Below, piece by piece: positions 1 through 64,000 of a stretch of 64,000 nucleotides of DNA. The position numbers and the translations under genes are program-made. Under the pieces are notes generated by a model. That model ran no database searches, had not been told where the DNA came from, and was given only the letters and a program-made list of their open reading frames with translations. Each line of letters opens with the position of its first letter. The stretch's first letter is position 1. Origin of the DNA: an uncultured Candidatus Binatia bacterium (GTDB lineage Bacteria; Desulfobacterota; Binatia; Bin18); NCBI GenBank assembly GCA_965200965.1, contig OZ241744.1:3040001-3104000 (forward strand). Direction: 5' to 3'.

Positions 1-396
1 TACTACATTGTTACTGCGATACCAGATCATCTTTCTACTATCGGTTTGAACATCTTGATCAACAAGGTTGGTAAAATCTCCGAACTTGTGAATTCTGCTG
101 CTGTCCTGGCTGGTGGAAATGTGGCTCCTCACAGTGTTGCCCAGTTCGGCGCAATTCTTTTTGTCCGGGTACGGATCGGAGGCGCAATGCAAACGATAGC
201 CCATGCGAACAAGATGAATGAGATCCGAGCAGCGAATGAGTGCTTTGGAACGCACACGACCGAGTTGATTGGATACACCGAAGCTGCGGAAAACAGCCTG
301 CCAGTATGGTTGCACGATTCTAACAATGCCAAGCGGGCTCGGGGGAAGCAGGAATATCCACAAATTGTTGAGGAGCTGTTGAGGAAATTTCCATGA
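1..396 (+). CDS. C-terminal part of a ParA/Soj-family ATPase (5' end outside window)
   Basis: Frame open from base 1: YYIVTAIPDHLSTIGLNIL resembles the ParA 'yl.P..PD.lS..Gl' segment; C-terminus LPVWL...YPQIVEELL is ParA-like. Walker A not in window. Confidence 0.55.
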   Translation, partial: YYIVTAIPDHLSTIGLNILINKVGKISELVNSAAVLAGGNVAPHSVAQFGAILFVRVRIGGAMQTIAHANKMNEIRAANECFGTHTTELIGYTEAAENSLPVWLHDSNNAKRARGKQEYPQIVEELLRKFP

Positions 397-989
397 ACAA
401 TCCTGTAAATTTGACAGGAAAGAAATTGGACGGCTTCCTGAGCAAGTTGTCTCAACTGGTTGACGCTCTACCGTCACAGGAAAGGAAATCTCGCCTAGAT
501 CGGGAACTGGGAGTCTTGATCGAGTTTCTGAATGATTTTCGTACTAGGCTAAGGTCGCTCCCCACAGGAGAAGACACGGAGGGTGTCACATCAACGATAG
601 AAGCAATGAAGGACCTTGTGCGTGTGGTTGAGGCCGACCCCACAATGTCACATTTTCTTGGTTTCTCGTCAGAAAAGAAAACGTTGAGGAAGTCTTCACG
701 CAGAGCTCTCACCATACAAGATCGCGAAGAAGCGAAAGCTATGGCGGCAAAGCTACAAACTCTTCCGTCTGAAGATATAGATCGCATCTTGGCGGACAAA
801 AAGACATACACTATTCCTATGCTGAAACAGCTTGGTGGAGAGCTAGGGCTAAACTTTCCGTCCAAATCCACCCGGTTATCTATAATCGAAAAAATATCCA
901 AGAAGATAGCTAACCTGCGGGGTTATGATTACTTGAGACACGGGCATATGGAAAGCCAAGTGGCTAAGGAGGCTGGAGTACGGTCTTGA
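393..989 (+). CDS. Hypothetical helical protein with possible C-terminal SAP/HeH-like DNA-binding motif
   Basis: 198-aa ORF with ATGA overlap to the ParA-like gene; basic C-terminus TIPMLKQLGGELGLNFPSKSTRLSIIEKI. Confidence 0.6.
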   Translation: MNNPVNLTGKKLDGFLSKLSQLVDALPSQERKSRLDRELGVLIEFLNDFRTRLRSLPTGEDTEGVTSTIEAMKDLVRVVEADPTMSHFLGFSSEKKTLRKSSRRALTIQDREEAKAMAAKLQTLPSEDIDRILADKKTYTIPMLKQLGGELGLNFPSKSTRLSIIEKISKKIANLRGYDYLRHGHMESQVAKEAGVRS

Positions 990-1066
990 GGGCATGAAAT
1001 GTCCGTCGAAGTCGATCATTGGTAATTTATATCTCACTGTGTGTTACGGGGATAATTCAGGAGACT

Positions 1067-2273
1067 ATAAAGAAAACCCGAATTCATACGATGGCAGCGG
1101 CTCTCAGCCTAGCGCTAATCGCGCCAGCATTTGGATAAGAACCAGTCAACAGCCTTGAAGTCCCTGGCAACGGCTCTTTATCAGATCGGCATAGGCTATG
1201 TGTCCGGCTGGGTGTGTGACGCCGAGCGTGTCGCTATCGTTATTGATGGCGGTCTGCACCTTCCGCCCGTGGCCCGGAATATCAGCCGAGGCGATACCGA
1301 AGCGGCATGCGGAGACCAAAACAACGGCTTTATCACGCAATGGAATTGGAGCTTGATGGGGGATGGAACCTATACGGCCGCCCTTGTGGTAGATGGGAAA
1401 ACCCTTCAAGAAATCCGCTTCACCGTTACCACCTTGGGCGAGGAGTTTGTCCGGGGTGCTGAACGGGATGTTGAGATAGCGGATTTTCCTAGCACCGGAG
1501 AGACTACCCGGCTCCGGTGGCAGCAAAGCGTTCAAGGCTTTGTCCTGGTTCCAGGCCCAACCCCCGAAGAACCCGAAGAACCATCCGTTCCAACCCCCGA
1601 AGAATTGGAGTCAACACATATCCCCCAGGCCCATTTTGTCTATCCGGCTGTACCGCGACCTAGAAGCCGCCCAAGCCTGCCTGCCTGACGGATTGTTCCA
1701 CAACCTTCGGCCCGGACTCTAAGCCGGTTGGAAAATCCGGCAAGCCGCTCATATCAGAGTGGTATCGGGATTATCTCAGGCTGGGTCTGTGGTGAAGCAA
1801 CGGCAGAGATTGAGGTTGTCTTGTCCAGGGCGGAATACTATGAACTGACCGCTGAAGGTGTAAGCGGTCAGGAGGGAAGGGATTATTATATCCAGTCCGG
1901 CCAAGAAATCCTCCGAATCCCTGCAATGGGGAATACAAATCTGGACGGGGCAGGCAACTTGCTGTTCTGGGGAGTTCCACGGGCCGACACTGAGGCCCTT
2001 TGCGAAGGCCCTGAAAACGGGTTCATCACGCAAATGAACTGGAATCTGCTTGGGGAAGGGGTGTATTTCATCACTCTCCAGGCTGATGAGGGGGAGCTTC
2101 ATACTCACAGATTCACAGTCACCACCTTTGGCGAAGAGTTTGTCCGGGGGGCTAGGGGAGAGTGTACTATTGCGGACTTCCCCAGTCCCGGACAAAGCGC
2201 CCGGTTTTGGTGGGAGGAATCTTTACAGAACCTTGTCCTTGTGAACCCTCCTCCTTCTTCAGTAGAGGAGTAA
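1067..2273 (+). pseudogene. Degraded secreted protein with two copies of the unnamed 'SGIG..SGW.C...RGDTE..C...WNW' domain
   Basis: AGGAG RBS then ATA at 1067; signal-like MAAALSLALIAPAFG; TAA at 1136-1138; +1 frameshift near 1180; in-frame TGA at 1686-1688 separates ORFs 1131..1688 and 1728..2273, which share a frame. Confidence 0.75.
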
Positions 2274-2289
2274 CCCCTGTCTGCAACAC

Positions 2290-2312
2290 CCGGCTCCCGT
2301 GGATGGAGCCGG
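2290..2312. terminator. GC-rich hairpin CCGGCTCC-loop-GGAGCCGG
   Basis: Perfect 8-bp inverted repeat just after the stop at 2273; no clear U-tract. Confidence 0.4.
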
Positions 2313-2332
2313 ATCAAAGAAGGAGAAGAACT

Positions 2333-3052
2333 GTGGAAAACCGAATGGAAGAGGCAACACAAAACCTGATGACGGCTTTCTTTGCCCTTGCCGAATCTGC
2401 CAAAGGTAAAATCCTTATTCAGGATATGGCGTGTTTGGATGAGGGGGGGAAGCCCCGACATTTCAGTATGGGAAGGGGTTTGGGAGGAACCGGAGTTTGT
2501 CCGCCTCCTAGAGGCTATGGAGGCGGTGATAAAGGAGCGGAGGAGCTAGGAATAGAAGTCAAGACCCTCACCATCCAAAATCAGTATCATGGCTCTGAGG
2601 CGTCCCTCACTGTTGAGCTTGACGACAGTGATAAGCTGGTGCTCTTTGGTTACGACACGCGGCTTCAATACAATGGACAGTGGGACATACTCCCGGCGGG
2701 TAACACTGATGCGCCTTGGGATACGATTACAGCCATACGCGCCTATATCGATTATCCTCATGGCTGGGATGGACAGAGGGACCTTCAGCCTGTGATGCAA
2801 ATTCTAAGCCTAACCCCTGAGATAACACCGTGGAGGAGTACGGTTCTTATCAGGAGCGGCCGGAGGCACCCCAGGACTTGGGCTTACGCGATAATAGGCA
2901 CGCCTACATGGGCGAAAAATATCCTTACCATTCCGATCAAACGAGTTCTTGAGACAAACGGCTTCAAGGTCTCCCGTCATGCTCATTACACTAACGGATT
3001 ACACATAAGTTACTGCGCTGCATCTGATCCTGATAGTTGCGTTGTTCGATGA
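2333..3052 (+). CDS. Hypothetical protein (island-borne)
   Basis: AGGAG at 2321-2325 before GTG 2333; long ORF; no recognised motif. Confidence 0.55.
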   Translation: MENRMEEATQNLMTAFFALAESAKGKILIQDMACLDEGGKPRHFSMGRGLGGTGVCPPPRGYGGGDKGAEELGIEVKTLTIQNQYHGSEASLTVELDDSDKLVLFGYDTRLQYNGQWDILPAGNTDAPWDTITAIRAYIDYPHGWDGQRDLQPVMQILSLTPEITPWRSTVLIRSGRRHPRTWAYAIIGTPTWAKNILTIPIKRVLETNGFKVSRHAHYTNGLHISYCAASDPDSCVVR

Positions 3053-3229
3053 GGCTTTGTCCTCGTACCAAGACCATCAGAAGAGAGGAGGCTACGGAAT
3101 GAAGATTGAAACCGACATCTCAGAAGTTCTGACCTTTGTCGCCTGCTGACTGGCTGACCTCAGCTTATTCAAGCGTTAATTTTTGAGTGAGGAGTACAGG
3201 CCAGGTTAAGAACGCTGAAACTCTGTTGC

Positions 3230-3514
3230 ATGAAAGTCGATGAAAAACTATTGGCGAAAGCGAGGAACAGCCCGGCCAATCTCGCTTTTGACGATTTAAT
3301 CAAACTTGTGGAGCAGCTGGGCTGGAAGCATCGGAATACGAAAGGGAGTCATCACATCTTTTCTTACCCACGGGCTAGGGATACGGGGAACCTGTATCCC
3401 CGCCCCCTCAACCTACAGCGCTGGAAAGGCGGAAAGGCGAAACGAGAACAGGTAAAAGAAATGCTGAAGCGAGCGGAAGAGATGGGGATAATAGAGAAAC
3501 GGGGGAACCTATGA
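3230..3514 (+). CDS. hicA: HicA family mRNA interferase toxin
   Basis: NSPANLAFDDL...LGW...GSHHIF...QVKEML, typical of HicA; precedes hicB. Confidence 0.85.
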   Translation: MKVDEKLLAKARNSPANLAFDDLIKLVEQLGWKHRNTKGSHHIFSYPRARDTGNLYPRPLNLQRWKGGKAKREQVKEMLKRAEEMGIIEKRGNL

Positions 3515-3735
3515 CTGTGGAGGGATTGCCGCCTTACACCTACGAGTGGACAAGGTGTACGGAATCAGAAGACATTGAGGCACGTTGCTTGGAGATTCCC
3601 GACCTGTCAGCCTATGGAGAAACGCCCGAAGAAGCGCTTGACGAGATCAAAATAGCCGTGTCGAGCTGGCTGGAAGTCCTGGAAAAGGACGGCCTCCCTT
3701 TTCCCGCGCCGCTTCATGCGCTGAGAGCATCGTGA
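3511..3735 (+). CDS. hicB: HicB family antitoxin (short form, no DNA-binding domain)
   Basis: EIPDLSAYGETPEEALDEIKIAVSSWLE...PAP HicB signature; ATGA overlap with hicA. Confidence 0.85.
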   Translation: MTVEGLPPYTYEWTRCTESEDIEARCLEIPDLSAYGETPEEALDEIKIAVSSWLEVLEKDGLPFPAPLHALRAS

Positions 3736-3808
3736 GCTTCCCGGCCGTACCGCCTGTCTGACACTGCTGCGTGACCCTTTATTCTGCCGTGTCTGAAGGC
3801 TAGGATGG

Positions 3809-6800
3809 GTGGCTATGGCTTATTCAGACTCCGGTGTCCCTGCCCTGTCACCGACCGCCCAAGACCTGCTGGCCCTGCTGCGGGAGCGCATCCTGCTGTT
3901 TGACGGGGCGATGGGCACGTCGATTCAAGACCTGCACCTCGATGCCGCGGCCTTTGGCGGGCATGAGTACGAAGGCTGCAATGAAAATCTGGTGATGACC
4001 GCCCCGCAGTTCATTGCCGATATCCATACCGGGTTTCTTCAAGCCGGCTCGGACATCATTGAGACAAATACCTTTGGCGCGACGCGCATTGTCCTGGCCG
4101 AATATGGGCTTGAGGACAAGGCTCCGGCGATCAATCAGGCCGCGGCTGAAATCGCCCGGCAGGTGGCCGACCGGCACAGCACCCCGGCCAAACCCCGCTT
4201 TGTGGCCGGCTCAATGGGACCGACGACAAAGACGATCTCAGTGACCGGCGGGGCGACATTTGGCGAGATGCGGGCCGCCTACGCCGAACAGGCCCAAGGA
4301 CTGGTGCGCGGCCACGTTGACCTCCTCATCCTGGAGACCGCTCAGGACGCCCTGAACCTGAAGGCCGGGCTGCTCGGCATTGATGAGGCGTTTTCTGGCC
4401 TTGGCCGGCGCGTCCCGGTGGTTGTGTGTGGCACAATCGAAACGATGGGGACGACCCTGGCCGGTCAGGGCGTTGAGGCGCTGTATGTTTCGCTGGCCCA
4501 CAGGGAACTGCTGGCGATCGGCCTCAACTGCGCGACCGGCCCGGACTTTATGACCGACCACCTGCGCACCCTGGCCCGGCTGTCCCGCTTTCCGGTCGTG
4601 TGTATGCCCAACGCCGGCCTGCCGGATGAAGACGGGCATTACAATGAATCTCCCGAACTCCTGAGCGCCAAGCTGGAGCGCTTTGTTGACCAGGGCTGGG
4701 TGAATATGGTCGGCGGCTGCTGCGGCACCACCCCGGCCCATCTACGGCTCTTGTCTCAGATGCTGGCCGGCAAAAAGCCGCGCCACCACCACGCGCCACG
4801 ACGCAGCGTGGTATGCGGGCTTGAGCCGCTGGTCATTGACGAAGACAAACGCCCGGTCCTGGTTGGAGAACGGACCAATGTGATTGGCTCGCGCAAGTTC
4901 AAACGTCTGATTACCGAAGGGGCGTTTGAGGAGGCGGCAGAGATTGGACGGCGGCAGGTGCGGGGTGGTGCTCAGGTGCTTGATGTGTGTCTGGCCGACC
5001 CGGACCGTGAAGAAAGGGAAGACGTGACGACCTTTTTGGACATGCTGGTCAAAAAGGTCAAAGTCCCGCTGATGATTGACTCGACCGATGCACGGGTCAT
5101 TGAAGCCGCGCTCGAGCGCTGCCAGGGCAAGGCCATCATCAACTCGATTAACCTTGAAGACGGCGAGGAGCGCTTTCAGAAAATCGCCCCCCTGCTCAAA
5201 CGTTACGGCGCGGCCGTGGTAGTCGGCTGCATTGACGAAGACCCTGTTCAGGGCATGGCCGTTACCCGCCAGCGTAAGCTTGAAATTGCCCGGCGCAGCT
5301 ATGAATTGCTGACCCAGCAGTATAGCCTGGAGCCGGAAGACCTGATCTTTGACCTGCTGGTGTTTCCGCTCGGCACCGGCGACCAGAATTATATTGGCGC
5401 TGGACGAGAAACGGTTGAAGGCGTGCGGCTCATCAAAGACGCCTTTCCTGAGTGCAAAACCATCCTCGGCATCAGCAATGTCTCTTTTGGTTTGCCGCCG
5501 GTCGGCCGCGAGGTGCTGAACTCGGTCTTTTTATACGACTGTGTCAAAGCCGGGCTCGATATGGCGATTGTCAACACCGAAAAGCTGGAGCGCTACGCCT
5601 CTATCCCGGAAGAAGAACGGCGGCTGTCAGAGGACTTGATCTACTGGCGGGGCGAGGACCCGGTCGCCGCCTTTGCCGCCCATTTCCGCCAGCGACCAAC
5701 GCGCAACAGGGCGGAGACGGGCCGGGAGCTGCCGCTGGATGAACGTCTGGCTCGGTATATCATTGAGGGATCGAAAGACGGGTTGATTGACGACCTGAAC
5801 AAGGCCCTGTGCGGTAGAACACCGCTCAATATCATTAACGGTCCGCTCATGGCGGGTATGGATGAGGTCGGGCGGCTGTTCAATAACAACGAACTCATCG
5901 TAGCCGAGGTGTTGCAGAGTGCCGAGTCGATGAAGGCGGCGGTTGGCCACCTTGAGCCGTTTATGGAAAAAACCGCCGAAGCGCTCAAGGGGGTGGTCAT
6001 GCTGGCTACGGTCAAGGGTGACGTACACGATATTGGCAAAAATCTGGTCGAGATTATCCTGGGCAATAACGGCTATCGGGTTGTCAATCTGGGCATCAAG
6101 GTCCCGCCGGAAACCCTGATTGATGCCTACCGGGAATATCGTCCCGATATCATCGGGCTGTCCGGTTTGCTGGTCAAATCTGCCCAACAGATGGTGGTGA
6201 CGGCTCAGGACCTGCACAACGCTGGGGTGGAGTGTCCGATGCTGGTTGGCGGGGCCGCTCTGACCGCCCGGTTTACCGCCAGCAGAATTGCCCCGGAGTA
6301 TGCAAACCTGGTCTGTTATGCCAGCGATGCGATGAACGGTCTTGAGTTGGCCAACCGGCTCGTTGATCCCGACAAACGGATCCACCTCGTCCAGAAAATC
6401 GTGGCTGAACAGGAACGTTTGGCTCAGCAGACGGCAAAGCCGCCGCGCGTCGTCGGGAACGGACGGACGGCTCCCCACACGTCCTCGGTGGCCCATGACC
6501 ACCCCATACCAAGTCCGCCAGACCTGCGTTTGCATGTGATTGAGGATCACGACCTTGAAGAGATTTTTGCCTACGTCAATCCGACCATGCTGTACGGCAA
6601 ACACCTGGGGCTCAAGGGCAAGCTCGACACGCTGCTTGAGCAGCAGGATGCGAAGGCCGTGGGTCTGCACACCCGGGTTCGTGTCCTGCAGGATCGGGTC
6701 CTGGCGAAAGGTTTGATGCGCGCCAAGGGGCTCTACAAGTTCTTTCCCGCCCAGTCTGACGGCAATACCTTGCTGGTGTATAACGCGGCGGGCGATCGGG

Positions 6801-7348
6801 TAGTTGAGACCTTCGAGTTTCCGCGCCAATTGCACGGCGAGGGGCTGTGTCTGAGCGACTTTGTTGCCCCGCGAACCGCCGGCCGGATGGATTATATTGC
6901 TCTCTTTGCGGTGACCTGCGGCGGTGGCGTGCGTAAACTGTCAGAACGCTATAAACAGGCTGGGCAGTATTTTGTGTCGCACGCGCTGCAAGCCTTGGCG
7001 ATTGAAAGCGCCGAGGGTTTTGCCGAACTCCTGCACCGCCGGCTGCGCGAGATGTGGGGCTTTGCCGACCCTGCCGACATGACCATGCGCGACCGCTTCA
7101 GAGCGCGCTACCGGGGGGTGCGGGTCAGTTTTGGCTATCCGGCCTGCCCGCGTCTGGAAGACCAGCGCATTCTCTTTCGGCTCTTGCCGGCAACAGAAAC
7201 CATCGGCCTCCAACTCACCGAAGGCTGTATGATGGAGCCCGAGGCATCGGTCTCAGCGCTCGTTTTCCATCATCCTCAGGCGCGTTACTTCAGCATTCTG
7301 GAAGACGAATTGCGTGAGTTTGAGCAAAGGCCGGGCGCGGCTGGCTAA
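3809..7348 (+). CDS. metH: B12-dependent methionine synthase
   Basis: DGAMGT, GGCCGT, GERTN, GDVHDIGKN...SGLL (cobalamin binding) and SFGYPACP motifs; 1179 aa. Confidence 0.97.
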   Translation: MAMAYSDSGVPALSPTAQDLLALLRERILLFDGAMGTSIQDLHLDAAAFGGHEYEGCNENLVMTAPQFIADIHTGFLQAGSDIIETNTFGATRIVLAEYGLEDKAPAINQAAAEIARQVADRHSTPAKPRFVAGSMGPTTKTISVTGGATFGEMRAAYAEQAQGLVRGHVDLLILETAQDALNLKAGLLGIDEAFSGLGRRVPVVVCGTIETMGTTLAGQGVEALYVSLAHRELLAIGLNCATGPDFMTDHLRTLARLSRFPVVCMPNAGLPDEDGHYNESPELLSAKLERFVDQGWVNMVGGCCGTTPAHLRLLSQMLAGKKPRHHHAPRRSVVCGLEPLVIDEDKRPVLVGERTNVIGSRKFKRLITEGAFEEAAEIGRRQVRGGAQVLDVCLADPDREEREDVTTFLDMLVKKVKVPLMIDSTDARVIEAALERCQGKAIINSINLEDGEERFQKIAPLLKRYGAAVVVGCIDEDPVQGMAVTRQRKLEIARRSYELLTQQYSLEPEDLIFDLLVFPLGTGDQNYIGAGRETVEGVRLIKDAFPECKTILGISNVSFGLPPVGREVLNSVFLYDCVKAGLDMAIVNTEKLERYASIPEEERRLSEDLIYWRGEDPVAAFAAHFRQRPTRNRAETGRELPLDERLARYIIEGSKDGLIDDLNKALCGRTPLNIINGPLMAGMDEVGRLFNNNELIVAEVLQSAESMKAAVGHLEPFMEKTAEALKGVVMLATVKGDVHDIGKNLVEIILGNNGYRVVNLGIKVPPETLIDAYREYRPDIIGLSGLLVKSAQQMVVTAQDLHNAGVECPMLVGGAALTARFTASRIAPEYANLVCYASDAMNGLELANRLVDPDKRIHLVQKIVAEQERLAQQTAKPPRVVGNGRTAPHTSSVAHDHPIPSPPDLRLHVIEDHDLEEIFAYVNPTMLYGKHLGLKGKLDTLLEQQDAKAVGLHTRVRVLQDRVLAKGLMRAKGLYKFFPAQSDGNTLLVYNAAGDRVVETFEFPRQLHGEGLCLSDFVAPRTAGRMDYIALFAVTCGGGVRKLSERYKQAGQYFVSHALQALAIESAEGFAELLHRRLREMWGFADPADMTMRDRFRARYRGVRVSFGYPACPRLEDQRILFRLLPATETIGLQLTEGCMMEPEASVSALVFHHPQARYFSILEDELREFEQRPGAAG

Positions 7349-7396
7349 CGCCGGCAGTGCCAGATCAGCCGCTAGGCGGAGCGACCCCGCCTTGTC

Positions 7397-7425
7397 TTGA
7401 CAAAGCCCGGCCACCCGACTAGTCA
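7397..7425 (+). promoter_or_regulatory. Possible sigma70 promoter for the hydrolase-thiolase operon
   Basis: TTGACA (7397-7402), 17 nt, TAGTCA; -10 is imperfect. Confidence 0.35.
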
Positions 7426-7454
7426 GGGGGCAGCTTTCTTCCCGAGAGGAGCAT

Positions 7455-8276
7455 ATGCCAACAAAATACGTTGATGTTGACGGCTATGCGGTCCATTACT
7501 TTCACACCGGCCAAACAACCCTGCCCCCAGTCGTTCCAGATGTCAGCCAGGGCAAACTTATCCTGTACATTCACGGGGCGGGCAGCAACGGGCATTTTGC
7601 CCATAAGCTGCTCGATATCCTGTCGGTCAGGCACAGTCCCCTCTCTTTCGATTTTCCGGCCCACGGCCGCTCAAGCGGCATTGACAGCCTGGGCAGCATC
7701 ACCGCCTACAGCGATTTCACCTACAGTTTGTGGCAAACGCTCGGCCTTCGTCCGGCGGTACTGATGGGTCACTCCATGGGCGGAGCGATCGCCATGGACT
7801 TGGCCCTGCGCCGTCCCGAGATGGTCAGTGGCCTGATCCTGAGCTGCACGGCCGCCACATTCAACATTCCGGACGAGCGGGTTGAGACCTGGGCACAGGT
7901 CATGAAAGGCCGCCAGTCCCAGCCGTTTACCAAAGATTCCTGCTCGCCCAAGACGCCGCAAGCAATTGTCCAGGAGGGCTGGATGGAGCAGACTAAGACC
8001 GACCCGCGCGTCCGCCACTTCGATTTGGTGGCGTGCCAACAGGTCGATATGAGGCCCAGACTGAGCGAACTCAGGACACCAGCGCTGATTCTGGCCGGCG
8101 GGGACGATACCGCTACGCCGGTTGCCCAGAGCGAAGAACTACGCGACCAGATTCCCGGTGCCCAGCTCAGGATTATTGAAGATGCCGGCCACTGGCTCCC
8201 AATCGAAAAGCCGCAGGTGGCGTGCGATGCCATTGAGGCGTTTTTCGGCTCATCAGCGCAAGAGGACAGATCATGA
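7455..8276 (+). CDS. Alpha/beta-fold hydrolase
   Basis: HGAG oxyanion motif, GHSMGG nucleophile elbow, GGDD and AGH catalytic residues. Confidence 0.9.
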   Translation: MPTKYVDVDGYAVHYFHTGQTTLPPVVPDVSQGKLILYIHGAGSNGHFAHKLLDILSVRHSPLSFDFPAHGRSSGIDSLGSITAYSDFTYSLWQTLGLRPAVLMGHSMGGAIAMDLALRRPEMVSGLILSCTAATFNIPDERVETWAQVMKGRQSQPFTKDSCSPKTPQAIVQEGWMEQTKTDPRVRHFDLVACQQVDMRPRLSELRTPALILAGGDDTATPVAQSEELRDQIPGAQLRIIEDAGHWLPIEKPQVACDAIEAFFGSSAQEDRS

Positions 8277-9421
8277 GCATAACAGGAAAAACCGCGGTCG
8301 CCGGCGTATACGAGCATCCGCTCCGCTGGGCACCGCACAAAACCCAGTACCAGCTTATGGCCGAGAGCGCCCGCGGCGCGCTGGACGACGCCGGCCTGAG
8401 GCTGAAAGACGTTGATGGCCTGTTTACCTCTGGGGTAAGCGGGATGGGCATTGTTGCCCTGGCCGAGCACCTGAATCTGAACCCCGATTATCTGGACTCC
8501 AATTCGATTGGCGGCTCGTCTTTTGTGTCACACACCGCCCACGCGGCCGCGGCGATTGCGGCCGGCTACTGCAAGGTTGGTCTGATTCTGTACGGCAGCA
8601 AATGGTCGTCTGACCGGTTTGCGATTGGCACGGCCGGGGGTGGGGCGGGGGATCCGCCCGATCAGCACGAAAACAGCTTCGGACCAACGACGGTCGGGGC
8701 CTATGCCCTGGTTGCCCAGCGCCATATGCACGAGTTTGGGACGACCAGCGAGCAGTTGGCCGAAATCGCCGTGGTCACCAGACGGCACGCCTCGCTCAAT
8801 CCCAAGGCCAAGTTCCGCGATCCCATCACGGTCGAAGATGTGCTGAAATCGCGGCTGGTGTCGTCTCCGCTCCACCTGCTGGACTGCTGCATGATCTCAG
8901 ATGGCGGGGGCGCGCTTGTGGTCACCTCGGCCGAACGCGCCCGTGACCTGAGAAAGAAACCCGTCTACATCCAGGGGGCTGCCGAAGCCTGCTATCACAC
9001 CAGCGCCGGCCGGCGGGACCTGACCGATGCGGCGGCCAAACAGTCCGGCCCCAAGGCCCTGCAGCGGGCGGGCGTGGCGCATAAAGACATCGACATGGCC
9101 ATGATCTATGATTCGTTCACCATCACCGTGTGCGTCACCCTGGAAAGCTTAGGCTTTTGTGGCAAGGGAGAGGGCGGCGCATTTGTCCAGAACGGCCGGA
9201 TTGGGCTGGGCGGTGAGCTGCCGATCAACACCGACGGCGGCGGGCTGTCGTCAAATCATCCTGGCATGCGCGGCATTTTTCTGGTCATCGAAGCCACCAA
9301 ACAGTTGCGTGGCGAGTGCGAAGACCGCCAAGTCCGGGACTGTCAGATGGCGCTCTGCCACGGTACCGGAGGAACCCTGGGGCTGCGGCACAGCGGAGCG
9401 AGTCTGGTGTTGAGTGTGTAA
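8273..9421 (+). CDS. Thiolase-fold protein, SCP2/Ltp2-like subgroup
   Basis: DCCMISDGG, IYDSF, INTDGGGLS motifs; no nucleophilic Cys (GGSSF); paired with DUF35. Confidence 0.88.
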   Translation: MSITGKTAVAGVYEHPLRWAPHKTQYQLMAESARGALDDAGLRLKDVDGLFTSGVSGMGIVALAEHLNLNPDYLDSNSIGGSSFVSHTAHAAAAIAAGYCKVGLILYGSKWSSDRFAIGTAGGGAGDPPDQHENSFGPTTVGAYALVAQRHMHEFGTTSEQLAEIAVVTRRHASLNPKAKFRDPITVEDVLKSRLVSSPLHLLDCCMISDGGGALVVTSAERARDLRKKPVYIQGAAEACYHTSAGRRDLTDAAAKQSGPKALQRAGVAHKDIDMAMIYDSFTITVCVTLESLGFCGKGEGGAFVQNGRIGLGGELPINTDGGGLSSNHPGMRGIFLVIEATKQLRGECEDRQVRDCQMALCHGTGGTLGLRHSGASLVLSV

Positions 9422-9433
9422 GGGAGAGGTGTC

Positions 9434-9949
9434 ATGGCTGAAGAGAAGAAATACCGCAAACCCCTGCCCCGTCTTGACGAGGAAAACCGCCCCTTTTGGG
9501 AAGCCTGCGCCCGGCACGAACTCTATGTCCAGAAATGCCGCAGATGCGGCACAGTCTTGTATTACCCGCGCGCTTTTTGCCCAGAAGACCTGTCCACCGA
9601 CCTCGAATGGATCAAATGCAGTGGCAAGGGGACCGTCTATACCTACACGGCAACCTACCAGAATCAGAGTGCCGGCTTCCGCAACACGCTGCCCTACATC
9701 ATGGCCTATGTCGAGCTGGAAGAAGGCGTGCGCATGTTGACCAATATCGTTGACTGCACCCCCGAAGAGGTCAGCATCGGAATGCCGGTTGAGGTCGCCT
9801 TTGAGGACGCCACGCCGGAGATTTCCATTCCGCTGTTTCGTCCGGTCGGTGACAGAGCCGTCCGGCGGGCTATACGCGCGGGGCGTCTGAACGGTCTGCT
9901 GTCCATTGCCAGACCGGGGCAATTCTGGCACTATAAGTGCCCATATTGA
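9434..9949 (+). CDS. DUF35 Zn-ribbon/OB-fold protein
   Basis: PFWEA...CRRCG..YYPRAFCP...GTVYTYT...NIVD; the tail after PLFRPV may be read-through. Confidence 0.88.
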   Translation: MAEEKKYRKPLPRLDEENRPFWEACARHELYVQKCRRCGTVLYYPRAFCPEDLSTDLEWIKCSGKGTVYTYTATYQNQSAGFRNTLPYIMAYVELEEGVRMLTNIVDCTPEEVSIGMPVEVAFEDATPEISIPLFRPVGDRAVRRAIRAGRLNGLLSIARPGQFWHYKCPY

Positions 9950-9988
9950 CCAAAAGCCAGACCATTCGGCAGGCTGGGCAGATACCCT

Positions 9989-10657
9989 ATGGCACATATC
10001 ATTGATCTCCACTCGCACTCCGAAGCCTCAGACGATAGCCGCGCCCCTGTCGAGGCCTACCTCAAATGGCTGGCCCGCAAGCATGAAGAGCGGCCCATTG
10101 ACGGCTTGGTCTTGACCGAGCACCGCAAATTTGATGCCGCCAGCGATTACCGCGCCCTTGAAGACAAATACGGCCTACTCATCCTCAAAGCCTCCGAGGT
10201 TGAGACCGAGTACGGCCATATTCTGATCTATGGGGTCAACGACGATATCCTCAAACGCTTCGATTTCTCCAATGTTCGACTGCCGGCCCAACAGATCATT
10301 ACCGAGGTTGCCCGTATGGGTGGCATTGCCATGCCGTGTCATCCCGGTCGGCCAACCATCGGCCTCATCGAACATTACGAAAAAATGCCCCCGCTCGAAG
10401 GCGTGTGCGGGGTTGAAGCCCTCAATGGAGGTAGTAAAAAAGGCGAAAACGAGCGGGTGGCCGAGTTGATCAACCACTATGGCTACCACGCCTTTGGCGG
10501 CAGCGACTCGCATCTGGTGAGCTTCATCGGCATTTGCGCCACCGAATTTGATCAGGACATCGGCTCTACCGAAGCCCTGGTCACCGCCCTGCGCAGCGGT
10601 GGCTACCGGCCGGTAGACTTTCGGGTGCGCAGAGCCCAGTCCTCAAGCGCAGCCTGA
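9989..10657 (+). CDS. PHP-domain metallophosphoesterase
   Basis: DLHSHS, LTEH, SEVE..GH, CHP and GSDSH motifs. Confidence 0.85.
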   Translation: MAHIIDLHSHSEASDDSRAPVEAYLKWLARKHEERPIDGLVLTEHRKFDAASDYRALEDKYGLLILKASEVETEYGHILIYGVNDDILKRFDFSNVRLPAQQIITEVARMGGIAMPCHPGRPTIGLIEHYEKMPPLEGVCGVEALNGGSKKGENERVAELINHYGYHAFGGSDSHLVSFIGICATEFDQDIGSTEALVTALRSGGYRPVDFRVRRAQSSSAA

Positions 10658-10668
10658 AGGATACGACT

Positions 10669-11112
10669 ATGGCACTCGACTTTGACCGTTCCATCCTGGG
10701 GACCGTCTTTGATGAAACCTTGTTTGTCCCCATTACCAAAGAAGAGATTCTGGAGTTTGCGGCAGCCCTCGGAGAGACCAACCCGCTCTATACAGATGAA
10801 GCCGCGGCGGCTAACGGCCCGTACCGCGGCTTGGTGGCTCCACCGACATTTGTCACCAAGCTGCGTCCGAACAAAATGACGCCCGAGAATATGCCCAAGT
10901 TCGGCAAGGTCGGCTTTGACGGCGGCAGAGACCTCAATGTGTTTGAGCCGGTGCGGCCCGGCGACACGCTCACGATGGTCAGCAAGATTCACGACATCTA
11001 TGAAAAAACAGGGCGCAGCGGCAGCATGTATTTCATTGTCCTGCGCAACGAGGTCAGTAATCAGCACGGTGAAAAAGTGGCCGTGATCGACCATAGGATC
11101 ATGCAGCGATGA
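10669..11112 (+). CDS. MaoC-like hotdog dehydratase subunit
   Basis: FAAALGETNPLYTD...APPTF...PVRPGDTL. Confidence 0.85.
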   Translation: MALDFDRSILGTVFDETLFVPITKEEILEFAAALGETNPLYTDEAAAANGPYRGLVAPPTFVTKLRPNKMTPENMPKFGKVGFDGGRDLNVFEPVRPGDTLTMVSKIHDIYEKTGRSGSMYFIVLRNEVSNQHGEKVAVIDHRIMQR

Positions 11113-11531
11113 GCAGTTTCTATTTTGAAGATGTCGAAGAGGGCGACGAGTTCCCACCCCTGGACCTGTTTCTGACCAAGGACCAGGTCCGTCGCTATGC
11201 GTGGACCGCCAATATGGATTTTCCGCGCTTTACCGACGACGAGGGGGCTCGCAAGGAGGGCCTGCCCGGCATGATTGCGCCCGGCGTCATGAGCATGGGC
11301 CTGCTGGCGCGGATGATCAGCGACTGGAACCCCGCCGCGCGGATTACCCGTATCGGAACGACATTCCGCAGCCCGGTCCTGCCCGATACACGTCTCCACC
11401 TGTGCGGTGCAGTCACCCAGAAAGACGAACAGACCCATACGGCCGAATGTGATATCTGGATGGAAAACGACGACGCCGAACGCTGGGTCATTGGTACCGC
11501 AACACTTGCCCTGCCGACAAAATCGGCCTGA
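11109..11531 (+). CDS. MaoC family dehydratase subunit
   Basis: FEDVEEGDE...GLPGMIAPG...FRSPV; ATGA-coupled to the previous gene. Confidence 0.8.
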   Translation: MSSFYFEDVEEGDEFPPLDLFLTKDQVRRYAWTANMDFPRFTDDEGARKEGLPGMIAPGVMSMGLLARMISDWNPAARITRIGTTFRSPVLPDTRLHLCGAVTQKDEQTHTAECDIWMENDDAERWVIGTATLALPTKSA

Positions 11532-11596
11532 TGTTCCTCCCCTGCTTGTCTGCGTCTGAACGTGTATCCCGGGAGAGAGGAAGAGGGGGTCCTCCC

Positions 11597-12328
11597 ATGC
11601 TCAGTCGAATCGTTCTTCCGTCACTCGTGTTGCTGGTGTGTCTGACCCCGGGGCCGACTCCGGCCCAACTCGGCGACGGTCTTGAAGACTCGCTGGACGC
11701 CAGCGCTCAGGTGTACGAAACCTCCCGGCTCGAAACCTTCAACGAAGCCATGTTTGACGTGAACCTGTGGCTGGATGAGAAAGTCATGCGCCCGGTGGCC
11801 AGAGGCTATGAAAGAGTCCTTCCCGCAGGTGCCCGCCTGGGGGTGCAACGCTTCTTTCTCAACCTGGGCGTCCTGCCCCGGTTCGCCAACAGCCTCTTGC
11901 AGTTCAAATTCAACGGGGCGGCGCGAGAAGTGAGCCGCTTTATGGTCAATACCACGGTCGGCGGACTCGGCTTCTTTGACGTGGCCAAGACCCAGTTCGG
12001 GCTTCAGGAGAGCAACGAAGACTTCGGCCAGACGCTGGGCTCTTACGGCCTGGAAGGCGGGGCCTATCTCGTGCTGCCATTCCTTGGTCCGTCAACCGTC
12101 CGTGACGCTGTGGGCTTTGTGGTGGATGGGGCGATGGACCCTAAACAGTATATCCTGCCTGGCACCCACAATCTTGCGGTCAGCACTGGAACGACCGTCA
12201 CCAACGCCGTCAACGACCGATCGTTGAACCTGGAGTTGTTTGAGCAGGTTGATCGCTTCTCGCTCGACCTCTACAGCGCCGCCCAGGACTTCTACCTGCA
12301 ACGCCGAGAGCAGCAGATCGAGGAATAG
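11597..12328 (+). CDS. mlaA: VacJ/MlaA family protein (hopanoid-transport associated)
   Basis: FNEAMFDVN, RFMVNTTVGGLGFFDVA, EDFGQTLG, YLVLPFLGPSTVRD. Confidence 0.9.
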   Translation: MLSRIVLPSLVLLVCLTPGPTPAQLGDGLEDSLDASAQVYETSRLETFNEAMFDVNLWLDEKVMRPVARGYERVLPAGARLGVQRFFLNLGVLPRFANSLLQFKFNGAAREVSRFMVNTTVGGLGFFDVAKTQFGLQESNEDFGQTLGSYGLEGGAYLVLPFLGPSTVRDAVGFVVDGAMDPKQYILPGTHNLAVSTGTTVTNAVNDRSLNLELFEQVDRFSLDLYSAAQDFYLQRREQQIEE

Positions 12329-12333
12329 CAGCC

Positions 12334-12924
12334 ATGCCATATCGCCGACACGCTCTGTGCTTCGCCTTGGGTCTGGCGCTGGCCTGGGCTGGGCCGGCTC
12401 AGGCCGAGACCCCGACCCACATGACCCGGCAGTTGCTTGAGTCTATTATTGCCTGCACAGAAACGAACGGAGCCCAGCCGAGCGGCTGTGATGTGGAAAA
12501 AATTGAGGACCATCTGGCCCTCGCCCAACTCGCCCGCTGGCTGATGGGCCCCCACTGGCAGGACCTCGGCCAGGACAAGCAGGACGATTTCGTCGCCCTG
12601 CTCGCCCACCTGCTGCGCGATGTCGCCTATCCCCGCGCCGCCGCATTCCTCTCCAGCCACCAGATTGTGTACGGCCACAACCGCGTTGAGGGCAAGGAGG
12701 CCAGTGTGGAAACCTTGCTCGTCAACGCCGAAGAGGGCCAAGTCGCCATCACCTATCGCCTGCACCTCATTGACGACCGCTGGAAGGTCTGGGATGTGCA
12801 TCTTGACGGGGTAAGCATGGCCGGCAACCTGCGCAAACAGGTGCAATCCATCATGGCCCGCACATCCTACGAGGAGTTGGTCAGGCGCATGAAGGACAAA
12901 CTCACCTGGGACGGGCCGGGGTAA
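12334..12924 (+). CDS. hpnM: MlaC/Ttg2D family periplasmic lipid carrier (HpnM-like)
   Basis: Signal peptide; YRL....WKVWDVHLDGVSM motif; lies between mlaA and hpnN. Confidence 0.8.
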   Translation: MPYRRHALCFALGLALAWAGPAQAETPTHMTRQLLESIIACTETNGAQPSGCDVEKIEDHLALAQLARWLMGPHWQDLGQDKQDDFVALLAHLLRDVAYPRAAAFLSSHQIVYGHNRVEGKEASVETLLVNAEEGQVAITYRLHLIDDRWKVWDVHLDGVSMAGNLRKQVQSIMARTSYEELVRRMKDKLTWDGPG

Positions 12925-12931
12925 GCGCCAA

Positions 12932-15769
12932 GTGAAGACCCTGCGCCTGCCGCCGTCCGCCCCTTCCGCCCACCCCTTTCCGCCGGACATGACCTGGGAG
13001 CAGCGTGCCCTGTCCTCCCTGGCCGGCCTGACCACGACCCATCCTGTCTCGGTCCTGGCCGTGTGTCTGGCCCTGGTTGGCGTAGCGCTCGGCTATACCG
13101 CCTTGTGTCTGGAGTTCGTCACCGGCCGCAACGATCTCATCAACAGCGACAAGCCGTATATCAAGCTGGAGAAGCAATACACCGAGGAGTTTGGCAGCGT
13201 TGACCAGTTCTTTGTTGTGGTTGAGCCGCAGGATATCGAGCAGGGCAAAGCCTTTGTGGTCCGGCTCGCCGACCTCCTGGCCCGGGAGACCCGCCATGTC
13301 AAGGAGGTCTTCTATCAGATCGACACCAGCTCGCTCGACGGTAAAAAGCTCCTCTATCTGTCTACTGAGGGCCTGCAACGCCTGCTTGACGACCTCGCCG
13401 GATCCCGGGAACTGATCCACGACCTCACCGCCGCCCCCGGCCTCAACACCCTCTTTGAGGCCCTGAACCACCAGATCGCTCAAGCCACCGTCTCATACTT
13501 GGTCGGCGGTCTGTTGGACCTCGGCCACACAGCCGAGCAGGAAACCGGCGGCGAAACACCAACGCCGCAGATCGGTTTTCTCAACTCCCTGCTGTACGAG
13601 ATGGACCAGACCCTCAGCAACCCGGCCCATCGCTATCAGTCACCCTGGGAAGAGTTCTTTGGCGATACCCAAGCGCTGTCGGATGAGGGCTTCCTGGTGT
13701 CCGGCAACCGCCGCTTTCTCTTCATGCTGCTTGACCCCGCCGAGCCGGAAGAGGCCGGACTGACCGAGTTGCAAGACGCCATCACCACAATTCGGCGCAT
13801 TATTCACGACCTGCGCCCGGACTTCCCCGGACTTGACGCCGGTCTGACCGGCATAGAGGTCCTTGATACCGATGAGATGACCAGCGCCCAGCGTGACGCC
13901 CCGTCCGCAACGCTGGCCACCACCCTCGGCATTGGCCTGCTGTACCTGCTCTTTTTTCAGCGCCTCCGCCACCCCGTGCTCATTCTCTCCTCCCTGCTCG
14001 TCGGCCTGTCCTGGACGATGGGCTTTGTCACCCTCGCGGTCGGCCACCTGACCATTCTCAGCGTCTTTGTCGCTCCCCTGCTGCTGGGTCTGGCCGACGA
14101 TTTCGGCGTCCACTTCATGACCCGCTACGAGGAAGAACGCGGCACCGGCAGCGACCCGATTGCGGCCCTCCAGCAGGTCTCTATTCATACCGGGCCGAGC
14201 ATTATCGCCGGGGCGTGTACAACGGCCCTGGCCTTTGCCGCCATTATGCTGGCCGACTTCCGGGGTATGCAGGAACTCGGCCTGATGTCCAGCGTCGGTA
14301 TGCTGCTGTCCCTGCTGGCCATGTTCAGCTTTTTGCCGGCCCTCGTCGTGGTGGTTGAGCGCATCCGGCCCTGGCAGGCCCGTACCAGCCGCCGGCGTTT
14401 CCTGAGTGCCAGCTTTGCCGCCCTGGGGCGGCTGGTCGAGCACAGACGGCGGCCGGTTCTGGTGGTGGCCGGTCTGCTGACGCTGGGGGCGCTGGCTGCG
14501 CTGCCGACCGTTCGGTTTGACTATGACCTGCTCAATCTTCAAGCCCACGGCACGCCCTCGGTTGAGTGGGAGAGACGCATCATCGCCCATTCCGAACGCG
14601 CGTCCTGGAATGCCCTGGCCACCGCTTCAAGCCCCGAGGCCGCCATGCGGAAAGCCGCGGCCTTTGAAGCCCTGCCGGTCGTCGAAACGGTCGAAAGCGT
14701 GGCCTCGTTCATCCCCGCCGGACAGGACCGGTGCCTGCCGCTGGTGTCCGCCCTCCAACCCCTGCTGGCCGACCTGCCCCCGACCCTCGCTCCCGCTCCG
14801 CCGGTTGTAGTCTCCGCCCTGCAACGCTCTCTTGACCAGATCCGCTTCAAGGTCCGCGAGAGCAACGAGGACTGGGACCCTGAAAACCGGCCCACCGAGA
14901 GCGAGCTGAGCACCGCCCGCGACCGGCTCAAAACCATTGTCGCCCGTTTGCAAAACCTGCACGAGGCCGAAGCCCGGGCCGCGCTCAGCCAGTTTCAGGC
15001 CGATCTGTTTGCCGACTTTGCCGAGGTCTGGAGCCTGCTGCGGAACAACATTCATCCCGCCGGTCCGATTACCATGACCGACATTCCGCCCCAACTCAAA
15101 AAACGCTTCGTAAGCCGTGACGAGGACAGGTTCCTGCTTCAGATCTATCCCAAACACAATATCCGTGAACAGCAGGCGCTCGAAGCCTTTATCCGCCAGC
15201 TGCGCCAAGTAGACCCCAATGTCACCGGCTCGCCGGTCATTGGCTATGAGTCAATTCACGCCATGCAGCAGGGCTATCTCGAAGCCGCGCTATACGCCCT
15301 GCTGGCGATTGTGATCGTCACCTTTGGGACCCTGCGGCGCGTCGCTGATACCCTGCTCGCCCTCCTGCCGCTCGGTCTGGGGATGATCTGGACGGCCGGC
15401 CTGATGTGGCTGTGCAAGCTCCAGTTCAACGTGGCCAACCTTGTTGCCGCCCCACTCATTATTGGCATCGGTATCGAAAACGGCATTCACCTTGTCCACC
15501 GTTTTCGAGAGGACCCGCACACGACACCGGCCAGCCTGGTCGCCGGCAGCACCGGACAAGCCGTCGCCCTGTTTTCGCTGACAACTATGGTCGGCTTTGG
15601 CAGCCTGATGATCGCCAAATACTATGGCGTTTTCAGTATGGGCTTGCTACTCTCGCTGGCAGTCGGTAGCGTCCTGCTTGCCTCCCTCGTCGTGCTTCCG
15701 ATGCTGTTGTCTCGCCCGGCAGGCCACACGGCGCAGCATGACAGCGACCACGTCCAGGCCGCCGGCTGA
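12932..15769 (+). CDS. hpnN: Hopanoid transporter, MMPL/RND family
   Basis: Two 6-TM repeats (GLADDFGVH; GIGIENGIH), large periplasmic loops, hpn gene context. Confidence 0.88.
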   Translation: MKTLRLPPSAPSAHPFPPDMTWEQRALSSLAGLTTTHPVSVLAVCLALVGVALGYTALCLEFVTGRNDLINSDKPYIKLEKQYTEEFGSVDQFFVVVEPQDIEQGKAFVVRLADLLARETRHVKEVFYQIDTSSLDGKKLLYLSTEGLQRLLDDLAGSRELIHDLTAAPGLNTLFEALNHQIAQATVSYLVGGLLDLGHTAEQETGGETPTPQIGFLNSLLYEMDQTLSNPAHRYQSPWEEFFGDTQALSDEGFLVSGNRRFLFMLLDPAEPEEAGLTELQDAITTIRRIIHDLRPDFPGLDAGLTGIEVLDTDEMTSAQRDAPSATLATTLGIGLLYLLFFQRLRHPVLILSSLLVGLSWTMGFVTLAVGHLTILSVFVAPLLLGLADDFGVHFMTRYEEERGTGSDPIAALQQVSIHTGPSIIAGACTTALAFAAIMLADFRGMQELGLMSSVGMLLSLLAMFSFLPALVVVVERIRPWQARTSRRRFLSASFAALGRLVEHRRRPVLVVAGLLTLGALAALPTVRFDYDLLNLQAHGTPSVEWERRIIAHSERASWNALATASSPEAAMRKAAAFEALPVVETVESVASFIPAGQDRCLPLVSALQPLLADLPPTLAPAPPVVVSALQRSLDQIRFKVRESNEDWDPENRPTESELSTARDRLKTIVARLQNLHEAEARAALSQFQADLFADFAEVWSLLRNNIHPAGPITMTDIPPQLKKRFVSRDEDRFLLQIYPKHNIREQQALEAFIRQLRQVDPNVTGSPVIGYESIHAMQQGYLEAALYALLAIVIVTFGTLRRVADTLLALLPLGLGMIWTAGLMWLCKLQFNVANLVAAPLIIGIGIENGIHLVHRFREDPHTTPASLVAGSTGQAVALFSLTTMVGFGSLMIAKYYGVFSMGLLLSLAVGSVLLASLVVLPMLLSRPAGHTAQHDSDHVQAAG

Positions 15770-15780
15770 GAGCGACCGCC

Positions 15781-16266
15781 ATGATTACCGGAGCCGACTT
15801 TCTCAAAACGCTGCAAGCCGAAGGCTTCGATTTTTTTACCGGAGTGCCCTGTTCGCTGCTCAAGAGCCTGATCGCCTGCCTTGAAGAGGAGGGCAGGTAT
15901 ATCCCGGAGACCCGCGAAGACGCCGCGGTCGGGCTAGCGGCTGGTGCCTATATGGCCGGCAAACAGCCCGTCGTGATGATGCAGAATTCGGCCCTGGGAG
16001 TGTGCCTCAACGCCCTCGCCTCGCTGAGCCTGATCTACGAACTGCCGTGTCTGCTGATCGTTACTTGGCGCGGCTATCAGGGACAAGACGCGCCCGAACA
16101 TCTCATCATGGGTAACATCTCTCCCCGCCTCTTCGAGACCGTGCGCATTCCGTACCGGGTCCTGGGTGCCGAGACCGCCACCCAGGACGCTGGATGGGCC
16201 GCCCAGGCCCTCCACCACAGCAAAAAACCGGTGGCTCTGCTGCTCCCTCCGGGGGTGCTGGCGTGA
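15781..16266 (+). CDS. Phosphonopyruvate/sulfopyruvate decarboxylase, alpha subunit
   Basis: FFTGVPCSLL, REDAAVGLAAG, MQNSALG, WRG..GQDAPEH. Confidence 0.88.
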   Translation: MITGADFLKTLQAEGFDFFTGVPCSLLKSLIACLEEEGRYIPETREDAAVGLAAGAYMAGKQPVVMMQNSALGVCLNALASLSLIYELPCLLIVTWRGYQGQDAPEHLIMGNISPRLFETVRIPYRVLGAETATQDAGWAAQALHHSKKPVALLLPPGVLA

Positions 16267-16826
16267 AACTGGCAGACGCCCTAGGCGTAGTGATTCCCCT
16301 CCTGGGCGACGAGCTAGTCGTACACGCCAACGGTTTTATTGCGCGCCAATCCTTCACTCTCAGCGACCGGCCGGGCAACTTCTACATGATCGGCTCAATG
16401 GGACTCGCCTCATCTATCGGCCTGGGCCTTGCCCTCAACCGTCCCGACCGCCGGGTAGTGGTCTTTGACGGCGACGGCAATGTGCTCATGAATATGGGCT
16501 CTCTGGCGCTCATTGGCGCTACCCAGCCGTCCAACTTTGTCCATATCGTTTTCGACAACGAAGCCTACGGCTCAACCGGCAATCAACGCACCATCTCGGC
16601 TCATGTCGCCCTCGAAGACATCGCCCGCTCCAGCGGCTACCCGCGCGTTGGCAGGGTTGAAACCCCAGCCGCTCTCAAAGCCGCGGCAGGCGCATTACTT
16701 GCTCAGGTCGGCCCCTCGTTTCTGCTGATCAAAATTGAACCCGACTGGCAAGAACGCCGGGTCGGCCGCATCACCCACGAACCGCCCCGGATTGCCCAGC
16801 GGTTCATGGATGCGATGAGAAAATGA
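16263..16826 (+). CDS. Phosphonopyruvate/sulfopyruvate decarboxylase, beta (ThDP-binding) subunit
   Basis: GTG start overlapping the alpha stop; NFYMIGSMG, GDG...FDNEAYGSTGNQ ThDP motif. Confidence 0.88.
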   Translation: MKLADALGVVIPLLGDELVVHANGFIARQSFTLSDRPGNFYMIGSMGLASSIGLGLALNRPDRRVVVFDGDGNVLMNMGSLALIGATQPSNFVHIVFDNEAYGSTGNQRTISAHVALEDIARSSGYPRVGRVETPAALKAAAGALLAQVGPSFLLIKIEPDWQERRVGRITHEPPRIAQRFMDAMRK

Positions 16827-16858
16827 CGACGCTGTAACCCCTGCCTGCCGAGTTCCCC

Positions 16859-17932
16859 ATGCAAGCCATCCTCCTCAACCCCGGTCCGGTCAACGTCTCC
16901 CCGCGCGTCCAGCAAGCCTTATTGCGTGGAGACCTGTGCCACCGCGAAGCCGAGTTCTCAGACCTGCTGCGAGCTATCCGCTCAAAGCTCCTGCGGGCCT
17001 TTGCCCCCCAGGACTATACCGCGGTCGTCATCAGCGGCTCAGGCACCTCCGCGGTAGAGGCTATGGTGTCCTCAGCCCTGCCCCCGGGGAAAAAACTCCT
17101 GGTCATCAACAACGGGGTCTACGGCGAGCGTATGCTGCGCATGGCCACCGCCCACCGAATACCGAGTGTTGAGTTGCGCTATGCCTGGACCGAGCCGCCC
17201 GACATCGCTCAGATCGAAGCCAAGCTTCAGGCCGACCCGGCTATCGGCGGCGTCGCCCTCGTCCACCATGAGACCACCACCGGGCTGTTGAACCCGGTCT
17301 CCGAGGTCGGGGCCCTGACCAGGCGGCTGGGGCGTGTGTTCCTGCTTGATGCAGTCAGCGCCTTGGCCGGCGAAGACCTTGCCCTTGCCCGCGACCAGGT
17401 CGATCTATGTGCTTGCACGGCCAACAAATGCGTCCAGGGCTTGCCCGGCGTGGCCTTTGTGTTGGTACGAACGAGCCTGATGGAAGCGATGCAACACCAC
17501 CAACCCAACTCGCTCTCTCTTCACCTGCCCGTCCACTGGGCAGCCCAGGAACGCAACAGCGTCCCCTTTACCCCATCTGTGCAAACCTGGTACGCCCTTG
17601 ACGCCGCCCTTGATGAGCTGCTGGAAGAAACCGTGGCGGCACGCATCGCTCGCTATCGCGCCGCCTCGCAGCTGCTGCGGACCGGCTTCGGTCGGCTGGG
17701 GCTGCGGTTTCTTTTGCCGCCCGAACGGCGGGTCAACTCGCTCACCGCGCTGGTCTTGCCCCACACCCTGAGCTACCACGAACTGCATAACCAGCTTAAA
17801 CACCGCGGCTTTGTCATCTATGAAGGCCAGGGTCAACTCCAGACCGCTATCTTCCGGGTCGCCAACATGGGGCATCTGAGCCTTGATGACTTCCGCCGTT
17901 TCCTCCGCAGCCTTGAAGACGCGCTGCGCTAG
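16859..17932 (+). CDS. 2-aminoethylphosphonate aminotransferase (PhnW/AepZ family, class V PLP)
   Basis: LLNPGP, SGSGT, HHETTTGLLNP, DAVS, ANKCVQGLPG, FT.SVQ, FRVANMG. Confidence 0.85.
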   Translation: MQAILLNPGPVNVSPRVQQALLRGDLCHREAEFSDLLRAIRSKLLRAFAPQDYTAVVISGSGTSAVEAMVSSALPPGKKLLVINNGVYGERMLRMATAHRIPSVELRYAWTEPPDIAQIEAKLQADPAIGGVALVHHETTTGLLNPVSEVGALTRRLGRVFLLDAVSALAGEDLALARDQVDLCACTANKCVQGLPGVAFVLVRTSLMEAMQHHQPNSLSLHLPVHWAAQERNSVPFTPSVQTWYALDAALDELLEETVAARIARYRAASQLLRTGFGRLGLRFLLPPERRVNSLTALVLPHTLSYHELHNQLKHRGFVIYEGQGQLQTAIFRVANMGHLSLDDFRRFLRSLEDALR

Positions 17933-17947
17933 CTCAGCTTCCACACC

Positions 17948-18685
17948 ATGAAAGCCATTATTCTTGCCGCCGGCATAGGCAAACGCTTCCAAGCCGTCAC
18001 CGACCAGCTCCCCAAGTGCCTGATTGAACTCCACGGGCGGACGCTCCTGGAGCGAACCCTGTCCGCCCTTGGTGCGGCTGGGGTCAGCCGGGCGGTGGTC
18101 GTCGTTGGCTATCGGGCCGAGATGGTTGAGCAGAAAATCGGGGCCAGGTGTGGCAAGGTCCAGGTCTCCTACATCACCAATCCCCGCTATGACCAAGGGG
18201 CGATCGTGTCGCTGTGGAGCGCCCGCCAGGAGTTTGACGACGATCTCCTCATCATGGATGCCGATGTCCTGTTCCCGACCGCCCTGCTCAGCCGGCTCAT
18301 CACCTCCCCCCATCCGAACTGCTTTCTGCTCGACGCCGGTACGGCCAATACCGGAGAAGAACAAATGCTGCTGACCCGGGGCGGCCGGGTAGTGACGATC
18401 GTGCGGGGTGGGTCCGGGGAGTATGATCTGATTGGCGAGTCCATAGGCTTCCTCAAAGTTTCGCGTGACGATGCGGCCCTCCTGCACGCCATTCTTGACG
18501 AGCAGATTGCCCAAGGCCGGGACACCATCGAACACGAAGAAGCCTACCCGCTTTTCCTGGCCCAGCGCGTTGTCGGCTTTGAACGGGTCGAAGACCTGCC
18601 GTGGATAGAAATAGACTTTCCCCATGACTTAGAGCAGGCCGAGCGGGAAGTCCTGCCGCGCATTCTTGCCCTCGATCGGGCCTAG
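17948..18685 (+). CDS. LicC/PntC-like phosphocholine/phosphonate cytidylyltransferase
   Basis: AIILAAGIGKR...PKCL, MDADV, GESIG, WIEIDFPHDL. Confidence 0.82.
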   Translation: MKAIILAAGIGKRFQAVTDQLPKCLIELHGRTLLERTLSALGAAGVSRAVVVVGYRAEMVEQKIGARCGKVQVSYITNPRYDQGAIVSLWSARQEFDDDLLIMDADVLFPTALLSRLITSPHPNCFLLDAGTANTGEEQMLLTRGGRVVTIVRGGSGEYDLIGESIGFLKVSRDDAALLHAILDEQIAQGRDTIEHEEAYPLFLAQRVVGFERVEDLPWIEIDFPHDLEQAEREVLPRILALDRA

Positions 18686-18691
18686 ACGCCC

Positions 18692-20443
18692 ATGCTCCCC
18701 TCCTTCCTCAGCCCCCTGACCCGCCTGTCGCCGGTAGCGTTGGCTGGCCTGTTTACGCTGCTGGCCGGCCTCGCCTTCCTGTGGAAGCTGGGCGACGGGC
18801 CGATCTACCGGACGATGGAAGGGCGGGAAGCCCTGGTGATGCAGGAGATGCTGCGCAGCGGCAACTGGGTGCTGCCGCTGCGCAATGGCGAGACAATTCC
18901 TTCCAAACCGCCCCTGTTACACTGGCTCGGTGCCGGCGTCGCCCGGCTGAGCGGGGGAATGTCGGAATGGGCAGCCCGCTTTCCGTCTGCCCTGTTCTCT
19001 GCCCTGAGCGTCGGCCTGACCTGTTTGCTCGGCTGTCGGCTGGCCAACCGTGAGGTCGGCATCCTGGCCCCTCTGCTGTTGCTCACCACGCCCCTGTTTG
19101 TCGAAATGGCGCGGGAAGCCTGGGTCGATTCGGCCCTGGCCTTTTTTGTCCTGGCCAGCCTGAGCAGTTTCGCCGGTATGTACGAAGCCGGCGAATGGCG
19201 GGGCTGGCGGAGTCTGGCCTTTGCCCTGTCCCTGGCCGGCGCAAGCCTCAGTAAAGGCCCGATCGGCCTCATTCTGCCCAGCCTGGTGATTACGCTCTAC
19301 CTCACAGCCCAGGGACAACTGTCACGCCTCCGGTACCTGTTGCGCCCGACCAATGTCGTGCTGGCCCTTGGCCTTCCCCTGACCTGGTATATCCTGGCGT
19401 TCAACCAGGAGGGCTGGGCATTTTTTCACAAGCAACTGCTCCAGGAAAACATCGTGCGCTTCACCTCCGGTTCGGGCAAACAGATTCCCTCCTCAGCCTT
19501 TTTTGTCGTGCCGTTTATCGTGGGCGGCCTGCCCTGGAGCCTGCTGTTCGGCTTTGGCCTGTGGCACTTTGCCCGCCAGGCTCCTATCCGCGAGAAGGGG
19601 GTACTGGCCCTGATGTGGTGGCTGGCGACCGTCGCCTTTTTTTCGGTCGCCGCCGGCAAGCGCGAGGTGTATCTCCTGCCCCTGTACCCGGCGGTTGCCC
19701 TGTTTGCCGCGCAGTGGGGCTGGGTACATGTCCCCCGCCAGACACGACCGCTCTCCCCCTGGCTGGCAACAGGTCTTGCCCTGGTCGCTCTCGGCCTCAG
19801 CCTGGCAAGCCTGCTGGCCGCGGCCACTATTGTGCTCGGCTGGCTTACCGTGGACTCGGCCGCGGTAGAGCTGGTGTTTGGCGACGACAAATGGAAAAGC
19901 GCGGCCCGCTTCATCCGCTTTGTGGCTGAGCAACCGGCGTATGCCACGATGTTGCTGGCTCTTGTGAGCAGCTGCGGGCTGGGGGCAGTCTGGACGGCGA
20001 CACAGGGCCGCTGGCAGACCAGCCTGTGGCTAGTGCTGTGTGTCCTGTTGCTGACGACCGCCGGCCTGTCGCCTTTTACCCGGGCCTATGCCAAACAGTT
20101 CAAAGCCCTGACCGGATTTGCCGCCCACATCAGCCAGGCAGTCGGCCCTGACCAGCGCGTGTTCTTCTACACCCCCCGGCCCTATTCTTCAGAGTTTGAT
20201 GAGTTCTCCCAGGTCTATTTTTACCTCAACCGCCCGGTCCCCCTGGCCGCGTGCGCCGAGCAGCCCGACTTTTCCCGCTGCCAGCCGGGCTACTACATCC
20301 TGCGGGAACGGCACTGGCACCCCCGGCAACACACGCCTGGTACCCATCTGGTGGTGGACAGCCGCAACGTCTCAGGGCCGGATGCGCACCTGCGCCTGGT
20401 CCTGGTCCGCCGGGATGAAAGCACCCCTGGCAGCAGCTTATAG
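18692..20443 (+). CDS. ArnT/PMT-like GT-C membrane glycosyltransferase
   Basis: EGRE...EM..SGNWVLP..NG...SKPPLLHW, ARFPSA, KGPIG, KREVYLLPLYP; many TM segments. Confidence 0.88.
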   Translation: MLPSFLSPLTRLSPVALAGLFTLLAGLAFLWKLGDGPIYRTMEGREALVMQEMLRSGNWVLPLRNGETIPSKPPLLHWLGAGVARLSGGMSEWAARFPSALFSALSVGLTCLLGCRLANREVGILAPLLLLTTPLFVEMAREAWVDSALAFFVLASLSSFAGMYEAGEWRGWRSLAFALSLAGASLSKGPIGLILPSLVITLYLTAQGQLSRLRYLLRPTNVVLALGLPLTWYILAFNQEGWAFFHKQLLQENIVRFTSGSGKQIPSSAFFVVPFIVGGLPWSLLFGFGLWHFARQAPIREKGVLALMWWLATVAFFSVAAGKREVYLLPLYPAVALFAAQWGWVHVPRQTRPLSPWLATGLALVALGLSLASLLAAATIVLGWLTVDSAAVELVFGDDKWKSAARFIRFVAEQPAYATMLLALVSSCGLGAVWTATQGRWQTSLWLVLCVLLLTTAGLSPFTRAYAKQFKALTGFAAHISQAVGPDQRVFFYTPRPYSSEFDEFSQVYFYLNRPVPLAACAEQPDFSRCQPGYYILRERHWHPRQHTPGTHLVVDSRNVSGPDAHLRLVLVRRDESTPGSSL

Positions 20444-20516
20444 TTCAAACTACAGTCCCCACCCCACGCCAGGGCTTGGCTTGCATCCTGCCCCAGCTCC
20501 AGATACACAGAGCCAG

Positions 20517-21275
20517 ATGGCTGCCGACGCTCCGTCTCCTCCCCCCCCCCCGCTTGGTGAACGTCCGGCCGGTCTGGTCCAGACCGGCCTCGCCGCCTGG
20601 CTGCGCCGCTACCGACGTCTTGTCCCTATCCCGCTGTGTGTCCTGGTTCTGATATTCCTTCCTCCCCTCTCCCCGCTGGCCAGCCCAGGGCTTGACTTTG
20701 CTAGCGATATCCTTGGCACAGCGGTGTGTCTGCTCGGCCAGTGGCTGCGGGTCTGGGCCTGGGGCAGCAACGCCGTGGTCGGCAAGGCCGGCGTGCGTGA
20801 GCGCGGCCCCTACGCCCTGATGCGCCACCCCCTGTACGCCGGCAACTTTCTCATCGTGCTGGGCCTCGTCCTGGTCTATCATAACCCCTGGGTCTATCCG
20901 CTCTTCCTGCTGCCCTTTGCCTATCTGTACGACGCCATCACCAGGATGGAAGAGCAACGCCTGCACTGGCGTTTTCCCCACGACTACGAAGGCTATCGGC
21001 AAGTCGCCGTACCCCGCTTTCTCCCGGTCCTGTCACATCTGGGCCGGGCGTTTGACACCACGCGCCCGTTTGGCTGGCGGCTGGCTTGGCGCAAAGAGTA
21101 TGAGTCGCTCTGCGGTTGGCTGGCCGGCATTGTCGGCATTCAACTCTACGAGCGGGTTGAGGTGCTTGGCTGGACGGTCGCTTGGCCGGCCAGCCGCCTG
21201 TGGCTCGGCCTGCTGGCGTTGATCACCGTGGCCAATATGGCTCTCAAAGCGCGCAGACGCCTCTCACAGCGGTGA
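20517..21275 (+). CDS. Isoprenylcysteine/phospholipid methyltransferase family membrane protein
   Basis: GPYALMRHPLYAGN...EEQRL...F..Y..Y...VPRFLP; start at ATG 20517 inferred. Confidence 0.8.
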   Translation: MAADAPSPPPPPLGERPAGLVQTGLAAWLRRYRRLVPIPLCVLVLIFLPPLSPLASPGLDFASDILGTAVCLLGQWLRVWAWGSNAVVGKAGVRERGPYALMRHPLYAGNFLIVLGLVLVYHNPWVYPLFLLPFAYLYDAITRMEEQRLHWRFPHDYEGYRQVAVPRFLPVLSHLGRAFDTTRPFGWRLAWRKEYESLCGWLAGIVGIQLYERVEVLGWTVAWPASRLWLGLLALITVANMALKARRRLSQR

Positions 21276-21279
21276 GCCG

Positions 21280-22155
21280 ATGGCCGCGCTCGGGCGCAAA
21301 CGCCTCATTGTCAACGGCGACGATTTTGGGATGTCCGAGCGGGTCAATGCGGCCATCCTGTACGCCCATCAGCACGGGATTCTGACCAATACCAGCCTGA
21401 TGGTCACTGCCAAGGCGTGGCGCGGGGCGATCGAGCTAGCGCGGGCCACGCCGAGCCTCGGGGTCGGGCTGCACCTGACCCTGGTCCAAGGTCGGTCGGT
21501 CCTGTCACACCCCCATGTCTCACGGCTGACCGACCGCAACAGAAACTTTCTCAATGATCCGACCCGTGCCGGGCTACGCTACTTCTTCTCGCCCCGTGCC
21601 CGCTCTCAGGTCCGGGACGAATGCCGGGCCCAGATCGAGCGCTTTCTGGCCACCGGCTTGCCGCTGGCTCATATTGACGGGCATCTCCATATGCACATGC
21701 ATCCCGTCGTTCTGGACAGCCTGCTGGAGCTGGCCAGGGAATATGGCGTCCGGGCGGTGCGGCTGACCCGGGAATCGCTGGCGCGGAGCTTGGCGCTCGA
21801 TCCGCGCGCCGCACCTCGCAAACGCCGGCAGTCTTTCATCTTTCGCCGTCTTGCCCGGCATGCCGAAAAGAAGCTGGCCGCGGCCGGCCTTGTCTGGCCG
21901 GATGCGCTGTTCGGCCTGCACCAGACCGGAGCGGTAGATGGGCCTTACCTGCTCGGCATCCTGCCCCATCTGCACGCCGGCGTGACCGAACTGTACTGCC
22001 ACCCCGCCTTTCTGCCCTGTGCCGAGGTCCAGGGCTGGAGCCCGGGCTATCGCCGTGACCTTGAGCTGGCCGCCCTGACCAGCCGGGCCGTTCGGCGCAT
22101 GATTGACGACCAGAATATTGAACTGATCGGCTACCGCGATCTGTACCGGGCCTGA
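21280..22155 (+). CDS. hpnK: Hopanoid-associated YdjC-family deacetylase HpnK
   Basis: LIVNGDDFG, VGLHLTLV, HIDGHLHMHMHP, ELYCHP. Confidence 0.88.
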   Translation: MAALGRKRLIVNGDDFGMSERVNAAILYAHQHGILTNTSLMVTAKAWRGAIELARATPSLGVGLHLTLVQGRSVLSHPHVSRLTDRNRNFLNDPTRAGLRYFFSPRARSQVRDECRAQIERFLATGLPLAHIDGHLHMHMHPVVLDSLLELAREYGVRAVRLTRESLARSLALDPRAAPRKRRQSFIFRRLARHAEKKLAAAGLVWPDALFGLHQTGAVDGPYLLGILPHLHAGVTELYCHPAFLPCAEVQGWSPGYRRDLELAALTSRAVRRMIDDQNIELIGYRDLYRA

Positions 22156-22284
22156 CTGGACATGGGCCTACGGCCAGGGCTGGCTGCGGTCACGCGCTCA
22201 TGCCCAACTGGTAAGGGCTAGAGCGATTTCAGGGGATGCTAGCAGGCGTTAGCGTTGTGAGGGTGTGAGCGGGCTGGAGGGCAA

Positions 22285-22302
22285 GCCCCCCTTCGGGGGG
22301 GC
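22285..22302. terminator. GCCCCCC-TTCG-GGGGGGC hairpin between convergent genes
   Basis: 7-bp perfect stem with a cUUCGg tetraloop. Confidence 0.55.
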
Positions 22303-22399
22303 ATCACAATGAAAGAGTGGGGTAGTGCGGCATCTGATATGGGATCACTCGTAGCGGGTTCAGAGTTGCTAGGCCGTCCGTGTATGCCACGCCATAAGG

Positions 22400-23086
22400 T
22401 CATTCAGTCCCTACTATGGTAAAGTTCTGAAGGCTTTCATCCCATTCCAGAATTGACGTTATTCCTGGGCGCGGGAAGTCGGGAACCCTCACCCTGCGAG
22501 AGTATTCTTCCCCGAAATGAGCGATACGGAATTCGTTTTGGGCATAGATGGGGTGCTGCCTATTGTAGATGTGCTCGCCAGTTACCACGCCAGATTCACC
22601 CAGCACTATAGTAAGAGGCCCGCTACAGTCTAAGCGGTTTTCCCCTATGCAGTACAGGTTCCAGTTCACAAGGACAGAAAAGCCGAGAGAGCTATTCTCG
22701 GGCGGAAACAGACAACGCTCCCCCGGCAGGGCGTCCGCCCGTGTTTCGTGGGTCGCTAGATAGCCCAACGCCGGGCGGGGCTCTTCCGATATGCTGGCGG
22801 CTGGCCTCCAGCCAACATTAGTAGGACACCAGGATGTTTTCCCGTTCTGGTCTTGAATCCAGCAGTTATGAGCATCCCCGCAGGTCCAGCCCCGGATAAC
22901 CCCAATGCCTGCTTGTGTAGAGCCGAGGGCAGGTGTTTCTATGACGGTTTCCCCGCGATGCTCGGCATACCCGATAGGGGCAAGCACCGGCACTAGAATC
23001 GCCAGGGTGAAGGCGAGGGGTAGATCAATTGCAAGATTGATTTTGCGTATGCTGACGAGGCCAGCCCGCCCGTTCTGGGCTGTCAA
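22400..23086 (-). CDS. Secreted protein with a diverged copy of the unnamed two-Cys domain (start uncertain)
   Basis: Signal-like segment then IETPALGSTQAGIGVIRGWTC...TRAD...VNWNL...FGEEY...PDFPRPG....LEWDESLQNF. Confidence 0.7.
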   Translation of the reverse strand: MTAQNGRAGLVSIRKINLAIDLPLAFTLAILVPVLAPIGYAEHRGETVIETPALGSTQAGIGVIRGWTCGDAHNCWIQDQNGKTSWCPTNVGWRPAASISEEPRPALGYLATHETRADALPGERCLFPPENSSLGFSVLVNWNLYCIGENRLDCSGPLTIVLGESGVVTGEHIYNRQHPIYAQNEFRIAHFGEEYSRRVRVPDFPRPGITSILEWDESLQNFTIVGTE

Positions 23087-23221
23087 GCCGGCGCTAGCAG
23101 TCTCACAGAGCAGCTCGTCAAGCCGTCACTTGAAAACTTGATTATTGCAAACGTACCTTGATAAGAAAAAAAGAAGAAGTAGAACTTTTCTCTCCCTTCT
23201 TGTCAATGATTTTCGGTCGGC

Positions 23222-24391
23222 CTACAAGGTCTCGCTGTGTGAGACATCGGGTACGATGTCTTCCGCGGCCATGAGCGCCATCGTGCCATCCCGACGCACC
23301 CGAAAGGTATGCTCTCGCCAGCGGACGGTGTTCCCGCCCAGGCTCCAGACCCAAATCCCGAAGGCCATGAGGTCGGTGATGAGGACAAGTCCAAACGTTG
23401 CCAGGGGTAGCCTGACCCCCAGAAAATATCGGCCCAGCAGCATAGCCGAGAGACAGCGAACCGCCAGGGTCAGCCCGGACAGGACGGCCAGCGTTGTCCA
23501 GCCCGACATAAGCCCCAGCACGGCCCAGACCGTGCCATACGTCACCAGGGTGCCCACATAGCCGACCGGGCGGCACAGGCGTTGGGTTCGCGCCCAGCGC
23601 ATCTGGTGGGAGACCAGTTCCCGCAGGCTGGCCACGTCGGGATAGGTTTCGACGACATAGGGCAGGATGCGCACCCGGTAGCCGGCCCGGCGGGCAAAGT
23701 TCCCCAGATAATAATCATCGGCCAGATAATCGGCCAGGGCCGCAAAGCCCCCGATAGCCTTAGTACACGAATGTGTCACGGCCACGCTTGCCCCAAAGGC
23801 GTAGCTGGTCCGCTCGACCTGGCTGGCAAGCAGGACGGCAGGCATGAAAGAGGTGTTGATCAGCACCGATTCGAGCAGGGCCGGCAGGGGCTGGCGAGCG
23901 ACGCTGCGGTAGGGACAGGTCACGACTCCGACCCGTGGACCGCTCAGGGGTGGAATGATGCGCCGCAGGTAGTCCGCGGCGACCTGCACATCGCTGTCGC
24001 TGATGACAAAAATGTCGTATTTGGCCCGCTGTGACAGCGCGTGCAGGGTGTTCACCTTCTGATTGCTCCCGACCGTCTCAGGATCGACGACCAGCACAAT
24101 ATCGCACTCTGGGAAGTCGTGCTGGAGGTGTTGGACGACCGTGATGGCGGGATCGAGCGGGTCGCGTACACCAAACAACAGTTGAAAGGCAGGGTAATCA
24201 ATACGGCAGAAACTCGCCAAATGCGCGTACAGGTCGGGCGTTGCCCCCTTGAGAGGCTTCAGGATGGACACCGGCGGGCAGGCTGCTAGGGGGGTGGGAC
24301 GCGGTCGAAATAGTCGCCAGGCGGCATACACGGACAAGAGGTAATACGCCCAGGCAGCACACAGCAAAACGGCGAGGAGGATCGTAAGCAT
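23222..24391 (-). CDS. hpnI: Bacteriohopanetetrol glucosamine glycosyltransferase HpnI
   Basis: PVSILKPLKG, GSNQKV, SDSD, LADDY, QMRWART (GT2/GT21). Confidence 0.9.
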   Translation of the reverse strand: MLTILLAVLLCAAWAYYLLSVYAAWRLFRPRPTPLAACPPVSILKPLKGATPDLYAHLASFCRIDYPAFQLLFGVRDPLDPAITVVQHLQHDFPECDIVLVVDPETVGSNQKVNTLHALSQRAKYDIFVISDSDVQVAADYLRRIIPPLSGPRVGVVTCPYRSVARQPLPALLESVLINTSFMPAVLLASQVERTSYAFGASVAVTHSCTKAIGGFAALADYLADDYYLGNFARRAGYRVRILPYVVETYPDVASLRELVSHQMRWARTQRLCRPVGYVGTLVTYGTVWAVLGLMSGWTTLAVLSGLTLAVRCLSAMLLGRYFLGVRLPLATFGLVLITDLMAFGIWVWSLGGNTVRWREHTFRVRRDGTMALMAAEDIVPDVSHSETL

Positions 24392-24407
24392 AAGAGCGGG
24401 CGGACGG

Positions 24408-24434
24408 CCGGAGGGGAAGGCTCAGCCCCTCCGG
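24408..24434. other. Intercistronic stem-loop between hpnJ and hpnI
   Basis: CCGGAGGGG ... CCCCTCCGG, 9-bp perfect stem. Confidence 0.45.
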
Positions 24435-24444
24435 GCACGGTGTC

Positions 24445-25890
24445 CTAGGCGGCTGGTGCGGTGCTCTTGCCGGCCATCTGACGCCGGGTGCGCATGGTCC
24501 GAAAAAAATCTTTGCCTTCTTGCCACATCCGTTTGCGTTCCTCGGGGTTGGCGACCATCTTTTTCACGGCTTTGACGATGTAGCGGGGACGCAGATAGTA
24601 GGAGGTGTAAAACCGCTCAACCGTCGAGAAGATCTCCTCGCTCGACAGGTGGGGGTAGTTAATGACGCATTGCTGATAGCCCGTCTCGTCCACCATGTCT
24701 TCCGGTTTGATCAAGCCGTGTGCTACGGCGTGGTCGTAGAAGGCGGTCCCGGGATAGGGTGAGGCCAGGGAGACCTGGATCGTCTCGGGGTTCATTTCCC
24801 GTGCAAAACGCATGGTCTCTTGCATGGTTTCCCGCGTTTCACCAGGCAGGCCGAGGATAAACGTGCCGTGAATCAAAATGCCGAGCTTGTGGCAGTCTGT
24901 GGTAAACCGCCGGGCGGTTTCGAGCGCAACGCCTTTTCTGATGTTTTTCAGAATCTGGGCGTTGCCGGACTCATAGCCAATCACAAACAGGCGCAGGCCG
25001 CCCTCTTTCATGATTCTGAGCGTTTCGTAGTCAACATTGGCCCGCGAGTTTGTGGACCAGCACAGGCCCAGCGGTTTGAGTCGCCGGGCGATCTCGCGTG
25101 CCCGTTTGGGATCCGCGGTGAAGGTGTCGTCATCAAAGAAAATCTCTTTCATGCCTGGAAACAGACGGGGCATGGCCTGGACTTCGGCAATCACGTTGTC
25201 CACCGAGCGGGTCCGGTAGGAGTGGCCGGTCGTGACCTGGGGCCAGAGGCAGAAGGTGCAGCGGGCCGGACAGCCACGGCCGGTGTACAGGGACACATAC
25301 GGGTACTGACAGTAGGGGCTGTTATACTTGCGGAAGTCGAGGTCGCGGGCATAAATGGAGCTTGCAAAGGGCAGGCGGTCCAGTTCGTCACCGGTCATCG
25401 GGGTCCGCTCGGGATTATGCACAATCCGCCCGTTCTTCCGGTAGCTGATGCCTTGGACCTGGGCCCAGTCCAGACCCTCGGCCAGCTCTTTCATTGACCA
25501 GTCGAACTCTTTGCGGGCGGCGATATCAATGGCGGTGGATGCTTGCAGGGTCTGCTCGGGCATGGCCGTTGGATGGCCGCCGACAAAGGCGACCGTCGCC
25601 CCCGGATTGCTGTCCTTAATCATCTGCGCGGTTTGCACGTCCATCTTGAACGAGGGCGTACTGGTATGCAGGACCACGAAGTCATACGCCTTGGCAATAG
25701 CGACGCTCTGGGCCTGACTCAGCCCCTCGGGCGGAGCGTCAAGCACACGGCTGTCTTGAATCATGCCGGCCGGGTAACACAGCCAAGTTGGATACCAGAA
25801 GGACCACACCTCCCGTGTCGCCTGATAGCGAGACCCCGCCCCGCCGTCGAAGTTGTCGTAGGCCGGGGGGTTTAAGAACAAGGTACGCAT
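24445..25890 (-). CDS. hpnJ: Hopanoid radical SAM protein HpnJ
   Basis: FLNPP..FDGGAGSRYQA..E..SFWYPTWL; CPARCTFCLWPQ radical SAM motif. Confidence 0.95.
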   Translation of the reverse strand: MRTLFLNPPAYDNFDGGAGSRYQATREVWSFWYPTWLCYPAGMIQDSRVLDAPPEGLSQAQSVAIAKAYDFVVLHTSTPSFKMDVQTAQMIKDSNPGATVAFVGGHPTAMPEQTLQASTAIDIAARKEFDWSMKELAEGLDWAQVQGISYRKNGRIVHNPERTPMTGDELDRLPFASSIYARDLDFRKYNSPYCQYPYVSLYTGRGCPARCTFCLWPQVTTGHSYRTRSVDNVIAEVQAMPRLFPGMKEIFFDDDTFTADPKRAREIARRLKPLGLCWSTNSRANVDYETLRIMKEGGLRLFVIGYESGNAQILKNIRKGVALETARRFTTDCHKLGILIHGTFILGLPGETRETMQETMRFAREMNPETIQVSLASPYPGTAFYDHAVAHGLIKPEDMVDETGYQQCVINYPHLSSEEIFSTVERFYTSYYLRPRYIVKAVKKMVANPEERKRMWQEGKDFFRTMRTRRQMAGKSTAPAA

Positions 25891-25977
25891 TCCCTCCTCC
25901 TTCCCTCATCTGTATCCACGTCACTCTCCTACATACCAAACAGCGGCCCGCCGGCATAGGGGCGACGGCCCGGCCGC

Positions 25978-27015
25978 TCAGGGCAGGGGCTCGGGCAGGG
26001 CCGGGGGATGCTCCCCGGCCCGCCAGGCATAGCCGGCGCGGGTCAGAAAGAGCAGACCAAGCCCGTTATAAACCGCCTCCCGCGCCCGTTTGAGGACCAT
26101 CAGGGCCAGCCCGGCCCCGACATCGATCCCGAGCAGACGACTCAGAAAGACCCCGGTGGTCTCTCTGACGCCGAGTGCACCGGGAATGACCAGGGCCGCG
26201 GCCGTCATGGGTTGCAGCATGGACTCAAGAATCAGTGCCTCGACCGGACTGACGCGGATACCGATCAGGGCAAAGATGACCCAGATTTCGACCGCGCCCA
26301 GCACCCAGCCCAACAGGTGGTAGAGGGTCGCGGCAAGAAAGGTGTGCGGCTTGCTGTCGTACAACTGGAGGAGCTGGGCGTCGATGCGCCGCGCGCCGGC
26401 TTCCCAGCGTTGCGGGGCCGACCAGTGTGGAAACCAGCGTCCCAGACCCCGGACGAGCTTTTCCATCAGACCGCGCCGCTGCCAGTGGATCAGACCCAGG
26501 ACAAAGCCGCAGGAGACGGCCAGCAGCAGACCCATCACCCACCAGCCGTGCAGCCCCCAGCCAAAGCGAAACAGAAAAAACGGCAGGCCGATAAGAATAA
26601 AGATGACCTGAGAGACGGTCAGCGCGGTTTTGGCCGCCACAACCGAGGCCATGCCCACCTCGGGACGAATCCCACGCCGGCGCAGCAGATAAACCTTGAA
26701 GGCTTCGCCGCCGATGGAGGCAGTCGGGGTGAGATTGTTTACCGCCTCTCCGGCAATCCGGCTCAGCGAGAAATACCACAGCGGGATGGGCCGGACAGCG
26801 GCGTCTTGGGGAACCAGCCACGACCAGCCCTTGGCATCACACGCGGCAATGGCGGCGTAGGGCAGGAGGACAAGTGGGGCGAACCAGCCCAGCCGAACCG
26901 TGTGGCTGGCAACATCGGACAGCCCGACCGTCCACACCAGGACGCCGAGCAGCCCCAGACCAAGCGATACGGACAGCAGTTGAATGCCACGGTGTTTTCG
27001 TGCGCTGGTGGTCAT
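25978..27015 (-). CDS. hpnL: HpnL / lysylphosphatidylglycerol-synthase-TM (flippase-like) membrane protein
   Basis: GEAVNNLTPTASIGGE, IPGALGVRE, KRARE motifs; upstream of hpnJ. Confidence 0.75.
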   Translation of the reverse strand: MTTSARKHRGIQLLSVSLGLGLLGVLVWTVGLSDVASHTVRLGWFAPLVLLPYAAIAACDAKGWSWLVPQDAAVRPIPLWYFSLSRIAGEAVNNLTPTASIGGEAFKVYLLRRRGIRPEVGMASVVAAKTALTVSQVIFILIGLPFFLFRFGWGLHGWWVMGLLLAVSCGFVLGLIHWQRRGLMEKLVRGLGRWFPHWSAPQRWEAGARRIDAQLLQLYDSKPHTFLAATLYHLLGWVLGAVEIWVIFALIGIRVSPVEALILESMLQPMTAAALVIPGALGVRETTGVFLSRLLGIDVGAGLALMVLKRAREAVYNGLGLLFLTRAGYAWRAGEHPPALPEPLP

Positions 27016-27058
27016 GCCGGCGGGAGGGGAGTCAGGGTCGGCGAAGGGACGCGGCCAA

Positions 27059-27448
27059 CTATTGCAGGGCGGTTGGCTCACTCAGGGTAAACTCGGCAAT
27101 CTGGACATCAAAGCGATCTCCCCCGGTCGTCACCATCTGATATGTCCCCCGCATTGAGCCAAAGGGGGTCGGCAGCGGACAGCCCGAGGTGTATTCAAAC
27201 GACTGGCCGGGACCGAGGACGGGCTGTTCCCCGACCACCCCCGGACCTTTGACTTCCTCCACATGGCCGGTTGCGTCGGTAATAATCCAGTGGCGGGTGA
27301 GCAACTGGACGGTCTCGCTGCCCTGGTTTGAAATCTGGACCGTGTACAAAAAGAACCACTGATTCAGCTGCGGCATAGAGCGGCTGGGATCGTACTGGGT
27401 CCTGACCCGGATCCGAATGCCTTTTGTGACTGCTTCAGACCGTGCCAC
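27059..27448 (-). CDS. apaG: ApaG protein
   Basis: QLLTRHWIITD...GPGVVGEQP...FEYTSGCPLPTPFGSM. Confidence 0.95.
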   Translation of the reverse strand: MARSEAVTKGIRIRVRTQYDPSRSMPQLNQWFFLYTVQISNQGSETVQLLTRHWIITDATGHVEEVKGPGVVGEQPVLGPGQSFEYTSGCPLPTPFGSMRGTYQMVTTGGDRFDVQIAEFTLSEPTALQ

Positions 27449-27893
27449 GCCCCACCTCTTTGTGCGGAGACACTCGCGTATTCATATGGGCCGCAATGGC
27501 CTCGGCCAGTCGGGTGCCGTCCTCAGCGTTCAATGCGCCGGCTGGCCAGTCAATGCCAAGGCCAGAGCCGTTGGAGAGCTTCGGGATGATATGAAAATGC
27601 ACATGCCCGACAGCCTGATGGGCGGCCGCACCGTTGTTCTGGAGCACATTGAAATCCCGTGCGCCGGTTGCCCGCAGCACTGCACGACTCAGCCGGGGCA
27701 AGACCCGCCCCAAGGCGGCCGCGGAGTCGTCCGACAACTGATCGAGGGTCTCGGCCGGCTCTTTGGGGATGAGCAGGGTATGCCCCGTGCTGAGCGGACC
27801 GGTGTCCAGAAAAGCCAGGACCTTGCTATCCTCGTACACCCGATGACAGGGAATGTCCCCGGCCAGAATGCGGGTAAAAATCGTGTCAGGCAT
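27435..27893 (-). CDS. HIT family hydrolase
   Basis: TIFTRIL, AFLD..P...GHTLLIPK, HVHFHII. Confidence 0.93.
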   Translation of the reverse strand: MPDTIFTRILAGDIPCHRVYEDSKVLAFLDTGPLSTGHTLLIPKEPAETLDQLSDDSAAALGRVLPRLSRAVLRATGARDFNVLQNNGAAAHQAVGHVHFHIIPKLSNGSGLGIDWPAGALNAEDGTRLAEAIAAHMNTRVSPHKEVGRGTV

Positions 27894-27940
27894 GTGGCAA
27901 GCGTAGCCCAAGCCCTGGGGGTACACCAGCCCCCGGTGTC

Positions 27941-28738
27941 TCAACGCCCGCGAAAAACCGGCGGGCGCTTCTCTACAAACGCGGCTACGCCCTCTTTGTG
28001 GTCATCGGTCTGGCCGCAGCGTAGATGCGTCTCGGCCTCGCGGTCCAGCATGGTCCTGAAATCGACCGTGGTCGAGGCGTTGATATTGGCCTTCATATAG
28101 CGGTAGCTGACCAGCGGGCCTGAGGCTATCCGCTCGGCAATCGCCATTGCCTCTTCCATCAGCCTGTCATGCGGGAACACCCGATTCACCAAGCCGAGGG
28201 CCTGAGCTTCCTGGGCCGAAATCATATCGGGCAAAAAGAACAGCTCTTTGGCCTTGGCCTGACCGACCAGATTCGTCAGTTGCCAAGTCGTGCCGTAATC
28301 TCCGCCGTAGCCGACCCTTGCATAGGCCGTGCCAAAGCGCGCCTGCTCAGACGCCAAGCGCAGATCGCACGACAGGGCCAAGCCCAGTCCGGCCCCGGCC
28401 GCCGGCCCGTTCACCACCGCGATGACCACCTTGGGACAGGTGTGCAGCAGCCAAGGCAGGCTGTGGGCGCGGCGCAGTTCGTCGATATTGTCTTCCAGGG
28501 TTGAGGTTTTTTTGCCAATCTCGGTACCTTTGTACATGGCCGAGACATCCCCGCCGGCACAGAATCCGCGCCCGGCCCCCGTCAGAACCACCGCTCCTAC
28601 ATCCGGGTCGTGCATCCATTCTTGAAGCGTTGCCACCCCGATGTCACCCATCTGGCGGGTCAGGGCGTTCAGTTTGTCCGGGCGGTTCAGGGTCAGGATA
28701 CCCACGCGATTTTTGACACGCACCTCGAGAGCTACCAT
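27941..28738 (-). CDS. Enoyl-CoA hydratase/isomerase family
   Basis: LNRPDKLNAL, FCAGGD, NGPAAGAG, EKRPPVF. Confidence 0.92.
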   Translation of the reverse strand: MVALEVRVKNRVGILTLNRPDKLNALTRQMGDIGVATLQEWMHDPDVGAVVLTGAGRGFCAGGDVSAMYKGTEIGKKTSTLEDNIDELRRAHSLPWLLHTCPKVVIAVVNGPAAGAGLGLALSCDLRLASEQARFGTAYARVGYGGDYGTTWQLTNLVGQAKAKELFFLPDMISAQEAQALGLVNRVFPHDRLMEEAMAIAERIASGPLVSYRYMKANINASTTVDFRTMLDREAETHLRCGQTDDHKEGVAAFVEKRPPVFRGR

Positions 28739-28821
28739 GTCCTTGGCCTCCTTTCCAGTACACGCTTGCACTCTAGCGTATACTGGGCGTAAAGGAAAAG
28801 GGTGCGAAAAAGGAGGCTGGT

Positions 28822-29448
28822 ATGACTACTGTTGATTCCCACCGTATTGCGACCGTGGACGAACTGCGGACCATTATTGGCACGCCCAGCGAACTCGTGC
28901 CCCACAAGCTGTGGACCGCCCTGGACGACACTTGTGTGGATTTTATTCAGCGCTCGCCCTTTCTCCTGCTGGCAACCTCGGACGCCGAGGGGAACATGGA
29001 TGTGTCGCCCAAGGGCGACGGCCCCGGCTTTGTCGCCGTAGAGGACGCTATCACGCTGCTCATTCCAGACCGCAGCGGCAACAGGCTGATCTTTGGCCTG
29101 CAAAATATCCTGACCAACCCCCACGTCGGACTGATCTTTCTCATTCCCGGCACGGGAGAAACGCTGCGGGTCAACGGCACGGCAGCCCTCACCAGGGACC
29201 CGGCCATTCTGGAGCGCCTGTCAGCCCGGGGCAAACCCGCGGTTGTCGCCATCCGGGTCCACATCAAAGAAGTCTTCTACCACTGCGCCAAGGCATTGCT
29301 GCGCGCCCAACTGTGGAAGGCCGAGACTTGGCCGGAAAAGAGACCCATCTCGTTCGGCAGAATCCTGGCCGGCAAAATGGGCGGCGACACCAGGATGGCC
29401 GAGCAGATCGACCAGTTCGTGGAGCAGGATTATAAGACGAATCTGTAG
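28822..29448 (+). CDS. Pyridoxamine-5'-phosphate-oxidase-like FMN-binding protein
   Basis: DVSPKGD.PGFV, PDRSGNR, ETLRVNG, YHCAKA; AGGAGG RBS. Confidence 0.88.
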   Translation: MTTVDSHRIATVDELRTIIGTPSELVPHKLWTALDDTCVDFIQRSPFLLLATSDAEGNMDVSPKGDGPGFVAVEDAITLLIPDRSGNRLIFGLQNILTNPHVGLIFLIPGTGETLRVNGTAALTRDPAILERLSARGKPAVVAIRVHIKEVFYHCAKALLRAQLWKAETWPEKRPISFGRILAGKMGGDTRMAEQIDQFVEQDYKTNL

Positions 29449-29455
29449 GGAGCCG

Positions 29456-30037
29456 ATGCCTAGTCACTTCTTCGCCTATCTGTCGCGCATGAAGTTCATC
29501 CGCCGCTGGGGGCTGATGCACAGCACCTACCCGGAAAATATCCAGGAGCATAGCTCACAGGTGGCGATGGTGGCCCACGCCCTGGCGATTATCCGTAACC
29601 GAGTGTTTGGCGGTCAGGTCAACCCCGAGCGGACCGCGGTCCTGGCCCTGTATCACGACGCCGGCGAGGTCCTGACAGGCGACCTGCCCACCCCGGTCAA
29701 ATACTTCAACCCCGACATCAAGACCGCTTACCGCGGCCTGGAGCAGACCGCCAACGCCAAGCTGCTCGGCCTGCTCCCCGCCGAACTCCAGGCCGACTAC
29801 CGGGCCTGCTTTCACCCCCGGGCCGCGGACGCGGCCTGCCTGGAACTGGTCAAGGCCGCGGACAAACTGTGCGCCTATCTGAAATGTGTGCAAGAGATGA
29901 GCGCCGGCAACGCCGAGTTCAGCCAAGCCGAAAAGGCGCTCAGAGCAACGCTGGAAGGTCTGGCCCTGCCCGAAGTGGGCTACTTCCTCAACACCTTTGC
30001 GCCGAGCTTCAGGCTGACTCTGGACGAACTCAACTGA
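29456..30037 (+). CDS. yfbR: HD-family 5'-deoxynucleotidase
   Basis: SHFFAYLSRMKFIRRWGLM, ENIQEHS, YHD..E..TGDLPTPVKY, ADKLCAYLKC. Confidence 0.92.
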   Translation: MPSHFFAYLSRMKFIRRWGLMHSTYPENIQEHSSQVAMVAHALAIIRNRVFGGQVNPERTAVLALYHDAGEVLTGDLPTPVKYFNPDIKTAYRGLEQTANAKLLGLLPAELQADYRACFHPRAADAACLELVKAADKLCAYLKCVQEMSAGNAEFSQAEKALRATLEGLALPEVGYFLNTFAPSFRLTLDELN

Positions 30038-30575
30038 TCGCGCCGCGCAGTATGTCGCGCGGGCTGTAGCAGTCCTGGAACTCAGCGCAGGCCGCCTCAA
30101 AGGCCGCCTCCTGGTCGGCGCTCAGCCCCGAGGCCGGCGGTGTGGTACGCGCGATCGCGGCCCGCCATGCCGCCCGCTGTTCGTCGTCCTGGGGCAGGCC
30201 GATGGTATAATGGGTCGTACAGTCGGCGCTCAGGAAGATGACGGCCAGGCGCTTCTGGCAGGGCAGTTTGTCAAGCAGCGTGGCGTCTGCAACTTGGCAC
30301 GGGTTCACGCAGAATAGTCCGGCCTTTGTCTCACCACAGCTCGGATATAACTGATAGGCGACAGCCGCCAGCCACACCCCCCGGCTGCTCTGCCAGCTAC
30401 ACAAGGCCACGGCGACCGGAAGGCCGGCCTCAACAAACCACTCCAATTCCTCAACCCGAACGACCAGGGCCAGCTCGTCCGTCCCCTCCCGCTCAATGAA
30501 GCGGGCCGAATACAGCGGCTCAGCTTGCAGCAGCAGCCAACTGTCCCGGCTAATCACCACGCCCGTCTTTTCCAT
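30030..30575 (-). CDS. Hypothetical protein
   Basis: 181-aa ORF with RBS-like GAAGGA; no recognised motif. Confidence 0.55.
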   Translation of the reverse strand: MEKTGVVISRDSWLLLQAEPLYSARFIEREGTDELALVVRVEELEWFVEAGLPVAVALCSWQSSRGVWLAAVAYQLYPSCGETKAGLFCVNPCQVADATLLDKLPCQKRLAVIFLSADCTTHYTIGLPQDDEQRAAWRAAIARTTPPASGLSADQEAAFEAACAEFQDCYSPRDILRGAIS

Positions 30576-30727
30576 GCCAGTCCTTCATACAGGTCGCGCA
30601 GCGTTGTCAACCGCGTCTTCCCAGCAACTCGTGCAACATTGATATGGATTCTTCTTCCGTATTGCCGAGCCTGCGCAGCTTCGTGAGCAGACGGGGATTA
30701 AGCCGACTCGCAATCAGTGGTACTACA

Positions 30728-31667
30728 CTACTCGCTCAGTCGTAATTCAATATCTGCGGGATCAATACCGAACCGTTCCAGCAATTGTTTCGCCCGTTCG
30801 ACACTCCAATTTGCCTTTCCTGGTTTAGCACACCACATACCTCCGCTTATCCGTATCGGCTTCGGAAGTTTATGACGGTCTGTGTCTACACAATGGAAAG
30901 GTCGGCACCCTTTTATTTCCACGGGACAGGCACCTTTGGTCAAATTCCCTTTCTGCGCCAGCCAGTCGGCAAGACACACAAACATCTTCTGCCATGCCGC
31001 ACCCCCGCTCTCCATCCATTCGCAATCAATATCATTCCCTTTGAACCTGATTTTTGTCGGATGAGGATTGACCTTGTATAGCCCATGACGAGAATATCTG
31101 TATCTCTCCACTGAATCGAGGCGAATCCACTTGCCTGGTCGGGCAGGTTGCTGTGGCCTGACGAGGCGATGTATATCTTTCGGCGGCGGATGGCCTCGTC
31201 GCTGCTTACGGTAGTCGCTAATGTCGGTCGGCTTCAATCTACTGCATTTCTCCCAGCGAGTATTGAACCATTCCATAACTGATCCCACATCCTCGGTTTC
31301 AAAAACAGTTTCCTCGTTACACCCAAATCCTGCCTCTGTGAAATTCGCGCTGCCAATCCAGGCAACCGATTTCTTCGGTCTTTGGAAAATGTACACCTTG
31401 GGATGGAACATTCGACCCTTGCGGCCCACAAGGCGGAGTTCCCCGACTTCATTCAACCTTTCCAACGCCTCGGGTTCAGTGGCGTTGCCGAAAATTCTCA
31501 CAATGGCACCGAGGCCGGACTTTTGGCCGTTTCTGCTTCCTGACAGCATTTTCCAAGGCTTCCAATGCCTTCCCCGATGTTGCCCATGCGGTGGCGATGT
31601 CGATTTTATTTGCAAATTTCAGGTTTTTCTGAAACTGGCTTTGAATATCTTTTTCAGTCAGAAACAT
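30728..31667 (-). pseudogene. Frameshifted phospholipase-D-family (restriction-type) nuclease
   Basis: N-terminus MFLT...IDIATAWAT in one frame; GNATEPEAL...FHPKVYIF...WIGSANFT..G...NEE in another; shift near 31515. Confidence 0.75.
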
Positions 31668-32139
31668 CAGCCTCTCCCAGTGGGACGCTTCCAATAAGTG
31701 ACCGAGTAATCCTCCCCCCCCTTACGACCAAGCCATCCTGATAGGCAAGGGGCACATCGCTCATAAATGTCTCTGTTTCCGTTGAGGTTGCAGGCTCCTT
31801 GTCGATCCAAGCGACCACACCGCCCTATCAGGCTTGATGGTAGCCCTAGAGTGATTTAGGGGCGTTCTCTTTCTATCATCCCTTCTATGCGTTGGCAAAG
31901 TGGCAGGGAGCTTCCCTTGACCACTCTATTTCCCTGCGTTGTCGTTTCTCCGTTCACATTCAACATGGACGCCCGTCACCAAGTCGGGCCGCCTGCTGAA
32001 TGCAAGAGCCTTCACGCAGGGAGGGAGTAGCTACCCGCCCATGGTGAATAGGCAGGGCCTCACCATATCCATGCTGATGTGAACACGGCCCGGCAACCCC
32101 AAGCCGGTCGTGCTCACATTTCTATGGGGAGGAGGTTCT

Positions 32140-32736
32140 ATGACGGATCAGGCAAAACGAGTGTTCATGATGGCAGTACTACTGGGGAGTTCCGGTCTGG
32201 GCCTGACCAGTGGGTGTACCCGGGTCCCACCTCGGGTCCAGCTTGTTGCCTTCCCACCGGCGGCGTCGAACCGAGTGGGGGCTGGAGCATCGTTGCATCT
32301 CATCGTAATGGATGACAGGGATCAAAGAACGGTCGGACAACGAGGGGTCGGGGCGATAGGGTCAGACATTACGCTCCGGACCTGATGAGCTATCTCACAC
32401 GGCAAGTCACAAAAGGGTTTCAGGACCGGGGGGCCCTCCTCGTAAGTCAGGACAAAGCGGATGCCGCGCTCACCGTCTCCTTACGGTCCTTCCGGTGGGA
32501 CATTCAAATGGGCTGCTGACAGGCGGGGAGGATATTTATGTCGCCCTGAAAGCAGAAGGACGGCAGGTCGTCACACAAAAAGAACTCACAGGATCTACCA
32601 ATATGCTAACGAAATGCGGGCGATCTTTGTGGCGCACGGGTCGGAGATTAGCGAAAAGATGGACGCGGGTTTATCCCATGTGCTCAAACGGTTGTTCACG
32701 GATGAACAATTCCTGCGGTTTCTTGCTGGAAAATAG
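32140..32736 (+). pseudogene. YajG-like lipoprotein, multiply frameshifted
   Basis: GGAGG RBS, lipobox LTSGC, DDR...VGQRG, C-terminal LKRLFTDEQFLRFL; shifts near 32373, 32510 and 32580. Confidence 0.65.
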
Positions 32737-32783
32737 CCGTGTCCATGCAGGCTATGCTTGTGTGAGGGGTCGTCAAGTTTGGT

Positions 32784-33743
32784 CTATAATTCCCCTTCCA
32801 GAAGAGCGGTCAGCTTGCCGACCGCACTGCGCCCGGGCTGGCGCGCCCAGCCGGCGGCAACCCCGGCTTTGCCTCCCACCGCGGCGAGCCCAACCCGGCC
32901 AAGCTCATAGCGCAACTCGCTGACAGCCCAGGCGATTTCCTGCTCTGCCCGTCGTGAGCCGAGCGTCCCCTTTGCCTGGAGATAGTGGTAGTGGTCAGCA
33001 ATGGTCGTGTCCAGCCGGTCAAGGTTCAGCTTGCTCAGTGCGCTGACGGCCAGGACCGGACTTGACCACCCAGCCGAACCCGGCTCCAGCGCCAACGCAG
33101 CCCTGACCTCAGCCACGGCCCTGTCGGCCAGGGCTGCGTCGTCGGCCTTATTGACAGCCAGGATATCGGGAATTTCCATCACCCCGGCTTTGATGAACTG
33201 CAACACATCGCCGGAGAAGGGCTGGACGACGAGCACCACCGTATCGGCAATGTTCGCAATGTCGGTCTCACTCTGGCCAACGCCGACCGTTTCGACCAGC
33301 ACCACATCACAGAGATGACGCAACAGAAAAACGGCCAGAAACGCCTCCCGGCTCAGCCCGCCCAGCCGGTCGCGGGCGGCAAAGCTGCGGGCATACACCG
33401 AGGCCGCAGGGGAAAGGCCCAGCCGGCTGCGGTCGCCCAGCAGCGCCCCCCCGGAAACCTTGCTCGACGGGTCAATCGCCACAACGCCGAGCCGCCGCCC
33501 GGCCTGAACCGAGCATGCGATCAGATGCGCAGTCAAGGAGCTTTTGCCAACCCCGGGCGGGCCGGTCATCCCGACGATGTGGGCCGGGGCCGGCAGGGCC
33601 GCCAACTCATCCAGCAGCGCCAGAGCGCGCTCATGGTGTGCGGGGCGGCGGTCTTCAAGCAGATTGAGAGCGGCTGCTATGGCTTGGCGATCAAAATTCA
33701 GCAGGGCTTGGCGGTCAATGAGAGGGACAGGAGGAGTGCGCAT
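32784..33743 (-). CDS. meaB: Methylmalonyl-CoA mutase-associated GTPase MeaB
   Basis: GPPGVGKS, IDPSS..SGGALLGDR, ETVGVGQSE, KAGVMEIPD, NKAD. Confidence 0.93.
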   Translation of the reverse strand: MRTPPVPLIDRQALLNFDRQAIAAALNLLEDRRPAHHERALALLDELAALPAPAHIVGMTGPPGVGKSSLTAHLIACSVQAGRRLGVVAIDPSSKVSGGALLGDRSRLGLSPAASVYARSFAARDRLGGLSREAFLAVFLLRHLCDVVLVETVGVGQSETDIANIADTVVLVVQPFSGDVLQFIKAGVMEIPDILAVNKADDAALADRAVAEVRAALALEPGSAGWSSPVLAVSALSKLNLDRLDTTIADHYHYLQAKGTLGSRRAEQEIAWAVSELRYELGRVGLAAVGGKAGVAAGWARQPGRSAVGKLTALLEGEL

Positions 33744-33809
33744 ATTCAGAGTCCTCCTCAAAATCTTCCTTGTAAAAACCCTGGAGCAGAATGCAATGAC
33801 GCCAGCGGT

Positions 33810-33993
33810 ATGGGGAGGGAACGGCGAAAAACCCTGGTGACAATTCTCATCAAGGCAGGAAAGTTTACAACAGGTGGATTGGTCGTTGGCTATTTTGTCG
33901 TGTCACGGCCTATCAGCGCTTTCACCGCTATCTGGGGGGAGGGTTTTCGCCTTGGCCTGTTTTGCTTTGGCCGTCCTCATTTCTTGGGAGTAA
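33810..33993 (+). pseudogene. Small two-TM membrane protein with probable +1 frameshift
   Basis: MGRERRKTLVTILIKAGKFTTGGLVVGYFV...; removing one T at ~33960 gives GLFALAVLISWE-stop. Confidence 0.4.
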
Positions 33994-33997
33994 CACT

Positions 33998-34099
33998 ATG
34001 GATGTCATGGGTTATATTTTTATGGCTGGCACAGTGATCGTCCTGATCGTTGGCGGATGGGTACTCTACCAGGACCGTACCCAGCGTGAGTCCGAATAG
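33998..34099 (+). CDS. 33-aa single-TM peptide (not in ORF track)
   Basis: GGGAG RBS; MDVMGYIFMAGTVIVLIVGGWVLYQDRTQRESE. Confidence 0.55.
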   Translation: MDVMGYIFMAGTVIVLIVGGWVLYQDRTQRESE

Positions 34100-34135
34100 T
34101 GTCTGTCCCGTTTTTGGCAGGCAGCCCGGACGGGT

Positions 34136-36106
34136 TTACCGCTCCGCGGCTTCGGCCACCTCGACCAGGTCCGACACAATCCGCACCATCTCAAAGTCCT
34201 TGGGCGTGTACACGCGCGCTACGCCAGCCCGCCGCAAGGACTCGGCGTCGTCCTCAGGAATAATCCCGCCGACCACAACCGGCACCTCGTCAAGCCCCTC
34301 GGCTTTGAGGCCGTCAAGAATCTCCGGCACCAGGCGCAGGTGTGAGCCGGACAGGATGCTCAGGCCAATGACATGTACGCCTTCATCCCGGGCGCTGGCA
34401 ACGATCTGCTCCGGGGTGAGCCGAATCCCCTCATACACGACTTCCATCCCGGCGTCCCGGCACCACACCGCCACCTGCTCGGCCCCGTTGGAATGCCCGT
34501 CCAGGCCAGGCTTGCCGACCAGCACCTTGAGCGGCCGGCCCAGGACCTCGGCCGAGCCGCGGACCCGCTCACGCATGACTTGCATCTGCTCAACCCCGGC
34601 ATCCTGGCGTGCCGCGGGCGCAGCGCCAAGGCCGGTCGGGGCACGAAACGCGCCAAAGATAGACCGCAGCGTGTCGCTCCACTCGCCGGTGGTCACGCCA
34701 GCGTGGGCGCAACGGATTGAGGCCGGCATCAGGTTTGTCCCGCCGGTCGCCCCGTCGGCCAGACTGGCCAGGGCGGCATTGACCTCAGCTTGGTTGCGGG
34801 CCGCCCGAAAGGCGCGCAGACGCTCAATCTGATCGCGTTCTGCGGCTTCATCCACCTTGAGAATAGAGGACGACTCCCCGCTGTACAGGGGCGAGGGCGC
34901 GGTCTCAGTAAAGGCATTCACCCCGACGACGATCTGCTCCCTGGCGTTAATCCGCCGCACCCGCTCGGTATGACTGGCCACCAGCTGCTCCTTGATGGAG
35001 TCCAGGGCGGCAATCACCCCGCCCATGTCCAGCACCCGCCCCAGCTCCTGGCCGGCCGCGGTCTTCAGCGCGGCGGTCTTCCGTTCAATGACCGTGCTGC
35101 CCTCAAAGATATCCCCGTACTCCAGAAGGTCGGTCTCAAAGGCCAGGATTTGCTGAATCCGTAAACTCCACTGCTGGTCCCACGGTCGTGGCAGCCCCAG
35201 GGCCTCATTCCAGGTCGGGAGTTGCAGGGCCCGGCAGCGGGCGTCTTTGCTGAGGGTCACACCCAGGGCCTCCAGGACAATCCGGGGAACATTGTTCTCG
35301 GGTTGGGCCTCGGTCAGCCCCAGGGAGTTGACCTGCACGCCGTAGCGAAAGCGGCGCAGCTTTGGCTCGGTCACGCCGTAGCGGTCACGCGCCAGCTCGT
35401 CCCACAACTGGCCAAAGGCACGCAGCTTGCACACCTCCTCAATGAAGCGCACGCTGGCATTGACAAAGAAGCTCACCCGGCCCACCGCCGTGGCCAGTTG
35501 CCCGGGGCTGAGCTGGCCGGAGTCACGCACCGTATCAAGAATGGCGACCGCGGTGCTGAGCGCATAGGCCACCTCCTGGACCGGCGTCGCCCCGGCTTCC
35601 TGCAAATGGTAGGAACACACGTTGACCGGGTTCCACTTGGGTACCTGGGCCACCGTGTAGGTCATGACATCGCTGATCAGACGCAGGCTTGGCCGGGGCG
35701 GAAAAATATACGTCCCGCGCGACAGATATTCCTTGACAATATCGTTCTGGGTCGTGCCCTGAAGGGACGCCGGGGCCACGCCCTGACGCTCGGCCAGGGC
35801 GATGTAGAGGGCCAGCAGCCAGGCCGCGGTGGCGTTGATCGTCATTGAGGTGTTCATCTGGCCGAGCGGGATTTTGTGGAACAGGGCCTCCATATCGTTC
35901 AGATGACAGACCGGCACGCCGACCTTGCCGACCTCGCCCCGGGCCAGAGGGTGGTCGCTGTCATAGCCGGTCTGGGTCGGCAGGTCGAAGGCCACCGACA
36001 AGCCGGTCTGACCCTTGCTGAGGTTCAGCCGGTACAGGTCATTGCTGGCCTTGGCCGTGGAGTGACCGGAGTAGGTCCGCATGACCCAGGGTTTGTCTCG
36101 TGACAT
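34136..36106 (-). CDS. ecm: Ethylmalonyl-CoA mutase (MeaA/Ecm)
   Basis: [56 protein letters not shown]. Confidence 0.93.
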
Positions 36107-36132
36107 CGGGCTTCTCCTTTGGCTGGGGCGGT

Positions 36133-36963
36133 CTAGCGAGACAGAAGTTGGAGCAGCACGCCGTGGGTATGTCTGGGGCTGATCATGGCCATCGGCCCGG
36201 CTGAGCCGTTGATCATCCTGGCCGGAATCCCGCCCTCGGCCAGGGTCTGGACCGCGCCCTCCAGATGATCGACATCCAGCGACAGCAGGTACAGGCCTTC
36301 GCCCTTGTTGTTGAGAAACTGCCCGATCGGGCTGGGGTCGCCCAGGGGGGTGACCATTTCTACTTTGGCACCCCCAATCGGCAAAAATGTATTACGCAGC
36401 CCCAGACCCGGCGCGTCCCTGGCCGCTTCCCGCTCCAGCCCGAAATGCTGCTGATAGGTCGCTACCGCGGCTTCGAGGTCCTTGACCGCAATCACCACAT
36501 GATCGAGCCGTTTGGCGCTGAAGCGCCGCTCGCGCCCCCGGCTCGGCAAGGAGTGTTCGGCATGACCGACCGGCTGGGCGTATTCGACCAGGACGCTGCA
36601 ACACGCCTGGGGGTGCAGAAAAGCGATCCTCCCGGCTAGGCCGGCCCGGGGCTGTTGGTCAATCAGCCGGATACCCTTGTCTTTGGCGTCTTGGAGTTCG
36701 ACTTCGATATTATCGGTCTCAAAACACAGGTGGTGCAGGCCGCCGCCCTTGTTGTCCAGGAATCGGGCCACCCCGGAATCTGGAGTTATCGGCTCAAGCA
36801 GCTCAATCTCACTCTCCCCAACGGGCAGCAGGGCGGCTTTGACGCCCTGGTCTGCTATGCGGGCCACCTTGCCCAGCGGCAGTCCGAGGGTATCGCGGTA
36901 AAAAGCATAGGCGTCCTCAAGATTGCGGACGACAATCCCGACATGGTGAATCTTTGACAGCAT
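36133..36963 (-). CDS. Methylmalonyl/ethylmalonyl-CoA epimerase with a duplicated VOC domain
   Basis: HHVGIVV...IELLEP...GLHHLCF...AFLHP...LVE, followed by a second VOC repeat. Confidence 0.85.
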   Translation of the reverse strand: MLSKIHHVGIVVRNLEDAYAFYRDTLGLPLGKVARIADQGVKAALLPVGESEIELLEPITPDSGVARFLDNKGGGLHHLCFETDNIEVELQDAKDKGIRLIDQQPRAGLAGRIAFLHPQACCSVLVEYAQPVGHAEHSLPSRGRERRFSAKRLDHVVIAVKDLEAAVATYQQHFGLEREAARDAPGLGLRNTFLPIGGAKVEMVTPLGDPSPIGQFLNNKGEGLYLLSLDVDHLEGAVQTLAEGGIPARMINGSAGPMAMISPRHTHGVLLQLLSR

Positions 36964-36974
36964 GGCACGCTCTC

Positions 36975-38012
36975 CTAGCCGACCCGTTTCATCTGCTCCA
37001 GAATATTGTAGCCGGTAATGGCCTGGCTCTTGGCCGCCTGTGCGGCCAGATAGGACTGCTCAACCGTGCCGGCCTGGGCGGCTTTGGCCAGGTCCATCAG
37101 GGCAATCTTGATCGTCGCCTCGTCAATCATCTCACCGGTCTCGGGGTCGGGCATCGAGCCGCCACCCTTGCCGTGGTACAGGTCAAGGACCCGCATGGCG
37201 TAGCCGACCTGCTCCTCAGTCGGGGTAAAGCAGGCGTTGGCAATCGCCGCCTGCTGGGGGTGGATAACCCAGGTGCCATCCATGCCGATATTGGCCGAGC
37301 CGACATTCTTGTCGCGCAGGCCGGCTTCAATCTCGGCCACTTTTTCGGGCGGGTCGTCCCTGCGCCACAGCGGCAGATAGACATTATCAACGGCGTGCAG
37401 CCCGGCCGCTTTGGCCGCCACCACTACGGCCTGCTTGGAATAGTGAAAGTTGACGTTCTGGCCTTTGACAATCTCCCGAATCCCCAGCGTTGCCGCAAAG
37501 TCGGCAATGCCGAAGATCAGCCCGGCCATCCGGTCTGAGGCGCTGGCAATGTCGTAGGCCCTGACTACCGCCTGGGGGATTTCGATCAGCGACTCAAGCC
37601 GTACCCGGCTCTGCCAGCCGGCCTGTTTCTCCAGACTGTCAAGCAGCGTCGACACATATCTGATATCGTCCGGGCCGTGGACCTTGGGCAGGATGAGGCC
37701 GTGGAACTTGTCCACCGCCCCCAGCATGATCGCCTCAAGGTCTCCCAGAAAGAACTCCGAGCGGATGTTATTGGGCCGCACAGTCACGACTTTTTTGCCG
37801 AAATCCAGATTGTTGAGCGCCTCCACCACACAGTTCCGGCTCTGCGGGCCTTTGAACTCGTAGGGGCAGGCGTCCTCAAAGTCCATCATCACATGATCGA
37901 CCGGCGATTTGACCGGATCGGCCGCGTTCTGGTGGAGCTTCATACTGTGACCGGGATAGGTCATCTCGGTCCGCGGGATCACAAAACGCTTGCCTTCATC
38001 AAGCACAAACAT
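36975..38012 (-). CDS. CitE-family CoA ester lyase, likely malyl-CoA/beta-methylmalyl-CoA lyase
   Basis: DFEDA, VTVRPN, LPKV, LIE, FGIADF, WVIHPQQ, MIDEA; ecm/mcd context. Confidence 0.8.
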   Translation of the reverse strand: MFVLDEGKRFVIPRTEMTYPGHSMKLHQNAADPVKSPVDHVMMDFEDACPYEFKGPQSRNCVVEALNNLDFGKKVVTVRPNNIRSEFFLGDLEAIMLGAVDKFHGLILPKVHGPDDIRYVSTLLDSLEKQAGWQSRVRLESLIEIPQAVVRAYDIASASDRMAGLIFGIADFAATLGIREIVKGQNVNFHYSKQAVVVAAKAAGLHAVDNVYLPLWRRDDPPEKVAEIEAGLRDKNVGSANIGMDGTWVIHPQQAAIANACFTPTEEQVGYAMRVLDLYHGKGGGSMPDPETGEMIDEATIKIALMDLAKAAQAGTVEQSYLAAQAAKSQAITGYNILEQMKRVG

Positions 38013-38105
38013 GGCGGCCTCCTCATCTGTCGAGAGTCACACGCGCTGTTTAGCAGATTCATGCCAGCTACCCAACTGCCCTAGCCCAGATTCGGAGGGG
38101 GTGGT

Positions 38106-39785
38106 ATGGCTGTGCAACCGAAGGAGACCCGCGCGAAGGAGACCCGTATGAGCGACGTACTGCGGCAGACCGAGACCATTGTAGACGCCCTGCAGAAAGT
38201 TCGCGACGAAGCCCTCCACTACGGCCGTAGCCTGACCAGCAACGGCACGGCCATTGACGAGCACCAGGTCCACGCCGAACGGCTGGCCTATCTGGCGACC
38301 GAGGTCGAAGCCGCCCAGGCCCTGCTCAGCTATGCCAAGGCCGCCAGCCAAAACGGCGACACCGGGGTCGGCGACAAGGCGCTCGGTTTTGCCGCCGAGG
38401 TCAGCCACAAGCTGATCGCCCAGGTTGATGTGCATCTGGCCGACTTTGGATTTTCCGAGGCCTTTGTGGCCGACACGCTGGGCAGTGCCACGGTCAAGGC
38501 GGCCATTCGCTCAGGCGCAAAAGAGGAGCGCTTTCGTCGCATCGGGCGGGCCGAGCTGGCCACGCAGGGTGCCAACAATTCGTGGCTGGAGAGCGACATC
38601 GGGCTGATGACGCGCGATTCGGTACGGCAGTTCGCCAAGACCGAAGTGGCCCCTCTTGCCGAAACCGTCCATCGCAACGACGCCCTCATCCCCGAGCGCA
38701 TTATCACCAGCATGGCCGAACTCGGCTATTTCGGCATGTCGGTCCCCGAAGAGTACGGCGGCGGCAACATGGGCAATCTGGCCATGATTCTTACCACCGA
38801 AGAGTTGTCCGCGGCCTCGCTCGGCGTAGCCGGCAGCCTGATTACCCGGCCCGAAATTCTCATCAAAGCCCTGCTGCGCGGCGGCACCCCGGTCCAGAAG
38901 CAGCAATGGCTGCCACCGGTTGCGGCCGGACGCCTGATGGTCGCCATTTCAGTCACCGAGCCTGATACCGGCTCGGATGTGGCCTCGGTGGTGTGCCGAG
39001 CCGAGCCGGCCACGGTCGGCGGCAAGACCGGCTATGTCCTGAACGGCGCAAAAGCGTGGTGTACGTTTGCCGGGCGGGCCGATATCATCGCCCTGTTGGC
39101 CCGGACCGACCCTGACATGCGCTCTCGGGCGCGGGGTCTGTCGCTGTTCATTGTTGAGAAAGACGCTTTTGACGGACATACATTTGAGATGATACAGCCC
39201 ACCGGTGGAGTGATGCGGGGTGACGCAATCCCGACCCTGGGCTACCGGGGCATGCACTCGTATGTGCTGAACTGCGACAAGTACTTTGTGCCGGCTGAAA
39301 ATCTGGTGGGCGAAGAAGCCGGGCTGAACAGAGGCTTTTATCTGCAAATGGCGGGCTTTGCCGCGGGACGCTTACAGACCGGCGGGCGGGCCACCGGCCT
39401 GGCCCAGGCCGCCTTGGAAGTCAGCGCCGCCTATGCCGGCGAGCGCAAGCAGTTCGGAGCCGCGCTGGGCAACTTTCAGCTTACCCAGTACAAGCTGGGC
39501 CGTATGGCCAGCCACTTGGCCGCGGCCCGGCAACTGACTTATGCCGCGGCCCCGGCTATGGACAAGGACGAGTCGGCCAGCCTGACCGCGGCTATGGCCA
39601 AGCTGCTGGCCTGTGACGTGGCTGTGTGGGTCAGCCAGGAGGGCCAGTTGATACACGGCGGCTGGGGCTATGGCGAGGAGTACGCCATCTCACGCTATGT
39701 GGTGGACGCCCTGGTGCTGCCGATCTTTGAAGGCGTCAAGCCGGTGCTGGAACTCAAGGTCATTGCCAGAACCTTGCTGGCCTAG
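38106..39785 (+). CDS. mcd: Acyl-CoA dehydrogenase, likely (2S)-methylsuccinyl-CoA dehydrogenase
   Basis: N-terminal extension plus EELS...GSLITRPEI, TEPDTGSD, LGYRGM, IHGGWGY, IFEG; divergent from ecm. Confidence 0.8.
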   Translation: MAVQPKETRAKETRMSDVLRQTETIVDALQKVRDEALHYGRSLTSNGTAIDEHQVHAERLAYLATEVEAAQALLSYAKAASQNGDTGVGDKALGFAAEVSHKLIAQVDVHLADFGFSEAFVADTLGSATVKAAIRSGAKEERFRRIGRAELATQGANNSWLESDIGLMTRDSVRQFAKTEVAPLAETVHRNDALIPERIITSMAELGYFGMSVPEEYGGGNMGNLAMILTTEELSAASLGVAGSLITRPEILIKALLRGGTPVQKQQWLPPVAAGRLMVAISVTEPDTGSDVASVVCRAEPATVGGKTGYVLNGAKAWCTFAGRADIIALLARTDPDMRSRARGLSLFIVEKDAFDGHTFEMIQPTGGVMRGDAIPTLGYRGMHSYVLNCDKYFVPAENLVGEEAGLNRGFYLQMAGFAAGRLQTGGRATGLAQAALEVSAAYAGERKQFGAALGNFQLTQYKLGRMASHLAAARQLTYAAAPAMDKDESASLTAAMAKLLACDVAVWVSQEGQLIHGGWGYGEEYAISRYVVDALVLPIFEGVKPVLELKVIARTLLA

Positions 39786-39803
39786 CGTCGGGCACTCTCG
39801 CTG

Positions 39804-40101
39804 TCAGGCCGCCCCGCGCTGGGCGGTAATGGCCTCGCGCAAGCCGTCAAGCAGGCCTTCGAGATGGGCTAGGCGCTCGCGGAGTTTGACCTGCTGCTGC
39901 TCGAGAGCAGTGAACCGTTGGCCAAAGTCCCGGCGCAACTCTGCCAATTCCGCCCCAAAGTCCCGGCGCAACTCCGCCAATTCCCTGCGCTGGGCCGCCA
40001 ACTCCGCCCGGAGGGTCCGTTGGCTGGTCAGGATCAGGCCGGCCAGGGTCAGCCCAACAGCACCGACGGCAATCAAGACACTGAATCAATTCGAGACCCA
40101 T
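39804..40101 (-). pseudogene. Small TM + coiled-coil protein, frameshifted near the start (or starting at 40076)
   Basis: ATG 40101; removing one T gives MGLELISVLIAVGAVGLTLAGL; ends LRERLAHLEGLLDGLREAI. Confidence 0.6.
39922..39984. repeat. 33-bp tandem repeat x2 (ELAELRRDFG units)
   Basis: ccaaagtcccggcgcaactc(t/c)gccaattcc at 39922 and 39955. Confidence 0.85.
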
Positions 40102-40108
40102 AGAGCAC

Positions 40109-41632
40109 TCAGGGGACAGAGAGCGCCAGGCGAAAGCCCAGGTAGCTGTCCCGGTCGTCCGGCTCACCAACCCCGCGAAATGTCGCCCGGCACTGGTCAG
40201 CGGAATGGGCTAGGCCGCCGCCGCGAATCACCCGATATTTGCCCTCCGGAGGACCCTGGGGGTCGCGCACAGGTTCGGACGGGTAGGCCCCATACCAGTC
40301 CGCCACCCACTCCCACACATTCCCGTGCAGGTCATACAGGCCCCAGTCGTTGGGTTGCTTGCCGCCCACCGGGTGGGACTCTCTTCCAGAGTTGGCCTCG
40401 TACCAGGCATACGTCCCTAAGCGCCGGTTTATATTCCCAAAGTGGTAGGCAGTCTGCGTTCCGGCCCGGGCTGCGTACTCCCATTCCGCTTCGGTCGGCA
40501 GCCGGTATAATGCCCCTTCCTCCTGGGCGTTCAGCCTCCCAATAAAGGTCTGAACATTCTCCCACGACACACGCTCGACCGGGCACATGAAGCAGTTGGA
40601 GAAGCGCGACGGATTACTGCCCATCACTTGGCGCCACTGGGCTTGAGTCACTTCGTATTTTCCCAGATAAAACGCCCGGCTGATCGTCACTTGATGGACC
40701 GGCTTTTCCCCCGGAGCGCCGTCGTCGGCCCCCATCTGAAACTCGCCCGGCTGAATACGCACAAACTCCATGCCGAGGCTGTTGGTGAACTCGGGACTCA
40801 TGGCGAAGGTGGCCCGCTCACGGACCGCCCGTTCGGCCATCTCGCGTTGTCGTTGGACCGCTTCCGCCTCAGCTTCCCGTTGCCGGCGCGCCTCCTCGGC
40901 CGCGGCCTGTTGCCGGCGTGCTTCTTCCGCCGCGGCCTGCTCCGCGGCTTCCCGTTGCTGGCGCGCCTCTTCGGCCGCGGCCCGCTCGGCCGCTGCGCGC
41001 TGTCGTTGTGCTTCTTCGGCGGCCGCCTGTTGCTGGCGCGCTTCTTCGGCGGCCGCTTGCTCGGCCACCTCCTGTTGTCGGCGCTGTTCTCCGGCCCGCT
41101 CTGCGGCCTCCCGCTCGCGCTGTTGCTCTTCGGCCCGCAGACGCTCTGCGGCCTCCCGCTCGTACTGCTCGGCTGTCCACGCCTGCGCTATCAGCCTGTC
41201 GGCCTGGGTGCGTGTCAAAAAGCCCGTCGCTTCAAAGCCCTCAGCCGCCTGCCATGCCTGCAAGGCATGTCGGGTGGCCGGCCCGAACAGCCCGTCTGCC
41301 AACTCCACCGAGTAGTTGAGCGACACAAGCCCCCGCTGGACCCTGACCCGCTCCTCCCGGTCCAACCCCAGCCCCCATTCCAGACATATCCGGGCCGCGG
41401 CCACATACGCCCCGTTTGGGTAGATTCGCAGATAGGCCTGCACCTCGTCCTCTCTCTCACAATTCACGCTGCCCCAGAAGGCATCCTCAATCTCCCGCCC
41501 GGCTTGACCTCGAACCACAGTCGGCACAACTAGCGGCAACACCAGCAGCAACAGGAGAATCATCCCGCCGCCTGTCCATCGAGCCCGCCGGCCACGCTGC
41601 CGCGCATCGCATCTCGCTGTTGACCCCGCCAT
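40109..41632 (-). CDS. Secreted protein: peptidoglycan-binding domain, EAAR-rich coiled coil and FGE-sulfatase (SUMF1) domain
   Basis: DGLFGPATR PG-binding motif; F.MG, EVTQAQW, RLPTEAEWEYAAR, GLYDLHGNVWEW, GFRL. Confidence 0.9.
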   Translation of the reverse strand: MAGSTARCDARQRGRRARWTGGGMILLLLLVLPLVVPTVVRGQAGREIEDAFWGSVNCEREDEVQAYLRIYPNGAYVAAARICLEWGLGLDREERVRVQRGLVSLNYSVELADGLFGPATRHALQAWQAAEGFEATGFLTRTQADRLIAQAWTAEQYEREAAERLRAEEQQREREAAERAGEQRRQQEVAEQAAAEEARQQQAAAEEAQRQRAAAERAAAEEARQQREAAEQAAAEEARRQQAAAEEARRQREAEAEAVQRQREMAERAVRERATFAMSPEFTNSLGMEFVRIQPGEFQMGADDGAPGEKPVHQVTISRAFYLGKYEVTQAQWRQVMGSNPSRFSNCFMCPVERVSWENVQTFIGRLNAQEEGALYRLPTEAEWEYAARAGTQTAYHFGNINRRLGTYAWYEANSGRESHPVGGKQPNDWGLYDLHGNVWEWVADWYGAYPSEPVRDPQGPPEGKYRVIRGGGLAHSADQCRATFRGVGEPDDRDSYLGFRLALSVP

Positions 41633-41842
41633 CAATTCACATATCCTTTCCGAACCTGGGACCCTGGGCAGGAAGGTGGATGTTGTCAGCTCATGTTTTC
41701 GCCGACATGGGGGGTTATTCAACGCACGCCGGCCAGAAATGTCAAGTGACATGCACGGTGTATGAGTGACGCTGGCGAGGAGAGGGAGCAAGCAAAGCCG
41801 CGGGACCTTGGCCACTTCTGGATGTCCTGGCACTCGGGGTCC

Positions 41843-43217
41843 TCAGGGAGAGCGCGCCAGGCGGAAGCCCAAGTAATAGTTGCGAATACCGGGCGCATCG
41901 CTGTTCCGAGAGGCAGCGGAGAGAAGATGGGCGGGTCCGGTCCAGCCTCCGCCCCGGGAGATGCGGCGGATGCCGGTAGCGGGGCCGACGGGGTCGGTGA
42001 CTGCACCCGCGGGGTAGGGCCCATACCAGTCACCGACCCACTCCCAGACATTCCCGATCATGTCATACAGGCCAAACGCATTCGGCTGCTTTTCCCCCCG
42101 GGTGCGAGCCACAGCGCGAGGAGTCATACTGCTTCTCGGGCCACCGGTGACACCGCACCCCCCCCCGGTAGGAGACCCCGCTGTTGCCCCCATACCAGGC
42201 GATCGCATTCAGGCCCGGCGCGTTGTTCCAGCCTTGCAGGTTCAGGTCCCCGGTGTACACCGGGGTCTCAGTCCCGGCTCGGGCCGCGTACTCCCACTCG
42301 GCTTCGGTCGGCAGGCGATACCGCGTCCCTCCTTCCAAGGCGTTCAGCTTCCCGATAAAAGCCTGGACCTCCTCCCAGGATACGTTCTCGACCGGGCAAT
42401 TCGCACCACAGTTGGAGAGCGCCGATGGGTTGTCTCCCATGACCGCCTGCCACTGACCCTGCATGACTTCGGTTTTTCCCAGATAGAAAGGCTGGCTGAT
42501 CGTCACCCGATGGGCCGGGCCTTGACCCGGCCCGCCGTTGTCGGTCCCCATCTGAAACTTGCCCGGCGGAATGAGCATAAACTCCATGCCGAGGCTGTTG
42601 CTGAACTCGGGTGCCAGGCTTTCCAGGAGTGCCCGTTGCTGGCGCTGCTCTTCGGCCTGCCGGCGCGCTTCTTCTGCGGCCGCCCGCTGGCGCTGTTCTT
42701 CTGCCTGCCGCTGCCGGCGCGCTTCCTCAGCCGCCGCTCGTTCCTGGCGGACCTGCTCGGCTGCCGCCCGTGCCGCGGCTTCGCGCTCCTGCTCTTGTGC
42801 TACCGCTGCCCCGCCCTGTGCTATGAGCACATCCGCTTGCTCCCGGGTCAAATAACCGGTCGCCGCAAAGCCCTTCTGCCCCTGCCAGAGCCGCAGGGCC
42901 GACCGTGTTGTCGGCCCGAACAGCCCGTCTGCCGGGCCCATCGGGAAGTCCAGCGAAGCCAGACCCTGCTGGATCGTGATACGCGCCTCCCGGTCCAAGT
43001 CTGAACCACGCTCCAGACAGCCAGCCGCTTCTGTTACATAGGCCCCATCCGGGAAGGTCTCCAGATAGAGCTCCATGTCCTCGGCGTCCTCACACGCCAC
43101 ACTCCGCCAGAACGCGGCCTCTACTTCCTCCTCGGTCTGGGCACCGACCGGACTGGGCAGCATCAGGAGGAGCAGGGCCCCCACAAGGATGGTGCTGTTC
43201 GGGCTTTGCGCTGGCAT
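41843..43217 (-). pseudogene. Paralogous PG-binding/coiled-coil/FGE protein, frameshifted at a G6 run
   Basis: Same architecture; the frame breaks at SHP-GG (42094-42099) and KQPNAFGLYDMIGNVWEW continues in another frame. Confidence 0.85.
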
Positions 43218-43238
43218 GGCTGAACATCCCTCCCTGTC

Positions 43239-44528
43239 TTACTCAGCCAGTTTTCTTTCGGCCAGCTTGGTCAAGGGGCTGTCCGGGTGGCGATCGATGA
43301 ATTGTCTGTAGGATTCGGGCGTATCAATCTTCTGCGCTTCCTTCCAATCGGTGAGGGCGTTGGCGGTCGTCGGGTCGGGTGGCGCGCTTCTCAGCGCCGG
43401 CCTGGACTGGTCTGTAGAGTCAGCGCCGATCATGCTGGCCAAGTCTGGATAGAGCAGCCACAGCCCGGATCCGAGGACCACCGCCCCGACCACGGCCAGC
43501 GCCGCTTTCGAGACAAGGCCAAACCCGCCGGCCGGGGACAAGACAGGCGGCTTCTTCGCGGCAGCGGCGTCCGGGGTCGGATGTGGGGACGATGCCGGGA
43601 CGGGAGGCGGGGCTGTCGCGCCGTTGCCCCCAAGGAAGGCTTCCTGCCAGGCCGCGATGGTCTGTGGTCGGTCTTCTTCGTTGACTCGGATGGCCCAGTC
43701 TATGGCCGCCAGAAAACCGGTGTCATACGTCCCTTTGCCCACTTCAGCCGCGGGGGTCAGGTCCTGATCGCCTTTGCGCTGAGCGCGCGCCCGCGTCACC
43801 GCGTCGTGCAACTGCAATTCGGCATCGCCGAGGCCGCTCAGGCACCGATAGGCCACCATCCCCAGCGCGTACAGGTCACTCCACGGCCCAACATCGTCTT
43901 CACTGCTGCCGTACTGCTCAATTGGCGCATAGCCTGGGGTCAGGATTGAGTTGATGCTTCTCGACCGCTGCTCAACCGCCGAGCGGGCCGCGCCAAAGTC
44001 CACCAGGACCGTGCTGCCGTCCTGGCGCAGCATGATGTTGCTGGGCTTGATGTCCCGATGCACATAGCCCACCGCATGGACATCCTCCAGCCCGTCCAGC
44101 ACTTCGGCGATAATGCGTTGCAGATGCCCGCTCGGCAGGGTGGGATATTTGCTCAGCAGGTGGCTCAAGGTCTGGCCGTCAATATATTCCAGCACCAGGT
44201 AGGCCGTGCCGTTGGCCTCAAAAAAGCGGTACACTTTGTTCAGGTGCGGGTGGTCAAAGCGGGCCAGGATGCGTGCCTTGGCCAGGAAGCCTTCCAGCCC
44301 CCAGCGGTAGTCTGTGGCCGCGGCATCGGAGTGGGGTGTCACCGAGCCGCCGGCGACACGGGTGGCAAAGTCGCGCGGCAGGTATTCCTTGAGTGCCACA
44401 GGTTTGTTGAGATGGGTGTCGTCGGCCAGATAGGTGACGCCAAAGCCACCGTGACCGAGCACATCCCGGATCTCGTATTCCTCTAAGCGGGTCCCTGTTG
44501 GCAGGGCGTTAATGTATTCCATGATCAT
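43239..44528 (-). CDS. Hanks-type Ser/Thr protein kinase with C-terminal TM (possibly inactive)
   Basis: GHGGFG, VALKE, HRDIKPSN, DFG, YAPIE; alphaC Glu appears replaced by Lys (FLAKAR). Confidence 0.9.
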   Translation of the reverse strand: MIMEYINALPTGTRLEEYEIRDVLGHGGFGVTYLADDTHLNKPVALKEYLPRDFATRVAGGSVTPHSDAAATDYRWGLEGFLAKARILARFDHPHLNKVYRFFEANGTAYLVLEYIDGQTLSHLLSKYPTLPSGHLQRIIAEVLDGLEDVHAVGYVHRDIKPSNIMLRQDGSTVLVDFGAARSAVEQRSRSINSILTPGYAPIEQYGSSEDDVGPWSDLYALGMVAYRCLSGLGDAELQLHDAVTRARAQRKGDQDLTPAAEVGKGTYDTGFLAAIDWAIRVNEEDRPQTIAAWQEAFLGGNGATAPPPVPASSPHPTPDAAAAKKPPVLSPAGGFGLVSKAALAVVGAVVLGSGLWLLYPDLASMIGADSTDQSRPALRSAPPDPTTANALTDWKEAQKIDTPESYRQFIDRHPDSPLTKLAERKLAE

Positions 44529-44762
44529 TTCCCTCGATGAAATGCACAGTTGCCGCCCGTGCGGCCGCTGAACTCTTGGCCATGCACCTGGCAGCCGCCG
44601 ACCTCAGCCGACCGATGGAGCCAGATTTCATACAGCAGAACGCATGGGGACACCTAATGCAGAGCAGTCGGAAATGTCAAGCTACACAGAGCGGAGGGAG
44701 AGCCGGTCAAAGGGACGCAACGCTCAGCCGCATATCGCATGGTCAGGACATCGCCGCTGGTG

Positions 44763-46419
44763 CTAATGGCCGATGCGCACCCTCAGTTCGAGATCGCCGA
44801 GTTGGAGGTGGCTGGCGTCGTCAAGTGGCTGGGGCTGACCCGGTTCGGCTGGCTGACCGTTGAGCTGCGTGCCGTTGGTTGAGCCGAGATCCTCAATCAT
44901 AATCCGCCCCGAGGCCAGGAAGAGCCGGAAGTGCCGGCGGGAGACCTGTTCATGGTTGATGACAAAGGTCGCTTCCGATGGGTTTCTGCCAACGATGGCA
45001 CCCGGCTGGTCAACCAGGGAAGCGCCGGGGATTTTGAGGGCCACAGGTGGCCTTGTGCCTTCAAGGAACATGTCCGGCGCGCTGCTGCGCAGTCGGTCCC
45101 GGGCCGATACCTCGGACAGCGCGGACTGCATCCGGCGCGTTGCGGCTTCTGCGGCACGCAGCCGGCGGCGCTTGCTCCACAGCGTCCCAAGAATGCCGAT
45201 CAGCAACAGCCCGCCGATAATGGACGCAGAGCGCAGTGTCCGACGGTGTTGCTGCCGGGCTTCCCACTCCAACCGTTCTGCGGCTTCCCGGTCGCGTTGC
45301 AGGGCGGCTGATCTCTCCTGGGCCACGCGCTCGGCCGTGGCGCGTTCCTGGGCCGTGCGTTCGGCCTCTTCATTTTTTTGTTGCAGGGCCGCGGCGGTTT
45401 CCTGAGCTTGCTGTTCGGCGGCGCGTGTGGCCTGCCCAGCAGCTTCTTTTTCCTGCTGGGCAGGCCGGACTCTCTGGGCGGCCGCGGCGCGCGCACATTG
45501 CAGGGCTTGGACCTGTTCCTGCCGGGCTTGCGCTAGCTGCCGGCGCGTTTCTTCTTCGAGGCTCGGGCATTCGGTCTCGATCAGCGGCAGGGACAGACTG
45601 ACCGAGGCCAGCACGCGGCCCACCGGGGCTGAGGTCAGCGACCGGGCACTCCCGTGCTGCCTGGGATCAAGATTGTCCTGACCTGACGCTTCGTCTACTG
45701 CGTCAAGCAGGGCGCGGGCGAGTCCGCGGGCGTCGGTCCCCCGCTGTGCGTTCAGGCCGCTTATCCGCGCCTCAGACAGGACCTCAAGGCCGTCGCTGGC
45801 CAGCAGCACCACGTCATCGGCTTTGAGCCGATAGCCGTCCGCGGCGATCTCGACCAGGGGCAGATCACGGCCGGTAATGGCCGACCGTAGATGATGCGCC
45901 CGAGGGTCTGCCAGGGCCTCTTCTCGGGTCATCCTGCCGAGTTCAACCAGATCAAACAGCAGCGGGCGCATGGAGTGATCTTCGTTCAGCCGTCGCAGCT
46001 GGCCGGCCCGGAACAGCCACAGCCCGGAATCGCCCATGCTGGCCCAGTACAGGCGTTGGCCTGGCACCAGGGCGGCCACCAGGGTCGAGCCCATTTCCGC
46101 CAGAGCGGCATCGGACTGCTGTTTCGCTCTGACCGCGGCGTTGGCAGCCTCAACGCCGGCCCGCAGGTTGGTCGCAACCTCAGCCGCGGCCCGGCGAAAG
46201 CCGGTCCAGAACGCCTGCACGACCGTGTCGCTGGCCACCGCCCCCCCCGGCGTGGCCGCCCATGCCGTCGGCCAGCACCAGCAGCAACCGGTCGCTGGCC
46301 GACCGCTCGCCGGCCAGCAGGGTCAGCGCGAAATTGTCTTCCTGATAGTCGCAGCCACCGCGGATCTGCTCGCCGGCTACCCACTGTTCTACGGCATTCC
46401 ACCATGCTCTAGTGTTCAT
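44763..46419 (-). pseudogene. PP2C phosphatase fused to coiled-coil/TM/FHA segment, frameshifted at G8
   Basis: YQED, ADGMGGH, frameshift at 46241-46248, GDS, ASDGL, QDN; then TM and FHA (GR...SRRH...DLGSTNGT). Confidence 0.85.
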
Positions 46420-47055
46420 AGTCTTCCCAGCCGAACCGCTCGCCACACAGCGGAACGAACAACAGAACGGTCCCGCCAATGGTTATTGTGGAAAATCCTG
46501 GCAGCGCGGTCGGGACGAGCACGGGGACATCGCCCAGATACGTCAGGTTCTTACCGCCGCCGTGCTGGAGATAGAACTTCCTGCCCTTGGGGTCATAGGT
46601 GACGACGCATGACGGCGGCGGGAAATCATCCGGTCGCCAAAATCAATACAGACCTGTTCGCCGCGGTCCCGGCCAATGGGGCTCATGCCGTGGCCAAGGG
46701 TGACAGTCCGGCCCTGGCCCAGCCCCCGGACCACCACCAGCCAGCCCACCGGCGGATCGTCCATTGCCGAGGCTGCGCCTTGGGGTGGATGCGCTGCGGC
46801 TGACTTGGCACCGGGCCGGTAGATGCGGGTCAGGTCGGTGGGACTGTCCGCGGCGACTTCGCGTTCCCGGCTGCCGATGCGCCGGGACCTGGCGATCACC
46901 GTTCTGGCCTCATAGCCCGACGGCTCAGGGGCTTCAGTGCCCGCGGAGGGTTGGTACGCCCGGCCACGCCCTCCCTTGGGCTGAAACTCGTCCTCAAAGG
47001 AAGCGCGTGTCTTTTTCTCAATGCCCTCTCGGTCTGGCCCAGGTTTTACCCGCAT
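46409..47055 (-). pseudogene. FHA-domain protein, 1-bp deletion near 46606
   Basis: PVGWLVVV.G..G...IGR...ISRRRHA, then in another frame VTYDPKGRKFYL...FVPLCGERFGW. Confidence 0.8.
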
Positions 47056-47329
47056 ACTCCCTCCTGTGACAGGTGAATCAGTTCATCCAGGCAGTAGCGT
47101 CAGATGCCATATGGCGATGCTTTGCTTCATCAGGCTTTGCCTTTAATCGGATTTTTGCCCAATGCAACAGCTTCGCCGGTCTCCTGATTAGGGGCGACAC
47201 GGTGGCCGGCGTCCAGTTCTCTTCCTGCGCTGATCCTGTGCTAGCGTCCGTCTTCGTCAACGAAGACAGCTTGATGTTTGCGCGGTCGGTGGCGAACCAG
47301 AGCGACGAAGGCCAGTGTCGACCAACAGT

Positions 47330-48481
47330 TCATGTTGTCAGCGACAGCACGTCCCGGTAGCGGGCCACAAAGCGCCGATCGATCCAGTCCTTGAGCCGCC
47401 ATGCCGGGCGGCTATGCGATACCAGCCGCTTATAGCGCAGCAGCGCCCTGCCGTCCGCGGTGTTCAAAATTGATAAGAAGCTGGCCTGCGGCCTGTAGCA
47501 CGGGGCCGACCGACCGTACAGCTTGGCCGCCAGACTGTCCCACAGCACCGGGCCTTGGCGGACCGCGTACACGCCGGCCTTGGGGGTGCAGGGGTAAGCG
47601 GCCAGGCTGGCGCAGTCACCCACGGCGAACACCCGCCCATCGTCAAGCGCGCGCAGGCTGTCCGTGACCAGCAGAAAGCCTCTGTCGTCCAGCGACAGAC
47701 CACAGTTGTCGAACACCGCCGGCGGTGCCGGCCCGCTCAGCCAGACGGTCAGCCGGGCCGGCAGCGAACGGCCGTTGTCCAACTCGACCGCCTCGGTATG
47801 AACGTGGCGCACGCGCTGGCCGGTATACACCGCAATGTTTCTACGGGTAAGAATCCGCCCGGCTCGGCGGCGAAACGCGGCCGAGTAGCCGCCCAGCATG
47901 GTGGCTGCCGCCTCAAACAATGATACCTGATGGATCCGGTTGGCCCGCCTCAGCACGGCCTCAAGCGCACACGCCATCTCAAAGCCGGCCGGTCCGCCGC
48001 CAACCACCGCAATACGGCACACACCGGCGTTCTGTTCCTGTGCCAGGGCCTCAATGCGCCGCCGCAACTCAAGAGCCTGAGAGAAGGGCTTGAGCACAAG
48101 CGCGTGGCGCTTGACCGCCTCGGCCCCCGCGGCTTGGGAGCCAAGGTTGAACGAGACCAGGTCGTAGGCAACCGGCTCGGCCCCGGCCAGCCGCACCGTC
48201 CGCCGGGTCGGCTCAAGCCCCAGTGCCTCGGCCCTGATAAAGCGCCCGTTCGCCCGCCGTGTCAGGGCGGCGACCTCAATCCTGATAGCCTCTTGCGGGT
48301 ATATACCGGCCACATAACCGGGCAGCATACCCGAGTAGTGCTGGTCGTCATCCAGAGAAACAACGGTCAACTCGACATGCGGCAGAGGGTTGAGGATGCA
48401 CCGCCGCAGCACTTCGAGATGGGCGTGGCCGGCTCCGACAAGGACGAGGCGGGTGGGTTCGGGGCCGGCCTTGTCCTGCAT
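47330..48481 (-). CDS. FAD-dependent oxidoreductase (NDH-2-like; resembles the N-terminal domain of fused SelD)
   Basis: LVLVGAGHAH, YSGMLPG, VVGGGPAG, FAVGDCA, PKAGVYAVRQ, LKDWIDRRF. Confidence 0.85.
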   Translation of the reverse strand: MQDKAGPEPTRLVLVGAGHAHLEVLRRCILNPLPHVELTVVSLDDDQHYSGMLPGYVAGIYPQEAIRIEVAALTRRANGRFIRAEALGLEPTRRTVRLAGAEPVAYDLVSFNLGSQAAGAEAVKRHALVLKPFSQALELRRRIEALAQEQNAGVCRIAVVGGGPAGFEMACALEAVLRRANRIHQVSLFEAAATMLGGYSAAFRRRAGRILTRRNIAVYTGQRVRHVHTEAVELDNGRSLPARLTVWLSGPAPPAVFDNCGLSLDDRGFLLVTDSLRALDDGRVFAVGDCASLAAYPCTPKAGVYAVRQGPVLWDSLAAKLYGRSAPCYRPQASFLSILNTADGRALLRYKRLVSHSRPAWRLKDWIDRRFVARYRDVLSLTT

Positions 48482-48488
48482 GTCTGAC

Positions 48489-49583
48489 TCAGCGCTTCCT
48501 CGGCTCCAGACCCGCAAACCACGGCAACACCAGCTCTGCGTTGATGCTCGACGTATAGGCGTGCCCCCAGTCGGGCAGTTCTTTGTAGGTCGCCTTGTAG
48601 CCGATGTGGCGGAGCAGCTCATAGCCCTGCCGGATCGTGGCCACCGGGAAAATAAAGTCGTGGACGCCGTGGACGATGTAGATCGGCAGGTCTTGGCCCT
48701 GCTTGCGGCGCAGCATGGGGTCAAGCATGGCGTGAAAGTCGCCGGCAATCGGGGCAATGCCGGTAAACAGGTCCGGCCGGCTCAGGCCGAGCAGGTAGGT
48801 GAAGGTTCCGCCGTCGGACAGGCCGGACAGATAGACCCGACTCCTATCAACCGTATAGGCGGCGACCACTTCCTCGAACATCCTGGTGATCGAATCGACA
48901 TCGATCTGCGGTTGGAGGACCGCCCAAGTCACATCCACGGACTTGGGCGACAGCAGCAGATAGCCTTTGCTCTTGGCCGGCCGCAGCCAGGACCAAATAT
49001 AGTCCTCGCCGCGGCCGTAGCCACCGTGCAGACAGATAATCAGGGGCCATTCTTTGTCCGGGCTGTAATGCTCAGGCACATACAGGGAATAGGCCGCGTG
49101 GGCGTCGGTGCGCTTGGTGTGCATCAGGCCGACCGGTACCTCGGCCTCGGGTGCCGGTGTTTCCAGGGCGTCTCGATGCGCCAGCGCTTCGGGCAGCAAC
49201 CAGTACTCCTGGAGGGTCGGGGTGTGGGCCCGGATGTCGTACAGCAGGTTCATCGCCTTGCACAAGGCCCAGCGGCTGTGCAAAAAGGCCGCCGAAAAAT
49301 CTTTGCCGGCCGGCTTCAAAAATGCCTCGGCGGCGTTGCCGCACTGGACGAGAGCGGCACTCAAGGTCGCGTGAAACCCGGTCAGCGAGTCCGGGGGCGA
49401 AAGCGCGGCCAACTCAGCACTCAGGGTCGAGAACATATCGCCTGTCACCTCCTGGAGCCGGGCCTGGGAGTTGCCGGTATCGCCGAAGTGAATATGCTCT
49501 TGAATTGACTCGAACGTTCGCAGGAAACGGAGCAGTTGCTCCTCAGCCGCCCCGATGGCCCGGAGGTAGTGTTCGTCTGCCAT
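48489..49583 (-). CDS. Phospholipase/carboxylesterase with N-terminal helical extension
   Basis: LHGGYG, GLSDGG, HGVHD, GHAY. Confidence 0.85.
   Translation of the reverse strand: MADEHYLRAIGAAEEQLLRFLRTFESIQEHIHFGDTGNSQARLQEVTGDMFSTLSAELAALSPPDSLTGFHATLSAALVQCGNAAEAFLKPAGKDFSAAFLHSRWALCKAMNLLYDIRAHTPTLQEYWLLPEALAHRDALETPAPEAEVPVGLMHTKRTDAHAAYSLYVPEHYSPDKEWPLIICLHGGYGRGEDYIWSWLRPAKSKGYLLLSPKSVDVTWAVLQPQIDVDSITRMFEEVVAAYTVDRSRVYLSGLSDGGTFTYLLGLSRPDLFTGIAPIAGDFHAMLDPMLRRKQGQDLPIYIVHGVHDFIFPVATIRQGYELLRHIGYKATYKELPDWGHAYTSSINAELVLPWFAGLEPRKR
48939..48967. repeat. 29-bp exact direct repeat, copy 1 (copy 2 at 51388-51416)
   Basis: ggacttgggcgacagcagcagatagcctt at both positions. Confidence 0.9.
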
Positions 49584-49849
49584 CTCGCCCTCCCTTGTTG
49601 CAGTTTGCAGGCAGGACCCTAGCAGCCGAGCGAGTCCAGCCGCAAGAGTTAGCGCAGGCGCTTCCTGGCCGACCGTCGTCTCCCGGAACGCTGAGGCGCG
49701 GCTCAGCCGCCCTGCCCGGCTGTGTGGGTCTCCATGCTTGCTCTCTTCCCATGTCAGGAACACAGACCGGCCGGGGTAAATGGGGTGTGGAAAATCAGAA
49801 CAATAGGACCTTACACCGCGGACAAACTCGCGTCCTAGTGTTAAGTTGC

Positions 49850-49902
49850 TAGGGGTGAAGGCTTGTCGCCCGTCCTAGGGCAACGTGGGCGGCTTTTCTG
49901 GG
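49850..49902. repeat. ~53-bp imperfect direct repeat, copy 1 (copy 2 at 51498-51550)
   Basis: Identical 18-bp core ctagggcaacgtgggcgg plus similar flanks taggggt...gcccgt and ...tttt..ggg. Confidence 0.8.
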
Positions 49903-49909
49903 CTGTCCG

Positions 49910-51423
49910 CTAGTCCGTCGAGCCTGGAACCAGGACAAAGCCCTGTACGGGTTCTTGCCAGCGGAGAAGCACGTCCTCGTCGGGGGCTGGAAAGTCATTC
50001 ACCACTACATCCCGCTCTAGCCCTCTGATGAACTCCTCGTCGAGCGTGGTAACGGTGAAGCGGTTTTCTTGAACCGTCCGCCCGTCTACGACAAGCGCCG
50101 CGGTGTATGTCCCTTCCCCAAGCAAGTTCCAGTTCCATTGCGTGATAAAGCCGTTATTGGTATCGCCGCATACGGCTTCGGTATCACCGCGGGCGATATT
50201 CCGGGCTACCGGCGGAATGCGTAACCCTCCGTCGATAACGATTTCCACAAGCTCCCCCTCGCATGCCCAGCCGGAGATAAAGCCGATACCGCTTTGGAAT
50301 GAGCCGTTAGCAGGCACCTCGAGCCAAGCACGAGTTGACGTAGCCGTCGACTCCGGTGTGGGGGTTGGCTCTGAGCTTGGAACCAAGACAAAGCCCTGCA
50401 CGGGTTCTTGCCAGCGGAGAAGCACGTCCTCGTCGGGGGCTGGAAAGTCATTCACCACTACATCCCGCTCTAGCCCTCTGATGAACTCTTGCCCCATTGT
50501 GGTAATGGTGAAGGTGTTGCTCTGCATGGTCTGTCCGTCTATCACAAGCGCCGCGGTGTATGTTCCTTCCCCAAGCAAGTTCCAGTTCCATTGCGTGATA
50601 AAGCCGTTATTGGTATCGCCGCATACGGCTTCGGTATCACCGCGGGCGATATTCCGGGCTACCGGCGGAAGGTGCAGACCGCCGTCTATGACGATTGAGA
50701 CAGAACGGCCTTCACATGCCCAACCGGAGACAAACCCTATCCCGCTCTGGAATGAGCCGTCGCTAGGAACCTCCAGGTTGCCCACGGGTTCAGCCGGTTC
50801 TTCGGGTTCAGGTCCGGGGGGGGGGTCGGCCGTCTTGTCGTTGGTGGTGGTGTTGGTGGTGGCGGTTCACCATACCGACTATAGCCGGGCGGTAGGCTCT
50901 GAATCCGAACCTGGGCAGAGCCTAGAGACGTCCAACCTCCCGCTTGTACTGTCGCGTCAAGAGGTGGCAAGCGGAGTTGGGCGCATGACATTCCTAGCCC
51001 TACCTGCCCCCCGCTAAATGTGTCGGTATAAGGCGGCCCTGAATAGCAGAACATTTGCAATCCTGGAAGACAAGCCGATGTCAAAGCATAAACCCCGTCA
51101 GGTATGCCGGTAACGAGGATGTCCTCACCCTCCAACCGCCATGCAAACTCGGCATCGCGCGGGTTAGTGACTGCCGGAAGCCCGCCCGGCGGGTTAGCGT
51201 CAAACGTGAGAAGTGTCACCGAATCACCGCATGCCGCGGCCGCATAGCGGATAGCCCATTCCCGATAGCCCGCGGCTGTAGTCACGTCATAAGGCGGGCT
51301 TGACGTTGCCGTTGTGGTGGCCATTTGCCCAAAGGCGGGCGGACTAGCCAAAAAGCCCAGGACGAGGGCGATACCCGAAATCACCTGGGACTTGGGCGAC
51401 AGCAGCAGATAGCCTTGGGTCAT
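49910..51423 (-). pseudogene. Secreted protein: unique N-domain, Pro linker and two tandem copies of the unnamed domain; frameshift in a 10-nt homopolymer
   Basis: Signal ending PPAFGQ; G10 at 50816-50825 separates ORFs 50737..51423 and 49910..50785; domain copies 453 bp apart and near-identical in DNA. Confidence 0.8.
51388..51416. repeat. 29-bp exact direct repeat, copy 2
   Basis: Identical to 48939-48967. Confidence 0.9.
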
Positions 51424-51497
51424 AGATTTTCCTTCCTGAACACGCGCTAGGGTAGGTCTGCTAGCCCTTCCTTATCACCTAAGCCATTACACTGATA

Positions 51498-51619
51498 TAG
51501 GGGTAAGAGATTTAGCCCGTTCTAGGGCAACGTGGGCGGGTTTTGATGGGGTAGGGATAGCCCGCCCGGACGGGCGGGTATGGGGTTAGTCCTGCTTCCC
51601 GGCTCCGGGTAGAGCCGGG
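51498..51619. repeat. Second ~53-bp repeat copy followed by two GC hairpins
   Basis: Repeat 51498-51550; CCCGCCC-GGAC-GGGCGGG at 51561-51578; CCCGGCTC...GAGCCGGG at 51598-51619. Confidence 0.7.
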
Positions 51620-51629
51620 GCTGTCCGTT

Positions 51630-51821
51630 TCAGTCTTTGCCCTCTGCCTCTGCCTTCTCCGGTTCAGGTGCTGGGCAATGCCGTTTGACGAACTCCTCGA
51701 TAGCCTGCCTGTAGAGCCGCGTTGCTGATACTCCCCGGTCGAGGGCAAGGCGTCTAATGGCGAGTGTGTGGCTCTGCTCGACCTCAAAGTTGAGCGTTTT
51801 ATGCGTCCGTTCCTGCATCAT
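51630..51821 (-). CDS. Ribbon-helix-helix (CopG/ParG-like) protein
   Basis: KTLNFEV strand, then helices AIRRLALDRGVS and RLYRQAIEEFV; GGAAGG RBS. Confidence 0.7.
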   Translation of the reverse strand: MMQERTHKTLNFEVEQSHTLAIRRLALDRGVSATRLYRQAIEEFVKRHCPAPEPEKAEAEGKD

Positions 51822-52100
51822 CTTTCCTTCCTTCCAGGCTCTCTAGCAGGGTTTCCGCTCTGCCCTGAAAATCGCCCGCAAACTTGGCCACGGCCGCGGC
51901 CATTGCTTCCACCTTTTCCCGGAGCCGGACGGCTTCCGCCCTGCCTTGGGCAAGGCCGGCCTGGTAGCCCGCCGCATAATCGCCTTCGGCATCTTTCAGA
52001 GCGGCCGCATAGCCCGCGTCGTAGCCTAGCCGTGCCTTCTGGGCGGCTTGTTTGGCAATGCCAGCCCCGGCCTTGGCCAAGCCTTTTCCTTGGTTCAGGG
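51799..52100 (-). pseudogene. 5'-truncated Ala/Gly-rich helical protein (mobile-element remnant)
   Basis: GYDAGYAAA...GYQAGLAQG repeats; no convincing start outside the overlapping upstream gene. Confidence 0.4.
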
Positions 52101-52105
52101 CGGTA

Positions 52106-52939
52106 TCAAAGAACCCGCTCTGCCAGCCTGACCCCCACCGCGTACCGTCCGTGTGGCCCCTGGGCAATCTCAAAGGCAACCCGGTCGCCCGGTCTCAGAC
52201 TGCGGTCGCCCTGACCCGGAATACCGCTGAAGTGGACAAAAATCTCTTCGCCCTGATCCGAGTGTATCAGCCCCCGCCCGGCGGCGAACCATGCCACCCT
52301 GCCCCGTCCCTGCCCGACTGTCCGCCACGGTGTGAGCGCGGTCTGTGCGTGCCAGTAGGCGGCCGGAACGCGGACCGCCTTCACCGCCGGGGTATCCCAG
52401 GCGGCGTGGGCATAATCGGCCAGCCGTGATCTGACAGCCCGGATATCCTGGCGCAACTCTTCCACGCTCGGTCGCCCGGCCAGCCACCAGCCGACATACA
52501 CGCTGTGGATGCTCAGATCGGGTGCCAGACACAGGGTATGCGGAATAGCGACATCGGGGTATTCGCCGTCGGTGGTATCGACGATGTTCAGCCGCCGAAT
52601 TGCCTGCCGCTGGTAGTCGCTCAGAAAAGGAAAGCGAGCGCCCAAACCCGCCCGATAGGCGGCGGCAACGGCTGGGGTATCGGTGCTGATCGCCACCAGC
52701 CCGGTGTGGTTGAGTTCGACCTCGGGGTAAAAAGCGACCATCTGGCTGAGTTGGAGGCGGTCTCTGGGACAGAAAAAACCGCGATACACCACAACGATCA
52801 GCGGTCGGCCATGCGCAAAGCCGAGGTGCCGGTCGAATTCATCCGGGGCGGTCAGCTGCGACAGGCTGACGCGCCGACCGGTGTGGTCGGGCAGGGACAG
52901 GTCGGGAAACCAGGTACCGGCATGAAGCGAGGTAGACAT
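52106..52939 (-). CDS. Peroxiredoxin-like (AhpC/TSA) domain fused to a cold-shock domain
   Basis: FPDLSLPDH...YRGFFCPRD...ISTD...FLSD...GRPSVEEL; C-terminus VAWF...IFVHFSGI...L..GDRVAFEI..G..G..AVGV. Confidence 0.85.
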   Translation of the reverse strand: MSTSLHAGTWFPDLSLPDHTGRRVSLSQLTAPDEFDRHLGFAHGRPLIVVVYRGFFCPRDRLQLSQMVAFYPEVELNHTGLVAISTDTPAVAAAYRAGLGARFPFLSDYQRQAIRRLNIVDTTDGEYPDVAIPHTLCLAPDLSIHSVYVGWWLAGRPSVEELRQDIRAVRSRLADYAHAAWDTPAVKAVRVPAAYWHAQTALTPWRTVGQGRGRVAWFAAGRGLIHSDQGEEIFVHFSGIPGQGDRSLRPGDRVAFEIAQGPHGRYAVGVRLAERVL

Positions 52940-52971
52940 GCGTATCTCCGGGACTGAGGATGGACCCCAGT

Positions 52972-54990
52972 TCAGCCCAACACCCGCGGAAACTCTTCCC
53001 GCCAGCGCCGGCTGAAGATCAGGGTGTCGTTGTAGGTGGCCTGGAGTTCAATCACAGCAAGAAAGGTTTGCGCGGTGCAACTCAGCGTGATCGTGCTGTC
53101 GATGACAATTTTCCAAGCCGTCCGTTCCCACTCCAGGTGGCGGCGCATCTGGGCCGTGCAGCTCAGGGGGTCACCGTCTCGGAGAGACAGGTCTTTGGCG
53201 TTGGTCTCGGTCATGCGCAGTCCCTGTTCGGTCAGGAAGCTCGTGCCGCCGACCCGGCTGCTGAGCGTGCTTGTGCCATCGACCATATCGTGCCGAACGG
53301 TGTATGCGCGTTCGGTGTCTTCTGAGCGGACAGGGGCGGCCGGCACCTCGGGCAGAGCAAAGACCGGTGCCGGCAACGCCGGAGACCGGGCCGGGATAAC
53401 GGGCAGGACGAGCCGAGAGGGATGGGTTGCGCCGTAGTACAGGCTCAGGCTGGTCGGGCGCGGGGGCGGCCAGACCAGCGGCCAGTCGGCCCCGGCCAGA
53501 CTCAGCCGCAGGCGACGGCCCGGGGCAAAAACGTGGCAGATGCTGCTCAGCTCAAGGCGGACCGGGTAGACCCGACCGGGTACCAGTGGGGTCGGCTGCG
53601 CGTGACTGTCCCGATGGGTCAGGTTGAGCACGCCACGGGTTACGAGCAGGGAAGAGCCGTCGGGGCCGACATCGCACAGTTTGACCGCGAGCTGCGCGAC
53701 CGGCTCCGAGGCGGCAAGGTAGAGCTCGAGTCGGGGGAAGCCCAAAATCTCCAGCGGCTCGGACAGGGGCGGGGTGGTGAATGTCAGCGAGCAGGCGTCA
53801 TCGCGGCGTTGGTCGCGGGGGAGCCCGCCGGGCCGCGGGCCGGTACACCAGAACGGGGCGGCCAGACCGGGGCTTGGGGGGCCTTGCCAGGAAACCGGGG
53901 GCGTGTCCGGCGGCGGCTGTAGCCCAAACGTCCCGGCCGGCCCGAGATACCAGGTCTGGTAGTCGGTTCGAGCCACCGGCCACTCGGTTTCAGACCGCCA
54001 GTGACCGGGCGTGATATCCCGATACGGATCGGGCGAGCGCGAGCCCTGAACCCACACCGTCAGCTTAGGCTCGTCCATGACGCCGTTCTGAAGCCCCTTG
54101 AGCCAGTAGTCCCACCACCGCCGCATCTCTCGCAGATGATCGATCTGGGGACCGGGCCGGGCCACATGCGGCATGTCGTGCAGCCACGGCCCGATGAGGC
54201 CCTTGCACGGGGCGCGCAGGTGCTGCAACATCTGGAGAACAAAATCCCGATAACTGTCGGCCCAGCCGCCAATGGCGAACACCGGGCACTGCATTGCAGC
54301 CCAGTCCTCACACAGTGAGCCATTCTGCCAGTAGGCGTCGCGGGTTTGGTGGCGGAGCCATGCAAACGGCCACTGTGGGGTGCGCTCAAGCCGCTCCCGC
54401 CAGCGTGCCTCCCACTCGTCGCCGGCGATTTCCGGCAGCGGCGGCAGGGCGTTCAAGGCCACCATGCGGCCCGCCCAGGCGACCGATTCGTTGACCGGCA
54501 GACAGCCGCCGTGGTAATGCACGTCCTGGCCGTAGCGGTCAACGAGGGCGTGCAGGGCAACAATCGCCTTGAGCTGGGGCGGGGCGTGCATAGCAGTCTG
54601 AATGGCGCTGATCCCCCCGTAGGATGAACCGTACATGCCGAGCCGGCCACTACACCACGGCTGGTCGGCCAGCCAGTCCAGCGCGTGCAGGCAGTCGAGT
54701 TGTTCCTGGCGGGTGTACTCATTGTCGGCAATGCCCTCCGAGGCTCCACTGCCCCGGGTATCAAGCCGGACCCCGATATAGCCCTTGCGGGCCAAATAGC
54801 TGTGGGTGCGCCAATCACGCGCGATCTTGTTGTCGTCTTTGCGGTAGGGGTGGGCCTCAACAATGGCCGGAAACGGTCCGTCGTTTGGAGCGTCCGGCAT
54901 GTACAGGCGAACGCCGAGCCTGACCCCGTCCGGCATGGGTATGGCGAGCTGGGGGATGATGCGTATCGGGTAGTCCACAGAGTTTTTCAT
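52972..54990 (-). CDS. CocE/NonD family hydrolase
   Basis: IPMPDGVRL, PYRK, D.RGSGASEG, GSSYGG, GPWLH. Confidence 0.92.
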   Translation of the reverse strand: MKNSVDYPIRIIPQLAIPMPDGVRLGVRLYMPDAPNDGPFPAIVEAHPYRKDDNKIARDWRTHSYLARKGYIGVRLDTRGSGASEGIADNEYTRQEQLDCLHALDWLADQPWCSGRLGMYGSSYGGISAIQTAMHAPPQLKAIVALHALVDRYGQDVHYHGGCLPVNESVAWAGRMVALNALPPLPEIAGDEWEARWRERLERTPQWPFAWLRHQTRDAYWQNGSLCEDWAAMQCPVFAIGGWADSYRDFVLQMLQHLRAPCKGLIGPWLHDMPHVARPGPQIDHLREMRRWWDYWLKGLQNGVMDEPKLTVWVQGSRSPDPYRDITPGHWRSETEWPVARTDYQTWYLGPAGTFGLQPPPDTPPVSWQGPPSPGLAAPFWCTGPRPGGLPRDQRRDDACSLTFTTPPLSEPLEILGFPRLELYLAASEPVAQLAVKLCDVGPDGSSLLVTRGVLNLTHRDSHAQPTPLVPGRVYPVRLELSSICHVFAPGRRLRLSLAGADWPLVWPPPRPTSLSLYYGATHPSRLVLPVIPARSPALPAPVFALPEVPAAPVRSEDTERAYTVRHDMVDGTSTLSSRVGGTSFLTEQGLRMTETNAKDLSLRDGDPLSCTAQMRRHLEWERTAWKIVIDSTITLSCTAQTFLAVIELQATYNDTLIFSRRWREEFPRVLG

Positions 54991-55240
54991 CCCACTCTCT
55001 TTGCCTTGCAAGCTCCGGCACAACAACGATAGCGTTCGCTGACAGGAAGCGGTTTCAAGCCCATGCAGAGTACCAGACGGAAGACGCCCGGCAAACAAGG
55101 AGCAGCCCCATGCCACAGGCGCGTAGCGACGCCAGCGTGACCCTGCACTACGAACGTGACGAGTACACCGATATCGTTGCCTGTGCCGGCAGCATGGACA
55201 TCACCCCCTTTCTCCCCTCCTGTATCGGAGAGCGGCAAGC

Positions 55241-56539
55241 GTGACGGCGACGCTGAGCGACACGCCAGACAGTGTGTGGCTGACCGAGCCACCTGCGACC
55301 GCCCCGCGGCTGCACGGTCGGGTGCGGGCCGACCTGGCTATCGTTGGCGGCGGGATAACAGGGCTGAGTGCTGCTTACCATTTCAAGCGGCGCTATCCCG
55401 ACAAACATATTGTGGTGCTTGAAGGACAGCGGGTCGGCTTTGGGGCGAGCGGGCGCAGCAGCGGCTTCATCTCGCGCGAATATCACGGCTGGGACAGTCT
55501 CTTTTTTGACCAGGGGGTGGCCGCGGTCGAACCCTACGCCCGCTACGCCGAGCGCGGCTATAGGCATCTGGTTCACACCATTACACGGGAGGCGATTGAC
55601 TGCGACCTCCGGGAGAGCGGCGCGCTGCGGCTGGCCAAGAAAGACGCCGAGACGCGGACGCTGGAGAAACAGGTCGCGGCCTACGCTCAGCTCGGCCAAT
55701 CGGTTCAACTCTGGCAGGGCCGAGACTTGGCCGCAAAGATTCGCTCGGAGTTTTATCCGGCCGCGGTGTTCCTGCCCCACTGGGCCACCCTGCATCCGGG
55801 TAAACTCGTCCGGGGTCTCAGAGCCGCTGTCGAGGGTCTCGGTGTCCACATCTACGAACACACTCCGGTGCAGCGGCTCCGGCGGGGCAAAGCGGTCGAG
55901 CTGGTCTGCCCGGATGGCCAGCTCAGGGCCGACACGGTCGTTATCGCCACCAACGCTTACACGCCTCAACTCGGCCTGTTCAAGCGTATTCTGATGCCCC
56001 TCCATCTGTACGTCATGGTGACCCAACCGCTGGACGAGACCGCCGTCGGCCACGGTGCCTGGACCAGCCTGCCGGGCCGGTATGAAATGGACGCCAGCCA
56101 TACCATTCGCCTCACCCCCGATGGCCGCCTGCTGATCAGGGGCGGTGCCCGCTACGATTACAACAGTCGGGTCGCCTCCCGTCACCGGCCCAGGGCCTAT
56201 CAGCGCTTGGCCGAGCGCCTGGTCGAACGCTATCCCTATCTGGGCAGCGTCCAAGCCGCCTACAACTGGAGCGGCGTGATGGCGCTGACCCGCGCCCATA
56301 CGCCGCTACTGGGACGGCTGGACAGTGACAAGAGTCTCCTGTTCAGCGTCGGCTACAACGGCTTCGGCTTGGTGAACGGATTTTATGGCGGCAGGCTGAT
56401 GTGCGAGCTGTACGCAGGCCAGCCCAGCCCGGATGTGGCGCTCATGTCCTCGCCAGCCAGGGCCGGCTGGCTGCCACCCGAGCCTCTGCGCTATCTGTCT
56501 GTGAACGTGTCGCTGGCCCTGCGACACCATCGTTTGTGA
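55241..56539 (+). CDS. FAD-dependent amine oxidoreductase (PuuB/DadA-like)
   Basis: IVGGGITG, GASGRSSG, HPGKL, ATNAY, GYNGFG. Confidence 0.88.
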   Translation: MTATLSDTPDSVWLTEPPATAPRLHGRVRADLAIVGGGITGLSAAYHFKRRYPDKHIVVLEGQRVGFGASGRSSGFISREYHGWDSLFFDQGVAAVEPYARYAERGYRHLVHTITREAIDCDLRESGALRLAKKDAETRTLEKQVAAYAQLGQSVQLWQGRDLAAKIRSEFYPAAVFLPHWATLHPGKLVRGLRAAVEGLGVHIYEHTPVQRLRRGKAVELVCPDGQLRADTVVIATNAYTPQLGLFKRILMPLHLYVMVTQPLDETAVGHGAWTSLPGRYEMDASHTIRLTPDGRLLIRGGARYDYNSRVASRHRPRAYQRLAERLVERYPYLGSVQAAYNWSGVMALTRAHTPLLGRLDSDKSLLFSVGYNGFGLVNGFYGGRLMCELYAGQPSPDVALMSSPARAGWLPPEPLRYLSVNVSLALRHHRL

Positions 56540-56544
56540 GGGGG

Positions 56545-56856
56545 CTACTGCAAAGGCGAAAAACTGGCCGGCGTCAGGATTTTGTTGTACTGGCTCACAA
56601 TCATCGCCTGGGCGCGGGGCCGGAAGGCCTGCAGGGCGGGATCTGCGCCCTGGGCGGCCCGGGCTTGGGCGCGGTGATTCATATCCTCGTAGGCCCAGAT
56701 ATGGACTACCTCGTTGAGCGGCCCGACCTCGGTTGACCACCAGCCGACCAGCTTGGAGTACTTGCTGATGACGGGCAGGGCTTCGTGCTCTATCAGGGCT
56801 TGAAACTCCGGGACCTTGCCCGGCTGTAAGGTGTACACTCGCATTTCGTAGATCAT
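56545..56856 (-). CDS. NIPSNAP family protein
   Basis: IYEMRVYTLQPG...GPLNEVVHIWAY...P..FSPL. Confidence 0.92.
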   Translation of the reverse strand: MIYEMRVYTLQPGKVPEFQALIEHEALPVISKYSKLVGWWSTEVGPLNEVVHIWAYEDMNHRAQARAAQGADPALQAFRPRAQAMIVSQYNKILTPASFSPLQ

Positions 56857-56892
56857 ACGATACCCCTCCTTTGTGTGGTGCTTGGCGTGTGG

Positions 56893-58827
56893 CTAAAAGC
56901 GTGCGATCAGACGGCCCTGGACGCCGGAGTCCATGCCGCCGGCGCGTGTCAGGCTGGTCTCGCCGCTGACCTGGGCGGCCAGGCTGGCACCGACCCCGAA
57001 CTCAATGCCGCCGCCGAAGACTGCGGCCGGCTCGTTGTCGGCTACCTTGCCGGACACGGTTTGGCCGGAGCCGAGCCTGCCCCTGACCTGCTCTTCGTCG
57101 CCAAAGTCATACTCCCCGGTGATGCGCAGGTGCGGCGCGACCCACACGGGGCCAAACTGCACGAGGCTGGACACCTGGCCGCCGAGAAAGCCGACCCAGC
57201 TTTCGTGGACGCTGCTTCTGACCGACAGGGCGAGCGGGCCGGCGCTTTCCTGGTAGCCGTCGAGCTGAGATTCGGTCCAGCGGCCGCCGATGATCGGCCC
57301 GAAGCTCGTGTTGCCGTACTGGAAGTTGTAGCCGCCACTCAGCAGGGCGAACCAGGTTGAGCCTCTGGGGTTGGCTGAGGCGGTGGGACGCGGGCTGAAG
57401 CCGGTAGGACGCGAGAAGCGGTAGTCGTCCGCAGCATAGCCGACGGCTGCGTCCACATACATCGCCCTGTTGCTCACCGTGCCGTAGACGGTCCCGAACC
57501 AGCTCTCCAGGTCAGCCCGCCCCCGGCCTCCGTCCAACTCCAGGTCGGCCTCGCTGTAGCCAAAGCCGGCCCCGAGCATGGCCGACTGCTGAAACCGCCA
57601 GTCCAGCCCCAGCATCCCGGCGGTCGTGTCATAGTCAAAGCCGCGCTGGCCGGCGTCGCCGTCCCGGTCGCCCATACCGAAGTCGCCGGTGAGGTGCAGG
57701 GAGAACTGTCCCAACTCAACGGCGTCCGTCCCGAAGCAGGAGCGCGCCGACAGCAGGCGGGCTTCCATCAGGCGCTGCTGGGAGCGCGATGACAGCAGGC
57801 CCAGCATGGAGCGGGCGGTGATGTCGGCCCCGGCGTTGGCCTTCATGTCGAGATAGGCGGCCACATATTGGCCGGCAACCTGGTGTGTCCGGGCGGTTGG
57901 GTGGATGCCGTCATAGAAGAGGCCGGCGTTGGCCGTCTCTGGAGTCGAACAGTCACGCACCTCGGGGCTGGCCACCGCCGTATAGAAACAGGGGCGGCGG
58001 GTGTCGCTCAAGCCGTAGAGAGCCGGGTTGTCCAGCATGTCGGCGAACAGGTCGTCCATTGCCACCAGCGTGATGTCAAGCTCACGCGCGGATTCAAGCA
58101 CGGTCACTGCGCTGAGCAGGGCGGTATTGTGGGCCGCGGTGAGCTGGCTGAGGCCGGCCGAGATCGACGGGCCGAGGGCCAGCGCGCGTGGCGTCCTGCC
58201 CATATCCGGCAGGTTCAGGACGGCAAAGCGTCTCTGACCAGCCCCGGCCAGCGTGCCGAGGCCGGTGTTGATATTGCCGATGACCGTGCCGACAAGGGTC
58301 TGGGGGGTGAGCGCGCCGGCGGCAATCCGGCCGGCATTGTTCACATAGTCGTTGGCCCCGATGAAGTAGACGGCCAGGCTGTTCGGACCAGCCACCCCTC
58401 GCCCGACCGCCCTGCCGACCTGATCGAGCGCGTCAACGTTGAGCAGGTTGAACAACGAAGCAACAGCCGGGTCCGGGTAGGCGTTCGTCTCTCCCGACTC
58501 TGCGCCGGCAAAGGCGAGGTTGAAGACGTTTGACTCAGACACGCCAAGCAGGCCGGGCAGCACCTCAGCATAGGTCGGGCCGTTGGAAAACCGGCCCGAG
58601 TAATACGGCGGGCTGGGCGGCTGCACCGGCACCTGGGGAGATCGGGCGTTCAGGACGGTGGTTGCCTGGTACAGGTTGCCGGTGTCGGTCAGGCTGTCGC
58701 CGATGAAAAACAGGCTGGGCTGGGCCACGGCCGGCCGGCCGGTCAAGGTGCCGGCCAGCAGTAGCCCCACGGCGAGGCTCAACCGGACAAGCCGCCGGCT
58801 CCTTCCTGTTGTCCGCGATGTCAACAT
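56893..58827 (-). CDS. GDSL lipase/esterase autotransporter (EstA-like)
   Basis: Signal peptide, GDSLTDTGN, GRFSNG, GAND, DGIHPT; beta-barrel ending in F. Confidence 0.9.
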   Translation of the reverse strand: MLTSRTTGRSRRLVRLSLAVGLLLAGTLTGRPAVAQPSLFFIGDSLTDTGNLYQATTVLNARSPQVPVQPPSPPYYSGRFSNGPTYAEVLPGLLGVSESNVFNLAFAGAESGETNAYPDPAVASLFNLLNVDALDQVGRAVGRGVAGPNSLAVYFIGANDYVNNAGRIAAGALTPQTLVGTVIGNINTGLGTLAGAGQRRFAVLNLPDMGRTPRALALGPSISAGLSQLTAAHNTALLSAVTVLESARELDITLVAMDDLFADMLDNPALYGLSDTRRPCFYTAVASPEVRDCSTPETANAGLFYDGIHPTARTHQVAGQYVAAYLDMKANAGADITARSMLGLLSSRSQQRLMEARLLSARSCFGTDAVELGQFSLHLTGDFGMGDRDGDAGQRGFDYDTTAGMLGLDWRFQQSAMLGAGFGYSEADLELDGGRGRADLESWFGTVYGTVSNRAMYVDAAVGYAADDYRFSRPTGFSPRPTASANPRGSTWFALLSGGYNFQYGNTSFGPIIGGRWTESQLDGYQESAGPLALSVRSSVHESWVGFLGGQVSSLVQFGPVWVAPHLRITGEYDFGDEEQVRGRLGSGQTVSGKVADNEPAAVFGGGIEFGVGASLAAQVSGETSLTRAGGMDSGVQGRLIARF

Positions 58828-58870
58828 AGTGCTCCCTTTCTCTGGCATATCCGCGGCGTGTCGTGGCGGG

Positions 58871-60079
58871 CTAGGCGTCGGCAAAGGCCGGCGCGACCTT
58901 GGTGGCGAACATCTCAATGTCTTCTATCAGCTGCGCCTGCGGCTCTAAGCCGTTATAGGCCACCAGGGAAAAATACTCGAACGGAATCTCGCTATAGATC
59001 TCGTCGATCTGGCGTTTCACCTCGTCCACCGTGCCGGCCACAATCAGGCCGGTGTTCATCACCCGCTCAAACAGTGAGCCGTGCCCTTCGGCCAGCAGCC
59101 CAGGGAAAAAATGGCCGGCAAACTGCGAAAAGAACGGCACTATCGTGTGGTCCACCTTCTCATACGCCTCTTGGCGCGTTTTGCCGACAAACAGGAAGCG
59201 CAGCAAGCCCTGACCCTGGCCCGGGCTGAGGGTTCTGCCGACCTGGGCCGCCCCCTCACGATAGGCCAGGTCTTGGGCACGCGCACCCTGGACAGGCGCG
59301 AAGTAACAGCAGGTAAATCCTTCTTGTCCCGACCAGCGGGCCGACTCGGCGCTGCCCGACGAGCTGATGAACACCGGCGGGTGGGGCTGTTGATAGGAGG
59401 CCGGGACGACACTGATCTGACGCACGCGGTTGTGTTCGTCGATCTCGCCCGGGGCACCGTACTCCCGAGCGCAGGGGTAGGCCGGATAGTTCTCAATGCC
59501 GGTATGGGGGTAAGGAACCTTGAAATATGCGCCGTCGTGGGCAAAGCTCTGCTGCGTCCAGGCTTTCTTCACAATCGTGACCATTTCACGAAAAATGCGC
59601 TGGTTGTTCTCGTCGGCCTCGGCCTGATCGGGCGACTCGCGGTGCGACAGGGTGGGCAGCGATTGGTAGGCCTGGCCCAGGGTCCGCACCCAACGTGCCT
59701 GGTAGCCGCGGGCAAACCCGACAAAAAAGCGGCCTTTCAGAATATGGTCCAACAGGGCGGTTTCTTCGGCTACCCGCAGCGGGTCATGCGTACCCATAAC
59801 ATAGCCGAGTTGGCCCATCCGCATACGCGTGGCATACGGCCCGAGCCAGGCGTTCATGATGCCCGGGCAGGGCAACATCTCAAACCCCTCGGAATGAAAA
59901 TGGTGCTCAATAAAACTCATGCCCCAGTAGCCCAACTCATCAGCCGCCTTGACAATATCGACCATGCCGTCGATGATCTCGGCATACTTCTCAACGTTCC
60001 GTCCAACCGGTTTGAGTCGTTTGCGCTCGGCGTTCGAGCGGACCGGCATGGACGGGACCATCTGAATCATTGTTTTCAC
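58871..60079 (-). CDS. LLM-class flavin-dependent oxidoreductase
   Basis: EHHFHSEG, PLRVAEE...LDH..GR..VGFARGYQ, QQPHPP. Confidence 0.9.
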   Translation of the reverse strand: MKTMIQMVPSMPVRSNAERKRLKPVGRNVEKYAEIIDGMVDIVKAADELGYWGMSFIEHHFHSEGFEMLPCPGIMNAWLGPYATRMRMGQLGYVMGTHDPLRVAEETALLDHILKGRFFVGFARGYQARWVRTLGQAYQSLPTLSHRESPDQAEADENNQRIFREMVTIVKKAWTQQSFAHDGAYFKVPYPHTGIENYPAYPCAREYGAPGEIDEHNRVRQISVVPASYQQPHPPVFISSSGSAESARWSGQEGFTCCYFAPVQGARAQDLAYREGAAQVGRTLSPGQGQGLLRFLFVGKTRQEAYEKVDHTIVPFFSQFAGHFFPGLLAEGHGSLFERVMNTGLIVAGTVDEVKRQIDEIYSEIPFEYFSLVAYNGLEPQAQLIEDIEMFATKVAPAFADA

Positions 60080-60256
60080 CCGCGTCCTCCCTTTCCCTGC
60101 CCTTTAAACCTGCTCAGTCCCACAGCGTCAAGCCCGCCCCGTCTCGCTTGCAGCCGTGTCCGAGGTTTTGTATGGAGAATCATCCCATACCCTGACGGGC
60201 ATGGTTGACGGGTCCGGCGAGGCAGCGGTCGTAGCACCTGAGAAGGGGAGAGAAAA

Positions 60257-61174
60257 ATGTCACAGGGCGAAGTAGAGATTCACCTGGGAGACAACCTAGA
60301 GATTCTCAAAACATTTCCGGGTGAGTCTTTCGATCTGATCTATATTGACCCGCCGTTCAACACGGGGAAGCGACAGGGAAGAACAACATTGAAAACGGTC
60401 CGGGACCCGCACGGCGATCGTACCGGCTATCAGGGCCAGCGGTATCGCACGATTCAGCTGGGGACGGTATCGTACACTGACTCTTTTGGGCAGTATGAGG
60501 AGTTTCTGGAGCCGAGATTGCGAGAAGCCTATCGGGTACTCAAAAAGACGGGGGTGTTCTTCTTTCATATTGATTACCGGGAAGTGCATTATTGCAAGGT
60601 GCTGCTGGATCAAATTTTCGGCAGAGCATCCTTTATCAACGAAATCATATGGGCCTATGACTACGGCGCACGCTCAAAGCGGAGATGGTCCCCGAAGCAT
60701 GACAACATTCTCTGGTACGCCAAGACACCAAGCGCATACACCTACCGCTATGAAGCGATTGATCGCGTCCCATACATGGCCCCCGGCCTGGTCGGGAAGG
60801 AGAAAGCGGAGCGGGGAAAAACGCCAACCGATACCTGGTGGAACACCATTGTTCCGACGAACGGGAAGGAAAAAACGGGATATCCGACCCAAAAGCCTCT
60901 GACTATTCTGAATCGAATTATCCGAACGCATTCTCATCCGGGCGATCGGGTCCTGGATTTCTTTGCGGGGAGCGGAACGACAGGAGAAGCGGCGTTCACG
61001 AGCGGGCGGGATGTTGTCCTGGTCGATAACAATCCAGAGGCGATTCGGGTTATGGAACACCGCCTGGCGCGTGCGAAGCCGACTCTCTATGAAGAGGGAA
61101 AACCGATTTCAGAGCCTCGAGAGCGGCGAGACTTGTTTGACGTGCCGGAAAGGGCTCCAGAATGTCACGCATAA
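60257..61174 (+). CDS. Beta-class N6-A/N4-C DNA methyltransferase
   Basis: DPPF catalytic motif precedes YPTQKP and DFFAGSGTTG. Confidence 0.93.
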   Translation: MSQGEVEIHLGDNLEILKTFPGESFDLIYIDPPFNTGKRQGRTTLKTVRDPHGDRTGYQGQRYRTIQLGTVSYTDSFGQYEEFLEPRLREAYRVLKKTGVFFFHIDYREVHYCKVLLDQIFGRASFINEIIWAYDYGARSKRRWSPKHDNILWYAKTPSAYTYRYEAIDRVPYMAPGLVGKEKAERGKTPTDTWWNTIVPTNGKEKTGYPTQKPLTILNRIIRTHSHPGDRVLDFFAGSGTTGEAAFTSGRDVVLVDNNPEAIRVMEHRLARAKPTLYEEGKPISEPRERRDLFDVPERAPECHA

Positions 61175-61722
61175 CAGACGCAGAAGTCCGGATTCTCGCA
61201 CAAGAGGCGGATACATTGAGTCAAGAATACGCAGCGAAGAGGAGGGATTGGGAAGGGAGTCCTTTCGGATGGATACGGGAGGGGGTCTCTTCAAGACAAA
61301 AAGGAACGATCGGGGAAAAGATCGTGGAAAGGTATCTGGCTGGTAAAGGATTCGATGTCGCTCGAAGTCCAAACTCCGAAGCAGACCGTTTGATAAATGG
61401 GATCAGGGCAGAGATAAAAATGAGTACCTTATGGGAAAATGGAACTTATACGTTCCAACAGTTGCGGGATCAGAATTATCAGTTTGCGGTATGTCTCGGC
61501 ATTAGTCCGTTTGACGCGCACTGTTGGGTTCTACCGAAGCAAACAATCATGCGACAGAGGGAGCTTGGGGGGATCACGCCACAACATGGCGGGGCCGGGG
61601 GAACCGATACGGCATGGTTGAAGGTAGACCCCAAAAATGTAGCTGCCTGGCTGAATGATTGCGGGGGTACGCTAAGTCAGGCTGTGCAACGCATTGCCGA
61701 AATAGTGAAAACATCAACCTGA
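61162..61722 (+). CDS. Putative type II restriction endonuclease (PD-(D/E)XK)
   Basis: Overlaps the MTase; G..GE, AD....AEIK motif; lower GC. Confidence 0.65.
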   Translation: MSRITDAEVRILAQEADTLSQEYAAKRRDWEGSPFGWIREGVSSRQKGTIGEKIVERYLAGKGFDVARSPNSEADRLINGIRAEIKMSTLWENGTYTFQQLRDQNYQFAVCLGISPFDAHCWVLPKQTIMRQRELGGITPQHGGAGGTDTAWLKVDPKNVAAWLNDCGGTLSQAVQRIAEIVKTST

Positions 61723-61807
61723 GAAACGTCTCGTTATCGCTCCGGCAGACCTGGACACAGGGCTGGCTGAGTGACGCGGCCGCGCGCATGAAGGAAGGCT
61801 CGCCGGT

Positions 61808-62308
61808 CTACTCCATGCCCAGCGCGTCCAGCCCGGCCTGGGCGGCCTCGATATCTTCGGCCTCCGTCCCTCCGCTGGCACCGACCCCGCCCAGCAGCTT
61901 GCCATCAACCCTGATCGGCAAGCCACCGCCCGCCGGCAGCAAGGGCTCACCGATCAGCTTCTGCACACTCTTGAACAGATGCGGGCGACCCTTGGCAAAC
62001 TCTTCAACCGAGGCTGAGGAGCGGCCAAAGGTGGCCGCGGTCAAAGCTTTGCTATAGGCCACCTTGGGCGTCATCCAGCGTGTGCCATCCATACGCGCCA
62101 TAGCGACCGGACGACCAAAATTATCAACTACCGCAAAGCTCATGGCCCAGCCTTCCTGCTCAGCTTTGGCCTTGGCCGCGGCAATAATTGACTCCGCCAT
62201 CGCCAAGCTCACCAGAGACGGTGCGGCGGCCTCTTGGGCGCGGAGCGAAAGAGGGCTGAGAACGAGACCGACCATGATCCACAGTCCAGGGAGAGATATC
62301 TTTTTCAT
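61808..62308 (-). CDS. Secreted GlcG/HbpS family heme-binding protein
   Basis: Signal peptide; AVVD..G, RMDG, KALTA, GGLPI..DG..LGGVGASG...ED. Confidence 0.9.
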   Translation of the reverse strand: MKKISLPGLWIMVGLVLSPLSLRAQEAAAPSLVSLAMAESIIAAAKAKAEQEGWAMSFAVVDNFGRPVAMARMDGTRWMTPKVAYSKALTAATFGRSSASVEEFAKGRPHLFKSVQKLIGEPLLPAGGGLPIRVDGKLLGGVGASGGTEAEDIEAAQAGLDALGME

Positions 62309-62483
62309 GCCGTTTGCCTATCCTTTCTTCCGGCCAGCCGACGACCGCTGAGAAGCTCATACAGCATCAGCCCTTTCCTGTCCAGGCGGCGGGCGTCCGG
62401 CGTGCCAGGACACGCGAGAACAATGAATCGTCTTGTCTTCCTCTCGAAAGGTGCTAAGATGACCCCCTCTCCGAGGACATAGC

Positions 62484-63023
62484 GTGGCAGACGCCCATCA
62501 TCACGCTCACCATCACGGCCCGGGTTTCCGTTTCTGTCCCAAGTGTGGAGGCCGGCTGGAACGCAAAAAAGTCAAGGCCAATGAGCCCGAGCGGCGCGTG
62601 TGCGGCAGCTGTGGGTTTATCTTCTACGAAGACCCAAAAATCGCCGCCTGCGTCATCCCGGTTATTAACAACAAGATCGTCCTGCTCAAACGCGGCATCG
62701 AGCCCAGCTATGGCAAGTGGGTCTTTCCCGGCGGCTTTATGGACCAGGGCGAGCGGGTTGAGGACGCGGCCATTCGGGAAACCCGGGAAGAAGTGAATCT
62801 CAAAGTCAAAATTGACCGGCTGCTCAATATCTACTCGTATACCGGCTACCCGGTCGTGATCGTGGTCTATCTGGCCACTATCGTGGGTGGACAACTCAAA
62901 GCTATGGACGAAACGCTCGAGACGGCGACCTTTGCTCCAGACGAGATTCCGTGGGATAAGCTGGCCTTTGACAGTACCCGGGACGCGCTGCGTGAGTATG
63001 TAGCCTTACACACTGCGTCCTAA
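62484..63023 (+). CDS. NUDIX hydrolase with Zn ribbon
   Basis: FCPKCG...CGSCG; Nudix box GGFMDQGERVEDAAIRETREEV. Confidence 0.93.
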   Translation: MADAHHHAHHHGPGFRFCPKCGGRLERKKVKANEPERRVCGSCGFIFYEDPKIAACVIPVINNKIVLLKRGIEPSYGKWVFPGGFMDQGERVEDAAIRETREEVNLKVKIDRLLNIYSYTGYPVVIVVYLATIVGGQLKAMDETLETATFAPDEIPWDKLAFDSTRDALREYVALHTAS

Positions 63024-63046
63024 GGGCGGCATCGCTCACCCGCTCC

Positions 63047-63316
63047 TTACAGATAGTGAATAAAATTCTTCATCGCCGACAGCAGGGCTTCAAGGTCGGC
63101 GTAATCGTGCAGCTCGTCGTACAGGAAATCATACTGGCTGCGGACCTCGGCCTCGTCCTGCTCGGCCTCGTCCACCGCCACCGCGGCCTCAAATTCTTTG
63201 AGCATGGCCTGGGTCTGGAGTTTGGTCTCAACCGGAATCGTGTCGTCGGTTGCAATCAACAGGCGGGTCTGGTGGATCAGACGGCCAACGATATAGGCGT
63301 CGCTGTGTTCGGCCAT
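63047..63316 (-). CDS. Hypothetical acidic protein
   Basis: 89-aa ORF coupled downstream of the TPR gene. Confidence 0.6.
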   Translation of the reverse strand: MAEHSDAYIVGRLIHQTRLLIATDDTIPVETKLQTQAMLKEFEAAVAVDEAEQDEAEVRSQYDFLYDELHDYADLEALLSAMKNFIHYL

Positions 63317-63320
63317 ACAC

Positions 63321-63671
63321 CTACGCGCGCCCGCCCAGCTTTTTCTCTTGCAACTCCCGCTTCCAGTCCAGTACGCGGGCCTTGGCGGCCTCGGCCTCAG
63401 CCTCGGGAATCATGCCCTTCTGCTGGTAGAAGCGGGACAGGATGGTGAACCCCATCGCGTCATCCGGGGTCAGGGCGATCAGCTGTTTAGCCGTCTCAAT
63501 CGCCTCGTCAAGCATGTCGTTATCGGCGTAGGCGTGGGCCAGATCATGTACGGCATCAACATGGCTGGGATCGTGGTCGAGAATCGCTTTATAGGTTGCA
63601 ATCGCCCGGTCGGCTTCCCCGTCACACAGCAGCTCGTAGGCTTGATCGTACAGTTCTTCAATGGATGGCAT
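63321..63671 (-). CDS. TPR protein
   Basis: AIATYKAIL..DP....A...LA..Y...DEAIE...LI...PDD repeats; GGAGAGG RBS. Confidence 0.85.
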   Translation of the reverse strand: MPSIEELYDQAYELLCDGEADRAIATYKAILDHDPSHVDAVHDLAHAYADNDMLDEAIETAKQLIALTPDDAMGFTILSRFYQQKGMIPEAEAEAAKARVLDWKRELQEKKLGGRA

Positions 63672-63756
63672 GGCTGCCTCTCCTCACGGCCCAGAGTCTT
63701 GGGCTCCTGGTGTAGCCCATTTACACCCCATAGCCAAGCCCGCTACAGTCTGGCGT

Positions 63757-64000
63757 ATGGCTGCGGGTATCGAAGCGGAGGTGCTCAACTTTATTGCCGC
63801 CCCTGAGGGCAAGGACTTCAGTGCCCTGGCCCTGGCCGTTTTTGCCTACCAGTTCGAGCGCAACGATCCCTACCAACGCTTTTGCGCGGCCCGGGGGACC
63901 AGACCGGCTACGGTCAGCCGCTGGCAGGATATCCCGGCTGTGCCGACCGTGGCCTTCAAAGAGTTGGACCTCGCCTGTGGCCCGCCTCAGAAGATCTTTC
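63757..64000 (+). CDS. LuxE-like acyl-protein synthetase, 5' part
   Basis: F..LALAVFAYQ...N.PYQRFC...W.DIPAVP..AFK; runs off the window. Confidence 0.8.
   Translation, partial: MAAGIEAEVLNFIAAPEGKDFSALALAVFAYQFERNDPYQRFCAARGTRPATVSRWQDIPAVPTVAFKELDLACGPPQKIF

Follow-up and report, generated by a model that had tools for sequence, protein, structure and literature searches.

What is a 133-aa domain doing in five copies within 64 kb of the genome of an uncultured Binatia bacterium, and to what system do the proteins that carry it belong? The window, by which we mean the whole 64-kb stretch of DNA analysed, was characterized in a preliminary description as holding five copies of an unnamed two-cysteine domain at three loci. 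A profile HMM and protein comparison support all five as real, with scores (61–202 bits) far above chance (Table 1). The consensus and its two cysteines hold: both C23 and C53 occur in every one of the 304 homologous domains aligned (100%), a conservation that suggests a C23–C53 disulfide. Copies 49 kb apart share 70% protein identity and 71–72% DNA identity, and the tandem copies of locus 3 are 87% identical.

Table 1. Positions of the 133-aa domain copies and associated features in the 64-kb window
Feature	Position	Strand	Evidence
Signal-peptide remnant, locus 1, running into a stop (pseudogene)	1091..1135	+	Translation
133-aa domain copy 1, frameshift between 1174 and 1188	1151..1550	+	HMM, 190 bits
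Pro/Glu linker, locus 1, stop-terminated, in frame with copy 2	1548..1688	+	
133-aa domain copy 2, lacking its own signal peptide, with an insertion of ~40 aa	1722..2243	+	HMM, 163 bits
Intact secreted single-domain protein (locus 2)	22400..23086	-	
Diverged copy 3, inside the locus 2 gene	22412-22948	-	HMM, 61 bits
26-bp direct repeat, downstream side of locus 3	49868..49893	-	
133-aa domain copy 5, C-terminal half of the locus 3 tandem pair	49928..50329	-	HMM, 202 bits
133-aa domain copy 4, locus 3	50381..50782	-	HMM, 202 bits
10-base homopolymer in Pro linker, locus 3, frameshift between passenger and domain pair	50816..50825	-	
Signal peptide and ~190-aa passenger, locus 3	50737..51423	-	
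26-bp direct repeat, upstream side of locus 3	51515..51540	-	

A secreted protein had been proposed for each locus, which holds in full for the intact gene of locus 2; the other two of the three loci are broken. Locus 1 is a pseudogene, with a stop after the signal remnant, a frameshift in copy 1 and a stop between copies 1 and 2, and locus 3 is split by its frameshift. Contigs from two public runs (X1 and X2, from one sample, possibly the source) span the breaks of both without gaps. The N-terminus of the locus 3 passenger is common to proteins P0021, P0024 and P0072, which end in the 133-aa domain in a single frame. The three loci do lie in lower-GC islets (0.549, 0.559 and 0.589 against 0.615 ± 0.037), but low GC is ruled out as a feature of the family by a mean of 0.619 across all 47 hits in the genome.

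Those 47 HMM hits fall in 36 reading frames, 25 of which look intact and carry a signal, the other 11 being in decay. In uncultured Binatia the domain is found on dozens of different enzymes and adhesins that are exported. It stands at the N- or the C-terminus of proteins that have a signal peptide and passengers unrelated to one another, most often paired in tandem and in up to four copies per protein; this passenger survey, like the predicted fold, agrees with the earlier proposal of a β-rich two-cysteine module with swappable passengers. The claim that it always forms the C-terminus fails. Although it lies within 15 aa of the protein end in 108 of 120 close homologues, among the 150 best 50%-cluster representatives it is C-terminal in 93, N-terminal in 43, internal in 10 and short in 4, which gives no support to a strict C-terminal sorting signal. 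A hydrophobic N-terminus (by a crude score) was found in 106 of these 150, and a lipobox in 2. The domain, of which there is a short form and a longer, 165-aa form, is present in 52 of the 56 genomes of this Binatia order. It matched 0 of 200 other genomes in a sample of the phylum (1e-10), and neither it nor the lipoprotein described below was found in 211 genomes of the class from 15 other families.

Searches of the domain against Pfam, NCBIfam and PDB sequences gave nothing over the cut-off, in keeping with its suggested undescribed status. Folded alone, copy 4 yields a mainly β model (pLDDT 92.5) in which residues 1–96 are Ig-like (best Z 11.2, rmsd 1.9, 84 aligned residues, 11% identity) and have the two-sheet core of the Ig-like β-sandwich superfold. 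The domain is thus predicted to be an Ig-like sandwich with a 40-residue β extension, and tandem domains are predicted to pack together (pTM 0.83 for the pair versus 0.75 for a single domain). With Foldseek, the model had no match in the PDB at E 0.001 and one in BFVD (7.5e-4), an uncharacterized protein. Four known families were considered. For Big_7 (PF17957), the tandem pair reached 15.4 bits (E 0.029) against a gathering cut-off of 24.1, and 0 of 45 members matched at E 0.05. The SLH domain (PF00395) gave no Pfam match, and the predicted model is mainly β. The C-terminal transmembrane barrel of autotransporters is at odds with a predicted sandwich of 133 aa, again without a Pfam match. The sorting domain of the T9SS stands at the extreme C-terminus, unlike the N-terminal and internal copies counted above, and the mirolase CTD (8qb1) has a middling Z of 6.9, among many Ig-like structures of like score.

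Neighbour clustering at 80 loci revealed no conserved machine adjacent to domain-bearing genes. A co-occurring secretion machine, for which the preliminary description had suggested a search, was detected through presence/absence comparison across genomes: a type II secretion system (T2SS) with an S-layer-like gene, in the order gspD, small lipoprotein, hypervariable S-layer-like secreted protein and wzt/wzm, kept in genomes of several genera. From its gene context and its hypervariability (14–23% identity across subgroups), this partner is a putative S-layer protein; as in the VapA type of Aeromonas, it is a secreted protein of 400–600 aa encoded between T2SS genes and wzm/wzt. It matches no family in Pfam, NCBIfam or the PDB, and no named S-layer family; the Slr4 model (PF19526) hit 0 of 5 genomes at E 0.1, and the nearest named Atlas cluster is at 0.76. 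Its profile matches only 1 of 20 f8 genomes, and manual inspection turned up divergent relatives in G025, G280 and G354 only. The codon-bias rank of its gene (1409 of 1460), meant as a gauge of high expression, comes from a tiny score range and a motif-picked reference set containing wrong genes and is uninformative. The predicted complex of the S-layer-like protein with its cognate domain, both from G011, scored 0.01, a value that, with the controls not folded, counts neither way.

The presence of the 133-aa domain follows this locus. Among 31 high-quality genomes of the order, kin that are not independent of one another, 25 have both the short form and the S-layer-like family, 4 have neither, 0 have the S-layer-like family only and 2 have the domain only; in these two, a contig ends inside the locus. 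The congeners G014 and G243, both 100% complete, lack both domain forms, the S-layer-like family, the lipoprotein and the native GspD (21% identity versus 58–88% among orthologues). Four genomes of genus g10 keep GspD and lack the S-layer-like gene, the lipoprotein and the short form, all three of which are present in two congeners; tracking of GspD alone is weakened as an explanation by these four. Because G014 and G243 are close kin (GspD 89% identical) and three g10 losers form one clade on the GspD tree (support 93/91, not starred), only two loss events are independent. Further, G023 has the cluster without the domain, so the cluster is not sufficient for it. At the level of the class, f90 genomes match the lipoprotein in 17 of 19 cases and the domain in 1 of 19, and 8 of 63 domain-positive genomes have no lipoprotein match; both mismatches were counted against a docking role for the domain.

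Where the native locus has been replaced, in G014 and G243, a foreign T2SS surrounds a secreted protein of 587/620 aa, the product of a different S-layer-like gene. The C-terminal 112-aa domain of this protein occurs in 2 of 56 genomes of the order and, as a tandem pair, closes three peptidases, one of which shares 50% identity over 117 aa with a peptidase ending in the 133-aa domain. A peptidase family elsewhere tagged with the 133-aa domain has the foreign protein's C-terminal domain in its place here. Profile comparison finds the two tags unrelated and no similarity between the native partner and the foreign tag. The foreign S-layer-like protein contains its own tag, whereas the native one is without the 133-aa domain by profile.

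We tentatively read the 133-aa domain, at slightly less than an even chance, as an SLH-like tag that docks proteins on the surface of a Gram-negative cell with an S-layer. A tagged protein would be exported by Sec, would fold and form its disulfide in the periplasm and would then be carried out by the native T2SS, whereupon the tag would attach non-covalently, either to the lattice of the S-layer or to the glycan beneath it that wzm/wzt exports, a mode of binding known from the SLH domains of Gram-positive bacteria. That the partner is hypervariable and the tag conserved is awkward for direct binding. A more general proposal, which we regard as doubtful, is that display systems are interchangeable in Gram-negative bacteria whose S-layers leave by a T2SS: each T2SS/S-layer cassette would have its own folded Ig-like tag, fit for either end of any protein, both for routing the passenger through that machine and for locking it into the coat, and a cassette swap would force the purge of the old tag and the re-tagging of enzymes, as in G014 and G243.

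The main rival, to our minds unlikely though a serious contender, is that the native T2SS (GspC/GspD, the lipoprotein being a possible adaptor) recognises the folded domain as a portable signal for taking any passenger across the outer membrane, the domain providing no lasting anchor. Replacement of the native T2SS is the only setting in which both domain forms are lost, and the long form outlives the S-layer-like gene as long as GspD remains, persisting in three of the four S-layer-less g10 genomes and so needing no S-layer-like partner; the foreign tag, too, could just as well be what a dedicated T2SS recognises. An export signal is harder to reconcile with four genomes that have the native GspD without the short form, with G258 and G023, which keep a native-type GspD and have neither form, and with a likely main substrate, the S-layer-like protein, that has no profile similarity to the domain. 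Genome G235 retains the lipoprotein and at least 75 domain matches beside an S-layer-like gene interrupted by 9 stops and many changes of frame (a pseudogene or an assembly fault), an observation that favours the export signal and counts against docking.

An all-purpose Ig-like module for spacing, adhesion or carbohydrate binding, spread by duplication and lost along with the T2SS cluster only because secreted proteins in general were lost, is in our view improbable. Accessory Ig/FN3-like domains from glycoside hydrolases come nearest to the 133-aa domain in fold, the nearest family-bearing Atlas clusters have Big_7 in 11–58% of members, and the many decaying copies also fit such a module; the strong terminal bias and pairing, and the 56 alignment columns that stay the same in 85% or more of the 304 domains, do not, and an unrelated, S-layer-derived substitute on the same peptidase family would be unexpected for a neutral spacer. 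Self-assembly, in which tags of different proteins polymerise into a sheet or fibre displaying passengers, fits the predicted packing of tandem copies, the multiple copies per protein and single-domain secreted proteins such as that of locus 2, but it leaves the dependence on the S-layer-like gene unexplained and finds no major tag-only subunit gene at the T2SS locus; we consider it very improbable.

SLH domains occur on surface enzymes, and the 133-aa domain resembles them in being repeated, linked to an S-layer system and placed at the N- or C-terminus of numerous exported proteins that are unrelated to one another. It differs in length and predicted structure (~133 aa, all-β and Ig-like, versus ~55-aa repeats), in having no sequence match to them, in its diderm host with a T2SS and in its absence from the native S-layer-like protein. 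The accessible portion of one source ties the role of SLH domains to the S-layer system and places the T9SS CTD of Bacteroidota, as a terminal module, on exported enzymes, adhesins and S-layer proteins (PMC12175726). The 133-aa domain resembles that CTD as a predicted Ig-like module with a terminal place on diverse exported proteins; unlike it, the domain is also N-terminal, occurs in tandem, lacks a Pfam match and is linked to a T2SS. With Big_7 and with the C-terminal Ig-like domain of a Thermotoga mannanase (PDB 6tn6, the structure behind the Z of 11.2), the 133-aa domain has in common a predicted Ig-like sandwich over its own residues 1–96, to which it adds a conserved cysteine pair and, beyond the aligned range, the 40-residue extension ending in W-x4-Q-x-F. 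As for the locus, the gene order in Binatia agrees with two known cases: Aeromonas hydrophila AH-1 has a proven sps-T2SS/vapA/wzm/wzt arrangement, with the secreted protein beside gspD and directly before wzm/wzt, according to the available sections of PMC4413209, and Pseudoalteromonas Slr4 is a secreted protein of 400–600 aa with an adjacent T2SS in those of PMC7821379. The Binatia partner lies outside the families searched, and no tag shared among passengers is described in those sections of either source (PMC4413209, PMC7821379).

How a T2SS selects its folded substrates is called poorly understood in the available part of PMC10120004, and a limited, mostly open-access literature yielded no shared tag that hangs enzymes on a Gram-negative S-layer. 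Here, a swap seems to have taken place naturally: a single peptidase family bears either of two unrelated tags, and each tag goes with its own cassette. Given this natural swap, a candidate partner and a module that is small and predicted to fold well, the choice between anchor and export signal can be tested directly. The domain family annotates ~3,800 protein clusters, and an unannotated S-layer candidate can be named for an uncultured class. The domain could serve as a surface-display tag and, if each cassette does have its own tag, it would constitute both a diderm counterpart of SLH and a targeting domain for the T2SS that is portable and transplantable.

The two-cysteine Ig-like domain represents a real and undescribed family. 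All five copies claimed in the window were confirmed by translation as described, and they score 61–202 bits against a profile built from genomic copies, which gave 47 matches in 36 reading frames across the 3.62-Mb genome; 25 of these frames look undamaged and carry a signal peptide, as judged by a crude score of hydrophobicity. Searches of Pfam, NCBIfam and the PDB returned no sequence-family match, and a literature search covering titles and abstract openings of mostly open-access papers produced no description of the domain. AlphaFold models a single copy with a pLDDT of 92.5, and the Ig-like region comprises residues 1–96 of the model (best Z 11.2, rmsd 1.9, 84 aligned), residues 97–134 lying outside the aligned range. 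A tandem pair is predicted to pack, given its pTM of 0.83 versus 0.75 for the single copy. Each of the two cysteines, and likewise the terminal W and Q, is retained in 99–100% of 304 domains. There is also a long form, roughly 165 aa in length and bearing a Cys-Cys motif, whose homology to the short one has a probability of 97% and shows in an alignment.

Of the three window loci, locus 2 alone is undamaged. What remains of locus 1 is a degraded tandem-pair gene, broken by one frameshift and two stops, and locus 3 is split by a frameshift at a homopolymer that cuts the passenger, its unrelated exported part, from the tag; related proteins carry a passenger of this type and the domain in a single frame. 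Contigs from two public runs of one sample span both break sites gap-free, although this sample may be the source of the window and is thus not independent confirmation. A direct repeat flanks locus 3, and its motif occurs five times in the genome (up to four mismatches), each time with a domain copy at most 741 bp away; the young, near-identical domain subfamily with this motif may be mobile as a cassette. The lower GC reported for the three loci holds for them, but not for the domain family as a whole.

Locations of features in the window and in other Binatia loci (G numbers, genomes, G000 being that of the window; L numbers, gene loci)
Feature	Location	Remark
26-bp direct repeat	window 49868–49893 and 51515–51540	flanks locus 3
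Other occurrences of the 26-bp motif	G000 130720, 2413579, 2416284	
10-base homopolymer	window 50816–50825	candidate phase-variation switch
Gene cluster containing copy 3	window 20118–25890	presumably resembles hopanoid-associated hpnK/hpnI/hpnJ
Small HicA/HicB-like pair	window 3230–3735	taken to be toxin–antitoxin; adjoins locus 1
L135 region	G000 2753018–2760709	small genes in about ten tandem copies with degenerate low-complexity repeats, interrupting a Tad-like pilus locus; secretin with repeated domain in N-terminus
Imelysin and di-haem oxidoreductase (Pfam)	L121:2941–6693 (G000 118.9–122.7 kb)	long form straight after plain signal peptide
Doubled or fused S-layer-like domains	L242:5846–7804 (G023), L267:1453–4110 (G354), L183 (G234)	where fused, placed behind other domains
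Two tandem distant S-layer-like superfamily members	L244:1956–4592 (G310)	family mostly without the domain

The profile matches 3,804 clusters at 50% identity, 1,555 of them at E 1e-30, and named homologues come mainly from Binatia or unclassified Deltaproteobacteria MAGs. Within the order, 52 of 56 genomes contain the domain, and within the class 63 of 301, spread over four families; of 200 other genomes sampled from the phylum, none does. Matches per genome go up to 134, a figure that does not equal copy number. The preliminary description placed it always at the C terminus, a rule that gives way to a terminal position at either end: the 150 best representatives include 93 C-terminal, 43 N-terminal, 10 internal and 4 short cases (two of the 150 with a lipobox), and protein end and domain coincide in 108 of 120 close homologues. 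The Pfam accessions on passengers stand for peptidases (M4, S8, M10), GDSL lipase, and FN3, cadherin-like and LRR domains. Comparison of 80 loci of tagged genes revealed no conserved adjoining neighbour. Imelysin and di-haem oxidoreductase type proteins are usually lipoproteins, and at L121 the domain may stand in place of the lipid anchor.

A co-occurring secretion machine, sought at the suggestion of the preliminary description, was found: by presence and absence across genomes, a native T2SS cassette with an S-layer-like gene tracks the domain. Native gspD neighbours genes for a small lipoprotein and for a secreted protein of 350–600 aa that is hypervariable (the partner), followed by wzt/wzm with glycosyltransferases. 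The gene order is that of Aeromonas, where the S-layer locus is proven (sps-T2SS, vapA, wzm, wzt; PMC4413209); the Slr4 gene also sits behind a T2SS of its own (PMC7821379). The partner matched none of the named families searched and is S-layer-like by gene context only. Of 31 high-quality genomes, 25 have both the short form and the S-layer-like family and 4 have neither; the remaining 2 have the domain without the family, and in both of them the contig stops inside the locus. The lipoprotein is found in 55 of the 63 domain-positive genomes, and 211 genomes from 15 other families of the class contain neither; in family f90 a single genome is domain-positive, and it is the genome that carries the order-type cassette. 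Within genus g10, S-layer-like gene, lipoprotein and strong domain matches are all present in G256 and G257, and all three are missing from G255, G016, G258 and G259, which retain GspD. Both 100% complete, G014 and G243 have zero copies of either form, with 26 of 28 genomes of their genus positive, and are missing the GspD common to their kin (21% identity versus 58–88%); five fragmented domain-positive drafts likewise have no orthologue-level match. The losses are two independent events, not six.

A foreign T2SS in G014 and G243 encloses a different secreted protein, 55% identical between them (GspD 89%), whose C-terminal 112-aa four-cysteine domain is confined to these 2 of 56 genomes. Three zinc peptidases there likewise end in a tandem pair of this domain, and one of these peptidases shares 50% identity over 117 aa with a peptidase of another genome that ends in our domain; profile comparison of the two tags shows no similarity. 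On one and the same peptidase family, then, a domain derived from the foreign S-layer-like protein takes the place of ours where the cassette is replaced.

The complete genome G242 has 29 matches to the S-layer-like family, which suggests a large variable repertoire, and Atlas neighbours of this family include Acidobacteriota clusters. Fused or doubled S-layer-like domains, seen also in a tagless genome, may be a second means of passenger display.

Several observations, the small number of independent losses among them, speak against the docking reading given below. The long form persists in three of the four g10 genomes without the S-layer-like gene; G235 has at least 75 domain matches and an S-layer-like gene that looks broken, and the match in G236 likewise contains a stop. 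G023, four genomes of family f8 (judged by lipoprotein) and most of f90 have the cassette but no domain, and the partner is far more variable than the tag and contains no copy of it by profile.

The most likely reading, which we hold tentatively, is docking: passengers would be exported by Sec, fold in the periplasm and be secreted folded by the T2SS, and the tag would dock them on a lattice of the S-layer-like protein or on the underlying glycan. Persistence of the long form and the case of G235 are better accommodated if the native T2SS instead reads the tag as a signal for export, perhaps via the lipoprotein, a rival that we regard as possible but unlikely. A role as a neutral Ig spacer or as a binding domain fits more poorly than either and is improbable; self-polymerization, also a poorer fit, is very improbable. 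A docking tag would work like SLH domains and the T9SS C-terminal domain, known systems of comparable working (PMC12175726), yet the domain belongs to neither, nor to Big_7. Whether by docking or as an export signal, the domain is probably tied functionally to the native cassette.

Follow-up and report, generated by a model that had tools for sequence, protein, structure and literature searches.

What is a set of genes for making and activating 2-aminoethylphosphonate (AEP) doing in the middle of a hopanoid operon? The question arises in the genome of an uncultured, sponge-associated Candidatus Binatia bacterium (99.3% complete), in a stretch of 64,000 nucleotides, here called the window, where the following features lie side by side:

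11597..12328, plus strand: mlaA/vacJ-family lipoprotein (PF04333, 1e-64)
12334..12924, plus strand: hpnM/MlaC-like periplasmic carrier (PF05494; TIGR03481 44 bits, far below the cut-off of 160)
12932..15769, plus strand: hpnN-like MMPL/RND hopanoid transporter (TIGR03480 587 bits, cut-off 752), with an alternative ATG start at 12989
15781..16266, plus strand: ppdA, alpha (Pyr) subunit of a split phosphonopyruvate decarboxylase (TIGR03297 132 bits versus 128 for ComD, TIGR03845)
16263..16826, plus strand: ppdB, beta (ThDP-binding) subunit of the same enzyme (TIGR03846 179 and TIGR03297 173 bits, both below cut-off), with a GTG start and a 4-base overlap with the ppdA stop
16859..17932, plus strand: AepZ/PhnW 2-aminoethylphosphonate aminotransferase, class V (TIGR03301 PhnW-AepZ 352 bits, cut-off 361), whose top PDB matches are the AEP transaminases 1M32 and 6PD1
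17948..18685, plus strand: PntC-like cytidylyltransferase (NTP transferase; best PDB match 6PD1), predicted to synthesize CMP-AEP
18692..20443, plus strand: ArnT-like GT-C membrane glycosyltransferase (PF13231; PDB 5EZM, 1e-19)
20517..21275, plus strand: PEMT/ICMT-fold membrane methyltransferase (PF04191; LmtA model 57 bits, cut-off 325)
21280..22155, plus strand: hpnK deacetylase, YdjC family (TIGR03473 325 bits, above the cut-off of 233)
22400..23086, minus strand: 228-aa ORF between hpnK and hpnI, without Pfam or NCBIfam match, outside the pathway
23222..24391, minus strand: hpnI glycosyltransferase, GT21-like (TIGR03472 375 bits, above the cut-off of 310; PF13506)
24445..25890, minus strand: hpnJ B12-binding radical SAM enzyme (TIGR03471 724 bits, above the cut-off of 578)
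25978..27015, minus strand: hpnL membrane protein (TIGR03476 186 bits, cut-off 196)

A preliminary description of this DNA had placed six co-directional genes (split Ppd, AepZ, PntC, GT-C and PEMT-like) between hpnN and hpnK, with hpnL, hpnJ and hpnI facing them from the opposite strand, and all of these genes were recovered in that arrangement. From mlaA through hpnK the intergenic gaps run from -4 to 73 bases, and hpnN stands immediately 5' of ppdA in 22 of 24 loci of the same family or order, the remaining two stopping at a contig edge; this conservation excludes a chance arrangement of the block. The 11 window genes tested, with dN/dS values of 0.08-0.22 against a congener, are all under purifying selection. 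A break between aepZ and pntC was observed in at least seven same-family loci, and in seven relatives a gene for an outer-membrane efflux protein stands in place of mlaA, whose product would be the lipid-trafficking partner of HpnM and HpnN. The 228-aa ORF has one paralogue, at C1:2351412, and was not found in the loci of the close relatives L018, L019, and L027.

Read from sequence, the cassette and two enzymes encoded elsewhere in the genome likely build a membrane lipid that has never been isolated, possibly a phosphonate-capped hopanoid. The specific answer that we favor, tentatively and at somewhat less than even confidence, is a dispersed pathway that would run from AEP through CMP-AEP to a membrane lipid, most likely modified on a hopanoid polyol side chain, with export via HpnL and HpnN-HpnM-MlaA. 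In this pathway, a fusion protein encoded at C1:2012024-2013700 would convert PEP into phosphonopyruvate, a step suggested by context, the loop of the enzyme being non-canonical. By homology, PpdA/B would then form phosphonoacetaldehyde, AepZ would convert it into AEP, and PntC would activate AEP to CMP-AEP. In the weakest step, a CDP-alcohol phosphotransferase would move the AEP group onto a hydroxyl, either on bacteriohopanetetrol itself or on its glucosamine/cyclitol head, and the finished hopanoid would leave by the route named above.

Neither enzyme of the two outer steps is encoded in the window, as the preliminary description had noted: it holds zero PF13714 and zero PF01066 matches, and the core genes are spread over three loci (C1 1.378, 2.012, and 3.056 Mb). 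The search for pepM proposed at that time, by the Ppm consensus EDKxxxxxNS, gave no six-frame match anywhere in the genome, and taken as a test it would wrongly have refuted the proposal because the enzyme present, a PEP-mutase-like domain fused to a nucleotidyltransferase (PF12804), reads EDNIFPKRCS. The same filter, used in published phosphonate surveys, would miss EDNxxPKRCS enzymes. This loop occurs in 120 of 120 top homologues and replaces K116 with N and N122 with C (Mytilus numbering), whereas the barrel fold is that of PEP mutase (5UNC, 1PYM) and phosphonopyruvate hydrolase (2DUA). The alignment retains the Mytilus active-site residues D58, D85, D87, E114, K120, S123, R159, and H190. 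The fusion does not reach the cut-off of TIGR02320 (279.8 versus 319.55 bits), still its best model (PPH 256.5, PrpB 196.3), and its top Foldseek matches are 5UNC and 1PYM (rmsd 1.3-1.5 Å). Its nucleotidyltransferase domain, which has no catalytic motif GXGXR..PK, is unlikely to be the active one. In G039, G033, and G030, pepM-ppdA-ppdB are contiguous and followed by aepZ-pntC, and the same 20-kb region also contains hpnK, hpnI/J or hpnL; ppdA is directly 3' of pepM at loci L042-L044, and in the Binatia family of this genome a triterpene-cyclase-like barrel gene follows pepM. AEP synthesis with CMP activation, as proposed earlier, is supported by the presence of the PEP-mutase-like gene, which forms an operon with the block in three other families of Binatia.

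The PntC-like protein is nearer to 6PD1 (55.5 bits; nucleotidyltransferase/aminotransferase) than to LicC 1JYK (40.8). In the available text on the PntC pathway of Treponema denticola and Atopobium rimae (PMC6697681; 6PD1), the consensus is GXG(T/S)RX4-8PK with Arg15 and Lys25; both systems share PF12804 and an AEP transaminase neighbor, and equivalents of Arg15 and Lys25 and a basic residue at Lys153 are kept here, but the present motif GIGKR-x8-PK has K for T/S, the gene stands alone, and the genes downstream are of lipid type. Roseomonas PntC also departs from the consensus at the T/S position. The enzyme is predicted to make CMP-AEP. The likely transferase is the CDP-alcohol phosphotransferase encoded outside the window at C1:1378311-1379558, not the GT-C protein. 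In relatives its gene lies beside pntC or hpnJ (2 kb or less from hpnJ in 10 of 27 genomes with a match at E<=1e-30), and in a tree, where acceptor types are not separated, the copy of this genome groups with those adjacent to hpnJ. The closest relatives with solved structures are AF2299 and IPCT/DIPPS, which move a soluble CMP-linked donor onto a polyol. HpnL belongs to the AEP module, the window protein grouping (97/97) with the AEP-cassette HpnL of G178, G030, G033, and metagenome loci, and would act as a flippase or transferase. On the other hand, the GT-C and methyltransferase genes are accessory, either optional tailoring functions or part of another envelope pathway. The former, with three paralogues in this genome, is missing from the locus in L042, L044, and the members of genus g8 (L038-L040), and occurs in 2 of 28 full metagenome cassettes; the latter is present in 18/24 same-family genomes and 0/7 others. 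Since both are absent from many cassettes, the N-methylation once suggested for the product is a family-level extra at most.

As for the hopanoid side, this genome has shc, hpnH, and hpnB over cut-off and an hpnG-like gene (124 bits versus a cut-off of 187), so that it carries the C35 hopanoid set with HpnIJK (shc, hpnH, hpnG-like, hpnI, hpnJ, hpnK). Where the full ppdA-ppdB-aepZ-pntC core adjoins an EDNxxPKRCS-type pepM in metagenome loci (n=28), a CDP-alcohol transferase is found in 19, hpnI/J/K in 14, and hpnL in 11. In the phylum sample, in which kin are not independent, shc is present in 29/32 hpnL genomes versus 46/251 overall. Binatia neighborhoods are not independent evidence because they are inherited fragments of one block; in Roseomonas marmotae and Mycetohabitans rhizoxinica, a canonical-pepM cassette, hpnL, and a CDP-alcohol transferase lie beside shc, hpnH, and an MMPL transporter, so the hpn linkage is conserved across Binatia and these two genera. 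Nitrosococcus AEP genes are similarly placed near hopanoid genes, according to the available part of one report (10.1101/2021.04.07.438883). The association is not universal. Only hpnL was recognized among hpn genes in the flanking sequence examined for G178, G207, the metagenome clade L090/L096/L113/L115, Burkholderia cenocepacia, and Cupriavidus P-10; the canonical cassette of G055 comes with neither shc nor hpnL, and G032, G040, and G277 have shc and hpnJ without an EDNxxPKRCS-type pepM. In addition, searches recovered neither shc nor hpnH from two near-complete Binatia genomes, G030 (98% complete, 6 contigs), which keeps the whole module with hpnL, hpnI, hpnJ, and hpnK, and G038 (100%, 3 contigs), which keeps pepM-ppdAB-pntC-transferase with hpnI and hpnJ. 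Of the interpretation first advanced for this locus, AEP synthesis, activation, and hopanoid linkage are supported; the AEP-bearing bacteriohopanepolyol is favored, not established, given these two genomes and the availability of ceramide and diacylglycerol as acceptors.

Diacylglycerol would yield, by the same AEP/CMP-AEP steps, a phosphonate counterpart of phosphatidylethanolamine, and the linkage to hpn genes would then reflect a shared envelope-lipid island or a shared HpnL translocator. This is rather unlikely, though diacylglycerol alone is to be expected as an acceptor wherever the cassette occurs, neither G038 nor G055 having an shc or ceramide-synthase match; the cassette is separate from hpn genes in several lineages, and a homologous cluster has been read as 'phosphonolipid' in print. 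These two cassettes, however, have no hpnL, that of G038 has no aepZ next to it either, and their product may be a different one; the cassette is repeatedly embedded among hopanoid genes in distant classes, and no such lipid has been characterized from these clusters despite expression. Ceramide-aminoethylphosphonate, with a precedent in the phosphonosphingolipid of Bacteriovorax stolpii, seems improbable. This genome does group spt-like (PDB SPT 3A2B 421 bits versus BioF 210), GNAT (in 20/24 same-family genomes, >=62% identity), epimerase/reductase, and desaturase genes, G030 carries the same sphingolipid locus without shc, and HpnI belongs to GT21, a family that bears the ceramide glucosyltransferase label. 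Nevertheless, the sphingolipid locus is equipped with a kinase and with a CDP-alcohol transferase of its own that is phylogenetically separate, the SPT is below all NCBIfam cut-offs, and G033, G038, G178, and G207 have the cassette and no GNAT match (a weak one in G039).

There are two other readings. Little credence is given to the EDNxxPKRCS enzyme being something other than a PEP mutase, with the block serving to process a sulfonate (from sulfopyruvate to taurine) or a different oxo-acid. The Ppm motif is unmet, the Cys is that of the lyase-branch loop (paralogue EDQVWPKRCG), and the lineage branches outside canonical PepM plus PPH (99/99), a topology of PepM plus the variant excluding PPH being rejected (p-AU 0.037; both with 19-26 rows and long branches); moreover, the split decarboxylase scores equally on ComD/E and Ppd models. 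Yet the best PDB match by sequence and by fold is PEP mutase 5UNC (49%, rmsd 1.3 Å), the branch to PepM is 0.53 versus about 1.9 to the lyase-like paralogues, and the enzyme has the same slot, fusion, and partners as the canonical EDK..NS PepM of G178 and G207 (53% and 50% identical). The taurine variant, already judged less fitting in the preliminary description, is indeed weak, this genome giving no match to ComA and none above cut-off to cysteate synthase, and the subunits miss TIGR03845 (128 versus 148 bits) and TIGR03846 (179 versus 222). In the Ppd-ComDE comparison proposed there, the alpha subunit falls with AepY, far from roseobacter ComD, and the beta tree is without resolution. Least probable is a reading in which AEP is placed on lipid A/LPS or on some soluble polyol and the GT-C protein and the methyltransferase act on lipid A. 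The likeness of the former to ArnT, LmtA as the best NCBIfam model of the latter, and the pair in G015 followed by GnnB/GnnA-like DegT and Gfo/Idh genes are in line with it; DIPPS-like transferases can also make soluble phosphodiesters, and the CDP-alcohol transferase resembles DIPPS. But most cassettes have neither gene, the ArnT donor is an undecaprenyl-linked sugar and not a CMP donor, and the two accessory genes are accounted for better than the core.

Returning to the hopanoid reading, its broader form is more doubtful than the pathway in this genome: a DIPPS-like transferase may esterify AEP to the bacteriohopanepolyol side chain, with HpnL/HpnN moving the product, in Binatia and many other hopanoid producers, and in Binatia/Nitrospira relatives the C-P bond may come from a PEP mutase that branches early and has a KRC loop of the lyase type. 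If true, a phosphono-hopanoid would be the long-missing product of Group 1 phosphonolipid clusters, HpnL would gain a function, and the standard motif filter would be dropping such mutases from published phosphonate surveys.

Among known systems, HpnI/HpnK/HpnJ synthesis of BHT glucosamine/cyclitol ether with HpnN/HpnM transport (PMC12324291) is matched here by hpnI, hpnJ, and hpnK over cut-off and by shc and hpnH in the genome; hpnN and hpnM are below cut-off, and two relatives with hpnI/J and no shc found run against the pattern in the available part of that paper. No hopanoid with a C-P bond linked to the hopane skeleton was found in the literature searched, and the string 'phosphon' is absent from a survey of hopanoids in 54 Alphaproteobacteria. 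The idea itself is not new, since a phosphonoterpene product has been speculated for Nitrosococcus GCF 731 (10.1101/2021.04.07.438883) and for the Roseomonas/Belnapia 'terpene-phosphonate' (PMC8776678). From what is available of these accounts, their clusters share AEP genes adjoining squalene/hopanoid genes, with a canonical PepM and by shc, whereas the present genes adjoin others for transport and side-chain tailoring, with shc at a distance of 1.5 Mb; HpnL and the transferase step are both unnamed in those portions. The 2OG-Fe(II) oxygenase of 'Group 1 phosphonolipid' clusters, searched with the Mycetohabitans query only, had no match in this genome (E<=1e-12) or in 80 metagenome loci (E<=1e-7). 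By gene content, the module appears to be a variant of the known 'Group 1 phosphonolipid' cluster, for which, as for 'Burkholderiales_CDP-OH', the available passages give no characterized product (10.1101/2021.04.07.438883; PMC5987646). Shared with those clusters, as there described, are Ppd, AEP transaminase, a second PntC, the CDP-alcohol phosphotransferase, and hpnL; their Ppm-nucleotidyltransferase fusion has a counterpart here in which the mutase is non-canonical and the fused domain is devoid of GXGXR..PK. Unlike them, the present system has a non-canonical mutase loop, a Ppd in two genes and under HMM cut-offs, a transferase that an additional N-terminal part brings to about 410 aa (theirs 200-230 aa), and three loci interleaved with hpnN/M/K/I/J, with an extra GT-C, methyltransferase, and cyclase-like barrel.

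Profile searches of the window located the named phosphonate and hpn genes exactly where the preliminary description had placed them. The + strand carries mlaA, hpnM-like and hpnN-like genes, the two halves of a ThDP decarboxylase (ppdA and ppdB), a PhnW/AepZ aminotransferase (aepZ), an NTP transferase (pntC), an ArnT-like GT-C gene, a PEMT-like methyltransferase gene and hpnK, neighbouring genes being -4 to 73 bases apart, and hpnL, hpnJ and hpnI face this block from the - strand. The NCBIfam cut-offs are passed by hpnI, hpnJ and hpnK; AepZ (352 versus 361 bits) and hpnL (186 versus 196) lie just below theirs, and hpnN (587 versus 752 bits) and hpnM (44 versus 160) well below. Relatives of the source DNA within Candidatus Binatia show 77-92% identity, and the data sets listed as containing it include sponge metagenomes and no RNA data set. 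The proposed linkage with hpn genes was found to be conserved, hpnN standing directly before ppdA in 22 of 24 loci of the family or order (two loci with aminotransferases at ~30%, L026 and L046, were left out of the synteny counts). A homologue of the window aminotransferase at 53% or more is present in 27 of 40 relatives, the aepZ/pntC junction is broken in at least seven loci of the same family, and dN/dS against a congener is 0.08-0.22 for 11/11 window genes tested. The locus is a real, conserved and selected pathway. A set on the + strand that is conserved across the family lies directly 5' of mlaA/hpnM/hpnN (window 7455-11531); its members, a hydrolase, a thiolase, a ChsH2-like, a PHP and two MaoC genes, look like those of lipid or steroid side-chain metabolism. 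In seven loci (L020, L021, L024, L030, L033, L035 and L037) a TolC-like outer-membrane efflux gene takes the place of mlaA 5' of hpnM-hpnN. Between hpnK and hpnI of the source genome lies a 228-aa ORF without family (window 22400-23086, - strand), with homologues at C1:2351412 (source contig C1) and in another genome (G003).

Synthesis and activation of 2-aminoethylphosphonate (AEP) in the source genome are considered very probable. The window NTP transferase has the PntC structure 6PD1 as its closest PDB relative, and its motif, GIGKR-x8-PK, includes the Arg and Lys whose necessity in PntC is reported in the available part of PMC6697681. The alternative, a ComDE-type route from sulfopyruvate to taurine, would require a supply of sulfonate. 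No ComA was found in the source genome, nor any cysteate synthase over the cut-off, so that this route is left without a feeder step. In trees whose only ComD references were two roseobacter sequences, PpdA (alpha) groups with AepY, far from ComD, and PpdB (beta) has no clear placement. The taurine pathway was rejected on the missing feeder genes and on the position of the alpha subunit.

For the first step of AEP synthesis there is a candidate gene outside the window, adjoined by a second gene of interest:

C1:2012024-2013700: pepM-like fusion, 558 aa, mutase-like domain plus PF12804 domain, loop EDNIFPKRCS
C1:2013682-2014749 (L014:11683-12750): single-domain QW-repeat alpha/alpha barrel, 320 aa, directly 3' of the pepM-like gene

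A six-frame scan of the source genome gave no match to EDKxxxxxNS, and was discarded as a test of pepM absence because the mutase-like gene reads EDNIFPKRCS instead. The profile search returned three PF13714 genes, of which those at C1:3115338 and C1:2044267 were rejected as pepM, being lyase-like paralogues (38-39% identical); the PF12804 domain was likewise rejected as an active PntC, since it lacks the PntC motif. The best NCBIfam model of the fusion is PEP mutase, below cut-off (280 versus 320), and the PEP mutase 5UNC is its top match in the PDB, whether sequences or predicted folds are compared. Aligned with the Mytilus enzyme, it keeps D58, D85, D87, E114, K120, S123, R159 and H190, and changes K116 to N and N122 to C. 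EDNxxPKRCS occurs in 120/120 top homologues, some of them named from Nitrospira and Nitrospiria, and 27 of the 40 relatives have the gene at 55% or more. In trees the lineage branches at a distance of 0.53 from canonical PepM and phosphonopyruvate hydrolase, and of ~1.9 from the lyase-like paralogues; because it falls outside the two former enzymes, the tree alone does not establish a mutase. Gene context, unlike the tree, points to a mutase role: the pepM-like gene is the first of pepM-ppdA-ppdB, followed by aepZ-pntC, in three genomes (G039, G033 and G030), and a canonical EDK..NS enzyme fills the same slot in two others (G178 and G207). The enzyme is a non-canonical candidate for C-P bond formation. 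As far as the available parts of 10.1101/2021.04.07.438883 and PMC6697681 tell, both surveys applied an EDKX5NS filter and therefore left this lineage out. That a widespread PEP-mutase-like lineage fails the filter is held more securely than the reading of the lipid product, and phosphonate producers among Binatia and Nitrospira relatives have therefore probably been undercounted.

The adjacent barrel is conserved next to the pepM-like gene across the host's family, lies inside the cassette in one locus (L099) and inside the hpn block in one genome (G025), and 117 of 120 homologues share its QW repeats and DLDTT; its Atlas clusters come from Binatota and Nitrospinota. The barrel hints at terpenoid chemistry. 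No function is given to it, because the fold matches are weak (TM ~0.5-0.6) and split among oxidosqualene/squalene cyclases, MstE, prenyltransferases and glycoside hydrolases.

As had been noted, the window holds no CDP-alcohol phosphotransferase; the source genome has eight PF01066 matches in a profile search. A transferase of roughly 400 aa follows pntC in G033 and G030 and is part of 19 of the 28 full metagenome cassettes. Among the 27 genomes that match it at E<=1e-30, 10 have it no more than 2 kb from hpnJ. The source copy at C1:1378311 groups with the hpnJ-adjacent transferases with moderate support (89/86), in a tree whose branching does not reveal acceptor type; of the proteins with solved structures, AF2299 and IPCT/DIPPS are closest to it. 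Another transferase gene, at 2878608, has a 98% identical partial duplicate (L010, C1:2880699-2881388), and the two flank a gene with a CAP12/Pycsar TIR domain. In G025, 30 kb from the hpn block, inositol-1-phosphate synthase adjoins an IPCT/DIPPS-like fusion (L158:14125-16555), a possible di-myo-inositol-phosphate pathway. HpnL is regarded as part of the module because the window protein groups with the HpnL of AEP cassettes (97/97), and as serving both contexts because Mycetohabitans has a second HpnL within hpnI-J-K-L. The GT-C gene was rejected as a core AEP transferase, being absent from most cassettes (present in 2/28 full metagenome cassettes, the methyltransferase in 0/28). N-methyl-AEP, suggested earlier, was not borne out as a general product: the methyltransferase is confined to the host's family (18 of 24 genomes, against 0/7 others). 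Both genes are absent from the locus in one genus (g8). Both count as accessories; judged by their best models, ArnT and LmtA, they would fit lipid A as readily as the AEP pathway.

Three acceptors may be considered for the activated AEP. A hopanoid is plausible in the source organism and is put first, albeit tentatively; it is supported by shc, hpnH, hpnB and an hpnG-like gene in the same genome and by the position of hpnN before ppdA. Diacylglycerol, ranked behind it, is rather unlikely, and ceramide, also behind it, is improbable. Two further lipid loci were found in the source genome:

C1:1318367-1326273 (L148): sphingolipid-like operon; GNAT, serine palmitoyltransferase-like, epimerase/reductase, desaturase, DAG-kinase-like and CDP-alcohol phosphotransferase genes
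C1:960578-973500 (L146, L147): second envelope-lipid locus; NTP transferases, CDP-alcohol phosphotransferase, MsbA-like ABC transporter, GT4 and LptF/G-like permeases

The former suggests that Binatia make ceramides; G030 also has a sphingolipid-like locus, in which homologues of the L146/L147 NTP transferases are located. A pqqB, pqqC, pqqE cluster (L015:1866-4986) lies ~6 kb from shc in the source genome. Further support for the hopanoid comes from a 251-genome phylum sample with shc in 46 genomes and hpnL in 32: shc is present in 29 of the latter, and in 5 of the 7 genomes where PepM is fused to a nucleotidyltransferase. In Roseomonas marmotae and Mycetohabitans rhizoxinica, a canonical cassette that includes hpnL and a CDP-alcohol transferase is located next to shc, hpnH and an MMPL gene. 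Links between cassette and hpn genes within Binatia are not separate evidence for the hopanoid, because they are inherited from one block. A metagenome scan, one of whose patterns contained the variant motif, gave 80 loci of the EDNxxPKRCS mutase, many on short contigs, with hpnI, J or K in 27 and hpnN in none. Several observations speak against the hopanoid, among them the broken aepZ/pntC junction. No other hpn genes were recognised with the cassette in G178, in G207, in one metagenome clade, in Burkholderia cenocepacia or in Cupriavidus P-10, and neither shc nor a ceramide-synthase-like GNAT was matched in G038 and G055. G030 keeps the full module and G038 a reduced one, with hpnI and hpnJ over the cut-off in both and hpnK and hpnL also in G030; shc and hpnH were detected in neither of these near-complete genomes. 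Their HpnI and HpnJ may use a different acceptor or hopanoids that the cells scavenge, and depart from the pattern given in the available part of PMC12324291, where these proteins occur only with SHC.

Neither the EDNxxPKRCS variant nor a phosphonate hopanoid was found described in the literature searched, whose scope left out most subscription papers, and the parts available of PMC8692599 and PMC9999580 hold nothing on the pathway. If true, a hopanoid capped with phosphonate would represent a new class of lipid, bearing on biomarker work and on phosphorus cycling in sponges and soils; for the AEP derivative of bacteriohopanetetrol (BHT) the computed [M+H]+ is 654.486. The corresponding m/z for AEP on BHT-glucosamine or cyclitol ether is 815.555, the expected negative fragment is 124.017, and per-acetylated BHT-AEP would give 762.507 once acetic acid is lost; an unidentified hopanoid reported from nitrifier cultures near m/z 762.5 is a possible lead. 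Among known systems, and within the available parts of each source, no product has been characterised for the largest group of AEP-encoding pepM neighbourhoods (318/882), a phosphonoterpene has been put forward as speculation for Nitrosococcus (10.1101/2021.04.07.438883), a terpene-phosphonate has been speculated for Roseomonas (PMC8776678), and HpnL function is stated as unknown (PMC12324291, PMC12583986). The locus is a new variant of this known, chemically unsolved cluster, and joins the product-less AEP clusters and the function of HpnL into one testable molecule.
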